Assembly: GCA_905178155.1 (NCBI GenBank)
Contig: CAJINV010000005.1
Span: 7,618,989 to 7,682,988 of the forward strand
From: Amoebophrya sp. A120
Lineage: Eukaryota; Protista; Dinoflagellata
Reading direction: 5' to 3'
DNA length: 64,000 nucleotides
Shown here: positions 1 to 64,000 of the stretch, in pieces
Position numbering within the stretch: position 1 is the first letter of the stretch
Layout: each line of letters begins with the position of its first letter
Position numbers and translations under genes: made by a program
The notes under the pieces: model-generated
Database searches by the model: none
The model's input: the letters and a program-made list of their open reading frames with translations, nothing else
Told to the model about the DNA's origin: nothing

Positions 1-752
1 TGCATGGTGGAGCGGCTGCGGTGTCAGGACCAACAGCGGCTGGAACTGTTACTGCCTCCTCATCTCTGAGCAATCGAGGGGGAGTTGGTGGCGGTGCTGA
101 AGGGGACGAGGACGCAGTTGTGGGTGATCAACAAGCGCTGGACGAACAGGCACAACAAATGATGAAAGCAGGGGAGCTACAACAAGCTCAAGATGACGAA
201 AAAGCTTCTCCACAAACCCGCACGTCCGGGCGCGCTTCTTTGAAGCAGCGGGATCCTGTGACTTTGCAGGATTCTCTCACGCACACGCCAACCACTGTAC
301 CAGCTGGTGAGCAAGGAAGTAATCTTCTTACGGGTGCAGGTCCTCCTGGCAACACGACTGATGGCGCAACAGCTGGTCCCGAGTCTAGCAACACAAATAG
401 TGCCAACGGGGCACAACAACCGGCAAAAGCAAATGCCGACGAAGAATCGGAGAACCAGCCGCACGACATGAACCTAGCGGAAACTTCTTCCGCCGGGACC
501 GCCGCAAAACCACTTCCGCCCCCAAGGACGACTACGACTTTGGATGAGGACATCGTGGACGAAAATTTATTGGACACCACGAAAAGCAACGTCGGCATTG
601 AAGACCAGGATGGTATTGAGTCTGAGCTAGGTGAGAAGACGTTTCACTTAGACGAAGGTATCGCCGGGTCGAAGCAGACGAATGTCGAAGAGGTGAAGGA
701 GCCCGAAGACCCCGCACTGCACGATAACCACTTGTTGAATGGGGGGAGGTAG
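1..752 (+). CDS. 3' part of a low-complexity acidic (D/E/Q/T-rich) hypothetical protein, probably 5'-truncated by the window
   Basis: Frame open from the window start to TAG at 752; coding-like composition; no recognisable domain. Confidence 0.6.
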   Translation, partial: HGGAAAVSGPTAAGTVTASSSLSNRGGVGGGAEGDEDAVVGDQQALDEQAQQMMKAGELQQAQDDEKASPQTRTSGRASLKQRDPVTLQDSLTHTPTTVPAGEQGSNLLTGAGPPGNTTDGATAGPESSNTNSANGAQQPAKANADEESENQPHDMNLAETSSAGTAAKPLPPPRTTTTLDEDIVDENLLDTTKSNVGIEDQDGIESELGEKTFHLDEGIAGSKQTNVEEVKEPEDPALHDNHLLNGGR

Positions 753-2475
753 AGACAACATTCATCTGCTGGGTGTACTAGGATATTAGTTGCTGTCGTG
801 AAGTAGATACATAGGTTCTACTTGCAAAGAAGTCGCTCACGGCTGCCAGTATACAAGAACCGCTAGAGTAAACTACAGATGACTACATCTACTACATCTT
901 CTCACGCTAGAAACGAATTTCGGTTTCTGTCACATTCTTGTCATCAACAGGTGAGGAACAAAATATGTAAGCTGCACGCTCACACGAAAAGTCATTTTTT
1001 CTTTTAGTTTTAGAAGTATACTGCTATTGTTTTTGTTATCATTTGAAACTGAAAGTGAAAGCAAATCCAAATGCTCTATCTTCAACAAACAAACTGCGTA
1101 CAACTGGTTAAGTGCTCTCCGAGCTTTTAGTTTTTTCCAAATACAGGTCCTGAACATGGCCAGTCGCAGTCCTTTGTGCCAGCATGAAAATCATGCGAGT
1201 CCGTAATTTCCGACACGAATAAAAACCGTGGCTATTCTGGTTCGTAGCTGCTGACTATCTTTTTTCATCAGTTTCGATTCTTCAATTTGATTTTGAAACC
1301 CGACCCGGCGCGGAAGCTCTTCCATTTTTACTTCACATCGCAGAGTCGAAATCGTCATGTGTTGCGCTTGCATTGTCTCGGTCGGGAAAAAAATCTTTGT
1401 TTCCAGCATTCACCCTCCTTATGTCAGGGCGTGGGCGGGACAATTCTATTCACACACATGAGCTGTCTGTGTCTGTATCTATCTTTCGGTTGAGAACAAG
1501 ACCACCCTCGGATGAGAAAAGCCTGGCTCTACTCGGTTTTCGTGCAGCTGCGGAGTGCTTCAGTGACTACTTCTAGCCCGCCTTTTTTAAGTATTTGTAA
1601 TTGTATTTCGTGCTTTGGAGAAAAAAGTCGCTTAACATCTTTTTCCGCGAAAACATCTCGGTCTTTTTTGCAGGTTCGTCGCTGTGGCGCAGCTTCTTTG
1701 CGCGTTTTATCGGTCCTTCTATCTTGGCACGTTTCGCGTACATTGAAGCGGTCTTTGTCGGTGTCGCTACTCGTCCTTTTTGCAGCAGTCCGGAGAAGAA
1801 TTGCAGCGTCTTCGCCGACGTTAGCTCTGTTGTGGAGCTGGAGCAGAACAAGTCAAAGTTTTGTCTAGCTTGAAGAAAAGTCGGTGCCGGTTTGCAGACT
1901 GGAAATAAGTTTGACGGAATGGCGCGAGGACAACGTGTCGTTTGCTATAGTTGTGAAATTTCGGTTATAGAATTTATTAGAATTTCAATTTTTTCATATT
2001 TATTTCAATTTTTTCAGGTCCTCGTCCTCGTGGAGGTTTTAGCACCTTTCGGTAGGAGTAGTACGCTCTAGCTGCATTTGCATCGACAGAAACTGACGAG
2101 GAATCGAAGATCGCTCAAGTTTTGAAAATTCAACAAAAATCGGCTGTCTGAAAATTTGAGTTCAACACTCGCAGAAGTTGCCCCTTGTTTTATTTTGCCT
2201 TTTACCGCGCAAAGACAAATCATGAAAGTCCTGCTCCAGAACAAAACGGCGTTGGTCCTGGGGAGTGCCGCTTTTCTTGGCGCCCTCAAACCGACGGCGG
2301 CCGTTGACGTCGCGCAGCTTCTATGGGAGTGTGGAAGAGCTGCTTGTTTCCCTCGTTCTGATTTGTCATCGAAAGGCGCAAGAACCGCGCGTGCTTTTAT
2401 TTTTGGGGCCTTTCTGTACTTTTTTGCATGACAAGCTGCAGCAGAAATGCAAAACGAAAGTATTTGCAATGGGAA

Positions 2476-3170
2476 ATGCAGATGCTAGTCGAGTTAAGTA
2501 TGGATCTGGTGGCTTCGGTGATGCTGATGTTCTTTCTGTTGCTGGTCGCATCCGCCTCCTGCGCATGAGGCATTTTGCACTGCACACAAGCATCGCAATC
2601 GTATTGTTGAGTGCAGTCTTCAAGCTCCGGCATGACTAAAGTTAAATCGTGCGGCGCAAAGCTGATCATGCCGAGAGAATGCAATTTATTGTAGCTGCAC
2701 GCAGTTGCAGCACTTGCACTGCGACGATTTTTCCATGCATACATAGGCAATAAACAAGGGGAGCAAGTTTTTATTGTGCGCTCTGATAGCTTCTGGGCCG
2801 CCTCGGTTTCGGTACCGGCGAGGGCACGAACACCCTGAAAACGAACAAGGCACCGCAAGAAGAAGAGCCGACCTGTAAACTTGTGCTCGACCAAGCCCAA
2901 AGTAATTCCCAAACGACCCCCGACTTTGAAAAATTTGCTGCAGCAATGAAGATCCAGAATCCGCACGTGTGCCAGGTTCTCGCGTTCTCGTTCTATTACA
3001 CGGACGCTGCGAAGGCGGAGGCAAAGAGTGGTCCGGAAAACATCAAATTCGTGCATGATCCGGCTACTGTTGCTGCTATCAATGCAGACAATCCTGATGC
3101 GCCCACCCTCATGATGAACGGAATCATCAAAACCTGCTGCACTGTATGTTGGCCCGCTCATTTCGACTAG
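2476..3170 (+). CDS. Small putatively secreted Cys-containing protein, paralog A of a tandem family
   Basis: Signal-peptide-like MQMLVELSMDLVASVMLMFFLLLVASASCA at 2476; exon after AG at 2789 reads LLGRLGFGTGEGTNTLKT...TCKLVLD...KTCCTVCWPAHFD*. First intron boundaries not resolved. Confidence 0.55.
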
Positions 3171-3446
3171 CCTTGACACCACTCGAAGGTTTGTGGTGCG
3201 TGCATATATAGTACTTGCTTCCTGCTCGAATAAAAGAATAGATTTAAGTAATAAATTGAATCTGTCTGCCAACAGCAGACGAAAATTGCAACAGCTTGTA
3301 TATGTATGTAAGCGTCCGAGAGCCGTCCACTGGTTCCGCGCAATCCGAGCTGAAAGTAAAAAACTGCACAGACACATCAAGTGCAAGCAGTTGTTGCGCA
3401 ATTAATCACAAACGAAGCAGAAGCTGCTGTTGGCACTGGTACTAAG

Positions 3447-4298
3447 TCGAGGTCGTCTAGTCTGAGCGGGGCATATTCTAACTACGGCCCACACTCTATG
3501 GATGTGTCAGGTTTGAAATCGTCAAAGTTGAGATAGTTTGTCATGCACAAAACGGATACCGGTTAGACCTACAGTCTGTAGTCGGTGCATGGCAAATTTT
3601 CCCGGTCCTGGAAGCGAGTCTGTCATGCGGTTTAGGGTAAAAGGGCTGCCTTCTGTCATGCTAGTTAGCAGTCCAACTTTTGACCATTACCAGGACTATA
3701 ATCGGCCTCCCGTGGGTCCTCTGCAATAGAGTCACTTTTTGTATCGCATTTTCGGCACTGCAAATTATTTCAACTTTGACGATTTCAAACCTGACGCTTC
3801 CATACACTTGCTTCGCACGCAGATCAGCGTGGACAAGCAGACCACCTGCCGGAAGGCGGTCGATTATGCATTGCAAAAGTATCGTATTAGTACAAATTGC
3901 ATTACAAATTTTATCAGAAAGCCAAATGAAATTTGTAATGCTAGTTCAGGTAAAAAGGTAGGTTTGTCATGCAAGATTGCCATTTCTACGAGTGCGATAC
4001 TTCTGCACAGCATATCGATGCGGGGAAGTCAATGATGCTTGCTCAACAACCACCTCCTGCAGAACCGGTAACGGACGACTCGGTGTGCATAATGACCGCC
4101 GTTGCGACGCATTACTCCTCCGCGGAAAAGGCGAGGTACAAGACCGGTGTTGAGCAGCAGAAGTTTAGTGGTGATCCTGCCGCCGCGTTTCGCGATCCCG
4201 CCACAATTCCCGATCTCGCCACTGTGCCGGTGTTCTTCGCTAGCGCGAACAATGCGCTGCAAACATGCTGCACTGTATGGCCCGCTCGCATCGACTAG
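3447..4298 (+). CDS. Small Cys-containing protein, paralog B (5' exon not resolved), with two TIR introns
   Basis: Removing 3497-3804 and 3865-4014 (each +5 nt TSD) gives SRSSSLSGAYSNYGPH.LRTQISVDKQTTCRKAVDAGKSMM...LQTCCTVWPARID*, which aligns to paralog A. Confidence 0.65.
3497..3804. mobile_element. TIR introner, family C
   Basis: tatggatgtgtcaggtttgaaatcgtcaaagttga ... tcaactttgacgatttcaaacctgacgcttccata; TSD cactc/cactt. Confidence 0.9.
3865..4014. mobile_element. TIR introner, family B
   Basis: tatgcattgcaaaagtatcgta ... tgcgatacttctgcacagcata; TSD tcgat/tcgat. Confidence 0.92.
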
Positions 4299-4601
4299 CC
4301 ACCTTGATTTTTATTCGACGGCTTGTGTGTCTGTGTGCATGATTGATTTGGATTGCTAGTAAGTCGCAATCTCAACCGCATTGATAATTGTCTGCAATTG
4401 CAATTTCGGCGCCACTTGTAGTGTTCAGTACTTTTCATATAGTCGATGTCATGCTCATGATCTACTTATGTAAAATCATTTATACAACAAAGATGAAGAT
4501 CTAGTTGTAGATGTACATGCGCGTGACAAGGAGCGCAAAACAAAGATGCTCGCGGTCCCGGGACCGGGACGTAAGAACGGGGATGCGGTTGCGTTTCTTA
4601 G

Positions 4602-5115
4602 CTGAGATGGTCTAGTCATCTGAGCGGTGCATATCGTGGCTACGGTCCAAACTTGATTGCGCCGGCCGTATGGAAGTGGGAAAACTCCCCCTCCCCCTCG
4701 TTTGTATATGCAAACTACCAAATCCAGTGGGTCTGGTAGTTTGCATTCTGCATCGTGTCCACCAACGTGGTTTGTAGTCCTCCGGTGGATTTAATCCACC
4801 AGCCACCACTTGGGCTCACTTGCACTTCCTTGCGTTATTCAAGCTAGAGCACGACTAGGACAACTCGCATAGGTAATTTTGGTGGAGCCTGAAAGAGTAC
4901 CACTACTACATCAGTCGGTCCGTGTGTACTAGGTCATTTCTTCGTAATACGAAGGGCCCATGATTTCTGCCATTTGTGCCGCTTGTAGTTTTGCCGTTCA
5001 TTTATACCTCTAGTACACAAATAAGGGGGCGAGGGTGTAGTGCACTATCATAGGCCGCAAACAAGCAGCAGAACCGGAAGCAGCGCCGCTCCGATTCAAT
5101 TTCTTGCTGCTGAGG
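4602..5115 (+). pseudogene. Paralog C of the tandem family, truncated or short
   Basis: After tttcttag the exon reads LRWSSHLSGAYRGYGPNLIAPA, matching paralog B SSSLSGAYSNYGPH; after introner removal it stops early (..SDSISCC*). Confidence 0.45.
4669..5052. mobile_element. TIR introner, family E (diverged)
   Basis: tatggaagtgggaaaactccccctccccct ... gggggcgagggtgtagtgcactatcata; TSD ggccg/ggccg. Confidence 0.82.
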
Positions 5116-5116
5116 C

Positions 5117-5239
5117 TGCTTGGGTCATCTTACGCAGATACCACAGAAGCGAGGGCAGCGGTCTCTTCATGCTGAGGCTGCTGAGGCTGGGCTGCTTGGG
5201 TCATCTTACGCAGATACCACAGAAGCGAGGACAGCGGTC
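5117..5239 (+). repeat. Near-perfect ~47-bp direct repeat, 2 copies
   Basis: ctgcttgggtcatcttacgcagataccacagaagcgagg(g/a)cagcggtc at ~5117 and ~5192. Confidence 0.85.
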
Positions 5240-6776
5240 CCTTCAGTGTTGTTTTTCCTGCTTGTTCTGAATTGCTTTTCCTGCTTGTCTCTCATGTGCA
5301 TGTCATGAGTATCGATCGCACAGCGAAGTTGTTTGAACCAAATTTATTGTTTTCGAGTTTTCTGTCAGTATAAGTGTTTCCTTTTTATTTTGACTTTCAT
5401 CTATCTACTCATTAAATACACGCAAAACTTTAACCTGGTAGCTCTGTTCAACATACTCGTCAATGATTATCTGTGAATTTATGATAGTTGCGGACGTCTC
5501 GAAAATCAAAATTTGCTTACCGACCAGCACTTCTAACTCTTGAAAATAACATATAATACCGATACCGTCGAACACGATTTCTTGTTGTCACTCAATCTCA
5601 AATTTCTTCTTACCGAATATATTAAAGACTACTTGTTACCCAATGCAAAAATCGGAGTAGAGCAATTCGCTTCTATGGCTGTATGCAGCACGCCCAGGAG
5701 TGACTTCTCCTGTTTGGTGGAAATATGAAACGTCAAGAATTAGACCACCTAGCACATGAAACGCGAGCTCGTGCAGCAGAGAAGCAGGTGAAAGAGCGCT
5801 CTGATATTAATTCTATCTTTTAACAACGAGCATGATCATGAAAATGAATAAATCTGTATATGGGCCGCCGGGTCGTCATTGAAGTCATCCTCACTTTCTG
5901 GCGGCAGGAATGAAGTCGCGTGTTCCTATTGTCATTTAGACTATGTCTTTTCAGGCCAGGGGTGTGGGAGATGGATGGTTGGAAGGAGATTGAAAGAACC
6001 GGAGGCGACAGACTAATGGGTAGTGTCGAGGAGGTGAAAGAAGAAGAACCGGAGGAACCAGCGCTGCATGTGATAGCGCCTCTTGTTGAATGGTGGGGGG
6101 CAGAGACTGGATACAGTAGAATGTTGAGAACAAGACCACCCAGAAAAGCCTCACTCTCGGTTTTCGTGCCGCGAAGTCCTTCAGTACCAGTAGCTAGCCT
6201 TTGAGGCTTTCGTATTGGCGCCCGCAAACCGAAAAAAGCGGCCGGGGTCGTGGACGTCGAACAGCTTTTGTCGGACAACGATGGGCAGATGCGTGTCGCC
6301 TGGTGCGAGGACCAAAGCCGCCCGCAGTTTGGCGCAGCCCTTTCCTTCGGTTCACCGGCTGGTCGCAATGAGCGGCAACTGGATGTTTGTGTGGTTTCGT
6401 CATTATCTGGCTGCAAATAAAGTGCCGGACTTGTGTTCGCTGACGTTCAGAACAAAGACGTGAAGACGCCGCGCATTGCAATGCGAGTTGAGGCGCTAGC
6501 ATTCGTTTTTTCTTATTTTTCGATCGGTCACTGCAATCTGGATCTGATGACAATAGCAGTGACATGTTGCTGCCTCCTAACTATGTTGTATAATACTGAT
6601 ACTCAAAACAAATGAAGCAGGAATTCCTCTTCTAGCTAAGATCGGCAACTAGAACTACGACCAAAACCAAGAGAACCTCTGCGCTGAGCGTACCAGCAGC
6701 GTCGTTATCTACTATTGACGAGCACACCATCCAACTTGAAGTTGAACTTTCTTCCGTGGTAATAGATGTGGCTATA

Positions 6777-9700
6777 ATGTCTTGGCCTCGTGGTATTCGT
6801 GTTGCTTTCCTGTTTGACTTTATTGCCGGTCCATTCCCACTCTTTGCGGCCGGGAGCGGAACACCAGGAGCTGGAGAAAGCCTAATTGCGGACGACACCA
6901 AGCGAAAGCTGGCGGCCCATGGGATCTTTGTCCCGGATGAAAAGCGAGATGCTGACCCAGGAACAAGCGGAAGCACAGGTCTTTCTGTCTCCTTCGAAAT
7001 GGAACTTCGTGAGGAGGAGCCACTACTTCTTGATGTGGTTCCCACGACCGCCGCATCAGCTGCACAACCACAATCCATTTCTTCAACAGCCGCAGTGGCT
7101 GAGGAGCCTGGCCAGGAAGAATTACTACAAAGCCGAACTGGAACTACAGTAACAGTAGAAGCTGCTGCAGCTCCTGCGAGGGACAAAGATAAAAAACTCG
7201 TCGTCGAGGTTGGTGTTAACGACGCTTCAGTGTATGACGAATTTAAAGAGCAGGAGAACGTCTTGGTAGTTGGATTTGAACCCGTTTTGGACAAATACGC
7301 GAGGGTGGTGACAAAATACTATTCGCCTGATGAAACTGGTGATGATGTTGTAGACACAACTACACAAACTCCAACAACTTCTTGCGCTGCAACTACAACA
7401 GCACTGTGCATTTCGTGGAAGGATTTGTGGTCAGTACCCGGGAAATACCTGGTTTTTCCCTTTGCGGTCGGGGATGATACGGTAACGACAGTAGAAGAAG
7501 CAGCTGAAGAAGTTGTACTGGAAGAAGGGCAAGAAGAAGTTCAAGGTGGTCCTGATCTTCATCTTCATTTTGGCTCGTCCACTCCGCATGACAAACCGCA
7601 ACATCGAAGCGAGAAGCATCTTCTCAGTATCAAGAAATACCTTCCCTTCCACATCGCGAAGCTCGACGGGTGCTCGTCTTTATCAAAAATCGACTCCAAG
7701 AAGCTCGATGGGTTACTCCCCGGCACCGTTCCCACCCAGGTTTTCGCAGATGCAGAGGAGGAGAGGAAGGAAAAATCCTCCACGGCTAGGAAGGAACAGC
7801 AGGACCTGCACAAGGCCTTCTGGACGGAGCGGTGTGGAAAGACTTTGTCAACGAGAATTGTCCCGGTCGTGAGTCTGCGGACTTTGTTGGACTCCGGGGT
7901 AATTGGAATGCTGCAAAGCAATAGGAAGAACAGCATCGACTTCTTGAAGATCGACGCGCAGGGGTATGACGTGGACGTCGTCGGGTCCATTCTCGCCAAC
8001 ACACCTCAGTTTGACATTGTAAGAGATTGATAGCAGCATTCCCTCCTGCTCCGCATTTTATGGAAGTAGGAGATGTTCGCTTCTGGACCATCTGCGGTGG
8101 AAACTGAGGAACAAAGGAGGGTGTTACATACAGAGCTAGAGGCCTTCCCTATGTATGATCTATTATTGTGGCAGGTGTACGTACAAAGTTGTCCATATGA
8201 TTACTCGCTCACCTCCGATCATGCGATTGATCTTGATCTTGAGATTCTCATCTTCTCCCTTGTTTCGCAGCTTAGAATCTGCATCGGCAGTTTCCGCCGT
8301 TTCCCCTCCAATACCGGTTCAGCGGCTGTTGAACATGACGCACTACTCGCTGGACGCCATGTATGCAAGAAAAAAACTGTATAAGTGTAAATCTGTCATG
8401 CAGAAAATGCAAAACAGTTACACTTGTCATGCTCGACATGCATGATCGGCTCGCTTCCTATGTGTTTTCCCTTCCTATCTGCGCATAACAAGTTTTTCTT
8501 GTCATGGCAGACAAACTTGTGATGTTGTTTTCCCAAAAGACTCACACTAACACAGTTTTTTTCTTGGATACCATGCTGATTGAAAACGAGGGGAGATTCA
8601 TGCACCGACTGTTGAAGCTGGACGCAACTATACAACCCCACAATGAGCTGCATTCCCGCATGACAAGTTCTGTTTCTGGATCTGGTGTAGTACCTTCACC
8701 GCAGCATCACAAACTCTTCCACTTCTCTCCGCGCTCCCAGCTCTTGCTCCAAAGAGCGATCAAATCCATTCAACTAGAAATGACGGCGGACATTTGCAAC
8801 ATCCCGTACCAGCACGCGCCGCTTTGCTCGCAGGCTTTGTTCATCATGAACTTGCTGAACTACACGACTTTGGGGGACAACTGCGGCGACTTGCTGTGTA
8901 TCGAGTGCAAATATGTCTGGCTCTGGGTCTGGAAGATTGCGAGGTTTGTCGTGCTAGTCTGGCATGACTCTGAGCTCTGTATTGCGTGACCACAAGAAAC
9001 AGCTTCTCTCGCCTGTCATGCAAAAACGCAGCTTCTCATGGTCATGCGGAATACGCAGCACAGAAGCACGAAGAAACTTGTCATGCTTGGCGGCGCATTG
9101 CAGTGCGCTTATTATTGACTTACTTGCATCACAACTTCCCAGACCCAGACATATTTGCAATGCATACTGTGGTCAAGGGAGCACTCCTTCTGCACGACCG
9201 ATTTTTTGTTTTTTCAGAAGAAATTTTCGTTCAACGAGATCGGGTTATACGCCGACGCGGTCTTTTATTCCCTGAAAATCAACCACATTCCCCATCCAAT
9301 TTGTGATGCAAAACACGCAGTAAGGCCTGTCGTGCGTGTCATGCGAAAAGTGGACGATGGTTAATTTTCAGGGAATATCTTTAAACGGAGGAGGCTGGGA
9401 CTGGGGGTAGGGGACCCGTATGAAGAGGTTGTGAAGGGGAAATTGTTGGCAGATAAAGCAAAGATGGAAAGCAAAAATAAACCAGACGGCAGTGATGCCA
9501 ATCATGTTGGCGATCATTCTGATTCACAGCATGTCGTCGAGAAGATGAACAAATCAGCCACAGTAGTAACAAGCCCAAGAAGTAGGACGCGCTTGATGAC
9601 CTGGAAAGGCCGTCTGCAAGTGCTGGATCAGTTTCCGATCCGGTTACGAGAAGCGAGAGCGGGGACCCCCGATAATGTTACTACAGGACAAACAACAGAA

Positions 9701-10393
9701 CTAACAGAAACCAAACTCGTCCTCAACGTCGAATGCGGCCTGGAGAGCGCTTTGGAGGAAGAAGAAGACTCTCCTACAACTTCTGTCGACGCAACATCAC
9801 AAGAACTACGACGACACCCCCGTACAACTACCACAACCACCGTCTCCTTCACGACAAATTGGCGACGATACCTGAAATTCCTCGCATTCCCTTGGGAACA
9901 AGAGGAGAAACACTGGAGGAAAAATTTCCTGGCGAAACACTCGGAGGACATGAGGAAAAAACTGCTAGATTCCCCGCGATTCGCCTACAACCGGCCGAGC
10001 CGGGTCAGGAACACGACTTTGGGAACGCTGGCGCTGAGTTCTTACGAAGAGGGAGAAGAAGTGGAGGACGATCACGATGGGGGTAGCAGCGAAGGTGCTG
10101 GGGGAAGAACGACATCATCTGGACGTCGAAGTACTAGAAACACGACTTCTGCCAAGAAGTTGTCTCAGCACTACGTCGTTCCGGTAGACTTCGTGAAAAT
10201 CCTCCGGGATGTTTTCGAAAACGATATTGAGAAGTTTGTAAAAGTGTTTTTCGAGGACGGAGGAAGTTCTGGCGTCGTGAAAGAGGTTGTTATTAGAGAT
10301 TGTCGAAAAGTGAGTGCGAGTCAAAGTGGCAGAATACACATTCGAGAAACAGCAGAAGTAGATGTTAGACTTAAAAGAATAGAACAAGCGTGA
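6777..10393 (+). CDS. FkbM-family (Methyltransf_21-like) SAM-dependent methyltransferase with N-terminal hydrophobic segment and low-complexity insertions
   Basis: Motifs VEVGVN, VGFEPV, FAVGD, SSL, VPVVSL, IDFLKIDAQGYD, IKSIQLE, ADAVF. GT-AG introns 8019-8069, 8153-8270, 9303-9371 and TIR introns 8362-8570, 8899-9166 all join in frame. Confidence 0.75.
8362..8570. mobile_element. TIR introner, family G
   Basis: tatgcaagaaaaaaactgt ... acagtttttttcttggata; TSD ccatg/ccatg. Confidence 0.92.
8899..9166. mobile_element. TIR introner, family A
   Basis: tatcgagtgcaaatatgtctgg ... ccagacatatttgcaatgcata; TSD ctgtg/ctgtg. Confidence 0.92.
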
Positions 10394-10574
10394 TATTCTT
10401 TACTACGGTTGACTGAGTAAAAGGTAGTGACACCGTAATCGACTTCGACAGAAAGCCAAAGCACAAAAAACCCTGCATCGAGAGTTCGCTATCACAGGTG
10501 ATATGATTTGGTGTTCCAGGCTCGAGCATTTCGGCGGTTCGATTGAGGTCACCAGCGTGTATTATCATTATGCC

Positions 10575-11720
10575 GATAATTCGACTTCGCATTCATATGT
10601 GTCGCAGCGGCCTGCTTTCCTTTCTTTTAGTGCGCGCCCCGGCCGGCGCGTGATAACTAAAAAGGGCCGGGCCCGTTCGCTCGCGGCCGCGCCGGAAGGC
10701 GAAGCGGAAGCCAGCGCGCAGCCCCCTCCTAGCGACCCGGCGGCAGCGCCCGGCGGGCGCAGCCGCGCCGGGGATACAGGCAGCCACCGCGCTGATGAGA
10801 ACCAACGCCACGGCACGACGCCGCTGGGTGACAGGGAAGCAAGGCAGGGGCCGGGGGGCCCGCCAGGTTCGGCGGAGCCGCGCCGCCTTCCCGCTGCCCT
10901 GCGTGCGTGTGTCTCCGGCCCGGTGCATTCAGTGGACCGACGCGCGGGCGCCCGCCGCCTAGCATCGGCCCGCACGCTGCCCGGCCGGACTCCGGGGCGG
11001 GGCCAGCGAGGCAGGGAGGCAGGCGGCAGCGGTCGAAGCACAAACGGCGAGCCGTGAAGCGCCTGCCTTTGCCGCGAGGAGTTTACGTGACGCACGCAAG
11101 GCAACAGGGAACCGCCCGCGGTCGGCCCGTGCGCGTGGTATGGTTCAGAGGGCGCGCGGGTCGGGCCCGTGCGTTGCCCCCCGCCCGCTCTTTGGTTCGC
11201 ACGCCTGCCGGCGGGGCCTTCCACGCACCCCCCCGCGGGCGGCCGGAGTTGCATCCCCGGCCCGCGCCTCCACCTTGGCTGGCGTGGGCGTAGACATTGC
11301 GCGCCAAAATGGCCCGCCCCCGCATTAATTCGCCCACAGTGGTGGCCGGGCGGGTCGGCGTCGGTCGGTCGGGCGAGCGTCTGTGGCGCACCAAGGCAAG
11401 GGAGCCGGGGCCCGCCGCCCCGCCCGCGCGCCCGCCTCCATGCTTGCTGCCAACCAAGCGCGCGCCCGCCTCCAAGCGTCACCTCAGATTAATTATTTTC
11501 GCGGCGCGAGTGCCCGTCCCGTCGTGGTTCGCTGGGTATTGTTGCCGACCCCGCCTGTGCTTCCCTCATTTCCCCCCCTGTGGGCGAGGGGTTGATGCGA
11601 GCTACCATAGCCAGAGCGTGTTGCCTCGTCCCCGGGGCCCATTCCCTGCTGGTGTTTGTTGTGCAGCCACGAAGGAGCCACAGCCAGCTGTGTGCGATTG
11701 CGATGCCCCCAAAGAAACCT
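10575..11720. other. GC-rich degenerate island, probable decayed repeat or transposon; boundaries approximate
   Basis: Abrupt GC rise; overlapping R/G/P/A-rich ORFs in many frames; no recognisable domain. Confidence 0.45.
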
Positions 11721-12549
11721 TCCTGTCGCGAGCAGCAAATGTTGGAACTGATCGCCTTGCTTTCGTGATGGCGCAGTGTTAGTTTGAGCGGATCGTCGAC
11801 AAGGTAACAAACTGTGAGAGATTCGTCGTCGCCATAGTATTGATTCAGTGTCGTGGTGGCTCGTAAATCTTCCTCCATGCCGTGGTCCTCTGCTTCGCCG
11901 CCCTCATTCGATCTTACTTATGAGTATGACGATAATTATTCGGGCCAGCCTATTTTCTGTACGTATGCCATGTCATATTTCTGTGCGCAGAAGTGTCGTG
12001 TGTTTTCTTCTCAATGAATAAAATCTAGCACGAAATAGACTGTATTTCGAGTGTTGCCCGATTCACCTTCAGTGCAATCTTTTCTATGTTCATTTCTTCG
12101 CGGCAAAATGACTGCCCAGCACGACCGCAGAACTTCTTCTAGAGGCACACCCAACCGTGGCCCCGACGGAACACTACAGGAACAGCCAGAGTTTGTCGGA
12201 CAGGAACCTTGCTTCTACACCAGTGGTTTCAAAATCAGCTCCAAGAACCTGCACGTAAAATTTTTCACCGCGGCCGCGACCGCCGGTATCTCCACGAACT
12301 CGAAGAACGGCTCGCAGCCACGACCGACAATATGCTGATTTTCAACTGACTCTTCGATTGTTTGACGAGGACCTCCGACTGCCGAGGAACGTGAAAATTA
12401 GTGATACGCAAGAACAACAAATCTTCATCTGAAACAGCTGAGAATAAAGCATCTACAACAATTGAGTTGTACGTCGACAATCGCAATCCGACCACGAAGT
12501 AGCAGCTGCCTCTGTTTGTTCATCTTCACCGAGCCGACCACCCAAGAAC

Positions 12550-14637
12550 ATGTTGGAAAAGTATTTTTCCAAGGCAGTGAACCATGCCAAATTGAACTCC
12601 AAAAAGTTCTTTTTCAACAGTGCGAGGACAACATCGAAAAACAAAGCTTCTGACCACCTCTTTCCGCACAACCTGACTCGGAATTACTTCACAAGCAGGA
12701 CCAGTAGGAACAGTGCCACGAAATTGAACAACTTTTTCAAAACTTCTGGGACTAGAATCAACTACAGCACCACTACGACTAGCCGTCTTCTGTTCCAGAC
12801 CCTCCGAGTGAGATTGCAACACTTCTCGAAATTGACCCAAGCCTACGCTGCGGGGAATCCAGTGAAGTTCGGTGTCGTGATTTCTGGTTTGAAAACTCTG
12901 TTGGCCGTATGACAGTGCACAACCCCCCCTCCCCCTCATTTGTATGGCATGAACAGCAATACAAACACCAGCGCACATGGACCCTAGTATGCATGACAAA
13001 TCTATGTGCTTACCTAATATAGTATTGTGTGGGCTTCCGAAATTTGTCATGCAAATAGTGCCACAGGGCAGCGACTGGATTTGGGATTTTGCATGACAAA
13101 TGAGGGGAAGGGGGAGTTGTGCACTGTCATAAGCCGATTTTGTCGTGCAGAAATACGTGGAACGGCGGGAAGAGATCGACAAAACAAGAAGCTTGCTGTT
13201 CGGCTGCTGGGGAATTTGTTGGTTAGGCGGTGTGCAGTATTTCATCCACGTGCATTTGTTCGCGCACAAACTCTTCCCCCAAGCTGCGGCCTTTGTGGCG
13301 AAGGTATATTTTACTATGATGAATCTTTGGTCCGATGGATCTGGATGTGGGTCTTTTAATTTTCTGGTCCTTATCGTGCATGACAAACTCAGTTTCACGT
13401 GCTGACTTAGCATGAGAAACTCATCAAACAATCACTTCTCCAGTCTTTCAACGCGAAGCTTGCGGACAAGGTTGGACAGCGGATCGTGGCGAAGCAGGTG
13501 TTTCTGGATCAATTTATCCACCACCCGTTTATGTTCTTCCCCGCTTTCTACTGCGTCATATCAAATGCAAATATGTCTGGGTCTGGAAGACTGCCAGACT
13601 TGTCATGCAGGTTTTCCATGACTCATGAGGTCTGGTATGTAGGACATAGCATGACAGATTCTGCGACCCTTCTATCATGCCTATCCTGCATCAGACACTG
13701 CCTCTCGATTAGGTCAAAAGTGGACAGCTTTTGGTAATCCTGCAATACAGATTTTTACATGATTCAGATGTAGCATGAGAAGTTGCTCTGTTCTTCCAGA
13801 CCCGCCGGACACTTTTGCATTTGATACGTCAAGGCTTTAGTCGAAACGAATCCACGACCTTCTGCTGAACAGTCACCGTCCTCTGTGAAAGAGAAAGACG
13901 TGAAGACCATTGTCGAGGACGAAGTTATCGGGTACGCATTTGCTTTATCCTGTGCAAAAGTATCGTACTCGTATTGCAATCATGCATTACAAATCTTCTT
14001 TTTAAGGTAAACTTGCATATACAAATTTCCTCTCTCATGCTGAGGAACTTTGTAATGCATTTATACGAGTGCGATGCTTTTGCAGTGCATATGCTTCGAA
14101 AATCGAAACCGCGGTGAAAACTGGATTGGGAAATTACGCAAAAAACTGGCAGGATGATTTGAAGACGTGTTGGCAGGTATAGATTTTGTTTACTAGAGTG
14201 TTGCTTGTCCTCAACCTCATTCATCATGAAGATGGAAGCATGACTGGCATGCGTCGAGATCTGTGATGCAGAATCAACGGAATGAAGTCACCAGTGCTGC
14301 TGGCATCCTGGTTCCAGGAGCAGGAGCATGACACAGCGACTTGACGAAAGAAACTCAAATTTTCCATGCAGAAAAATCACCAAACGAACATCAGATTTGG
14401 GTCCCGGCAATGACGATCAACTTCTCCGTTTGCCCCCTTTGGGCCCGAGTTCCCTTCGTCGCGGGTGTCAGTCTGTTTTTCACGATGTTGCTGTCTGCGA
14501 AACGGGGTGCGCCGTTGACAAGTGAGGATGCGGATAACGTCAAAAACGGGTTGAAGAGAACACCCTCCGAGTTTGCTGCGGAAATGGAGAAGAAACAACA
14601 TGAAGTTGACGTGTGCGAAAAGATCGCGTATGAATGA
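12550..14637 (+). CDS. Mpv17/PMP22 family membrane protein
   Basis: Spliced product ..GLKTLLADFVVQKYVE..IDKTRSLLFGCWG..KQVFLDQFIHHPFMFFPAFY..CWQIWVPAMTINFSVCPLWARVPFVAGVSLFFTMLLS. TIR introns 12908-13131, 13559-13826, 13946-14091; GT-AG introns 13304-13443, 14177-14394. Confidence 0.88.
12908..13131. mobile_element. TIR introner, family E
   Basis: tatgacagtgcacaacccccc ... ggggagttgtgcactgtcata; TSD ggccg/agccg. Confidence 0.92.
13559..13826. mobile_element. TIR introner, family A
   Basis: tatcaaatgcaaatatgtctgggtctggaa ... acttttgcatttgata; TSD cgtca/cgtca. Confidence 0.92.
13946..14091. mobile_element. TIR introner, family B
   Basis: tatcctgtgcaaaagtatcgtactcgta ... tacgagtgcgatgcttttgcagtgcata; TSD tgctt/tgctt. 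Confidence 0.92.
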
Positions 14638-16599
14638 AAATGCAACAAATGCAATACAAATTCAAATGACTCGAAAAGAGTTTGAGTTTCTCCCCCTACC
14701 GCAATAATTAAAAATCTCTTGTATGCAGAAGAACAAACATTATCGTGCAGAAGAGAGATTCTGAAATTTTGAACTTCGATAAAAATATCAACGTATTAGA
14801 ACCGCTGCTCTGCACTGCTTTTTTACCTGCTACGCAGAATATTGCTCTCTCGTCTCCGGACGTAGCTAGTACTAGCACCGCGCCTCTGCGTCGACAAGGA
14901 GGTTCCCAGGCTCACCGTCACCGAACAGAACAGTTTCAATTGACGAAAAATCATTTCGTGTAGCTGTAGTTTGTTTCGCATCTCGTCTGAGGATTATTCT
15001 AGCACTCACTTGTCGGTATCAGGCTGCCGAGACCGAGCTTACAATTACTGCAGTTTGTACTAGAGCAAGTGCAGGAGCTGCTCGTGTGATTGCTTATCTG
15101 ATAGTTGTATCAGATGAACAATTAGATCACAAAAAATTTTGGCCGAGTTTCAGTTTCAACTTTGATCTTGGTCCCACCAGTGATCATTTTCGTCTTCCTG
15201 GTGGTGCAAACCTAAATTGATATGAACTACACGACACACTACACTTAACGACAACCGTATTGAAAACCTTTACGACCCACCTTGCCTTTCAAGACCCGTA
15301 GTATTGAAAATCTATGACGCCTCGATGATTCACTTTTGTAGCCTGTCTTCGCCCAGATTCTGACTCACCTGTATCTTACCTATAGCAATCTATCACGACC
15401 CTTCGGTCGAACGTATCTGTTGGCAGCGAGACCTCTTCTGGTCGGTCCCAGTTCAGCGTCGACCGAGAGGTGTGACCTTCTCTGCCGCCCTTTATATTTT
15501 CCGCCGAATTTCTCCGCATGACAAGCAGAAGTTTCTGCTACCGCGGTGCATTTTCGGCACAACGGCGCTCTCCTCCCTCACAATGGCGGAAGATGCCTGC
15601 TTCATTCACCCCCGACCAGAGAACTCAGCTTCAAGAAGACAGAGAAACACCCAGGAGCATGAGAACTACACAGCCTGTCTGTGAGTCACACGACGCCAAT
15701 CCACATCAAGCAGATGACTCTCTTTGTAAATACAGATGTTTGAATGCCACCACAAATTGTAACTACGCTTTGATGTATACCTATGCAAAAGATCATCTGT
15801 AGTCGCAGCTGCTTTAAGAGATATATCGAGCTATAGTTGCAGATGATTTTTTCCCCTATACGCTATTCCGTGGCCGATCTGTTTCCCGGCTTGATTCGGA
15901 TGTTGGTACACTAGGAAGCAACTCTTTGAGCTAGATTTTGACGTTTTACTTTTAGTAGCTATGCTTGTACAGTAGATCCAAGGCAATACGAACCCAATCT
16001 TGTGAAGAGCAGAGAATACAGACGGAGAATTGGGATTGATGAGAGCAGAAGATGCTATGTCTGAGCTGCTATGAGCAGGATGACGCTACTTCTTGAGCGT
16101 GCTACAGCTTCTAACGCTAAGTGTTGAGCAGAGCACGGGCGGTGTGGCATTTTCAAGCAATCCAACAACAAAAACATTTCATGATGAGCGAAGTAGAGAG
16201 ACGACAAAAACAGGGAGAGAAAGAACAACACAAAGCTGATATTGTCGTAAAGCAATTTTTCTAGGCACGAGCCTCTTCTCGGTGTATACCTGCTTCACCC
16301 CTGCACCACCTCGCGGCTCAGGTTGAGGTCGTGTAGTCGTAGACCAAGACTTGAACTCGTTGGCCAACATCCTGCAACGTAGCGGCACAACCAACTCGAA
16401 AATTTCAGTTCTTCTACTTTGAACAAGCACACGCGAAGCATTTATTCCGCTACCGATCGCGATCTACATCTAACGCCCAGACGCGATAATTTCTTGTTTG
16501 CTTCTTCATCTCGCCTTCTGCGCATTCATTTTGTCGTTGTGAGTGTATCAAAATTTCAAACTTTGTTTTCCCTTCGTCGAGCTCCCAGCAAAAAAAGAG

Positions 16600-19500
16600 A
16601 TGAAAGCTTCCTCCTCGAAGCCTAAATCGAAGCCGAACGGGCTAAGCGGCGGCTCTCTACTCGCAAAAGCGAAATCTAAAGCGGGTGGACCCGGATCGAG
16701 ACCGGCCGCAGCCGCGTCGACCATAGCGGGAGTAGCAGTGCCTGTGAGCGAGGTGGACGCGGAAAGCAGCGTTGCTCCGTCGCCAATACCAGAATCTGCA
16801 GCAGCTCCTGCGGAGTTTGATGCAGCGGATTCCAAGAATCTACCTGTGGTCACTGCTGATCACACTGACACGGCCGAGGACATCGATTCTGACGACGATT
16901 TGATTAATTACTACAATGAAACCCTGCAGGAACTCGTCGAGGACAAGAAATCTGAGCTTCTGTACATGAAAACGTTTCTCAACAAGATCGCGGACGAGGT
17001 TTTGCCCGATCCAGCTTTGAATCAGAAGTTGCACATGGGGTTCTACAGGTTGCTGATGAACAGAATGGAGGAGATTGAAGAATTAATGGACATTCTGATG
17101 TCGGCGCCGGATAATTCTAGTAGTGCAGATTCATCTTCTATCCACAGTAAATTTCCCGTACAACACGTAAGAGCAAATCCAAATGCGGTGTCTGCATGAC
17201 AAAACCAGGCTTCCATCCTAGTTTAGCATGACAAGTGATGTTACGCGCCAACTTGGTAAAATTTGTGATGCATCTTGGGCATGTTGTACGCAAAAGTTGT
17301 ATTGCATATCTTCCACCGGTGGACCAGGTAAAATCACTCTCGACATCATCCAGCGCGCCAGCGAGTACGACATTCCGGAAGAGTATGGATGTGTCATGAC
17401 CGAAATCGACAAAATCGAAAAACTTGTGACGCATAAAATGTAGGCCACTGAAGGCCTGTATTGGGGAACAGGCAAATGAGACCGATTGCAAGCCTGGTGT
17501 TTAGGGGTATGCAATGTGCTGTCAGAGTAGCATGACAGGAGCAGTCTTCTTTGCCCAAGCAGCACGACAGACTGGATGTGGGTGCTCCCGAAATTTGTCA
17601 TGCACCACTCGAAAACTGAAGCCCCAACTGATATCGATTTTGTGCATCACAAATTTTTTGACTTTGTCAATTTCGACTCTGACACTTCCATAAAGAGCTT
17701 CTTCAGGCCGGAAGGCAGCGGCTGCAGGAAGACCAAGTATTGGAGCAAAACCGGTTCTGGCACGGGCGAAACGCTATGGATTGCAAAAATGTCTGGGTCT
17801 GGAAGAATGCGAGATCTGTCATGCAGTTTTTGCCTGACCCAGATCGTCTGGCATGCAAGCTCTAGCATCACAGATTTTAAGCACTTATTCCAATGCCTAA
17901 TCCGCATGACAAATCCTCTCTCTCGGAAACAAGAAATGGGGCTTTTTGATAGCCATGCATGACAGATTTTATCATGATGTAGAATTCGCATCACAAATTC
18001 GAATCCTTCCAGACCCAGACATTTTTGCATTTGATAAACGCGAGCGCTGTAGCAGGGAATCAAAATCGAAACAACAGTACTTCTAACGGAGGTTCTTCCT
18101 CTCCAAACACAACGAAAAAGCAACTACTAGACCAGTTGAAACTCCAGCAGGCGGAAGAGCAGGCAAAACTAGTCGAAAAAACGGAAAAGTTGAAATTGAA
18201 AATGCTCGGGTTTTGGACCTTGCACGAGAAAATCGAGAATTTTGAGCAGAGGAAACATGGTTCAACTTTATTCCAAGAAGTGTTGAAGTTCTTCGATGTC
18301 TACGCCAACCCTCTGATGTTGGACTTGGATTGCGTTTTACCCGCGCCAGATGTTGCTTCTGTTTCTGGAAGTGCCGCAGGAGGAGGGGTGAAATCGTTCG
18401 CCCGCAGCGGTGCTTCTTCCTCCTCCAGCACGAAGCCGAAGACCGGGAAAACCCTTTTGCAGCGCATCTGCAACTCGACAAAGCTCCCCCACGAACTGCA
18501 GCTGCAATTGCTCGAGCACTTGCTAAAAAAAGGCGCGCACATGCAGCTCGCGGTGTCCTACTACGTGTCCGCGCAGATGTTCAACTCCCAAATCGGCGGT
18601 GGGGCGGAGCAGCCATACACTTTCAGCCACATTGAGGAAATTGTCCGGTTGTTTGTCTCGCATTTCCAAACACAGCATCAAGCGGTTTCTGAACAAGGCG
18701 GCAGCAGCACGTCCTTTCACGAGGAGGATTTTGAAAGCTGTATCGCCGCTTTGGGAGAAACGGTCGATGGAAAATTGCACGGATTTGGGTACTTGAATAT
18801 GATGAGCGGAGCAATAGACCATGAACTGCAAGGTGGTCAACATATCAAACAAAAAAGTGTAGTTAACGTTAACGGTTTCCATAGATGATCGCAAATATGC
18901 ATGACAAATTTTGCCTAGCATGCATGCACGCTATGCTTGACAAATTTGGGCACATTTTGTGATGCATATACTGCATCACAAATTCCGTTAACGTTAACGC
19001 TTTTTCCTGTGATACAGCAAGAAGATCCGAACGCAGCAATTCTCGAAGCGACCACACTCTCCCACAAACTCCGGGATCATTTAGCAACAGTTTACGACAA
19101 TTGGAAGCAGAAACTGCTTAAAAAATCTTCCTCCGCGAGCCTGTCATCAACAGGCGATGGCAGTATGCAAATCGGCTTACCACTCTCCAAACCCTGGCCA
19201 CAACTCTTCCGGGATGTCTTGATGCCGACTAGCGACCGTGACACATCCGCGGACGCTGCGAACCAACTGAAAAAAATCCAGCATATGAAATGCAAATATG
19301 TCTAGGTCTGGAAGAATGCATGTTTGTCATGCTTGTCTGGCATGACTCTTAGACCTGTCATGCACGTTGCCCAAGAGCTTCACTTTTCTGTGATGCTGGA
19401 ACGCAGTTTGTCATGCAGAATAGGCAACACCTAGAAGCTCAGAAACTTGTCATGCTGAGCCAGTATTTGTGGCCTCATCATGAGACGCCACCCAGCATCA

Positions 19501-21653
19501 CAAGTTTCCAGACCCAGACACATTTGCATTTGATACCGCAGACCGTCGAGCAAATTTGCGCTTGGAACGGGAAAAAGATCTTAAACGAGCCGGTGGTTAG
19601 CAACACGGGAGCGAACATGCTGTTTATGTAAGAAAAAAACTGTAATGTAAGTGTAAATCTGTGATGCAGAAAATGCAAAACAGTCACACTTGTCATGCCA
19701 CACGGCCATGAAGTCCTTTTTTCATGTGTATTTTCCCTTACAAGCCACGCATGACAGGTTTTCTCTGTCATGTAGAGCAAATTTGTGATGCTGTCAGCCA
19801 AAGAAAGTTACACTAAACACAGTTTTTTTCTTGGATACTGTTTTTCTGTTCCTCAATAACGATAGCGCAACCTCCATCGTCTACAACTACTTCTTCTAAA
19901 ACGGGTCCAATTCCACCGACCGGGAACAGCAACAATATCAAACCAGAAGCGATCAAATTCCTTTTGAAAAAGCTCGCCACCTACCGTCCGGCGAGTGAGT
20001 ATTTTCTGACCGACATTTCTGGAACGACGATCCTCCAAAAAGCCCTAGCCTGCTCCGACGACGTGGCTTCGTTGAAGCAGGAGGTTGCGCAACTACTTGT
20101 TTTGTCAGAAGCGTCCGCCTTCACCGGTTTGGATTTGTTGTACTTGCAAAACTCGGAAGGCAACAACATTTTGGACTTCCTCCTGCAAGAGCAGTCGGGC
20201 GGAGACACCCAGGCGATGAAACTGCGGAATTGGCTGAAAGACACGTTCGGAAACAGCAACACAAACGGACTCGGCATCGGGATGGAGTTGTTCGGGGATT
20301 TTACCGATTCGGGAAAGACGAACTTGAACAAAATGGTGCTCGGAGGTGGCGGTGGCGGAAAAAGTGGAATTAGCATGGCGCCCGGGGGTATGAACTACTG
20401 CAAAATCATCGCACTAGTAGAAACCAGCCATGCTCCGGCTGCCGCCGGAGCGCAAGGCTGTTGGGCCGGGGCAAGACAGTTTGCCGATCGGACCACAACG
20501 CCACGCGCCGGTGCACAGCGAAAGATACTGGGGTCCTGCTGCACAACGGAACATACTGGAGTTTGCGCCGCGCCAACCCGCAGGACCACTTGCGCGCTTC
20601 CCGCGCCTGTGGGCGCTCTGCGCAGGGAGCAGCTGCAAAGAACACCGGGGGCGAACAGAAGCCGCCCGGCGCGAGAGGGTAGCGCGAGAGGGTGGCGCGG
20701 GAGGGTGGCGCGAGAGGGTGTGCGAGAGGGTGGCGCGAGAGGGTGCGCGAGAGGGTGGCGCGAGAGGGTGGCGCGAGAGGGTGCGCGAGAGGGTGGCGCG
20801 AGAGGGTGCGCGAGAGGGTGCGCGAGAGGGTGGCGCGGAAAGGCGCCGAACAAAACAAGTCCGCGAATGGCCTGCAATGCCAAATATGGGGAGTGCCATG
20901 GGGATTCGCGCCCGCTTGGGTGTGCTTTTACCCTCTCGCAGACCTCCCGCAGACCCTCTGTCTGACCTCTTTTGGGGGTCCCCGCTAATAGTCCGGCTAT
21001 ACTCGTGGGTAGAGGTCGACAGAGGTGGCCGAGAGGTGGCCAAGAGGGTCCGCGAGAGGTCGCCCCTTATTCGCGCCACCTCTCTCCACCTCTGTCGACC
21101 TCTCGCGCCCCCTCTTTTTGACCTCTCTGCACCCTCTCAGGCACTTAGGCGGCGCTTTAGGGTGAGCGCTTCGGCGGGCCATACTCGCGCACCCTCTCGC
21201 CGACCCTCTCGAATGGGGTCCCGCGCCACCTCTCCACCTCTGCCGACCTCTTTTTTACCTCTTTTGACCTCTTTCTGCCCTCTCGGCCACCTCTTGTTTA
21301 CCCTCTGTCTACCTCTTTTTTCGCATGAATATGATATATAGTAATCACATCACAAATTTGGTCAGCGTTACAAATGGAATTTGTAATGCGGATTCGGCTT
21401 AAGAGCGAGAGAGTTGTAATGCGTGGCTGCAATTACTACGAGTGCGATACTTTTGCAGTTCATAGGGGGTAAGCTGCTAACGGCGGAAGAAGTTTTGTCC
21501 GAGGCAAACTTATCCGGACCGAGCGGCAGAGCGTTTCAGGACGCGACACGGGAATTGAAAAATATGTCGGCGGATGAAATCAGGGGGAATTCGGCCAGAT
21601 ACCAAGAAGTGAAAGCGGCAAGAGATTTTTCAGATGTGATGGGAGTTTCATGA
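16600..21653 (+). CDS. ~854-aa hypothetical protein with degenerate ankyrin-like motifs; 8 exons separated by 7 TIR introns
   Basis: Exons 16600-17138, 17314-17383, 17698-17774, 18042-18842, 19020-19283, 19541-19624, 19843-20388, 21470-21653 total 2565 nt in one open frame. Motifs GKTLLQRIC..LLKKGA, GANMLF, GTTILQKA, GNNILDFL (ankyrin call tentative). Confidence 0.75.
17139..17308. mobile_element. TIR introner, family D
   Basis: tatccacagtaaatttcccgtac ... gtacgcaaaagttgtattgcata; TSD tcttc/tcttc. Confidence 0.92.
17384..17692. mobile_element. TIR introner, family C-like
   Basis: tatggatgtgtcatgaccgaaatcgacaaa ... tttgtcaatttcgactctgacacttccata; TSD aagag/aagag. Confidence 0.92.
17775..18036. 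mobile_element. TIR introner, family A
   Basis: tatggattgcaaaaatgtctgggtctggaag ... cttccagacccagacatttttgcatttgata; TSD aacgc/aacgc. Confidence 0.93.
18843..19014. mobile_element. TIR introner, family H-like
   Basis: tatcaaacaaaaaagtgtagttaacgttaacgg ... ccgttaacgttaacgctttttcctgtgata; TSD caaca/cagca. Confidence 0.88.
19284..19535. mobile_element. TIR introner, family A (subfamily A1)
   Basis: Near-identical interior to 40424, 43333 and, reversed, 57127 and 61166; TSD cagca/ccgca. Confidence 0.92.
19625..19837. mobile_element. TIR introner, family G
   Basis: tatgtaagaaaaaaactgt ... acagtttttttcttggata; TSD ctgtt/ctgtt. Confidence 0.92.
20424..21341 (-). mobile_element. Non-autonomous Helitron-like element, short copy
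   Basis: Minus-strand 3' end is hairpin gctccggc-ggca-gccggagc then atggCTGG|T; 5' end ..atattcatgcgaaaaaagagg shared with 22361-25718; no TSD; 5' boundary uncertain (21334-21341). Confidence 0.75.
20669..20835 (+). repeat. Minisatellite (gcgcgagagggt[g])n inside the Helitron-like element
   Basis: About 13 imperfect tandem 12-13 bp units; about 3 units (reverse complement) in the other copy near 25411-25450. Confidence 0.9.
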
Positions 21654-21654
21654 T

Positions 21655-22360
21655 CGAATTATGAACTTTATCCATGAAACACATGGAAATGGATCGTGTT
21701 CAAGTTCACCATGAGACTGCGGACACATAAATCAATGGAAAAAAAAGGATGCAAAAAAACAAAATAAATTGCCAAATCTCAGGCAACTGAAATCAGAATC
21801 ACATGATACACAAACCAAATTCCACAAACTGGACCTAAATGATTACCTGCAAACAAGAACAACTCTGATTGATATAAATTGAGTTGAAACCTATCATGAA
21901 ATAATCAATCACCATCACCAATTTCAATTTTGATATATGATTTTAGGATGAAAATCGAAATATCTGTGAGATCATCTTCTGAATCTCAAATGAGAATGAA
22001 ATTCATGATTCTTGGATCGAGATCTCTTCTTGGATCATATCTAGATATGAGAAGAAGAAAAAGATTCTTGGATCGATTGGATATCGATTACCAAATAATG
22101 TGATCTGATTCATTTCTTTGGATGATATGGTCCGAAATATTATTTCATTTTCTTCTCGTTTTCTCTCTCTCTCTGTTATATTATTTGTGTCTCATTCTTC
22201 TATCTCTGATAATTATATGAGTCCAATTTTGAAATCTCAGAATATATTATTTTTCATCGAATCGACAAAAAATAATTCATTCTGATATGATATCAGATTT
22301 TGAATCGATACCATATCGAATCGATTCGAAGCAAGGAATGGAACACATATCGAATTATTA
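21655..22360. other. AT-rich degenerate island, left part; continues at 25719-26360 beyond the Helitron
   Basis: Low GC, rich in TCGA/GATC/ATAT; same composition on both sides of the insertion. Confidence 0.5.
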
Positions 22361-25300
22361 TCTATTATATTCATGCGAAAAAAGAGGTCTACAGAGGGTC
22401 GAAGGGAGGTGGCCGAGAGGTCAAAAAGAGGGTAACAGAGGTCAAAAAGAGGTCGATAGAGGTGGAGAGGTGGCGTGGGAGGTCGTTCGGGAGGATGGCC
22501 GAGAGGTGGCGTCAGGTGGGACAGCCCCGCTCCGCCTTCGTTTCTAATGTTTTTCTAATTTTTCCGGCGTTTCGATTTTTTCCCGCCCCCGAACCCGGGG
22601 AAAACCCAGAAGCCGAAAAGCAAGCCCACCATCCAAGGAAGAAGAGGCGCGTCCCGAGGCAAGAAGGAAAACACCCCGGACAGGAAGTCCGGCCAGGGCC
22701 CATGGCGCCTGACCGGTTGTTGCGGACCACTTCGGAAACACCCTCACCCCCATTACATCTTTATTTCCACCGGTTACAACCCAACTTGAAAAGCCCGCCA
22801 CCCGTCACCCGAAACAACAGACCCCCGCCCGGGTCAAACACTTCTAATCTTCCCTTTTAATTTCTTCTTCTAATTTCCCCTTCTAATTTGTTCTTCTAAA
22901 AATGTCTTCTAATTTGTCCTTCTAAAAACGTCTTCTAATTTCCCCTTCTAAAAGTTCTTTTAATTTCCCTTCTAATATCCCCTTCGAAAAATGCTTCTCA
23001 TTTCCCTTCTAATTTCCCCTTCTAAAATTGCTTCTAATTTCCCTTCTAATTCTTCCTTCTAATTCTTCTTCTAATTTTCTTCTAATTCTTCTGCAAATCC
23101 GGGGGAAATCCAGCTCCTCGGAAAATTTCCGAGGAGCTTCTAATTTCCCTGTGCAGTGAAATCACACACGATTTCGTGTTTTTGTGGATTTGGCATCAGA
23201 ATTAGAAGATGATTAGAAGACAGAATGGCATCAACAAAATCCCTGTTTCGCGGGATTTAGAAGCTCCCGGCCGAGCTTCTAAATCCAGCTCTCCACAACA
23301 ACTCACACAACCAGAACATGATGGTGGAGATCGCGTCGACCATCATGTTCGCGACCCACCTCGGCGCCACTGAGATGATTCGGAAGAAGAAGCTCCCAAG
23401 GATGGACCCACTGCACAACCAACTGAAGTCCTGTAACTTCGTCCTGTCGGATAGGACGGAGATGCAGGACTTGGCCCCGAAGGAACAAAAACACCCAGGA
23501 AACGACCAGCGTCCAACTCCTTCTCCCACTTCCCTTTTTCACATTTTAAATTCATGCGAAAACCTGGCCAAATTTTTAAATTTTAAATTTTCTGGATTCG
23601 GACAAACGGGAAGACACCGGCCCGGCAGAGAAAAACCACCCCCCCTGGCACCTCTCCTGGGTATACCACGCGGGCGCTACACTATGGCCGAGGACGGACC
23701 CAACTGCCTGCCCGATTGCCCTTCAATCATGTGGCGGCCTACCTAAACAGCGCCGGGCTTTTCCTGAAACGCCGGGAATTTTAGTGGTTTTTTAGCCAAG
23801 AAAACGGAGCGGGGTGCTTCAGGCAGCCGGCCCGTGGCAAGCTATTTCGTTAATTCCTGGCTGAAGTTTGGCTAATCCCCAAAGCGAAGGAGGGCAGGCG
23901 CAAGAGGGGCCCGACTAGAAAACGCGCCGGGGGTGCCACCATACTTCCGGGGGCGCATAGCCATCGCGGGCGCCGCCCCCCAGGCACCCCCCCCGCGCCC
24001 CCCTAAAGGGGAGGCGGGCGCGCGCCGGGAAAGGCGCCACAGGGTGCCCCGGCACCGAAGAAAGGCCCAGGAGCCTGCGAAGCCTGCGCGCGGGGGGCCT
24101 CCACCAAATCACAACGGAGGCCGGAACGCGACCCCGGCGGGCCTGTTGTTCGTGGGTTTCCAGAGCGCCACCCCTTCAATCTTCGGGGCAAATTGGGAAA
24201 GGCACCGGTCGGGGGGAATCCATTCAAAGACGCAAAGGCCACGGGCGGGCGGGAACTGCGGGCGGGCGGCCTGCCGAGAAAAAGCAGGACAAGTGGTGGC
24301 AAATGGCGCCAACTGAAAACCCAATGCTCTGGCGGAGTGACTGCCCCCCGGGGGCAGGTTAATTCCTTGGGTTTTTGGGGTAATTTGTGGTCTAATTTAT
24401 AGTCTAATCTGTAGTCTAATTTTTGGTCTAATTTCAAAACCAACGAAACCTTCCCGATTTCGTTGTGGTCAGATTAACCCCGGAAATTACCGCCGGGATT
24501 ACCCTCTTCATTAGCCGCCCGGGATCGGGGTGGTGTTTGAAAGACCAAAAAGCCCCGGCCTCGCGCCTGCCTGATTTCCAGAGCCGGGCCCGCTGCGCGC
24601 TGCCCCCCATAAATGCAAAGGCGCCGGGCCCCGGTGGATTTGAGCCATGGCCACGAGGAGCAGCCCCTGTGTGCCAAACCACACCACAGGACCCCCCTCC
24701 CTTGCAAAGATACCGGACAAAGAAAAACCGAAGGCCCGGGCAAGGGCCCGACCCGAGGCATTCCCTGAGGTAAGGGAAAAGAGCGCCCGAGGGCAGGCCA
24801 CCACCAAAAGCAAAGGCGCCGCGCGCGCGAAAAGGCCCAACGATAAGCGGCCCCCATCCCCAAGAGGACGGGGGAGAGCACACAACCAGGGGAGACGGCC
24901 CGGAAGCTTACGACACCGACCCGGGAAAACAAAAAGCGGGGGCGCCACACTATGCCGCGCCCCCCTCCCCGAATGCGGCGCGTGCCCAAAGGGTGCCGCA
25001 CCCAGCCAGCCGGCCCGCGATTCCCGGAATTAGTGACATTTTAAAAAAATTTTACTAGCGGAAAACGCCTCGGGCCGGCTGCCTGAGGTGCTCCCGCCTG
25101 AGTGGCGCGGGTATAGCCAACCGAACCATTCGTCCTAAGGCCGCGCTTATGGATCGGGAGGTGGTCGAGAGGACCCCGAGAGGATAAGCGAGAGCGGGGT
25201 AGAGGTGTCGAGAGGTTGCGCGAATAAGGGAGAACCTCTCGTGAACCCATTCGGCCACCTCTGTAGACCTCTACCGGCGAGTATTGCCGGACTATTAGCA

Positions 25301-25718
25301 ACACCTCTCCGAAGAGGTGAAAAAGAGGGTCTGCGAGAGGGGTAGAAAAACCCGAATCCACCCGGCGCAAGGGTGATTCTTTTCCGGCCCTTTCATGCAG
25401 AGGGCCTGAACCCTCTCGCGCCACCCTCTCGCGCACCCTCTCGCGCCATCCTCTTGCGCCACCTCCCCACGCTTCTGTTCGCCTCCGGTGTCCTTTGCAG
25501 CTGCTCCTTGCGCAGAGCGCCCACAGGCGCGGCAAGCGCGCAAGTGCGTGATCCTGCGGGTTGGCGCCGCGCAAACAGGCGGCAAGACTCCAATAAATAT
25601 GATGCTTCATTGTGCAAGCATATTAGAAAGACCTGTGGCATTGTGGCCCGATCCACAAATAATCCTGCCCAGCCTCAGTAACAACCTTGCGCTCCGGCGT
25701 TAGCCGGAGCATGGCTGG
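22361..25718 (+). mobile_element. Non-autonomous Helitron-like element, long copy (~3.36 kb) with internal cargo
   Basis: A|TCtattatattcatgcg 5' end; 3' hairpin gctccggc-gtta-gccggagc then atggCTGG|T; inserted at A|T with no TSD; both ends homologous to 20424-21341. Confidence 0.8.
22840..23095 (+). repeat. Degenerate (ttctaatttcccc)-type minisatellite inside the Helitron-like element
   Basis: About 20 imperfect 9-14 bp units with a TTCTAA core. Confidence 0.85.
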
Positions 25719-26389
25719 TCGATATCATATCGATTCGATATATATTCCATAATTTTCCGATTTTTTCACAATTTCTTGAAGAAAATATCCAGAATCTCAA
25801 TATGAAAATAAAAAATTTCAGAAATAATTATGTTGAAATATTCATCCAGATCTTGGATTCCACCCAATTTTAATAGAATCTATTTTTCTCCAATTTCTTT
25901 CTTTCTTGTCATATCGATATCCAGTTATGATTCAGATTGTTTCTTCCAAAAGATATGAATCCATATGAGAATCTCAATAATAATTGACTCATTGAAAGAA
26001 TCGATCGATATCTCTCGATTCTATATTTATCTTTCGATGACAATGAATTCATAAAATTAATTTTTTTCTTCGATTCATTGATCCGGAGAAGAATTTCTGT
26101 AAATTTGAATCATCCCGAGAACAAGATGATCTGATACAACTACGAGGATAGATATTCCTATCATTTGATTTTCTTTCTTTCTTTTCATGTCTGGGCATGA
26201 CTCAAGTTCTCTCATAGACCCGGTCCGCGATTGTCCTTCTTCGATCTTCATCTTCTTGTCGTTCTCTCAAAGATAGATTGACTCATGGAATTAATTGTAT
26301 CCCTCGTTCAGGTATCCGTTAAATTCTGAAATAAAAACGATATCAGGATCAACAAAAAAGATAAATATGACAGGAAAGCAAGACGATAA

Positions 26390-28330
26390 AGATAATCGCC
26401 ACACACCCATATGAACTCGTGGCAGCCTCGCCATGCTTTCGATTTTCTTTATTCTTGTGGGCAAAATTGCGCACGCAATTCCGCGCGCGAGGGCCCTCTA
26501 ACGAGGTTGGCACGCAGGAAAACCCTGGGAGGCGGTACGCGAGCCCGGCAATGATGAGACGCCCACGCCACACATACCGTGGCCGGCCGCGCCGCGGGCG
26601 ATCTGCCGGCGAAATATCGAAACACAGGCAGGGCGCCGCTGGGCGGGCCAGAAGCGCCAGCGAACTGCAACGGCCGCACGTTGCCGCTCGGCGGGTTGGA
26701 AGACCGGCGGGCGGCAAGGAAGAAGATTGGCGGCCGGCGCGTTAACCCCTCGGACGGACGCGCGGCCCGGCGTTGCCTGGGTGGCACCCTAGGAAGGGGC
26801 GCAACACAACAAAGGCGGGCCGAGCGAGGAAACTGCCCGGCGGCGCTTCCAAACCGCACAAAGATAGGGGGGCCGCCGGTATGGTCCGGCCGGCGGCATT
26901 GGCAAAGAGCGCGGCGGCGGGCCCCATAGCGTCGGCGGCAACAGGGCGAACCCGAACTCCACAGAGAGGGAGTCGCCCAAGGCCCGGCACTCCCGCCCTT
27001 CTCCCGGCCGCTGCCGGCCGCAGGGCGCGGCACGGTATTTCCGTAGATTTCCTCTGCGGAACTTTCCCAATGAGTTCGATGACGCATTGCGCCGCGTGTC
27101 TGAACGTACGCGCTCCGATCGATAATAGTGCCGAGTGTTACGGGGTGGGAAACCTCGGACCCGCCGCCGTTGATGAGTGTCATTCCCCAAGGAGCACCCG
27201 CCTGCGCAATGGAGAAAGAGAGGCACACCGAACAAGCTCGGGCTCTACGACTTCCAAACTTGCCCCGCTCCCCATTCTCGTGGGCGACCATAGAGCCGGC
27301 GCAAAACGTCCACCCCGCCCTCGGGACGGGTTGGAAGGGGGTCCGCGACATGCCCCCCGCTGGGGAGCACCGCCACGCCCCGCGCCGGGGCCGCCTTCGG
27401 TGCGCCGCGCGCCAAGGGTGCCGGTGCAGAGTAGCCACCGGGGCAATTGAGGACCCCCCCGGGTGTTGCGACCCTTTTCGTTCGGCGTAGGCCCCAGAGC
27501 CGCCGGCAGGTTTTTCGGAGCGCAGCAGGCGGGGAGGGCAGGCCTCGCCCCGGAAGGTGGCCATCCCGGTCGGCGCCCGCCCCGCGGGGGGCCTTCTTTT
27601 TTGCTTGGCCGCCAACTTTTCCGGCTGGGCCATTTTCAGAGCGGGCCACGTTTGGCCGCATGCTTGCACAATATACATTCCCCGCGCGCGGCGCCCAAAC
27701 CCGGGAAGCCGGCCCACCGGGCTGCCTTGCAAGGGACATGCCGGGAGGCCCTCCCCGACGAGGGCGACCAGGGCCACGGCAAGCCCGGGCGGAAAATAGA
27801 AAACGGAAGGGGGCGCCGCAGAAAGGGCGCCGGCGCCCCATAATTGCCAACGCCACACGCCCATAGGCGCGCCGGCGCTTCGCGTGATCCCAGGACGGCC
27901 CTACAGCTGGCAAGCAATTTGCGGCGATCGGCGAAGTGGCAGGCGGACGGCGAAGCAAAGGGCCGCCATTTTCGCGGGCGCGTTCGGTAAGTATTTTCCG
28001 ACCGAAGAGGCTGGCCGCCCGCGATGCTTCCGGCCTTCGAGACTTCCGCTGGGCGCTGCGTCTCCGGAAACTGGGCGGCGCCTCGCTTTGCAGAAAGTCG
28101 CAAGGCCGGGGCCCTGGCGACAGGAGACGCCCCAAGGAGGCGGCGCCGGCCGGGAGGCAACACCCAGAACCGCGAGGCGGGCGGGCCGGGCAGAAACGCG
28201 AACGAGTGCGGCCCGCTGCCTGATGAGCGGCGCGGCTTAGGCGGAGCACCGGCCCGAGAGCTGCAATTGAAGAACTCGCCAGCGGAACGATGGGCACTCG
28301 AATTGCCGCCCTCCGTCTTGGCGCAACAGA
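26390..28330. other. GC-rich degenerate island, probable decayed mobile element; boundaries approximate
   Basis: Very high GC; spurious long ORFs on both strands; left end resembles the left end of the 10575 island. Confidence 0.45.
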
Positions 28331-28582
28331 AGTAACTTAAAAACGGCGAACACGACTGGGATTACTCCACATGCAACATCAGCACCAGGCAGCATCGAAA
28401 AAAATTGCGCGCCGGTAGTTGTTATCGTACTAACGTTTTGCATTTTACAAAAGCGCAGCTCTTCTTGACTCAGTGAATAACAGCCGCGAGAGCGATTTCG
28501 TCACTTCCTTCGTGTTCGTCCTCCTTTGTTGCACACAGCGAATCACGACCAAACACTTTCAGTTTCACTTCACCATCAAGAT

Positions 28583-31500
28583 CTACTTTCTCTTATTTTT
28601 CTTTTTCACCACCCGTCTTTTCCTCTTTTTCGGCTTCTGCTGGTTCAGGTCTGGTTTCTTCTCTTTCGATTTTTTCGAAGAGCTACCGAGCTTGTGCAGT
28701 TCCGCGGACAATTCGGCGTCGTCATCGGAGTTGTCTGAATCGCCATCAACATCATCTCCATCCATCTCCGACACAGATTTCTGATCGTCGCCCGCGGTGG
28801 AGACGCTACTATCGTCGTCTGAATCTTTTTGCTCCGCATTGTTCTTCCCGGGATTCTTGTTTTTCTCCCCCTGCTTGCCCTTCGAAGATTTATTCTTCGT
28901 CTCATCCCCTCCTGCTGCATCGCTGTCTTCGCTATCGCTGTCCGAAAAATCGTCCCCCGTACAACTATCACTGTCGGAGGAAAATCCATCAAATCCGTTC
29001 TCCTCGTCCCCACCAGCCAGCTTCTGTCCGATCTTTTTGATTTCCACGTCGAACTGTTTTTTTGTGATTTTCCCCTTCTTCAACTTCTTCGCCAAACATT
29101 CCTCCATTTGCAGGGCCTGCCACTCCTCCAGCCGGTTTTTTCTTCCCGCCGTCCGCTTCTCCGTCCGGGTGCGAGCCTTCTCGTCCTTCTTCCTCTGCTT
29201 TTCCAACTCTCGTTCCTTCCGGATTCGCTGTCGTTCCAAATCCTCCGCGGTTTCGGTGGCGGCCTTCTCGTCCCTGAATGGTTGGATAATTTTGGGGTTT
29301 GTCATGTTGCTAAACAGAAGTCATGCCGTCGTGCCGTGGTTGGATATAGAGTGTCATGGGTGATTGCTGACTATGCTGGCATCTCGAGTAGAAACGACGA
29401 TCGGAATCTTCCTGACCATAGCAATACAACTTCCATTTTCATCTTTGCTCTTGAGCAATACAAATTCGAATGATTTCATCTGTACCTTTGTCTCTGCAGC
29501 TTTTCCTGTCTTTGTTTCTCCCTGACCTTGTCCAGAAATGGCACGGTCTCCGGATTCACCTTCGATTGCACGAAATTTTCGATCTTTTTCCCCAAAATCT
29601 CCTTTATCCGGGGGATTCTCAACAAGCACAGCCCGGTCGCGACGTCCCCTAACGGAAGTTCCTCTATCCGAAACAAAAACCGAAGCTGGTGTTCCTGGTA
29701 CCCGCGGAAGAAACTGACAAAGCACGCGTTGGCTTTCATCATGGCCTGTCGGTCGGTTTCGATCAATTGCTTGATTTTCAAGAGAACGCGGTCGGTGGTC
29801 GGTTGAATGAGTTCTGCGATGCTGGTGGGAACAGTTCTTTTTATCGTGGTTGTTGTAGCAGAGGATCCCTGGTGGTGGTCGTCGTCCTGTGTAGAAGATG
29901 AAGATGTTGTTGATTCTACTGCAGCTGCTGGTGCCGCAGCCTCTGTTGCAGTTGCTGCAGCCTCTGTGTGCATCGCCGCTGCTGCTTGTTTCTGCTTCTT
30001 ACTCAACTTCCGTTTCTTGGTTTGTGGCTCTACTGACTTCGCACAAGAACTCCCAGCGTCGCTACTTTGGTTGATGTTCGTGTTCGCGTCAGAACTTTGC
30101 TGACGTTCTTTCTGTGCACGACCAGCAGCAGCTACCGCTGCTGCAAGCAGTTTCTCCTCATAATTCTCCAGATGTACCCCCCGGTTCTTCAGAAACTCCA
30201 CGTAACTCACCTCGTTCTTCATCAGAAACACGCACGACTCGCCCCCAGCCCCGGCCCTTGCGGTCCGCCCGATCCGATGTACAAAAGCACTCGGGTCGCA
30301 CGGCGGGTCGAACTGGATAATCAGATCGATGTCCGGCACGTCGACCCCTCGCGCCACGACATCGGTTGCTAGTAGGATTTTCGTCTTACTGTTCTTGAAT
30401 TTCATCCAGTTCTGTTCCCTTCCCTTCTGCGGCATCTGTCCGTGGATTTTTTCCGATTTCAGGTTCAAATGCAGGAGAACTTTGTGGTAGTAGTCCACTG
30501 CCGCGCAGGTGAGGAAGAAAACGAGGACTTTTTTGTTCTTCGTTTCCTCGAGTAATTTGTACAGTAGCGGTAATTTTGACTGGAAATTCGGAACTTCGAG
30601 GAAATAATTCTTCAGTTTTTGCGGTAAAACTTGATGTGTTGAGTCGGGGGCGGTTGGAGCAACGGCGTTTTCTGCGTTGCTCGCTGCAGGAGCGTCCTCT
30701 GAATTTTTATCCCTGAGCGCAGGAGCAGGACCCTTCTGCTGTTCTTCTTTACCTTCTGCGGTTTTAAAATTGCCATCTGCTGCTGAAGTAGAACTACCTG
30801 CTTTGGTACTACTCCCTTTATTCGCAGTATTCACCTCCACATTGACCTGCACAGGATTCCTCCCCGCGAACCCCACTCGGACCAGCGTGTGCATCTCGGA
30901 ATTTTGCAAAGTTGCGGAGAACAGAGCCGTGCGTCTTTGTCGCGGTAGGTAGTTGACGATTTCGCGAATGTCCTTTTCGAAACCTAACTGCAACAATCGA
31001 TCCGCCTCGTCAAAGACCAAAACCTCCAACTTTTTCGCCAACTCCTTCCCGATTGTTAGGTTGTTGTTCGATTTTTCCCGGAGCCAGTGCACTAATCTCC
31101 CCGGCGTCGCGACGATGATAGTTCGGGCGACGGGAGATAATGAACAAGTGTCGTGCGATGTAGTAGTAGGAACAGATGCTGCAGTATCAAATGTAAAAGT
31201 GTCTGGGTCTGGGAGATTCTGAGACTTGTCATTCATATTTTGCATGACCCAGGATGTCTGTAATGCAGCGCGACCTAGCATTACAGATTTTTCGATGGCT
31301 TCCTGATGCCTACTCCGCATGACAAACGCCCTCCCCGCGTAGCACAAACTACTTTAGACTCCTCTTGTTGGTCACGCAATACAAATTTTTTCAGAGTCCA
31401 AAGTTAGCATCACAAGTTCCAAACTTCCAGACCCAGACATTTTTACATTTGATATGCAGTTCTGTCGAAAATCGTGGTCGCCTTCTGCCACATCTTCTGT

Positions 31501-32263
31501 TCCATGTGCTGGGACTTTCCACCGACGAAAACCGCGGATCGGATCTCTTTCGTCTGCTCAAAGCATTTATGCAATCCAAATATGTCTGGGTCTGGAAAAG
31601 TGCAACGCTTGATGTCATGCGCATTTTACAAGACGCGTGAGGTCTGTGCTGCATGCCCTGGCATCACAGGTTCTGGGAGATCTTTATTTTCATTCCTTGC
31701 CCGCATGAGAATCTGCCTCTCGACTTAGTCACAAGAGGACGCCTCTTGCTAATCACGATCCAGACCTAGCATGACAAGTTGCATCCTTTCAGACCCAAGC
31801 ACTTTTGCATGTGATAGAATTTCAGGTATTTCTCCAAGATTTCGGAAATCTGCAGGGCGAGCTCCCGAGTTGGCACGAGGATCAGTCCCCCAAGAGCGGC
31901 GGTTTTGTTTGGTTTGATATGTTTACTGCTTGTTTCCGTTTCGTCGTTGTCAGCATCTGCTTCTGCATCCTTCCTCTCCTCTTTTTCCTGCGTCACCGCG
32001 CGTAGACAAAGCTCCACGACGGGTAGGAGAAATGCGAGGGTCTTCCCGCTCCCCGTACAAGCTTGGACCAGCACGTCTTTGTTCTTCAGAAACAGGGGAA
32101 TTGCGATGGCTTGCACCGGGGTCATCTTCTTAAAGTTCAAACTGTTGATGAACTTTTTCGACGGGTCGGAAATGTTGGAGTCCGCAAGCGCCGCCCAGGA
32201 ACGACGGTTGATTGGCGGAGCTGGCCGCGCGGAGTCTTGGTCATGTTGTGCGGGGGACGACAT
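28583..32263 (-). CDS. SPB4: ATP-dependent rRNA helicase DDX55/Spb4 (DEAD-box), ~991 aa
   Basis: Q motif MTPVQ, ACTGSGKT, PTRELA, VFVGG, TPGRL, DEAD, SAT, FFLTCAAVDYY, ARGVD, HRIGRTAR, plus Spb4-type C-terminal FVSFFRGYQEH..LLRIPRIKE. TIR introns 31568-31816, 31185-31454 and GT-AG intron 29310-29485 join in frame. Confidence 0.9.
31185..31454. mobile_element. TIR introner, family A
   Basis: tatcaaatgtaaaagtgtctgggtctgg ... ccagacccagacatttttacatttgata; TSD tgcag/tgcag. Confidence 0.93.
31568..31816. mobile_element. TIR introner, family A
   Basis: tatgcaatccaaatatgtctgggtctgg ... cagacccaagcacttttgcatgtgata; TSD gcatt/gaatt. Confidence 0.9.
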
Positions 32264-33049
32264 TTTTGCTGTAGTTTTCTTCGATTTACTAGTCTTAGTG
32301 TGTGACGCAGCCGGTCACGGCATTAAGTCAAGTGAAAATGGAAAGGGCAAGGAAGATGAATCGCTGTCGCTAGGTCTTGTACGCCGACTGTGACTTGGTG
32401 TGCCAATAGCAATACAATACTCACCTCAACATGCGAACGCAATACTATAATTGCCTGCTTGCTTCGATGGATACAACATTCTGATGTAGAAGAAGTCATT
32501 TCATCAAGATCAGGTCGCCCGGGCGCGACAGGAACTTTTCGTGGCTCTTTCATAGATCATGTCGACATCGCTTTCGAACTTCTTGCTCTTTTGCGTTGAG
32601 GTTGTCATTGAAACCTAGAACTTCAGCGTCGATGAGCAGTTAGGTGATCTTTTGTTGCGTTTTGAAAGATCGGGATCACTGTCCTTTTCTCCATTTGGAA
32701 TTTGATCGAAGTCAACGTCTTTTCATTCTCAAATTGCTCGTCTTTGAAGCACGCATTTTTACCGACCCGAACGTAAGTTTTACCTGCTGATGTCGTGATC
32801 TGTCATGTACGTTACTCGTTACTGGTGCGACTGCGCCACTCATAGTTAGTCGTAGACACTTTTGATGTTGATCTGGCAAGCCTCCGTGTAATATCAACAA
32901 AAAAAATGAGCCAGAGCAAACAGCGCTTGCAAGTGCTGGTAATGGTTGGCCATTTCTTTATCGAGGTCAACACAGACAAGGCCGGTATCTTCAGGACAAT
33001 GCCGCCGGCATCATCAACAAGGTGCCGGACCATCATAGGGAGGTCACTG

Positions 33050-34750
33050 ACTGAGAAGCGACAGTACTGGCGCCGCGCCCTCACACATCAGGCAGCTACT
33101 CGCGCCACTGAGGTAGGGTGCGCGAGGGTCGATCGTGGCAGCCCGCGGCGCCGAGGCGCTGAAGAACCAAAACCCCCCCCCCGCCCCACCCAGAGGGCCG
33201 GGCCGACCATGCATCCAACGAAGAACGGGGCGGGCGGCGGAGGTAGCGCACAAGGAGGCCACATAGCCACGCACGCAAGCACGGCGCGGCCAGCGGCGTG
33301 GATGGGGCACCCGGCGGCAGGCCGCCACAGCTAACCAAGGGCAGGGCGCCCGCACGAAAGGAAGAGGGGCGCAGCTGCGCGCCCCCCCGGGCATCCAACC
33401 AAGAGGCCGGCCCCGGCCGCCCCGGCGGGGGGCCGTCTTTGCCGGCGACGGACCGGGCCCAGAGCGACGGGGCCGCCCGGGGCAGACTTGCAGGGCCGGG
33501 GCCCCCGACGGACGTACGAACCAAGGAAGGAGGAGGGAGGGCCGGCGCGCGCTCGGTTGCGGGGCCATCAATCGGCCGCGCAGCCGGGGCGGCAGCGGTG
33601 CGGCCCGCCCGAACTGGCGCCAGGCAGGTTCAGGTGGTTCGGCCTTGGCGTGACCATCAACCCGCCAAGGGGCCGACCGTACCGCTATCGTCCCAGGGGC
33701 GCCTACAAAAGCGCGACCCCACCAAAGCATCGCCCCAAAGCGAGCAAAACACGCCACCGGGGGGGGGCCGGGAGCGCCGGGCATGCGCTTTTCTCCCCCA
33801 TACGGCCGCCCGGCGCCCAGCCGGCCGCTGGCCATCGCTACGCCCTTGGCGCAAGTCGTTCGCACGCCCGCGCGGGGGGGGGCGCGGGCGCACCCGGCGG
33901 GCGGGCCGCCAATGAATCGCCCGGGCCTGATTCTGTTCGGCGTCAAGCTATCCCGCAGCGGGGGCGTGTTGGGCGTCCGTCGTGTTCAAGTGGTAGGGCG
34001 TCGGCCCCGGCGTCTCCGGCGGGGGAGGAGGTGGCATCTTCCCGCCGCCTGCCTCGCTACTTGTTCACATTCCCGCATATGTCCCGCGTTGGAATTCTTT
34101 TAGGCGCTCCCCACGTGCTGCGACCAAAGTTAGTCCACCCGGCCGGCGCCGGCCGCTTGGGCGCAACATTGGCGCCCCTCCAAGCCTTCAAATTCGCCAA
34201 GGGCCGCCCCAGGAACGAAGGGCGCAGGCGCGGCAGGCCAGAGTCGGGCGCCGAAACGCGGCACGCACCGCGCTGCGGCGTGACCCTACCGCGCACCAAT
34301 GCCAGGAAGCGGGGCGGGCCCGGGCAGCTCCGGCAGAAGGCACACGAAGAACGTCGGGCAACTCCAAGTAGTGGGGTTTTGAGAAATCCCCTCCGCGGTT
34401 GCGCATCTGAATGAAGCGCGTCAAGAATTTGGGCCGCGCGCTTGCTTGGCAGCCCGCCCGCGAGCCTGCCGCGCACAGGCCAGCGCAGCGGACGCGCTAC
34501 AGCCTCCAGCGGGCGGGCGCGCGCGCGCGCATGAAAGCCAAGGCAGGGGCCGCAACTCGAAAGCCACCAAAAGGGGGCGCGCTGTTCAAAATCCGCGCAG
34601 GATGCTGTGTGTACTTTTCAAGAAGATCGCGGCACTCGCCGGAAAAAGCGGCGCCACAAGGGCAATTGCCGGCATTGTTGGGAACAAACATCGCCATCTT
34701 GGGGGCGTTAGCGTTACCGTGGCGCGGAGGAGATACCGCTGTCATGTTGA
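33050..34750. other. GC-rich degenerate island, probable decayed mobile element; boundaries approximate
   Basis: Very high GC intergenic block between DDX55 and primase; spurious ORFs in many frames. Confidence 0.45.
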
Positions 34751-35110
34751 GACCGGTGGCGCTTCGTTACAATTCCGTTTCCGGATTTCATCTAAATATC
34801 AACTCTGTTTCCACCGGACCTACCACGTCTGGGCTTCAACGACCTCAACCGATGGGAATTTGTGCGAAAAAAGTTTGCGCGTATAATCTAACTCTGAGGG
34901 AAACATACTGCGGGGTTACATATCTGTCCCTTTCGACAGTTTCGTTTTGCTTAAATCTACCTGAAAGAAGAGAAACGGTCAAGACCTACTTTGGAAAACA
35001 AGCTCGGCCGAAGAAAAATTTTTATCTACAAGTTAAATCATGCGGTGGAAGTCGTCACGACGACTACAACCACCCAGTACGACGTCCTTGTGCAGCACAA
35101 CGACCTCATG

Positions 35111-38100
35111 CTAGCTAACAATCTCCATCGGTTGCACCCCACCTCCATTCGCGTTCGCACTGGCGCTCGCGCTACTGCTACTTCGGCCGGCGGTATGGCT
35201 GTGTCAGGATTGAAATCGACAAAGTTGAAGAAATAATAACTTGTAATGCATAAAATGGGCGAAAGTTGTAACCCAGTTCCAAGTGGCGCATGACAAATTT
35301 AGGTAGAACCGAAATCCAGTTTGTCATGCTGTTTGGGTAAGCAAGACGTCTTTTGTCATGCTACTTTAGCTGCTCAGTTTCTACCCCTCAACAGGCTTAC
35401 AATCTTCCTCACTTGCCTACGTACTCTGCAAGACAGGCACGCTGCGGGCTGCATTTTATGCATGGCAAATTATTTCAACTTTGACGATTTCAATCCTGAC
35501 ACTTCCATAGCCGGTCCCCCCGGTGTAGTAGTTGACACTCTCGTTGAAAAATTGGTTCGGGTGATTCCCAATTCCCTCGCCGGAATGGCCCTTGTGCGTC
35601 TTGCAGAAGAACTGCTTACACGCAAGCTGGTAGTGCTTTTCGGTGGATTTCTTCGTTATGTCCTCGATATCGCCGGCCGGAACGTCCCAGTGGAGCAAAA
35701 CCTGATGGAATAATAATTTGAACATTAGAAGTGCGATCAGTAGTCTGTCATGCGAACTGTTAGACGAAAAAGTCATTCTGTCATGCATGAAGCCAGGAGT
35801 GCTATACAACTATACCTTCCCCAACATGTCCTTGTCCATACTTTTGAACGGACACCCGTGCACCTGCCCCGCGGTTGCCAAGGGGAAACCGATGATGCTG
35901 GCACAGCCAAACGCGTTTTGTCCCTTCATGTGTCCCTTTTTCCCGTAGGCGTGTTCGATGTCGTAGGCGAAATTTTTCTCAAATTTGTTCTCATCGACTT
36001 CCGGATCGCGGGTCACTTCCTGTCGCCACCAGGTGAGGGACTGTTTCAGGTCGAAGCCCGCTTCGCGGAGAAATGGCCTGCAGATTTTGACAGCGGTGAA
36101 GCTGAATGAAGGCCACAATGCAGCTACTTCATTGATTTTGTATTCGTGATCGTGTCCTCCGTGCATGACAAGACTAAGACAAAACAGTGTTGATGTCCGA
36201 TGCTCATGGCAAACTTTCTTATCATACCTCAACTGCAGCTTCCCTTGGTGCTTCAGCCTCTTCTTCTGATCGCGCTGTGCCTGCACGGCCCATCTCATGC
36301 AGGGTGGGAGGCTTCGCTTCAACATGATCTCGAAGTTTGCCAGGGACAAAGATTCGCTGGGACCCAGTTGGTTCATGGTCGGTTTCGCAAAGAACAACGT
36401 CTGCCCGTTTTCTTGAAGGGTCTGTGATAAAATTTTTTGTGAACAATTTCTGAATGAAAATGAATATCTACGAATTAGAAATGAAAAAGTGATGCGGTTC
36501 CCGCATGACAAACCATTCGCCACAAGCATGTCCTGCGTGAGAAGCTGCAATGTTGTATATTATACCCTCAAAAACGGCGCTATTCTCTTTTCCTGCATGG
36601 CGTAGTCTAATCCTTCGAAGGCTTGACTCAAGTCCTCCCGTAGTTTGTTCCGAAACTTGTCTATCACCAAGGTCGTGAGCATAGAGTTTGGCACGTAGGC
36701 TATGCCCTTCTTCACTATCACCCGTCTTTTCGCTAGATGGTAGGGGGTTATTTCCGTCCACGGGATTTCGTAAAACTCCGTTTCGTAGCGCGGCGGACCT
36801 GTAAAATGAGTGTGTTGCATTTGATTCATTTGTGGTGTTTTTTTGATGACGTAACAAGTACAGCGATCTGAAGAAACGACAAACTTAAACTTGTTCTAGA
36901 TTTGCAAAAAAAAATAACCTGGTGGTCCTCCCGGCTGGAAGATCTTCGCTCCCGGTGTGCATTCCTGCAGATCCTTTAATCGCACCGGCGCTCGCGGACT
37001 ACTAGAGCTACTGCTGCTTCCACCCGCCTGCTGCTGCCCGCCGGGCGAGAATTTCACGTGCGCGTTGCCCGTTTGTTTGTAATATGCATTGCAAATATGT
37101 CTGAGTCTGGAAGGATGCAAGGTTTGTCATGCTTGTCTGGCATGACTGAAGAGATTGTAATGCGCGTCCAAGAAGAGATCTTCCCGCTGGTCATGCAAAA
37201 CGCAGTTTGTCATGCGAAAAGCGCAACACTAAGCCGCGCAAATATTTCTCATGTTTGGCAGTGCATGACAGAGAATTCACTACTCACAAATCAGCATTGC
37301 AAGTTTGCAGACCCAGACATTTTTGCATTTGATATGTAAAAGTCCGCTATGGCTTGTTCGCGGAGATTTTGTAGTCTCAACGCGAAGAGCCGGGCTTCTT
37401 GCTTGACAAACCATTCCTTCGCATCCCTGGTTTTGCAAAACGCTAGGCGGAGGATGAAGTGGGAAACGGTGTCGTTGAAAATGAAATTCTCCTTGTCGCT
37501 TGCGAACCTCTCCTGCTCGCCAGAAAAAGAAGGGTAGTCGAGCCATAGACGGTTCGCCTTCAGTTCCTCGATGCACTTCTTCCGGCCGACTGGAGGTTTT
37601 TTTCATGATCGTGTGAAAGAGCAGGGTTCTTCCCACTTACTTTGTTTTTTCAATCATCCATGCAACACAACTTTGCTCACTGTTGCAGCTGCGCATGACA
37701 AAAAGTGGCAATTTTTATGCTCAAGAAATGCCCTCTGTACCTTGCTCCAAATCTTTCCCCACCGGTCTCTCCCCGTTACTCACCCGTTCGAACATGTGTA
37801 AGACCTTGAGCCTCTGTATGGATTGCAAATATAATGTCTGGGTCTGGAAGAGTGGAACTTGTAATGCTGTCTGCGGATTCTAGAAACGTCTGTATTGCAT
37901 GAGCAGCAAGAGGAGTCAGCTCTTGGCACGCAGAGAGGGCATTTGTCATGTGTAATTAGCATCAAGAAGCTCTCAAAAAATCTGTGATGCCAGCACCAGC
38001 ATCACAGACCTCACGGGTCATGTAAAATGTGCATGACAAGCCCCGACTCTTCCAGACCCAGACATATTTGCAGTTGATACTCTGCTTCGCCAAACCCTCA

Positions 38101-38407
38101 AACAGGGGTATAGACACTTCTCCGCCGGGCGTGTTATTGTAGAAGGAGAGACCAAGAGTCTCTGCGCTGAATTGCTCGCCGGTAACATTTATCCTGTGCA
38201 AAAGTATCGTACTCGTACTAATTGCAAATATGCATTACAAATCTTCCTCCAAAGGTAACACAGCATTACAGATTCTACTTTTCTTCTTGCGAAAATTTGT
38301 AATGCAATTTATACTAATATTGGTATTGCGTTACTTTTGCAATGCATAACCTTGTCGAACAGCCCCGGGCCGAGCGCGAAGTCGGCACCACCCGGAACGG
38401 CTTGCAT
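35111..38407 (-). CDS. PRI2: DNA primase large subunit (PRIM2/PriL)
   Basis: LSFY..P..FE..A.QRLKVL, DTVSHFILRLAFC..WF..EARLF, LPPCM, LKHQGKLQL.PFL..G, YDIEHAYGKKG, HGCPF, HYQLAC, HPNQFF. TIR introns 38190, 37817, 37083, 35194; GT-AG introns 37590-37740, 36799-36918, 36422-36565, 36078-36227, 35702-35815. Confidence 0.92.
35194..35509. mobile_element. TIR introner, family C
   Basis: tatggctgtgtcaggattgaaatcgacaaagttgaa ... ttcaactttgacgatttcaatcctgacacttccata; TSD ggcgg/gccgg. Confidence 0.9.
37083..37334. mobile_element. TIR introner, family A
   Basis: Family A ends; TSD tgtaa/tgtaa; interior similar to the reverse of 44671-44930. Confidence 0.93.
37817..38079. mobile_element. TIR introner, family A
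   Basis: Family A ends; TSD ctctg/ctctg; near-identical to 63307-63572. Confidence 0.93.
38190..38348. mobile_element. TIR introner, family B
   Basis: tatcctgtgcaaaagtatcg ... acttttgcaatgcata; TSD acatt/acctt. Confidence 0.9.
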
Positions 38408-40362
38408 CTTGTGATGATTTTTGAAGTTGTGATGCTCTACTGCTACTTAGGGTGTACAGTGTAGTTGCATGCACTTCTGCCGGTGTGCTTTGTTCTTGCT
38501 CTTCCGCCGGTGTTGAAAAAGACCTAGTTGCACACGGACGGCTGCAGATGACGGCGCTGTCTCGGCGCGTGGCAAGAAGTACTTACTACTTATCTACCGG
38601 TTTTGCTTACGACCTACTGGTGGTTCTCGTCGTGCTGGACCTGAGAGCACGTCAGTTTCGTCTGGTTCTGTTAGTGGAAAACGGCGCTTCGATCCATGGG
38701 GCGCATGGACGGAGGGACAAGATGTTGACTCATGGTTGTTGGTTGGAATGAGAAGGTTGTAGGTTTTCAAAATGTACGACTAGTACGCAGTGCGCCTTTT
38801 ACTTTTCTACCGCAACTTGTAGGTCCTTCTACTGTATTCCGTGCCGAGTTTCCTGTTGAGGATAGCTCTACTACGCTTTTTTTATTCTCATGGAACGTTT
38901 ACTAGGAAGAAAGTGCAATGATGAATTTGATTGTTCCACGACGTAATAAAGATTGACGCTGCGCGAATTGATGAAAAAGCAGCGACGTGCAGCACAATGT
39001 TTATCAGAATCAGCAGCAGATGAAGCAGACTCCGCGGCTTCATCGTTGGGGCACTGCTTGAGCGGAAGAAGCCAAGGCAAAAATGCCGTTTTTTCATCAC
39101 AAGTACCTTAGCAGGCAACAACACCACCACGACAGACTGAGGCCACGATTTTCATTTCCGCCAAGCAACAGCAGCAGTCTTTGCACGAAGCTTCGCTCCA
39201 TGCACGACCAATTTGAAAAAGCACCAGCGTCCTACTTTTTGCAGGAGATGCAACGCTATCTCTTTTCTGCAGCAACACGAGAACACTGTTTTCCTTGTTC
39301 GGCGGCGACATCATCTAGCAATGTGGTCGGGTTCGTTGCCTTCGACGGCCGTGCTTTAGATTTTTTTCACAACTACAATTTTCATCGCGTTTTTGTTTAC
39401 ATGCGCAAAATAGGTTTTTCTGGCGCGAGAAGAACCGACACTGGCTTGTGCTACTTGCTTGAGCTCTCTCCTTCACACAAGACGCGTAACAGGTAGTACT
39501 TGTACTGCGAGAGCATGCTAAGAGGTACAATGCGGGTGTTTAGTTGTTTACGCGATTCGTTTATCCTTACCTATGAGCGACGTCGAGCCCAAGCGCAGCG
39601 CTTCTATCCTGCGATCGTAACATGAAATACCCAGCACCTGGTAGCAGGAGCTTCGGCCTAGTCGTTTCTATCGCACCAAGTAAATCGTTAGTTTTTCGTT
39701 TATTTCGGGAGCACAACTTCTTCAGTAGAGTAGTTTAAAATTCAGATACTTTGGCTTTGGAGGCCTCGAAGAGAATCCGAAATACAGGAATTGAATGTTG
39801 TATAAAGGAAAGCCATAAAAATGTAAACTGTGTAATCGTGAACTAGAAAAATGTTAGGTTACAAAGAAAAAGGGTTCGAATAAACCCCGAGTTGTGCACA
39901 ACTTCTTCACTTGCGTGTGCGTCGTCGCTTTTCAACTATCGTGTCGTCCGAAATATCAAAGAAAAGAAAACTAGCTCGCTGCGCACGCAATTTGTGCTGC
40001 GCAACGGCTGTGCAAAATTTTGCGGTAAAAGGGCCGCACTTACTGATGAGGTTGTAAATTTGTAAAATAAATAAAAACGTTGGTCAAGAACAAAGGGCTA
40101 ATAGTACCGCTTCATTTCAAATGAAGCGGTCGTCTGATTCTGAAAAACGTAAAACATAAAACAAGGTGATCAAAAGGAATCATACAAATGAATGTAAGTC
40201 TAGTGTTAGAATCTCAATGTTGTCAAATCTTCCAGATACGTAGAAAAAATTTCATTTCGCCGCACTCATTCGCCTCCTGCGGCTCTCTCGACGCCCGTAG
40301 TGCGTAGTGCGCCCTGTTTGATGACCCTGAACAGGAGCTGCACCTAGTTTACCACTTATCCT

Positions 40363-43300
40363 CTACAGCAACAAGTTGTGAAGCATTTCTTGTTGCTTTG
40401 GTGGCTCGATCTGAATGTTCATGTATCAACTGTAAAAATACCTGGGTCTGGAAGAATTCATGTTTGTCATGCTTGTCTGGCATGACTCTTAAATCTGTCA
40501 TGCACGTTACCCAAGAGCTCCGTTTTTCTGTGATGCAGAAGCACAGTTTGTCATGCAGAATAGGCAACACCTAGGAGCTCAGAAATTTGTCATGCTGAGC
40601 CAGGATTTGTAGCCTCATCATGAGACGCCACCCAGCATCACAAGTTTCCAGACCCAGACATTTTTACTTTTGATATCATGATGGCGTCCACAATGTCCGG
40701 CTCAGAAATACTTGACGTCGGTTCGGGAAGACGGGGTATCAAGGCGTGTGACGCAACTTGGTGTTTTCATTCACATTCGGTCTCTTCAATACAAGTCTTG
40801 TTTGTCCTGTTCTTGCGTAAGGATCATACACATGCAACACTAGCTACATCAAGCATGACTTTTACAGCTCTCCTATGCAAAAATTTAGGCATGACAAAGG
40901 AGACCTGCAACTCATTCAAGGGGAAATCAAAATAGCTACAGAATAGAAAGACAACAAGTACTATCACACATTCATCCATAACCGACCTCACCGACGTTTC
41001 GTTTTTCTCCAGCCCTTCGCCAGCCGCGAGCGCTGCGATATTCAACAGCCGGTCTGTCGACCCCTTCTTGGAGGTCGGGCCGTTCTCGCTGTGCATGGTG
41101 AGCATGCCGTTCGTGTGCATTGCAAAAATGTCTGGGTCTGGAAGAGTGTCAGGTTTGTCATGCATACTTTGCATGACTTCTGATGCCTGTAATGCATGGC
41201 GTAGCATGACAGATCTGTAGAGGGGTCCCTCATGCCTATTCTGCATGAGAAATCATGCCCTCTCCGCGTAGCCTAAACTGGACTCTTCTTGCTGGTCATG
41301 CAATACAAACTTTTTTCGAATCCAGAGACAGCATCACAAGTTGTAACCTTCCAGACCCAGAGATATTTGCATTTGATAATTCGGTTTGTTGAAGTCATTT
41401 TCCTCACACGCCACCGTTGGCACCGCCGGAATATCCGGGATTTTTTGTAAAGATTTTGTCGGAATGAAGTCCGGAATGTGCTTCCCCGTTTGCTCATCGT
41501 CGTGATACGCTATCTGCGCCTTCGCGTCAAATGGTTTCGGCACCGCTTCCACAGTAGACTCGCCCGCAAGGCCGCTGGTAGGTAGAACAGCACCAGGAGC
41601 TCCTGCTGCGCTGTTATTCTGCTGCTGCCCGTTGTTGTCCACCAAGCTGTGGTGCGAATGCTTGCTCTATGAACTGCAAAAGTATCGTACTTGTACTAGT
41701 ATAAATTGCATTACAAGAAATTGCCTCAGCATTACAAATGTAATTTGTAATGCGGATTTCCCTTGATTACTAGATTTGTAATGCATGACTGCGATTAGAA
41801 GTACGAGTACGATACGTTTGCAGTGCATATGCTCCCATGATGTCTGGCGTTCGGTTCGTGCAGTGCGGCAGACGCGCGGGTGTGCGGGTCGTGACTGTAG
41901 TCAATGTCCGTGTGTTTTGAGGGCGGTGCGGCCTGTGAAGGCGGGGACTTGGACGTTGGAACACCTGGTGCAGCTCCCGCTGCACTCATCGGCACGACTT
42001 GGCTCTCAATCTGACTCGTTTTGCTTTTGTTGATACTCCCGGCGAGAAGTAACACCGCTTCGTATAGCAGTGCGACATGCCCCCCCCAGCTTTTTGATGC
42101 GAAATTTCCAAATGAAAACTTTATGAATGTCTCTGATGCGCCAGAGCCTAGGCGTATATCGCATCGCTTGCATGACAAGCGCCGTTCTCGCTGGGATCTT
42201 TTGCAATGCAAATTTTTGCTATTCACGATCGGAAATCTGTGATGCTGATAGATGCAAGAATGCGAGTGCTTCATTTGGAAAGGTTTGCAATACAAATGCT
42301 CGACGCAAGTTCGGGGGTGGAGGCATTTTTCATTGTAATACTTCGCCTTTGGACATCGGCGCTTTCGCGGTGCCCTGAAACAGGCCGCTGTGGATGTAGT
42401 GGCCCTTTTTATCAAAAACGTGGTCCGCCTTTCCGTACATTTGCTCCGCGCGTTTTGCTATGCATTGTAAATATGTAGTCTGGGTCACTGGAAAATTGCA
42501 AGCTGTGATGCTAACTTTGGATTCTAAAAAAATTTGTATAGCTTGAAGAGCAAGAGGACCACTCCAGTTGCTGCTACTTATGCGGAGACGGCATTTGTCA
42601 TGCGGGAACGGGATAGGCATCAAGAAGCCCGTAAAAAGTCTGTGATGCTATGTCATGCATCACAAACATCACGGGTCATGCAAAATGTGCATGACAAACG
42701 CTCCACTCTTCCAGACCCAGACGTATTTGCAGTTGATATTTGCGGCCAAGAGTTCCTTCTCTTGGTGCTCCTTCATCCAAGCTTTCGAATCGGTGTAGAC
42801 GTGCGGTTATGGAATTGCAAAAGTATCGTACTCGTATAAATGCATTACAAATTCCCTCAGCATGAGAAATATAATTTGTAGTGCGGATTTACCTTTAAGA
42901 AAAGGATTTGTAATGCACGGTTGCAATACCAGTACGATGCTTCAATTTGCATAGCGACGCGTCGCGCAGGTCGGAATGTTTCCGGTCCCAAACAGACCCG
43001 ATCATCGCGACGTATCCTGCGTAAAAACGTCCCCACCCCATAGCTGTCATGCAGATTTGCAGTCACGGGAAGATTTGTAATGCGCATCGCCATGAGAGGC
43101 ATTTCCCATCGTGTTTTGGAACTTGTAATGCTGTGAACAGGATAAGGAGATGGATTTGTTATGCGGCTTCCCTTGCTAAACGGCATTACACTACAGCCTT
43201 CAGCTTGTCATGCGTGGCTTCCAAAACTTTCAGGTTTGTGTTGCAAAATCCCCATCCTGACTCTGGGGTGGGGACGTTTTTACAAATGATACGACGTGGT

Positions 43301-46300
43301 CTGTCTTCACCGCTTCTTTGGCGCCACCGAGCTATCAACTGTAAAAATGTCTGGGTCTGGAGGAATTAATGTTTGTCATGCTTGTCTGGCATGACTCTTA
43401 AATCTGTCACGCACGTTGCCCAAGAGCTCCGCTTTTCTGTGATGCAGAAGCGCGGTTTGTCATGCAGAATAGGCAACACCCTGGAGCTCAGAAACTTGTC
43501 ATGCTGAGCCAGCATTTGTAGCCTCATCATGAGACTCCACCCAGCATCACAAGTTCCCAGACCCAGACACTTTTACATTTGATACGAGCGTAACGCCGTT
43601 CAAACTGGGTTCCATCTCCTGCTTCATCCACTTCCCCGTCTTCGGGTCGACCACGAAATTTCCCTTTTTCTGTATAACGCGCTTAGCTGTTACAATCTGA
43701 AAGTTGCACTAGAATGTGATGCAAGAGTGCATGATCTAGCCAACTCTCATAGGATTGCGCATGACAAGTTCCGGAGCCCCAAACTGTACTACAATCTGGC
43801 GAAATTTGTATTGCAGAAAGTGAAACGCTCTGCGAGTCTGTCATGCTCATCATGCAAGACAAGTCTCAGACTCTATTGAAACGTTTGAGATTGTAACACC
43901 TGAGCGGGTCATATTCTGCGCAATCGGTTTCCCAAAAATGTCCGTTTGGATGGTGTTGTCGTTTTTCGCGTCGTGCGCGGCCACCATGTCGGTATCAACT
44001 GCAAATATGTCTGGGTTTGGAAGATTCCGAGACTTGTCATGCTAGTCTGGCATGACCCTGAACTCTGTATTGCGTGGCCGCGAAGAGCTCCTACTCCCTG
44101 TCATGCAAAAACGCAGTTTCTCATGCGGAGTACGCAACTCAGAACCATGCAAAAACCTTGTCATGCTTGGCAGCGCATTGCAGGGAGCTCACTATTCCCT
44201 TCCTTGCATCACAAGTTTCCAGACCCGGCCATTTGCAATGCATAGTCGGTGTAGCTCTGGAGTAAGCTCCCCTCATCCGGTTGGAAAACCCACTTTCCGT
44301 CTTTCTCCACGTATTTTCCCTTTTTCTTGTTCTGCCCAGCTCCTGCGCCCGATTGAGGGTAACCAGCTTGGCTCGTCGGCGCAGCTTCGGCTTGCTTGCT
44401 CAACTCTTTCGACATTTGCCTCGCGATATCACAGGACAAAAGTGTTACAGTATACACATTTGTTGGAGTTTCTGCATCACAAAGTTGCTCGACATGGCCA
44501 AGAAAACCTGCTGTGATGCGCAGACTATAAGGGGAAACACGAATACAATGAGGCTGGCACGAGGTCCTCTGTCTTGCTTGTCTTCCATCAGAGTGTGTAA
44601 CTGTAACGTTTTTTCCTCAGGATACGCGAAATTCGGGTGCGCTTTAGTGAAGTGGTGACTCCCTACCCCGTATCAAATGCAAAAGTGTCTGGGTCTGGAA
44701 ACTTGTAATGCTGAGTTCTGAGTAGTGAATTCTCTGTATTGCACAGCCAAGCATGAGAAATATTTGCGCTCCTGCTTAGTGTTGCACTTTCCGCACGACA
44801 AACTGCGTGCTGCATGACAGGCAAAAGGGTCTCTTCTTCGACACGCATCACAAATTCTTCAGCCATGCCGGACAAGCATGGCAAACCTTGCAAATCCTTC
44901 CAGACCCAGAGATTATATTTGCAGTGGATACCCCGTAGTGCGCGTGCTCCGTGGGGCGCTCTTGCTCTTTATTCGGGTACTCCCCGCCGGTATGCATTGC
45001 AAATATGTCTGGGTCTGGAACAGTGCAACTTGTGATGCTGCATTTGGGTTCAAAAAAAAAATCTGTATTGCATGAGCAGCAAGAGCAGTCAAATTTGGCT
45101 ACGCGTATCGGGCATTTGTCATGCAGGATGCGCATCGATAAGCGCTCAAAAAATCTGTGATGCTAGGGCATACATAACAGACGTCGCGGACCATGGAAAA
45201 TGTGCATGGCAAACTTGTCCCCTTCCGGATCCAGACATTTTTGCAATGCATAACCGGTGATGGTCAGCGACATGGGTTCGTGCGGTTCGTTCACGGAGGG
45301 GGGCTTTTGGGCCTGCGGCGCGGTAGAGGCAGGGGCGGCGTTTCCGAAGGAGAGTTGCTTTTGTAACGTGCTTTTCACTGTTTTGTCGTCAAACGTGTGG
45401 TTTTGTTCCTGAAATTGCTTATTCACTTCGCTCTCCTCCGCCGCGTGATCAACCACTGCTGGTTCTACTTCGTTATCCCCCCCAAACCGCGGCTCCTCGT
45501 CGGCCACCGCGCCAGACTATGCAATACAAATTTCCCGTACATGTACAAAGTGCATGACAAATTTCGCTAGCTCTGTCAAACTTGTCATGCTGACTGGGAT
45601 TCAAGGCAAGTTTTGTCATACAGCAACTGCATTTGTACGCGTACGGCAAATTTATTGTGGATACAGCCGGCGCATCCGCCATCATGGCTGCACTGGTGCG
45701 GCCGTACTGATTCATGTAGCTGTAGTTGGGTAAAGATTTCTGCACGATCGAGGGAATGTATGAGAGTGCACAACTCCCCCTCTTTCTCATTTGTATTGCA
45801 TGAACAGCAATACAAACAGCACCACACGTGGAGCCTGTGCATGACAAACTCATGCGCCTAGTGTAGTACTATTTGGGAAGATTGCGGAATCTGTGATGCA
45901 AACAGTGCCACAAGGGAGCATTTGGGTTTGGGGTTTTGCATGACAAATAAGGGGGAGGGGGGGTTGTGCACTGTCATAGAATGATCCGCGACGGGTGGGC
46001 TTCCCGCATGCTTTGGACGTATTTCTGCTCCTGCTCATAGATCTGCTTCTCCCTTTCCTCTCTGAGCAGTTGCTCCTGGATCGTTTCTATCCTGTGCAAA
46101 AGTATCGCATTCGTAGTAATTGCAGTGATGCATTACAAATTTTTTTCTTAAGGTAAACCCGCATGACAAATTTCATTTCTCAACATGCCGTAATGCACTT
46201 ATACGAGTACGATTACGATACTTTTGCAATGCATAGTTTCCTCCACAAACGTCCACTCCCCCGTCAAGGGGTTCTCGACATACCGTCCCCGTTTCCCCCG

Positions 46301-49300
46301 CAAAGACGCGTTCGGGTCGATGTAGTCACCCCGCGCGCTTGACCCCACGACTTGGCTCGTGCTGGCACTCGCCCTTGCGATTTTTTGCTCCGCCGACGAC
46401 AAGGCTTGGGCTTCCCAGGCTCCGGTGATGGGGTTCTTCACGAACTGCTTCGTTTTGTCGTACTTGGCCGATTATGCACTGCAAAAGCTGTATCGCGCTT
46501 GTAGTAATTGCAGTCATGATGCATTACAAATCTTGTTCTCAAGGTAGACCCGCATTACAAATTTTATTTCTCATGCTAAGGAAATTTGTGATGCAATTCA
46601 TACTAGAATGATAGCTTTTGCAATGCATACAGACTTGTACTCTGCGTTCGCCGCGACCCCGTGGGGATTCGTGCCCGAAGTCAGGAAAAACAAATATGGC
46701 GCTCTCAAGTGTTACATGCTCAAGGAAGTGTTCCATGAATTTGTAATGCAGAAATTGCAAAAGTGATCGGAGGAAGACTGCGCCTTCTGCATTACAGGTT
46801 TGGGACGGATTCTAGTCCTATTTAGCGCGTCGAGAAGTTGTCATGCTGAGAAGGCTTGATCGCATGAAGAGTGATAGGGTTTTTGCATGACAAATTCATG
46901 TAACAGTTGAATGAAAATGTAACAGTTGAGAACCCCATAACCCAGGCTGCTTGTCCGGCGTCGGCGCCGACCGGATGTTTTTCAACATCGCTTGCTCTTC
47001 CGAAGTTAGCCCCGAATTCGGATTGCTGTTCTTCTTGTTCTTATTCATGCTCAGTAAAAAATTCGGCGTCTGCCGTTGCGCCAGCTGTTCCTTCCGCTCT
47101 CTCTCCTGCTCTTCCAGCCGGCGGAGCGACGACATTTGTTGGTCTTTGTTGATTGTGAAATTCGCTTTTCGCTGTGACTTCTTCAACTCTTCCAACCTCC
47201 TTGCCTCCTGGAGCCTCTCTAGACTGCTCATGGCCTGCTTGTCGATTTTGAAGTTGTAGTTCGCCGGAGCATTTTCCAGAAGCCACTTGCGCAACTTCTG
47301 CTCTTCCTCGTACCGCTGCAAGGAAGTTTGCCCGGTTTTCGGGGGAATCACAAAATTTCGGTAGTACCCCAGTTTTTCCGCCTGCGCACGAAGAATCTGC
47401 AAGCGGTCCTCCTCCGCGTGGCGCAAAGTTCGGTCTTCCTTGGTTTCGTCTTTGTACATCTCCAGCTTGTCACTCTCCTTGCGCTCTTCCTCGGTGAATA
47501 CAACTGGCTTATCAAAAGGAAAAATCCCCTCTCCCCATACTTCTGAAGCGACATACTTCTACAAATTTGCGACGCTGATTTGCGGACACAAATCGTCTCT
47601 GTATTGCAAGAAGGAAAGCCACAGACTCCGCCGGGTTTTGCGGGCAATTTGTAATGCTGTATGGCGTGCAGAGGATAAATCGCCGTTGCTAGGCGCCAAC
47701 AACGAGAGGGCCCAGCTCAGGCTTGGCATCTGCGTGCAGTCCTCCACTGCAAGACAGAGCGGATTTGTGTACGCAAATCCTGCATCACAGATTTCAAATT
47801 TGATATAGGGAGGGGGGATTTTTCATTTTGATATGGCTCCGGCTCAGCAAGCGGATCGTCCTCCGCTAACGGATCGTCCTGCGACGCCTTGCTTTTCTTC
47901 GTGAGTTATGCAACACAAATCTTCTTCTTGATCTTGTCCCGCACACGTAATACGAGCAAAATTTGCACCCCAAGAACTTTCGCCACAACTTCCAACTTAG
48001 GGCATAGAAGCATAGCTTGTCTGTCATGCAGAGCAGATTTCAGCGACATAAATTTTGATGTCAAGAAATGCGAGGACGAAAACCGCACCATTTGCACCAC
48101 GTGTACTTACGTGTTGATCGTGTTGATGTTGTACTACGGGACAACGTCAAATATCAAATTTCTCTTTCGATACGAGTTGCAAAAACCGCACCACCGCCTT
48201 CATTTTTCCGAGATTCACTGCCGCCCGCCCCGGGGGAATCACCTGCTTCGGCTGCGCGTCAAACGTCGCGGACTGCACTCTCGCGAGCTCTTTCTTCCGA
48301 TTTTTGAAAGCCGCGTAGGAGTTCTCCTTAAAATCTCCCTGCAAAATCTCGATCACCTCCTGTTGGACCTCCACGACAGGCCGGTTCGCGTCGATCGAGG
48401 GGTGGACCTCCCAGTGGAGAAAGGAGCCGTAGTAATCCAGAATCGGGGTTTTGGTCACTTCGTGGTAGGATTTTAGCCGAGTTTGGAGAGCCTCAATGGT
48501 ATCGTCCGCGCGCTGGTACAGAGGCTCCTTTGTGATATCGTCGAGCCTGATAGAAGAGGAGAAGTTTAAAAAAATCGAAACTTTTGTCATGTGGAAAGCG
48601 GCTACATGAGGCATCCGTATCTGTATCAATTTGTCAGATGCATAAATCAGATGAAAACACAAAAATCCATACATGTTCGCAGCCGTCGCTGGCACGCTCT
48701 TCTGCGCCTCCCGACAAGCGCGGAAGTAACTCTGCGGGGGTTTGAATTTCACATGGTAACTCCGCCCCGATTCTTTGTGAATCCATCTGCCCGCGATCCT
48801 CTCTTCCAGAACTTTGTCAGGCACATCCAACGTCAGAACAAAGTTTCGCACATTCGTCTGTTTTTCCGCTGAGGAACGGAGCGACGCCGCGCGGGATAAG
48901 TTATTCGGAATCAGGCAGTTCTCCAACAATAACTTCGCCTGATTCGCGGTCCGCGGGTAGCCGTCAAAGATCAGAAACACCGGTTTCCCGCCGTTGTTGC
49001 CGCGGAAAGCTGGGGCGCTCAAGACCTTTTTCTGCAAGTGGTCGGTCACGAGATTGGTGCACAAATCGTCCGGTACTAGTTTTCCCTCCTGCATCAATTT
49101 CCCGGCAACCGCACCGAGCTCCGTCTTCGCGGCGACGGCGTTCCGGAGTAAATCACCGGTGGAAATGTGGAAACAGTTTTTCTCCCCGAACGTGTCAGTG
49201 ATGTGTGGCGTGATACTACCCTTGCCACTGGCCGGGGGACCGAGGAGCAGAACCACATTGATCTTGAGAGGTTCATCGACCGGGATTGAACCGCTCTTCG

Positions 49301-50452
49301 GCTCTTCTGGCGGCGGCGTACCCCCCCTTGGGTCGTTCTTCGCCTGCTGTGCGCCGAACTGCTTCAGGGAATTTGGCATCTGCCCGAGACCGATCAAGGT
49401 CATGCCGAGTGCAGTAGCCTGGTCGTCGTTGATCTTATCCCCGACCCCTTTATCGATTTCTACCTTCAACTTGGCAATTTGGGACTTTTCCTTCTGCTTC
49501 AAAAGGTTCAAAATCTCTTCCGGACTGCCGTCGCCGGTCAACACCAACCTTTCCCGCAACTTCAGCATTTCCTCCGCGCAGGTTAAGATCCGTTGGTCCC
49601 GCGCCAGCGCCCGGATTCCGATCGCGGTCTTGTTCGTGCATTTTCGGGCCAATTCGGAAACAAGCGTCAGCACCGCGACGATCCGGGTGTAGCGGTAGAA
49701 ATCGGATCGCTCGAAGAAGTTGTTGTGCTCCAACCTTCATGCATTGCAAAACTATCGTTGTACTAATCGCATTTATGCATGACACATTTCTTTGTCAAGT
49801 TAAATCCGCATTACAAATTCCGTTCCTAAAAATGCTGAGGAAATTTGTCATGCGAGTACGACAGTACGACACTTTTGGTTTTGCAATGCATAATCTTGTC
49901 GGCTGGGACTCCACGTACTTGGTCGCCCGCTGGTTCTTCATGGCCTGCGTCTCACCCCGGACATTCTTCGCCGCATGGTGAGCCATATTGGTCGCCGTCT
50001 GCCCATCGTACTTCTTGTGGGCGGTATGAACTGCAAAAGCATCGTACTAGTATAAATTGCATATACAAATTTCCTCAGCATGACAGATGAAATTTGTAAT
50101 GCTGTTTTAGGTAAAGAAGGCGATTTGTCATGCATGTCTGCAACTGCAATTAGTACCACGAGTACTACTTTTTCAGTGCATAGGCGGTGGACTGCAACAA
50201 CTTCGAGAGTTGGGAAAATTCTGTCAAAACCGCCTCGAAGAGCAGTGTCGTTTGGGTCAAGGTTAGTTCCTTCTCCTTCGATTTAGGATCCTTGCTTTTC
50301 GGATTGTTATTGTCTTTCTGCGCGTTTATGGTCACCGTCGCCGAGCACATGTAGACGAGCGCTTGGTTGATTACCTGGAGGGAATAGTCGTAGGCGCCCT
50401 GGACATGGTTCAGCTGAGGCTTGGCCTCCATTTTGCTCACGTCGAACGGCAT
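40363..50452 (-). CDS. ~1550-aa protein with an adenylate kinase domain and a long C-terminal extension; 23 TIR introns and 1 GT-AG intron
   Basis: ADK motifs LLGPPASGKG, HISTGDLLR, GKLVPDD, FDGYPRT..QA, RIAGRW..SGRSYHVKF.PP, DDITKEPLYQRADD, RLKSYH..T.PILDYY. Removing each element +5 nt and intron 48547-48672 leaves 4659 nt in one open frame. Fusion to the tail depends on the diverged 47907-48172 element. Confidence 0.8.
40424..40675. mobile_element. TIR introner, family A (A1)
   Basis: Family A ends; TSD tcatg/tcatg. Confidence 0.93.
40737..40980. mobile_element. Degenerate TIR introner
   Basis: tatcaaggcgtgtgac ... tatcacacattcatccata; TSD essentially lost (cgggg/accga), but +5 removal restores the frame; internal gcatgac motifs. 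Confidence 0.5.
41114..41378. mobile_element. TIR introner, family A (TGT variant left end)
   Basis: tgtgcattgcaaaaatgtctgggtctgg ... atttgcatttgata; TSD gttcg/attcg. Confidence 0.9.
41668..41829. mobile_element. TIR introner, family B
   Basis: Family B ends; TSD tgctc/tgctc. Confidence 0.92.
42063..42340. mobile_element. TIR introner, family I-like
   Basis: tatagcagtgcgacatgcccccccc ... gggggtggaggcatttttcattgtaata; TSD cttcg/cttcg. Confidence 0.85.
42459..42738. mobile_element. TIR introner, family A
   Basis: Family A ends; TSD tttgc/tttgc. Confidence 0.92.
42808..42953. mobile_element. TIR introner, family B
   Basis: Family B ends; TSD gcggt/gcgac. Confidence 0.85.
43013..43291. mobile_element. 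TIR introner, family F
   Basis: tatcctgcgtaaaaacgtccccacccca ... tggggtggggacgtttttacaaatgata; TSD cgacg/cgacg. Confidence 0.93.
43333..43584. mobile_element. TIR introner, family A (A1)
   Basis: Family A ends; TSD cgagc/cgagc. Confidence 0.93.
43673..43913. mobile_element. TIR introner, family J
   Basis: tataacgcgcttagctgttacaatct ... agattgtaacacctgagcgggtcata; TSD ttctg/ttctg. Confidence 0.9.
43993..44244. mobile_element. TIR introner, family A
   Basis: TSD gtcgg/gtcgg; interior similar to 8899-9166. Confidence 0.93.
44427..44624. mobile_element. TIR introner, family H
   Basis: tatcacaggacaaaagtgttacag ... ctgtaacgttttttcctcaggata; TSD cgcga/cgcga. Confidence 0.92.
44671..44930. mobile_element. 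TIR introner, family A
   Basis: Family A ends; TSD ccccg/ccccg. Confidence 0.93.
44991..45252. mobile_element. TIR introner, family A
   Basis: Family A ends; TSD gccgg/accgg. Confidence 0.91.
45518..45663. mobile_element. TIR introner, family D (reverse orientation to 17139)
   Basis: tatgcaatacaaatttcccgtac ... gtacggcaaatttattgtggata; TSD cagac/cagcc. Confidence 0.9.
45759..45978. mobile_element. TIR introner, family E
   Basis: tatgagagtgcacaactccccc ... ggggttgtgcactgtcata; TSD gaatg/gaatg; similar to 12908-13131. Confidence 0.93.
46088..46235. mobile_element. TIR introner, family B
   Basis: Family B ends; TSD gtttc/gtttc. Confidence 0.92.
46473..46629. mobile_element. TIR introner, family B
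   Basis: Family B ends; TSD ccgat/cagac. Confidence 0.85.
46695..46939. mobile_element. TIR introner, family J-like
   Basis: tatggcgctctcaagtgttacat ... atgtaacagttgagaaccccata; TSD acaaa/accca. Confidence 0.85.
47510..47833. mobile_element. TIR introner, family I
   Basis: tatcaaaaggaaaaatcccctctcccc ... gggagggggatttttcattttgata; TSD tggct/tggct. Confidence 0.92.
47907..48172. mobile_element. Diverged TIR introner, family D-like
   Basis: tatgcaacacaaat ... atttctctttcgata; TSD tgagt/cgagt; removal fuses the ADK domain in frame to the downstream exons. Confidence 0.72.
49738..49892. mobile_element. TIR introner, family B (CAT variant left end)
   Basis: catgcattgcaaaac ... gttttgcaatgcata; TSD acctt/atctt. 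Confidence 0.88.
50025..50182. mobile_element. TIR introner, family B
   Basis: Family B ends; TSD ggcgg/ggcgg. Confidence 0.91.
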
Positions 50453-51005
50453 GGTATTGTTCTTTTTTTAGCAAGAATAGAAGAGGATGAAAGACATCAA
50501 AGACGGTTTAAATAATGGGAATTTTGGATGAAATTGGAAATTTGGATGTTTTTTTTGCGCCGGTACTACAAATGAAATTTAACTTGGTATAGTTGAGCGA
50601 TAGGTCGTCTTTGCGTATTTTAAACTTTGTGATGCGAAAAGTGCTTGAGTAGTTTTGTCCAAGACTACAACGGGTTGCCTCTTACGAGGTTTCCCAAACT
50701 TCCCGAGAGTTGTAGCTGTTTTAGTTGTGAAGGGGGAAAATCCATTACAAATTTTCCAGCGGATAGAGCATGATATCGGCTTTCATCTTCAAACAGACGG
50801 CCAGTAGAGTCGTGTATGCCAGCCACCGAAATAAACTTCTACACTAGTATTTCATCTTTATGTAAAAGCGCCGAGTGTGAGGACCAATTTTACCGAGGTG
50901 AGTATGTAAAGTGAAAGTGCAGCTGCACTACACTTCAATTATCGCAATTATACCGAGGACGAGTCGCGGAGTTCGGAGACGCGGCAGACCGAAACTCGGG
51001 AGTCT

Positions 51006-52630
51006 GTCAAGCAAAACCGATCATGTTGTCTGCAGCCGACTCTTTTTGGTGGTGCGGTGCTAGCTCAACAAGGTCTGTACAGAAAAAGCCGAATCTGTTT
51101 TGTGAGTATCACCGAATGTACCACAGGGGCACTTACGCAAGCATGATTGCATTGCGGAACAGACAACGCGCAAGTGCTCGAAAACACATACTGATGTGGT
51201 ATTGGCGCCGGCGGGAATACCGACCGATCATTCGAATTCTGTTTCTGGTGGCAGAAAATTTCGTATAAAGCTCTCGTACACGTACTCAAGCTCATCTGCA
51301 AATCATTGGGCAATATTTTTTGTTTTTCTTCGCGGTGGAACGAATACAAAAGTCGGAGAAATAAAATAATTTTGGGTTCACGAGGCACAGGCTAGATACG
51401 GTTAAATGCGCAAGTTGTAAAGTAGTCGTAGTTCTTCTACTTCTTGCAGAAGCAGAGGCAGCGCATAAGTGCAGTGCAGTGGCTGTCGTTTGTGGAACTC
51501 AGGTTGAGGAAGCAGACTATATTTGCACACAAGAAATTAATTGGACGGAAGTGGTGGGCCCGACAAAGTTCGAAGGTGTTGTCGCGAGGCGTAGTATTTA
51601 TTGTATTGGAAGGTAGTACTAGTATTATAGTATTGGAAGGCCGGCGCAGAAGTCTTCGCATTGAGAAGTCGGGTCTCATCTTCACCTCTGCACAATCAGC
51701 AGTTGCTTCTTGTCTCCCGTACTGTTTCGGTTTCTCGCGTTGTTCTTCCCAGCAGGCCCACTTTTCAAGGAAGAAGAAGCACTCAACACCAAGCAAAACC
51801 GATCATGTTGTCTGATGTCAAGCAAAACCGATCATGTTGTCTGCAGCCGGCTCTTTTTCTGCCGTGCGGGTAAGTCAGTAAGTAAGTACTACAGGTAGAA
51901 GACCCACACAAAACCGAAATCTGGTTGTAGGTTTGTTTTCACCGAATGGAAAGAGGTACGGAAGCATAATACTGGTATTGCAGAACAACAGCCAACGCGG
52001 AGTTACGACAAAACACATACTGATGGAGTGTATTTGCGGGGATAAGTAGATTACCGAGCATTCGAATTCAATTCTGGTGACAGAAGTTTTGGTACTGTAA
52101 AGTATTTTTAAGCTCTCGTGCTCGTCAGCCTCAGGCTCATCTGCAGCGGGTCGTTCTTGCTGATATCGGCAACATTCATCTTTTTATTCACGCTAAAAGA
52201 AACGAATACGAATAAAGTCGGTGGGATTACAAATTTTGGGTGCAGGCTGGATATAGTTACATTCGAAAGTAAAAGTTGTAAGCTAGCGCGTAGTCCTAGG
52301 AGAAGTAGCAGCAGTCAGTCCATATCCATAAATTGGAGAAGTGCAGGGGTGGTTATTCAAGCTCAGTTGGAGGAAGCGGCTATCTTATTACACACAAGAA
52401 ATTGGGCGGACGTGCTGGTGGGCCTGATGAAGTTCTTCGAAGATCGTGTTGTGCCACGAGCAGGCGTAAGTAGTTATTTCGAGAATAATTCAGAAGTCCG
52501 GTCTCATCTTCACCGCTGTACAATCAGCAGCTGCTTCTTGCTTCCCGCACTGTTTCTGCTTCTCGCATTATTTCCAGCTGCTCCCGCACCACTTTTCGAG
52601 CAAGAAGAAGAAGAAGTACTCAGCACCAGA
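51006..52630. repeat. Diverged ~810-bp tandem duplication (51006-51815 vs 51816-52630)
   Basis: Colinear shared blocks caagcaaaaccgatcatgttgtctgcagccg, aaacacatactgatg, gctcatctgca, cacacaagaaatt, ggtctcatcttcacc, acaatcagcag. Confidence 0.8.
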
Positions 52631-55375
52631 ACGTGCTTGCTCGTCTCAATCCGCACGCCGCCCTCCTGTTCGATTTCGTTCGTACTGCCCAATCCGAATC
52701 TGGAGGAGATATCCTTGTCTCGAGTAATCACCAGACGCCAGTTGGAAAAGGATTCGAACTTCTTTTTCTGTTCTTTCAATTCCCTTTTCCGCGAGAAAGC
52801 GAGCTGTTTCAGTTGGTTGTATTTTTCTTGCAGTTTCTCATGCTGGTTCTGCAGGACGGAATTATATTGATGTTCTGTTGTACCGATCGAAGATGCAGCG
52901 CCGCCTCCTGCTGCATCGGCGGAAAGACCAGTTGGCAGCTGCCCAACCACACCGAAACTCGAGGAATTTGTAGCAGTGCTGAGATTCGCTGGTGTGAAGC
53001 GATTCCCGAATCTCGTGTGCATGGAATTACTCGCTCCAACGAGGTATCCTGTGCGAAAGTATCGTACTCGTAGTAATCGCACTTATGCATCACAAATCCA
53101 CTTGTTAAGGTAAATCCGCATTTAGAAACTTAATTTGTAATGCTGAGCTAATTATTTGTATTGCGATTTATACTAGTACGATGCGTTTGCACTTCATACG
53201 AGACTGCTGTTGTTTGAAGGTCCACAGGAACTTGCAATGCTATTGTGCATCGGGGGCTCCACAAGGCTGATGGAGACGCTGTTGCTGGCGCTGTGGAGCG
53301 ACGACGTCTGGATGTTCTTGTAACCAGCAGCAGTAGCAGTAGCACTATCCTCCTCCACTGTGGTTGACTTGGACTGCAAACCAGTGGTATTTTGACCCTG
53401 CTTGCTGGTTCCACCGCCTCCATTCAGCACATTCTTCCTCACTTCTACCCTGGGCGTCCGCAGCTTGCTCGGCTTCAACTCGTCACTATCCGCCGTGTTG
53501 GCTCTTGTTCGCTGTTTCGGCTGAAACATCAGACTGTGTGCGTTCGAGTTGTTCCTCGGCCGTTGCTTCAGCGGACTGGGGATCTTTGTTGGCAACTGCA
53601 GCAGCGCTTTCGAGTTGTTGTTTGTCATTCCTGTCGAGAAGCTAGAACTTCCGCTGTTTCTTCTTTGCTCCTGATCGAGAACCTGATCCGTCGTCCTAGA
53701 ACTGGTGTTTTCATCTCCGTCCCCAGAAGACTGCGAGTCGCGCTTCAGTTGACTCACCACAGATGAATCATGGTCTTTCTCATTCAACGGTGGATACAGG
53801 ACTTCTTGTTTTTGTAAGATTTGCGCACTCTGTTGGATCACCAGGGAACTGGCCTTCTCCACCATAGCACCGATGTTCTTCAGCTGGGCCAAGGCGAAGT
53901 GGTTCACGCCAGATGTTGCGGAAGTACAACTAGACGATGTGTCGGCTAGTATTTGCGGCTGCTGATGCTGCTGGAACCCAGATGAATCAGGAAAAGCAGC
54001 AGGCCCGTGATCTTCATTGCTGTTTGTCGTCGATTTGGTTTTCACCTGCTCCATCCACCACCAATTTTGCTCCCGAAGTTTCTGTCGTTCCTGCTTATTC
54101 ATCTTCGGTTGCAGCTGGCGGGAAGCAGAGGATGAACTAGCAGAGTTTGTTGTGCTACGGGGAACTACACCTCCACCGGTCGTCAGGTAGTTGTTAGTTG
54201 TACCAGCACCACCTCCCAGAGCAGCAGAAACAAGCGCTCCCGGTTGGAAGTTTAAACTCGAAGTGGTTGATGTAATAGTACCACCAGCCCCTGCCCCTGC
54301 CCCTGCAGTGCCAATCGGGTGTCCGGCCAGTCCTCCAGCAGTCGCGCTTGTGGCCGCAAACGGAACCACGTTGATGGCAGGAGTTGTAGTTCCGAGCAAC
54401 CGTGGCTGCGTCGTGGTAGTCGGGGTGGGGATATGAACTGCAAAAGTATCGTATTCGTATAAATGCATTACAAATTTCCTCAGCATGAGAAATAAAATTT
54501 GTACTGCGAATTTACCTTGAGAAAAAGATTTGTAATGCATGATTGCAATACGAGTGCGATACTTTTGCACAGGATAGGGGATTTTCACAGACACACCTCC
54601 AGCGCCAGGTGGTTGCTGCAAGGAGGTGCCTGCTGTTGCCCCGTGGCCTCCTACTGTAGTAGAAGTCATCGCGGACGCAGACGTGTTCTGGTACAGGGTA
54701 GCAGAGTGGAGCTGGTTTTTTTTTTTTTGTGGTGAATCTGTCATGCAGAATCAGATTCAGAAAGGGATGAAGAGAGGTTTACTTTATGATCTGCGTCACT
54801 CTCACTACCTTGATCTATCATTTTTTTCATAGCACGACAAACGATGATTTATCTTCTTCGTATGAGAATACCCTCGCTCCTCCGGCATGACTGGAACTGC
54901 TGCTGCTGCTGCCTCCTCCGGCGATTCCGTTACCGACATGCTCCCTCGCCACCAACAGCGGGCTCCTCGTCTGGTACAGCTGGATCGGTATCCACAGTAA
55001 ATTTCCTGTACAAACATGTACAAAAACAAATAATGCGGTCCCTGCATGACAAGATTTTGTTGTAATAATTCTAGTCAGCATGACTAGCGGCATGCTCCAA
55101 GTTGGTGAAATTTGTGATGCATTTTGTACATGTACTACAGGAAATCGAAATAGTTTGTATTGCATACTCGGCGTGGTCGTAGTACTGAGAATCGGCGTGG
55201 TGCTCCTGGACTGGCCAGACGCAAATTGGCTTACGACTCCGGAAGTCGGCCGTTGCGTGGAGACGCTGGCGCACCGGGAGGGCTGGTTCGAAGCACCAGG
55301 TGGCGCGGCGTGGAGGGTGCTGCTTGTCGGTGTGCCTGCGGTCGTCACGCAACGAGGTGCGGGGAAAAGAGACAT
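52510..55375 (-). CDS. Low-complexity S/T/G/Q-rich hypothetical protein with a short coiled coil near the C-terminus
   Basis: ORF pieces join in frame after removing TIR introns 54989-55166, 54432-54576, 53045-53198 and GT-AG intron 54712-54871. Confidence 0.7.
53045..53198. mobile_element. TIR introner, family B
   Basis: Family B ends; TSD cgagg/cgaga. Confidence 0.9.
54432..54576. mobile_element. TIR introner, family B (in-frame, stop-free on the coding strand)
   Basis: tatgaactgcaaaagtatcg ... cgatacttttgcacaggata; TSD gggga/gggga. Confidence 0.92.
54989..55166. mobile_element. TIR introner, family D
   Basis: tatccacagtaaatttcctgtac ... tttgtattgcata; TSD atcgg/ctcgg. Confidence 0.9.
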
Positions 55376-56791
55376 TTCGATTTTTGTAGTCGCGATACAG
55401 ATTCAGAAAGAAAAGCCAAAACTACTGTCGATGATCGCATAGAAGACACGACTCCAACTCTGATTCAAAAGACGAGGCTAGCGCTAGTGCCTTCCATCCG
55501 GCGACAGTCAACAGGTGGACCCGCCTGGCTCTCGTCGACATCGACAAACGACAAAGAAACCGAACTTCTACACAAGAACGAACATCACTCCTGCTCTCTC
55601 ACCTCTCTCTATCACGATAGAGGGCCACGACGAAAAACTCAAAGTGTTGCTGCGGGCCAAATCGCTCGATCGATGGAGGACTTCAAAAGAGACATGGTTG
55701 GGTGCACATGTAAAAGTCACGTCGAGGACGAGCAGGGACTTGCATCCTGCATGCCAATAGGACCAAGGTGCGAAAACACTCATCCAATCGTTCAATCTAC
55801 TCTTCAACATCGAGCTGCAACGTACTACACAATCCGGTGAACAAGAGGGCCGCGGCGCTGTGCAAAACTTTTGCCGACGCGTGGCACGACTGCAGCGAGC
55901 TGGGCTGCAAAGCTCGAGCCCCAAGAGAAAAGTATACTTGTTTTTCAAGACAAAAGTCTGCGGAGGTGAAGTTGGGTTGTGTGGTGCGACAGCGTCTATC
56001 TGCCCCGCAGCGCAGATTTGTTTCAACTTTCTAAACTTCACAGCACTAAATTCTTCTATCACCACTCGACTTTTTGATCAGCATGAAAAGCGCACTTTTG
56101 CCAATGAACTTCTTATGTCTCGATCTGTCATGCGAATTTCAAAAAAAGTCAATCTTGTTGATCACGGATCCGGGTCGTAAAAAATGCCTTCGACTTTTTG
56201 ATCGATGTTTTTTTGAAACCCCGGCCCGTGATCATAACGAAATCAGGGTGGTGCTACTGTAGTGGTTTCCTTAAGCTTCGTAGATTTCAGTTACTTTCAG
56301 TCCTTCTTTTTCTTCTTGCATTACCTTTCGAAAAAACTTTTAGCATCACACTTTTCCTTTCGCTTGCGTTGCTGTTCTAAAAATTGCATCTTACACGTCA
56401 ACCATAAACATCCTCACTGACATTACAATTCGAAAAAACACTCGTAACGTTTTTAGCATTATAATCCTATAGAACCTCTGTAAAGCAAGACTTTCCATCC
56501 AGAGCCCGCTAAGTCATATTAATGCAGTACCTACTTAAAAATCCTACGAGTAATGACCAAAACCATAGAAATAAACGCAGGTTGTAAAGCTAAAACGTTT
56601 CCAATTTTAATACACTTTCGTGAGAGCTAATTGTAATTTCTTCTACTCCTTTACCTTTGCAGCGCGTCGATCTTTGTCGTGCTGTAGTGCTTCTTTTTAC
56701 ATCTCGTTTGCACAGAGCTACGGGCGGTAGATGAACGGCGTAGAACGGCACTCCAAAGTAGGAGAAACCACCAGGACCAGATCGAGACAGG

Positions 56792-58175
56792 TCAACAAGA
56801 CCAGGTCGCCTGGTTTGTCCGTTGCTGTATGTCCAATGCGAGAGAGAACAGGTTCTCCTGACCCGGACCACCACCCCTGATTCTTCCACACACGATATCA
56901 CACAGAAAAAAGCTGGCAGGGCACATTTGTAATGCAAAACTAAATACACAAAAAAACCTGTATTGCATATCGGAAGCAGCATGCTATGGGGCAACCCGTG
57001 ACAAGTTTCTGATCTGCGTGTGTTTATTTTTGCATTACAAATATGCCCTGTCAGCTTTTTTCTGTGTGATACACGACGAGGCTCGGAGCACTGGGAAGAA
57101 GCACTATGTTGTCCTCATTCCATTTCTATCAGATGTAAAAGTGTCCGGGTCTGGAAACTTGTGATGCTGGGTGGCGTCTCAAGATGAGGCCACAAATGCT
57201 GGCTCAGCATGATAAGTTTCTGAGCTTCTAGGTGTTGCCTATTCTGCATGACAAACTGCGTTCCTGCATCACAGAAAAATGGAGCTCTTGTGTAAGTAAC
57301 GTGCCTGACAGATTTAAGAGTCATGCCAGACAAGCATGACAAACATGCATTCTTCCAGACCCAGACATTTTTGCACTTGATAATTTCCAGCCTGCTAGCT
57401 TGTCCAAGTCCTCGTGCGAAAGCCGCACACGCTTTGTGAATATGCGAAACCGACCGAAGCCGTCGCCATATCTCCGGCCCGGAAGGTCGAGCAGAAGAAA
57501 CACGTTGTTCATCGGGTCAACATCGTCAATGTTGTACCCCGGCGGCCGGACACGTGGATAAGCGTATGCAGGATTCCATCGGGGACGAAGCGGCTCGACA
57601 GACGGCTGGATAAATAACGGCTGCGCTTGCGGCCCTGGCTCGCGCAGTGCGTTTTCCAGGAGATGCAGAAAATACCGAAAGCTGTCATCTAGGGTCTGCG
57701 CTGGTTTTTTGTAGTTTATCTTCGTCCTGCTGTCCGCGTTGGTCCTCAAGTTCTCGGGCTCGACGTAGGATAACAACTGTGTCGCGAAACCCATCTCCGG
57801 GAGGGTGCTCGCGACCACAGAACCGCGAAAGAGGCGACTAGCACCGCGAATGGGGCCTGCCTGCTGACCGGGGTAGAGCAGCAGGTGGCAAAACCGTTTC
57901 CAGGAGTGTTCCTTCAGACGCTCACCCTTTTCATAGAGTTCTCGGTCCTTTGCTAAAGTTAGCCAGTTGTTTCCCGATGCCGATGGTCCCCGGCCCGATG
58001 CCGGTGGTCCGGTCAACACGGCGTCAAAAATGGCGTGCAGCGGAAATTCTGCCAGAAAGGAACAAACATGGGCCACTACAGGATCATCAAGGTCAAGAGG
58101 ACCCGCAACCGCGGCAAGGGACGGGCCAGTGAGACAGAAAATGCCGAAGAGCAGCCGCGATCGCACAGACATCAT
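56792..58175 (-). CDS. Hypothetical protein with predicted signal peptide; two TIR introns
   Basis: MMSVRSRLLFGIFCLTGPSLA.. N-terminus; in-frame joins ..AGWK-WNEDNIVLLPSAPSLVV-CGRIRG..TWSC*. Confidence 0.65.
56896..57071. mobile_element. TIR introner, family K (long ~55-bp TIR)
   Basis: tatcacacagaaaaaagctggcagggcacatttgtaatgcaaaa ... ttttgcattacaaatatgccctgtcagcttttttctgtgtgata; TSD cacga/cacga. Confidence 0.93.
57127..57382. mobile_element. TIR introner, family A (A1, reverse orientation)
   Basis: Reverse complement of the 40424-type interior; TSD atttc/atttc. Confidence 0.93.
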
Positions 58176-60595
58176 CGTGTGCGCTTTGATGCTAGAAAGG
58201 TAGGGTTGGCGATGGTGCCTCGTCAAGAAAAATACCTATCTGTCTTCTATATTAAGAAAAATACTTAGCTGTGCTGTTCGTCAAAAGTTAACGAGGACTG
58301 CGAAAATTTTACTACTTAGAGTCGAGCGATCGTCCCCTCTTTTATTCAGTCTGTAGGTGGTGCAAGTGTAGAGCTTAGCTTTGTTTACTTAACTTAGGCT
58401 AGGGAGCAAAAGTTCAGCAGCGTAGCACGCGTCTAGTACCCTGTAAAAAAAAAAAAATGAAAGCAACGCGCGTTTTCTTTTTTCAGAGCGGCAGGATGTT
58501 GAGCATTAAAATTTTGTGTGTGTAGCTGCAGGAAGAGTTTTTCACTATTCGATGATCGTTAATATGGATATGCGATGATCGTCCTCCGTAGACTGCTACC
58601 ATGCTCGCCGGAACCACGATGCCAGGCGGTCCATTCTGATCTTTTTTTACTCGTTCGCTGATCACCTCCGTTCTCTACACCTGACTCGGATCAAGGTCCG
58701 CGCTAGGCTTGGCGGTGCGAGAAGTTGACTACTGCACCTCGATAAATATGATCTTCTTTCGCCAATTTTGCGCAGGACCGTCCCCGTCGTGCTCGTGCCT
58801 GAGACGAGTAATATTATTATGTAGAAGCACATGAAGATTGTTCGTTCAGGTGTGCAACTACTACAGGTCGTGATCCTTCCTTTTCGATTTTGCTCACTCT
58901 TTCATTTTCATCGCGAGAAGGTCGTGGATCACTGTGATGTCGAGCGCCACGATTTATTGATCAGGATCAGGTAGAGCTAGATAAGACGATCCTCGTTTAA
59001 TCTAATGCGTGTTTTTGATCCCTTATGTTGCTCTCCGCGCGGCTCTTGGAAGTTTTCTTCCCCTTGCCGGACAGGCTTGTGTTGTCAAATGAAATTTCGC
59101 GCAACAGATGTGTAAGAACAAAGAACTCCGAGACTTCTTAATTATATTTTTTTTGGATTTTTTTCATTTCAAAACTGGGTCGAAAATTTGTGCGAGAAAA
59201 TCCTACGGCGCAAAGTGCAGCACGTAAAAATGAAAAATGCATACTCGATGCATTGGCAGCATCTTCTTCGAAACTTTGTATTGTCATTTCCTCTAGCACC
59301 TCCTTGCGTTTATTCCGCTCTGTGCCAGCTCTTTCTCTACTCAATACCCAGGGGGGAATAAGTGTAAGAGTATGAAAGGCAGGGGCCGCGGTCTTCTACA
59401 TTGTTGTTGTCAAAAATTACCGACGCAGGAGGAGCTATTTTTATATTTTCTTTCGTGTCGTGCTTACTGTTACTTCTAAATGTCGTTCATTTCGCAGAAA
59501 AAATATTGTCTTCAAAATGAAGTTGGCTTGAGTTTTTCCATAGCCGTGACGCGACTAGGATTCGATGAGTGACTAGGATTAGCATTGTTTGCGCAATGTG
59601 CCATCAACTCTATTACGACGAGAAGAGAGATCATAGCACACAGCGCTTTCAAAATCATTTCTAGATACTATTGGGATGCTGGAGCTGACAAACACAAGCA
59701 ACGCGGTCCCTTTTACTTTATACTCATAGTTCTTTTCCTCGTTGTCGTTTGGATGCAAAAAAAAATGATAAAAGTCGTCGCAAAGTGCGTAGGTCATTTT
59801 AGAGAAAAAAAACAATATTAACGATCATTGAAAAGCGTCAAAAACATACGAGTTATATCTAGTTCTTTATACTGCTTCTTGTTAGGTATTTTTCCCTGAC
59901 GGCTGGAGGCAGGGAATATGCGTTGCAAATATGCTTGGGTCGGGAAAAAAATGGAACTTGTGATGCACGACCAAAAGTTTTTCAGCTCGTCGTGCAAAAT
60001 GAGTATGAGTCAGCAGTAAAATTGCATATACATCTCTGTTTCTTCTTGTGCCAAGGATTTCGCTTTTTTTCAGATGAAATGACCTTCAAGTATTAAAAGG
60101 TCTCCTGATATAGCGAGCTAATGCTAAAAAAGTTGTATCCGTACTAATCGGTAATTTTGCCTGTAAGAAAACGCTTGCACTAAGTATCCGTACTATGCGT
60201 GACTTCCTTACTTAACCACACGCTGCGGCGGAAGCGCCACTGCTGACAAGAAAGTAAATGTAAATATATCCAAAAGATAGGTCTATCGATGCTGGTGGTG
60301 CTCTTGACATCAATATCAATTCCAAGGGTGGTAAAGTAGATTAGATGGAACGCTTAATAAATCTAAAACTAGTGTTAAAGGAGGGTCCAACTGTACTACT
60401 TTATCGTCTTTTGTTGCTGAAGCGCGGAGGTGGACCATACCGTACGAAGAAAAAGACAGAATTATAAATATACCTGGTGGATCATATAATCGCGATGGTT
60501 AGTTTGCCCTAGATGACTACGTTGTTCGAATGCGTGAAATGAATTTTATTTATTTCGCAGAAATAATTATACGAGCTTTTTACTCCTCGTCAAGG

Positions 60596-63500
60596 TCACC
60601 TCTTCGGGGCGTTTTTGCTGTTTCCCCTCGCGGCTCTCGCTGGACTAGTTAACGGTTTCTTGTTCATCTGCAACTGCTGCTGACTACCTTGAGATGAATC
60701 AATTTTTCCCTGCTTTTTCCCACCCGTTAATACCACAGTTGGCTTCGCATTTTCATTTCCATTCGCTGCCGAGGAGGAGGAGGCTCCTGCGCTATTCGAG
60801 CTGCTGCTACTCGACGAGGACACAGCTGCACCTCCACGGGACTGGGGTTGCGCACCTCCTCGTCCTCGTCCTGGTGACGACACAGTACTTTTCTTACCCG
60901 CAGCTACAACAGAAGTTGTAGATGAGGTCGGGGCGCCGGCCTTGGCCACTGAAGTGGAGCGCGAGCCTGCTTGTTTAGAAGTACCACCACCACCAGCTTT
61001 AATCACACCAGCGCCAGCAGATGAAGATGATGCCACTTTCGATGCGCTCGGCTTCGCACGGCTAGCGGTGTTAGTGATCCCGGCACGGAGGTTTTTGTGG
61101 AGCAGACCCCCGGCCTTCTGTCTATTCGCGGCCGGCGTTTGCTGGACCACAGCACGGGAGGCTTTTATCAAATGCAAAAGTGTCTGGGTCTGGAAACTTG
61201 TGATGCTGGGCGGCGTATCAAGAGGAGGCCACAAGTGCTGGCTCAGCATGACAAGTTTCTGAGCTTCTAGGTGGTGTTGCCTACTCTGCATGACAGACTG
61301 CGTTTCTGCATGACAGAAAAGTGGGGCTCTTGGGTAACGTGCATGACAGATTTAAAAGTCATGCCGGAGAAGCATGACAAACATGCAGATGCACTCTTCC
61401 AGACCCAGACATTTTTGCATTTTATAGCTTTATTGATGCTACTAGACGGTTTCTTCGCTGGCGCCTTGGCGTTGTTCGAAGAAGAAGCTGCGGTATGCCA
61501 GCCTCAGGTTGGAAATCCTCAGAGTGGAAATGCTTTGTAATGCAAAAAAACGACTCCAGTTGAAGCGGCATTTGTAGTAGGCGCATGACAAATTTCCCGG
61601 GCACTTACAGCATGTTTGTCATGCAGGTTAAGGCAAGGGGGTGCCCTTCTGTCGTGCTAAGCAGCACTCCAATTATTCACCCCTAGCAGGACAATAGTCA
61701 GCCTCCATTGCGTCCTCTGCAATACAGTCTTTTTTGCGTCGCATTTCATGCATCACAAACCATTTCCCTTTGGAGGATTTCCATTCTGAGGCTTTCATAT
61801 GCGGTTGTATTCTGTTTCATCGCGGCCTGCTGCTGTTTCATTTCCTGCTCGAGAGCAAGTGCAGCCTGTTTTTCCTTTTCCTGCCGTTCCTATCCTGTGT
61901 AAAAACGTCCCCACACCATAGTTGTCATGCAACTCTGCATGCTTAGAATTTTTCTCATGCGGAGCCCCATGAGAAGCATTCTCTAATGTGGTTTTGACAT
62001 TTGTCATGCTCCAATCAGCATGAGATACTAGATCTGTAATGCTGCTGAACTAGCTCAAACAGCACCACACTACGCGTCCAAATTTGTCATGCCAAACAAC
62101 CAAAGCTGTGTGATTTGTCTAGCACATTCCCCATGTTGACTCTGGTGTGGGGACGTTTTTACACAGGATAGTTCCTGCTCCATCTTTTGTCTCTCCTGCT
62201 GCTCGCGCAGAAACTGCTCCTCCTCCAATTATGCATTCGCAAATACCATGTCTGGGTCTGGAAGATTGTCACGCATCATCTGTAGGACTAGGATCTATCA
62301 CACAGTAGATGGTGGTCGTCTGGAATGCGAATGCACGAAAGCGCGTCACATACTACGGAAGAGCTTCGTAATTTAATTACGAAGCTCTTTCCGCATGAGA
62401 GATTCGCCCTTTGTATCGGGAGTTGTGACGGACTTTTCTTTGGCGTTCACGCAAGAACACATACTTGTGTACGATCTAGACTTGGCATGACATTGACAAG
62501 TTCCAGACGCAGACATATTTATTAGTTTGCAGTGGATACCAATCTTTCCCGGGCAATTCTCATCCGCACCTCGTCCTGTTTCGAAAAGCGCTCCTGCCAC
62601 TCCTTATCGCAAGAAAAAACTGCTTCACTGTAAACTTGTGATGCATAAAATGGAACGCAAACGCGTTTGTCTTGCTATACATGCAAGACATTGGCTTTTT
62701 CAGTGTGTTTTCCATTGCGAAGTACGCATGGCAAGTTTTCTTTGCCATGTGTAACAAATTTGTCATACAAAACTTGCAAAATCCTTACAGTGAAACAGTT
62801 TTTTCTCACGATACTCCTCCGGTAGAGAGTAGTGTTCCAGCCACTGTTGCAACAAAGCCGACTCCATCGCCTTCATATTCTTCTTTTCCGCGATTGTCAG
62901 CCGCGGGTCGTGAATCCGGCACGCCGGCTATCCTGAGTAAAAACGTCCCTACCGCAGAGTTGTCAGGCAAATCTGCATGCCAAAAAAGTTTGTCATGCGG
63001 AGCGCGATGAGAGGCATTCTCTAGTAGCCATGTTCTGGAATTTGTGATGCTATAATCAGCATGATAGGCTAGATCTGTGTTGCTGCTGAACTACTTAAAC
63101 AGGATTAAGATTACACTACAAGGAAAAACTTGCCATGCCAAACGACCAAAGCTGGTTGATTTGTCTAGCAGATTTCCCATCTTAACTCTGCTGATGTCGG
63201 GACGGTTTTACAAATGATACCGGGCGCTTCACATTTCTGTCCTCGATTTTCCAACCCCGGTGCAGCGCCGGGGGGTCCACGCTGCCTTTCAACTTCTGCC
63301 GGGTCATATGGATTGCAAAAGTGTCTGGGTCTGGAAGAGTGGAACTTGTAATGCTGTCTGCGGATTCTAAAAATATCTGTGTTGCATGAGCAGCAAGAGG
63401 AGTCAGTTCTTGGCACGCGGAAAGGGGGGCTTTTCTCATGCGTAATTAGCATCAAGAAGCTCTGCTCAAAAAATCTGTGATGCTAGTACCAGCATCACAG

Positions 63501-63973
63501 ACCTCACGAATCATGCAAAATGTGCATGACAAGTCTCGACTCTTCCAGACCCAGACATTTTTGCAGTTGATAGGTCACGGCGCACGCCATCAACGCTTGG
63601 TTGTTCTCGAGGTGGTGTTCGTATCGACAGTAAATTTCCCGTACACGTAAGTACAAATGCGGTATCTGCATGACAAAATTGGGCTTCGATCCTAGTTTAG
63701 CATGACAAGTGTTACACTCCAAATTGGTGAAATTTGTGATGTATCTTGTACATGTACGGAAAATTTGTATTGCATAGTTCGAGCTCCAAAAGCTCTAGTC
63801 CGTACCGGTAATGCTCCCCGTGACACTCCTTCATCTTCGCCAACAGCTCTGGTTCCAGTTCAATCGGTCTACTGAGGTACAAGAACGAATCCTTCCACTG
63901 CGGGAAGGCGAAGCTCAGGGTCGTTTGCATCGCTTTGATCCGTTCGAACAAGTAGTTGCAGAGCGGTTGGTTG
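60596..63973 (-). CDS. 3' part of a hypothetical protein (E/Q/K coiled coil and S/G/A-rich tail), 5'-truncated, with at least 8 TIR introns
   Basis: Exons join in frame: ..YGLELLELE-HHLENNQALMACAVT-RQKLKG..KRP-ACRIHDPR..LPEE-WQERF..ERL-EEEQFL..QE-RQEKE..TTA-ASSS..KA-SRAVV..PKR*. Confidence 0.75.
61166..61426. mobile_element. TIR introner, family A (A1, reverse orientation)
   Basis: Family A ends; TSD gcttt/gcttt. Confidence 0.93.
61494..61799. mobile_element. TIR introner, family N
   Basis: tatgccagcctcaggttggaaatcctc ... gaggatttccattctgaggctttcata; TSD tgcgg/tgcgg. Confidence 0.92.
61891..62170. mobile_element. TIR introner, family F
   Basis: Perfect TIR tatcctgtgtaaaaacgtccccacacca; TSD gttcc/gttcc. 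Confidence 0.94.
62230..62538. mobile_element. TIR introner, family A (diverged)
   Basis: Family A ends with small indels; TSD ccaat/ccaat. Confidence 0.88.
62605..62813. mobile_element. TIR introner, family G
   Basis: tatcgcaagaaaaaactg ... cagttttttctcacgata; TSD ctcct/ctcct. Confidence 0.91.
62929..63219. mobile_element. TIR introner, family F
   Basis: tatcctgagtaaaaacgtccc ... gggacggttttacaaatgata; TSD ccggc/ccggg. Confidence 0.9.
63307..63572. mobile_element. TIR introner, family A
   Basis: Family A ends; TSD ggtca/ggtca. Confidence 0.93.
63622..63776. mobile_element. TIR introner, family D
   Basis: tatcgacagtaaatttcccgtac ... gtacggaaaatttgtattgcata; TSD gttcg/gttcg. Confidence 0.93.
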
Positions 63974-64000
63974 TATCAAATGTAACAATGTCTGGGTCTG
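63974..64000. mobile_element. TIR introner, family A, truncated by the window end
   Basis: tatcaaatgtaacaatgtctgggtctg. Confidence 0.8.

Follow-up and report, generated by a model that had tools for sequence, protein, structure and literature searches.

A probable fixed excision register and a shared internal motif in MITE-like, non-GT-AG introns of Amoebophrya sp. A120

Genes of the dinoflagellate Amoebophrya sp. A120, a parasite of algae, are interrupted by short elements that resemble MITEs (miniature transposable elements with inverted repeats). The window, i.e. the whole 64,000 nt stretch that was analysed (contig CAJINV010000005.1, positions 7,618,989–7,682,988), raises the question of how such elements enter genes and how they are then removed. 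The best explanation, with a probability of about 0.6, is that they are published introners, brought in by an enzyme of the integrase type and spliced out at a fixed register. A transposase of this type, with its gene outside the window, would insert the elements with a 5-bp target duplication, and a relaxed spliceosome would cut them from the RNA one base before the TAT and four bases after the ATA at their ends. Over 60% of the introns of A120 are excised although they have no GT-AG; the predicted register, together with a motif described below, makes removal testable with existing data.

The window has 57 complete elements of 112–1076 bp (median 252, total 14,013 bp). Their ends are exactly TAT..ATA in 54 cases, and the other three have TGT..ACA, TGT..ATA and CAT..ATA. 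The 5-bp target site duplication (TSD) is perfect in 39 elements, has one mismatch in 15 and two in three. A previous sequence-only reading gave the same number of elements, with 38 perfect repeats. The elements display the traits of MITEs: they are short, have terminal inverted repeats (TIRs) and TSDs, lack coding capacity and are present in many copies. A scored scan gives 57 candidates in the window and none in three shuffles; three AT-rich candidates without the motif (22235, 25793 and 26009) were dropped, and three elements found by other searches (18360, 42808 and 54989) were added. The ends also emerge when no end sequence is assumed. A scan for a perfect repeat plus a TIR of at least 14/20 shows TAT..ATA in 28 of 38 matches at repeat length 5 (three shuffles give 3–5 matches), and at repeat lengths 7–9 it finds no match in the window. 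An independent metagenome set of 405 elements in 172 loci has 318 perfect TSDs, 393 exact ends and 398 elements with the motif, and the end-agnostic scan of these loci has TAT..ATA in 272 of 299 matches. An Rfam scan of the window and a viral-contig scan return no matches.

Table 1. Host genes, elements and GT-AG introns in the window (window positions)
Feature	Span	Strand	Elements or introns	Remarks
P0139 gene (three-repeat)	2322–5052	+	2322–2788, 3145–3475, 3497–3804, 3865–4014, 4276–4633, 4669–5052	Six elements; 2322 has a weak TIR and perfect TSD; 3145 and 4276 old, TSDs eroded; 2322, 3145 and 4276 are older elements absent from the earlier list
FkbM-domain gene	8362–9377	+	8362–8570, 8899–9166, 9266–9377	
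Mpv17/PMP22 gene	12908–14091	+	12908–13131, 13559–13826, 13946–14091	
Mpv17 GT-AG introns		+	13304–13443, 14177–14394	Two motif copies each; boundaries deduced from continuity of the frame
Gene without a known family	17139–21464	+	17139–17308, 17384–17692, 17775–18036, 18360–18674, 18843–19014, 19284–19535, 19625–19837, 20389–21464	18360 has TGT..ACA ends and no motif; 20389 has a nested repeat inside
DDX55/SPB4 gene	31185–31816	-	31185–31454, 31568–31816	
Primase large subunit	35194–38348	-	35194–35509, 37083–37334, 37817–38079, 38190–38348	
Primase GT-AG introns with motif		-	35702–35815, 36078–36227, 36422–36565, 37590–37740	
Primase GT-AG intron without motif		-	36799–36918	
Long gene with adenylate kinase domain	40424–50182	-	40424–40675, 41114–41378, 41668–41829, 42063–42340, 42459–42738, 42808–42953, 43013–43291, 43333–43584, 43673–43913, 43993–44244, 44427–44624, 44671–44930, 44991–45252, 45518–45663, 45759–45978, 46088–46235, 46473–46629, 46695–46939, 47510–47833, 47907–48172, 49738–49892, 50025–50182	Reads as one gene; 21 elements and one weak (47907, older, absent from the earlier list)
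Low-complexity gene	53045–55166	-	53045–53198, 54432–54576, 54989–55166	
Two elements	56896–57382	-	56896–57071, 57127–57382	
Lone end of largest family	59917–59966	.		No partner end found
One gene	61166–64000	-	61166–61426, 61494–61799, 61891–62170, 62230–62538, 62605–62813, 62929–63219, 63307–63572, 63622–63776	Eight elements; a ninth, at 63974, is cut by the window end

The system itself is already known, and its observation here is a rediscovery. Proteins named Amoebophrya sp. A120 match the exons of primase and DDX55 with 100% identity, and the annotated protein P0139 is likewise assigned to that organism by name. Farhat et al. (2021; PMC7789003), in the excerpted text, describe non-GT-AG, MITE-like A120 introners that start with TAT in inverted repeats and have 5-bp repeats and RNA-seq support. 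The signature given there is TAT, seven variable nucleotides and at least three A residues, with a length of ~240 nt and direct repeats of 3–5 nt (5 bp in the legend). At 110 ends in the window, T, A and T are found in 109, 107 and 110, and A is found at positions 11–13 in 87, 93 and 101. Organism, TAT inverted repeat with A-run, direct repeats, length and lack of GT-AG are common to both sets, and no system-level difference is seen relative to the excerpts of Farhat et al. The sequence-only reading had regarded the described Amoebophrya introns as only similar, but the two are the same system. For the 1 + 4 register and the cross-family motif, no earlier description was found in the literature on these introners.

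Removal of an element plus one repeat copy restores the reading frame, as had been noted at every junction translated earlier. With 2, 5 or 8 extra nucleotides removed, lengths between which the test does not discriminate, 52 of 61 junctions lie within an open frame of at least 300 aa; at each of the eight remaining lengths in the range 0–10, 6–12 of 61 do. Homology selects element + 5 at seven of nine junctions tested, and the other two are uninformative. Host genes named earlier, i.e. primase, DDX55 (DDX55/SPB4) and Mpv17 (Mpv17/PMP22), do carry elements. Annotated A120 proteins, which according to the methods excerpt of Farhat et al. were built from aligned transcripts (PMC7789003), have 11 of 12 elements removed as element + 5. 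The public annotation errs elsewhere, as it keeps a 150-nt primase intron and reads into the P0139 element at 4669; the other five elements of P0139 it removes as element + 5. Removal of 4669–5052 gives a C-terminus that matches the paralogues P0141 and P0143.

GT-AG is absent from the element ends, as first noted, in 55 of 55 elements at all six registers. Frame-keeping GT..AG pairs within 12 nt of the ends occur in 20 of 55 elements, only three of them of exact length, and use of cryptic GT-AG sites at the ends was rejected (0/55 in register).

Where the two repeat copies differ, the position of the cut can be read. The intron probably runs from 1 nt before TAT to 4 nt after ATA, judged from six junctions with diverged repeats taken from the public annotation. 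If k is the number of bases of the upstream copy inside the intron, the allowed values are 0–1 for 35194 and 31568, 0–2 for 38190 and 4276, 1–3 for 3145 and 1–5 for 3497; k = 1 is the sole register that fits all six, among which 3145 and 4276 probably go back to a single insertion that was duplicated. At 3497–3804 the two copies differ in the fifth TSD base and it is the downstream one that codes; registers 1–5 match P0139, 0 does not, and paralogues keep H-L. The upstream copy is kept at 31568–31816 and 35194–35509, where the fourth TSD base differs, and at 38190–38348, where the third does. Paralogues support three of the register-informative residues. Removal would be scarless because 1 + 4 nt equals the 5-bp duplication. 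For mismatches at repeat positions 2–4 in the metagenome set, codon likelihood points to the upstream copy in 20 of 26 (p = 0.005, with the grouping chosen afterwards); it gives no support at position 1 (4/10) or position 5 (5/9). Stop-codon asymmetry between repeat copies yielded no cases. The long 40–50 kb gene holds three informative TSD mismatches, and a search found no homolog of it. A fixed register is checkable at ~30% of elements, i.e. those whose repeat copies differ.

At register 1 the intron start has T at +2 in 57/57, A at +3 in 56/57 and T at +4 in 57/57, with G at +1 in 20/57. Such an N-T-A-T start would resemble a GTAT donor that has lost its G, and GTAT begins five of the eight GT-AG introns of the window. 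The sequence-only reading had invoked a dedicated excision pathway; this appears less apt, as the register would leave a 5′ end like a spliceosomal donor missing only the +1 G. We slightly favour the spliceosome as the catalyst. The intron would start N-T-A-T-(G/C), and this end, when reverse-complemented, would provide a U-tract at -18 to -15, where T is found in 36, 52, 49 and 43 of 57; this is equally the A-run of the TIR read backwards. Being nearly palindromic, an element would in either orientation present one end like a donor and one like an acceptor. Six of seven families are found in both orientations in the window. All nine top non-canonical A120 sites in Table S4 of Farhat et al. 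have T second, a pattern that, like the gt/at and ag/ac counts of Gozashti et al., may reflect which sites the aligner prefers within perfect repeats. Selection toward canonical ends is absent (GT-AG in 8/157 at register 1, ~6 expected), and conservation of TAT may serve transposition alone. The idea that TATG lies at the 5′ end because it makes the better donor was rejected (25 TATG vs 26 TATC).

Fritillaria borealis (PMC13326754, PMC11282704) offers a model for this explanation, as it has MITE-derived non-GT-AG introns in bulk and an adapted U2 spliceosome. It keeps U1 and a preference for AG-AC/AG-AT ends, whereas the introns studied here are free in their first and last base. In the excerpts of Farhat et al., A120 has a nearly complete set of spliceosome proteins and no detected U1 snRNA (PMC7789003).

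Free terminal bases, the lack of a detected U1 and the independence of removal from element orientation would also suit a dedicated, non-spliceosomal system that cuts and ligates the same elements at the same register by reading a terminal stem or an end-bound protein, as proposed for euglenid nonconventional introns. We consider this unlikely, if worth serious attention. Two elements that were folded form terminal hairpins with z of -7.1 and -7.2, and none of 200 shuffles is as stable. As excerpted (PMC12501133, PMC11282704), euglenid introns likewise have no GT-AG, terminal pairing, TSD-like repeats and asymmetric stem offsets, that of Euglena being comparable. However, the elements lack the euglenid signature N3CDG...CH'GN5-6|R: T invariably stands at +4, a purine follows at exon +1 in 30/57, and the offsets are 1 + 4 nt. 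End positions 4–7 pair no better than column frequencies predict, the 150-bp family pairs worse (0.27 vs 0.51 at position 4, 0.20 vs 0.49 at position 6), and the annotation removes even elements whose TIRs match at 15–19/28 positions. The presence of the internal motif in GT-AG introns and the near-complete set of spliceosome proteins also argue against such a system.

How the elements spread is a separate question. A single enzyme of the IS3EU/GingerRoot/Ginger type behind most families would have about even odds. The shared ends, the motif and TA termini like those of IS3EU/GingerRoot make one integrase-type mobiliser plausible, as the sequence-only reading had supposed for all families. In the excerpts available (PMC10045372, PMC6839031), IS3EU and GingerRoot have TA..TA and occasionally TG..CA termini, an integrase-related transposase and GC-rich targets; TSD GC here is 0.59 vs 0.56 in flanks. 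They differ in having a 6-bp TSD and no described intron role, and GingerRoot in its 100–150-bp TIRs and 4–13-kb length. Ginger2/TDD elements have TSDs of 4–5 bp (6 bp in one paper), which the 5 bp here fit, but their TG..CA termini are found in just 1/57. Gozashti et al. (2025; PMC12130899) list A120 introner family 38 as Ginger, with a 5-bp TSD and TA/TA termini; compared by its listed features, it is ~808 bp with ORFs, and no window element has such an ORF. Consistent with the earlier statement that the window encodes no candidate enzyme, no transposase or integrase Pfam match was found in 75 + 129 ORFs (36 in long metagenome elements); sub-threshold matches to DUF3807 and GNAT_like were set aside. 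No autonomous element with the same ends was found in the window or among seven elements >420 bp in 611 kb of metagenome loci. Farhat et al., as excerpted, detected no transposase in A120 and spoke against transposases as general mobilisers (PMC7789003).

Perhaps the families stem from several unrelated transposases, their common ends and motif being the mark of the only elements that are spliced well enough to survive in genes. This is doubtful. Interiors fall into 17 multi-member families plus 39 singletons; with metagenome copies added, the count of multi-member families is also given as 14, and window elements alone form 17–18 clusters, more than the ~12 first estimated. A single-linkage merger of 340 elements into one family was rejected as chaining. 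Gozashti et al. place A120 introners in several classes, one family being Mutator-like (PMC12130899), the element at 18360–18674 deviates in its ends and lacks the motif, and the motif persists in GT-AG introns without a detected TIR. Against this stand a single TSD length across families, identical terminal 8-mers in three large families, and a target bias that is symmetric in the window (C first in 23/55, G last in 19/55) and less clear in the metagenome set.

The interiors, first described as largely unrelated, have in common a motif of the type GCAT(G/C/T)A(C/G)A, which is present in 56/57 window elements and runs either way (98 forward and 99 reverse). Its density is 13.6/kb in elements and 0.15/kb in exons, and there are nine matches in 1,249 bp of GT-AG introns, six of the eight such introns in the window having it. 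In the Amoebophrya literature the motif has a single match, a primer. It is likely a protein-binding site, first for the mobiliser and possibly also marking introns, and offers a bait with which the mobiliser, or a splicing factor not yet described, might be caught.

The motif shows no more than suggestive helical phasing. Same-direction pairs in the window have a best period of 10.4 and divergent pairs one of 9.9, with one-per-family median p of 0.13 (same-direction), 0.017 (divergent) and 0.43 (convergent). With phases fixed from the window, the larger set gives a median p of 0.005 for all families and 0.018 for those absent from the window; a free scan of that set peaks at 14–15 bp. Outside elements phasing is null (mean cos 0.04, n = 19).

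Partial phasing, an orientation-free motif resembling a double-stranded DNA site, and transposon-like ends would fit excision from DNA in transcribing nuclei, in the manner of internal eliminated sequences, in place of removal from RNA. This is very improbable. The register appears to track transcript direction on both genome strands, where a symmetric DNA cut predicts otherwise, and an independent assembly contains the elements just as the window does. We know of no separate germline in Amoebophrya, and without one, copies excised from DNA would be lost.

To return to removal from RNA, it is conceivable, if improbable, that Amoebophrya marks its introns on DNA, with a DNA-binding protein on the motif guiding a U1-less spliceosome to the 1 + 4 cut. 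The binder, possibly a domesticated binding domain of the mobilising integrase, would at equally long odds bind transposon-derived and GT-AG introns alike, each insertion being born as a scarless intron. Were the motif to act on DNA in splicing, introns would be defined in a novel manner. In metagenome loci, motif copies that lie outside elements show just a mild tie to donor/acceptor context (0.30 vs 0.19).

The introner system of Amoebophrya sp. A120 is already in print (Farhat et al., 2021, PMC7789003; Gozashti et al., PMC12130899). In the text of Farhat et al., non-canonical introns make up 65% of those with RNA support in A120, and A120 introners, with a mean of 240 nt, have inverted repeats beginning with TAT, then seven variable bases and an A-run, and direct repeats of 3–5 nt (the Fig. 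S19 legend gives 5 bp). That text remarks on their MITE likeness and describes A120 as having neither U1 snRNA nor a transposase. The element ends in the window agree with its introner end signature. The present analysis is a rediscovery, yet a predicted fixed register of removal and a shared motif offer two concrete ways into the mechanism. Neither was found in the literature searched, which took in the text of Farhat et al. and few subscription papers.

A scan that assumed no end sequence gave 38 perfect-repeat, TIR-bounded matches at repeat length 5, 28 of them TAT..ATA, and none at lengths 7–9; shuffled window sequence gave 3–5. A scored scan returned 57 candidates vs none in three shuffles. 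Three AT-rich candidates without the shared motif (22235, 25793 and 26009) were left out, and three elements from other routes joined the final set, which again numbers 57 complete elements with a median length of 252 bp, together 22% of the window. This is the count of the sequence-only reading, but target site duplications (TSDs) are perfect in 39 rather than its 38; ends are exactly TAT..ATA in 54. Four further, older elements have weak TIRs or eroded repeats.

Independent copies occur in metagenomes. The search pattern was the ends of the largest window family, and the loci are skewed to that family; viral contigs gave no match to it. At least 181 metagenome stretches match, stored as 172 loci (611 kb), and these carry the window's families at up to 96% identity. 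At repeat length 5, 272 of 299 end-agnostic matches are TAT..ATA, and among 405 elements the TSD is perfect in 318 and the ends exact in 393. Nothing recognisable is encoded by the seven metagenome elements over 420 bp. Some long introners have grown by internal insertions, and by eye two of them (loci L012 and L072) appear to have one inserted repeat in common.

The proposal that deleting an element plus one repeat copy restores the frame was borne out: 52 of 61 junctions fall within a frame ≥300 aa long after removal of the element plus 2, 5 or 8 nt, vs 6–12 at other lengths, and as also claimed, GT-AG is absent from element ends at any register (0/55). Homology favours removal of 5 nt at seven of nine junctions, 38190 and 31185 being uninformative, and a coding test is passed by 143 of the 405 metagenome elements with 5 nt removed vs 27–45 with 3, 4, 6 or 7 nt. 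Host genes include those for the primase large subunit, DDX55/SPB4, adenylate kinase, FkbM and Mpv17; two of them, for primase and SPB4, are essential genes in model eukaryotes. Proteins named Amoebophrya sp. A120 match the primase and DDX55 exons at 100% identity, and a third protein annotated in A120 also lies in the window. In these proteins, which according to the text of PMC7789003 rest on aligned transcripts, 11 of 12 elements are taken out as element plus exactly 5 nt. The annotation reads into the twelfth, whose removal yields a C-terminus found in two paralogues. In primase, the public annotation also retains an in-frame GT-AG intron of 150 nt, which is absent from homologues. Removal of one weak element links the adenylate kinase open reading frame with that at 40.8–47.9 kb, which suggests one long gene carrying over 20 elements.

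Where repeat copies differ, the protein reveals the retained copy. With k the number of upstream-copy bases falling inside the intron, annotated proteins permit k 0–1 at 35194 and 31568, 0–2 at 38190 and 4276, 1–3 at 3145 and 1–5 at 3497. Since only k = 1 suits all six junctions, the intron, read along the transcript on either genome strand, would run from one base before TAT to four after ATA. Paralogues independently retain the implied residues at 3497, 3145 and 4276. Codon likelihood in the metagenome elements points to the upstream copy in 20 of 26 cases at positions 2–4, in 4/10 at position 1 and in 5/9 at position 5. T is second in all nine commonest A120 sites in the text of Farhat et al., which is consistent with the register, but aligner bias can cause it. 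Introns so defined start N-T-A-T-(G/C), with T at +2 (57/57), A at +3 (56/57) and T at +4 (57/57); a T-run spans −18 to −15, and the last four bases are free. Five of eight GT-AG introns in the window start GTAT. In the text of PMC7789003, introns of A25 begin with TT and have TTA repeats; they, too, would carry T at +2 followed by A at +3. The related old elements at 3145 and 4276 occupy corresponding places of an internal gene repeat and are probably a single insertion copied along with it; both now have a GT donor and no AG acceptor.

Removal would occur from RNA at −1/+4, so that the bases lost equal exactly one repeat. Excision from DNA is unlikely because the register follows transcription direction; Amoebophrya is also not known to have a separate germline nucleus. 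For RNA removal, a relaxed spliceosome seems the likeliest catalyst, given the donor likeness, the T-run, the Fritillaria precedent and the near-complete A120 spliceosome described in the text of PMC7789003; the main rival is a dedicated removal system like the one proposed for euglenids. Insertion would involve an integrase-type transposase acting in trans with a 5-bp staggered cut, with about even odds that one enzyme serves. The enzyme class guessed by the sequence-only reading had already been published (Gozashti et al., PMC12130899, text). IS3EU/GingerRoot elements, as described, share the TA termini, but membership is unclaimed because their TSD is 6 bp vs 5 bp here. Within an element, positions 4–7 of one end match those of the other no better than chance, and worse than that in one family; the ends therefore look recognised by sequence, notwithstanding strong hairpins in the two elements folded. 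One element with TGT..ACA ends and a 5-bp repeat has no motif and is removable in frame like the others; it is possibly a Ginger2-like element sharing the same removal route.

The shared motif, GCA(T/C)NA(C/G)A, has 197 matches in 13.7 kb of elements vs 57 in the 50.3 kb outside, and is present in 56/57 window elements, 398/405 metagenome elements and 29/36 interior clusters. Its orientation on transcripts is forward in 98 cases and reverse in 99. A stricter form (GCAT(G/C/T)A(C/G)A type, both orientations) matches 191 times in elements (shuffle mean 2.4), twice in exons (13,028 bp) and six times between genes (about 22 kb). Ten GT-starting introns hold 10 matches (shuffle mean 0.37, maximum 3 of 500); two are old elements, and the eight true GT-AG introns have 9 matches in 1,249 bp, spread over six. 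Either these introns are therefore decayed elements or the motif helps define introns. The first copy is mostly 33–49 bp from an element end and same-direction copies are often 31–33 bp apart; some tests speak for full helical phasing, others do not. The motif probably serves as a site for a protein.

Coordinates of features in the window and in metagenome loci (L numbers, own coordinates)
Feature	Window	Metagenome loci
Third annotated A120 protein	2222–4736	
Related old elements	3145–3475, 4276–4633	
Twelfth element	4669–5052	
Retained primase intron	36078–36227	
Weak element	47907–48172	
TGT..ACA element	18360–18674	
Long introners		L012 9473–10727; L072 3862–4492; L037 632–1465
Second GC-rich repeat family	20424–~21341, 22350–25718 (− strand)	L026 777–~1569; L131
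Intergenic GC-rich blocks	10400–12400, 26400–28400, 33000–34700	
Stretch with GTGAG...CTCAC inverted ends	631–905	

A second, GC-rich repeat family has ends unlike each other, no evident TSD and no Pfam matches; it is nested in two different introner families, and a ~3.4-kb form lies between genes. The intergenic GC-rich blocks (about 60%) lack the motif and gave no Rfam or Pfam matches; they are possibly other repeats. A further sequence combines short inverted ends with a perfect 5-bp repeat whose last bases are AG; taken out together with one repeat copy, it would read GT-AG, which may be due to chance.
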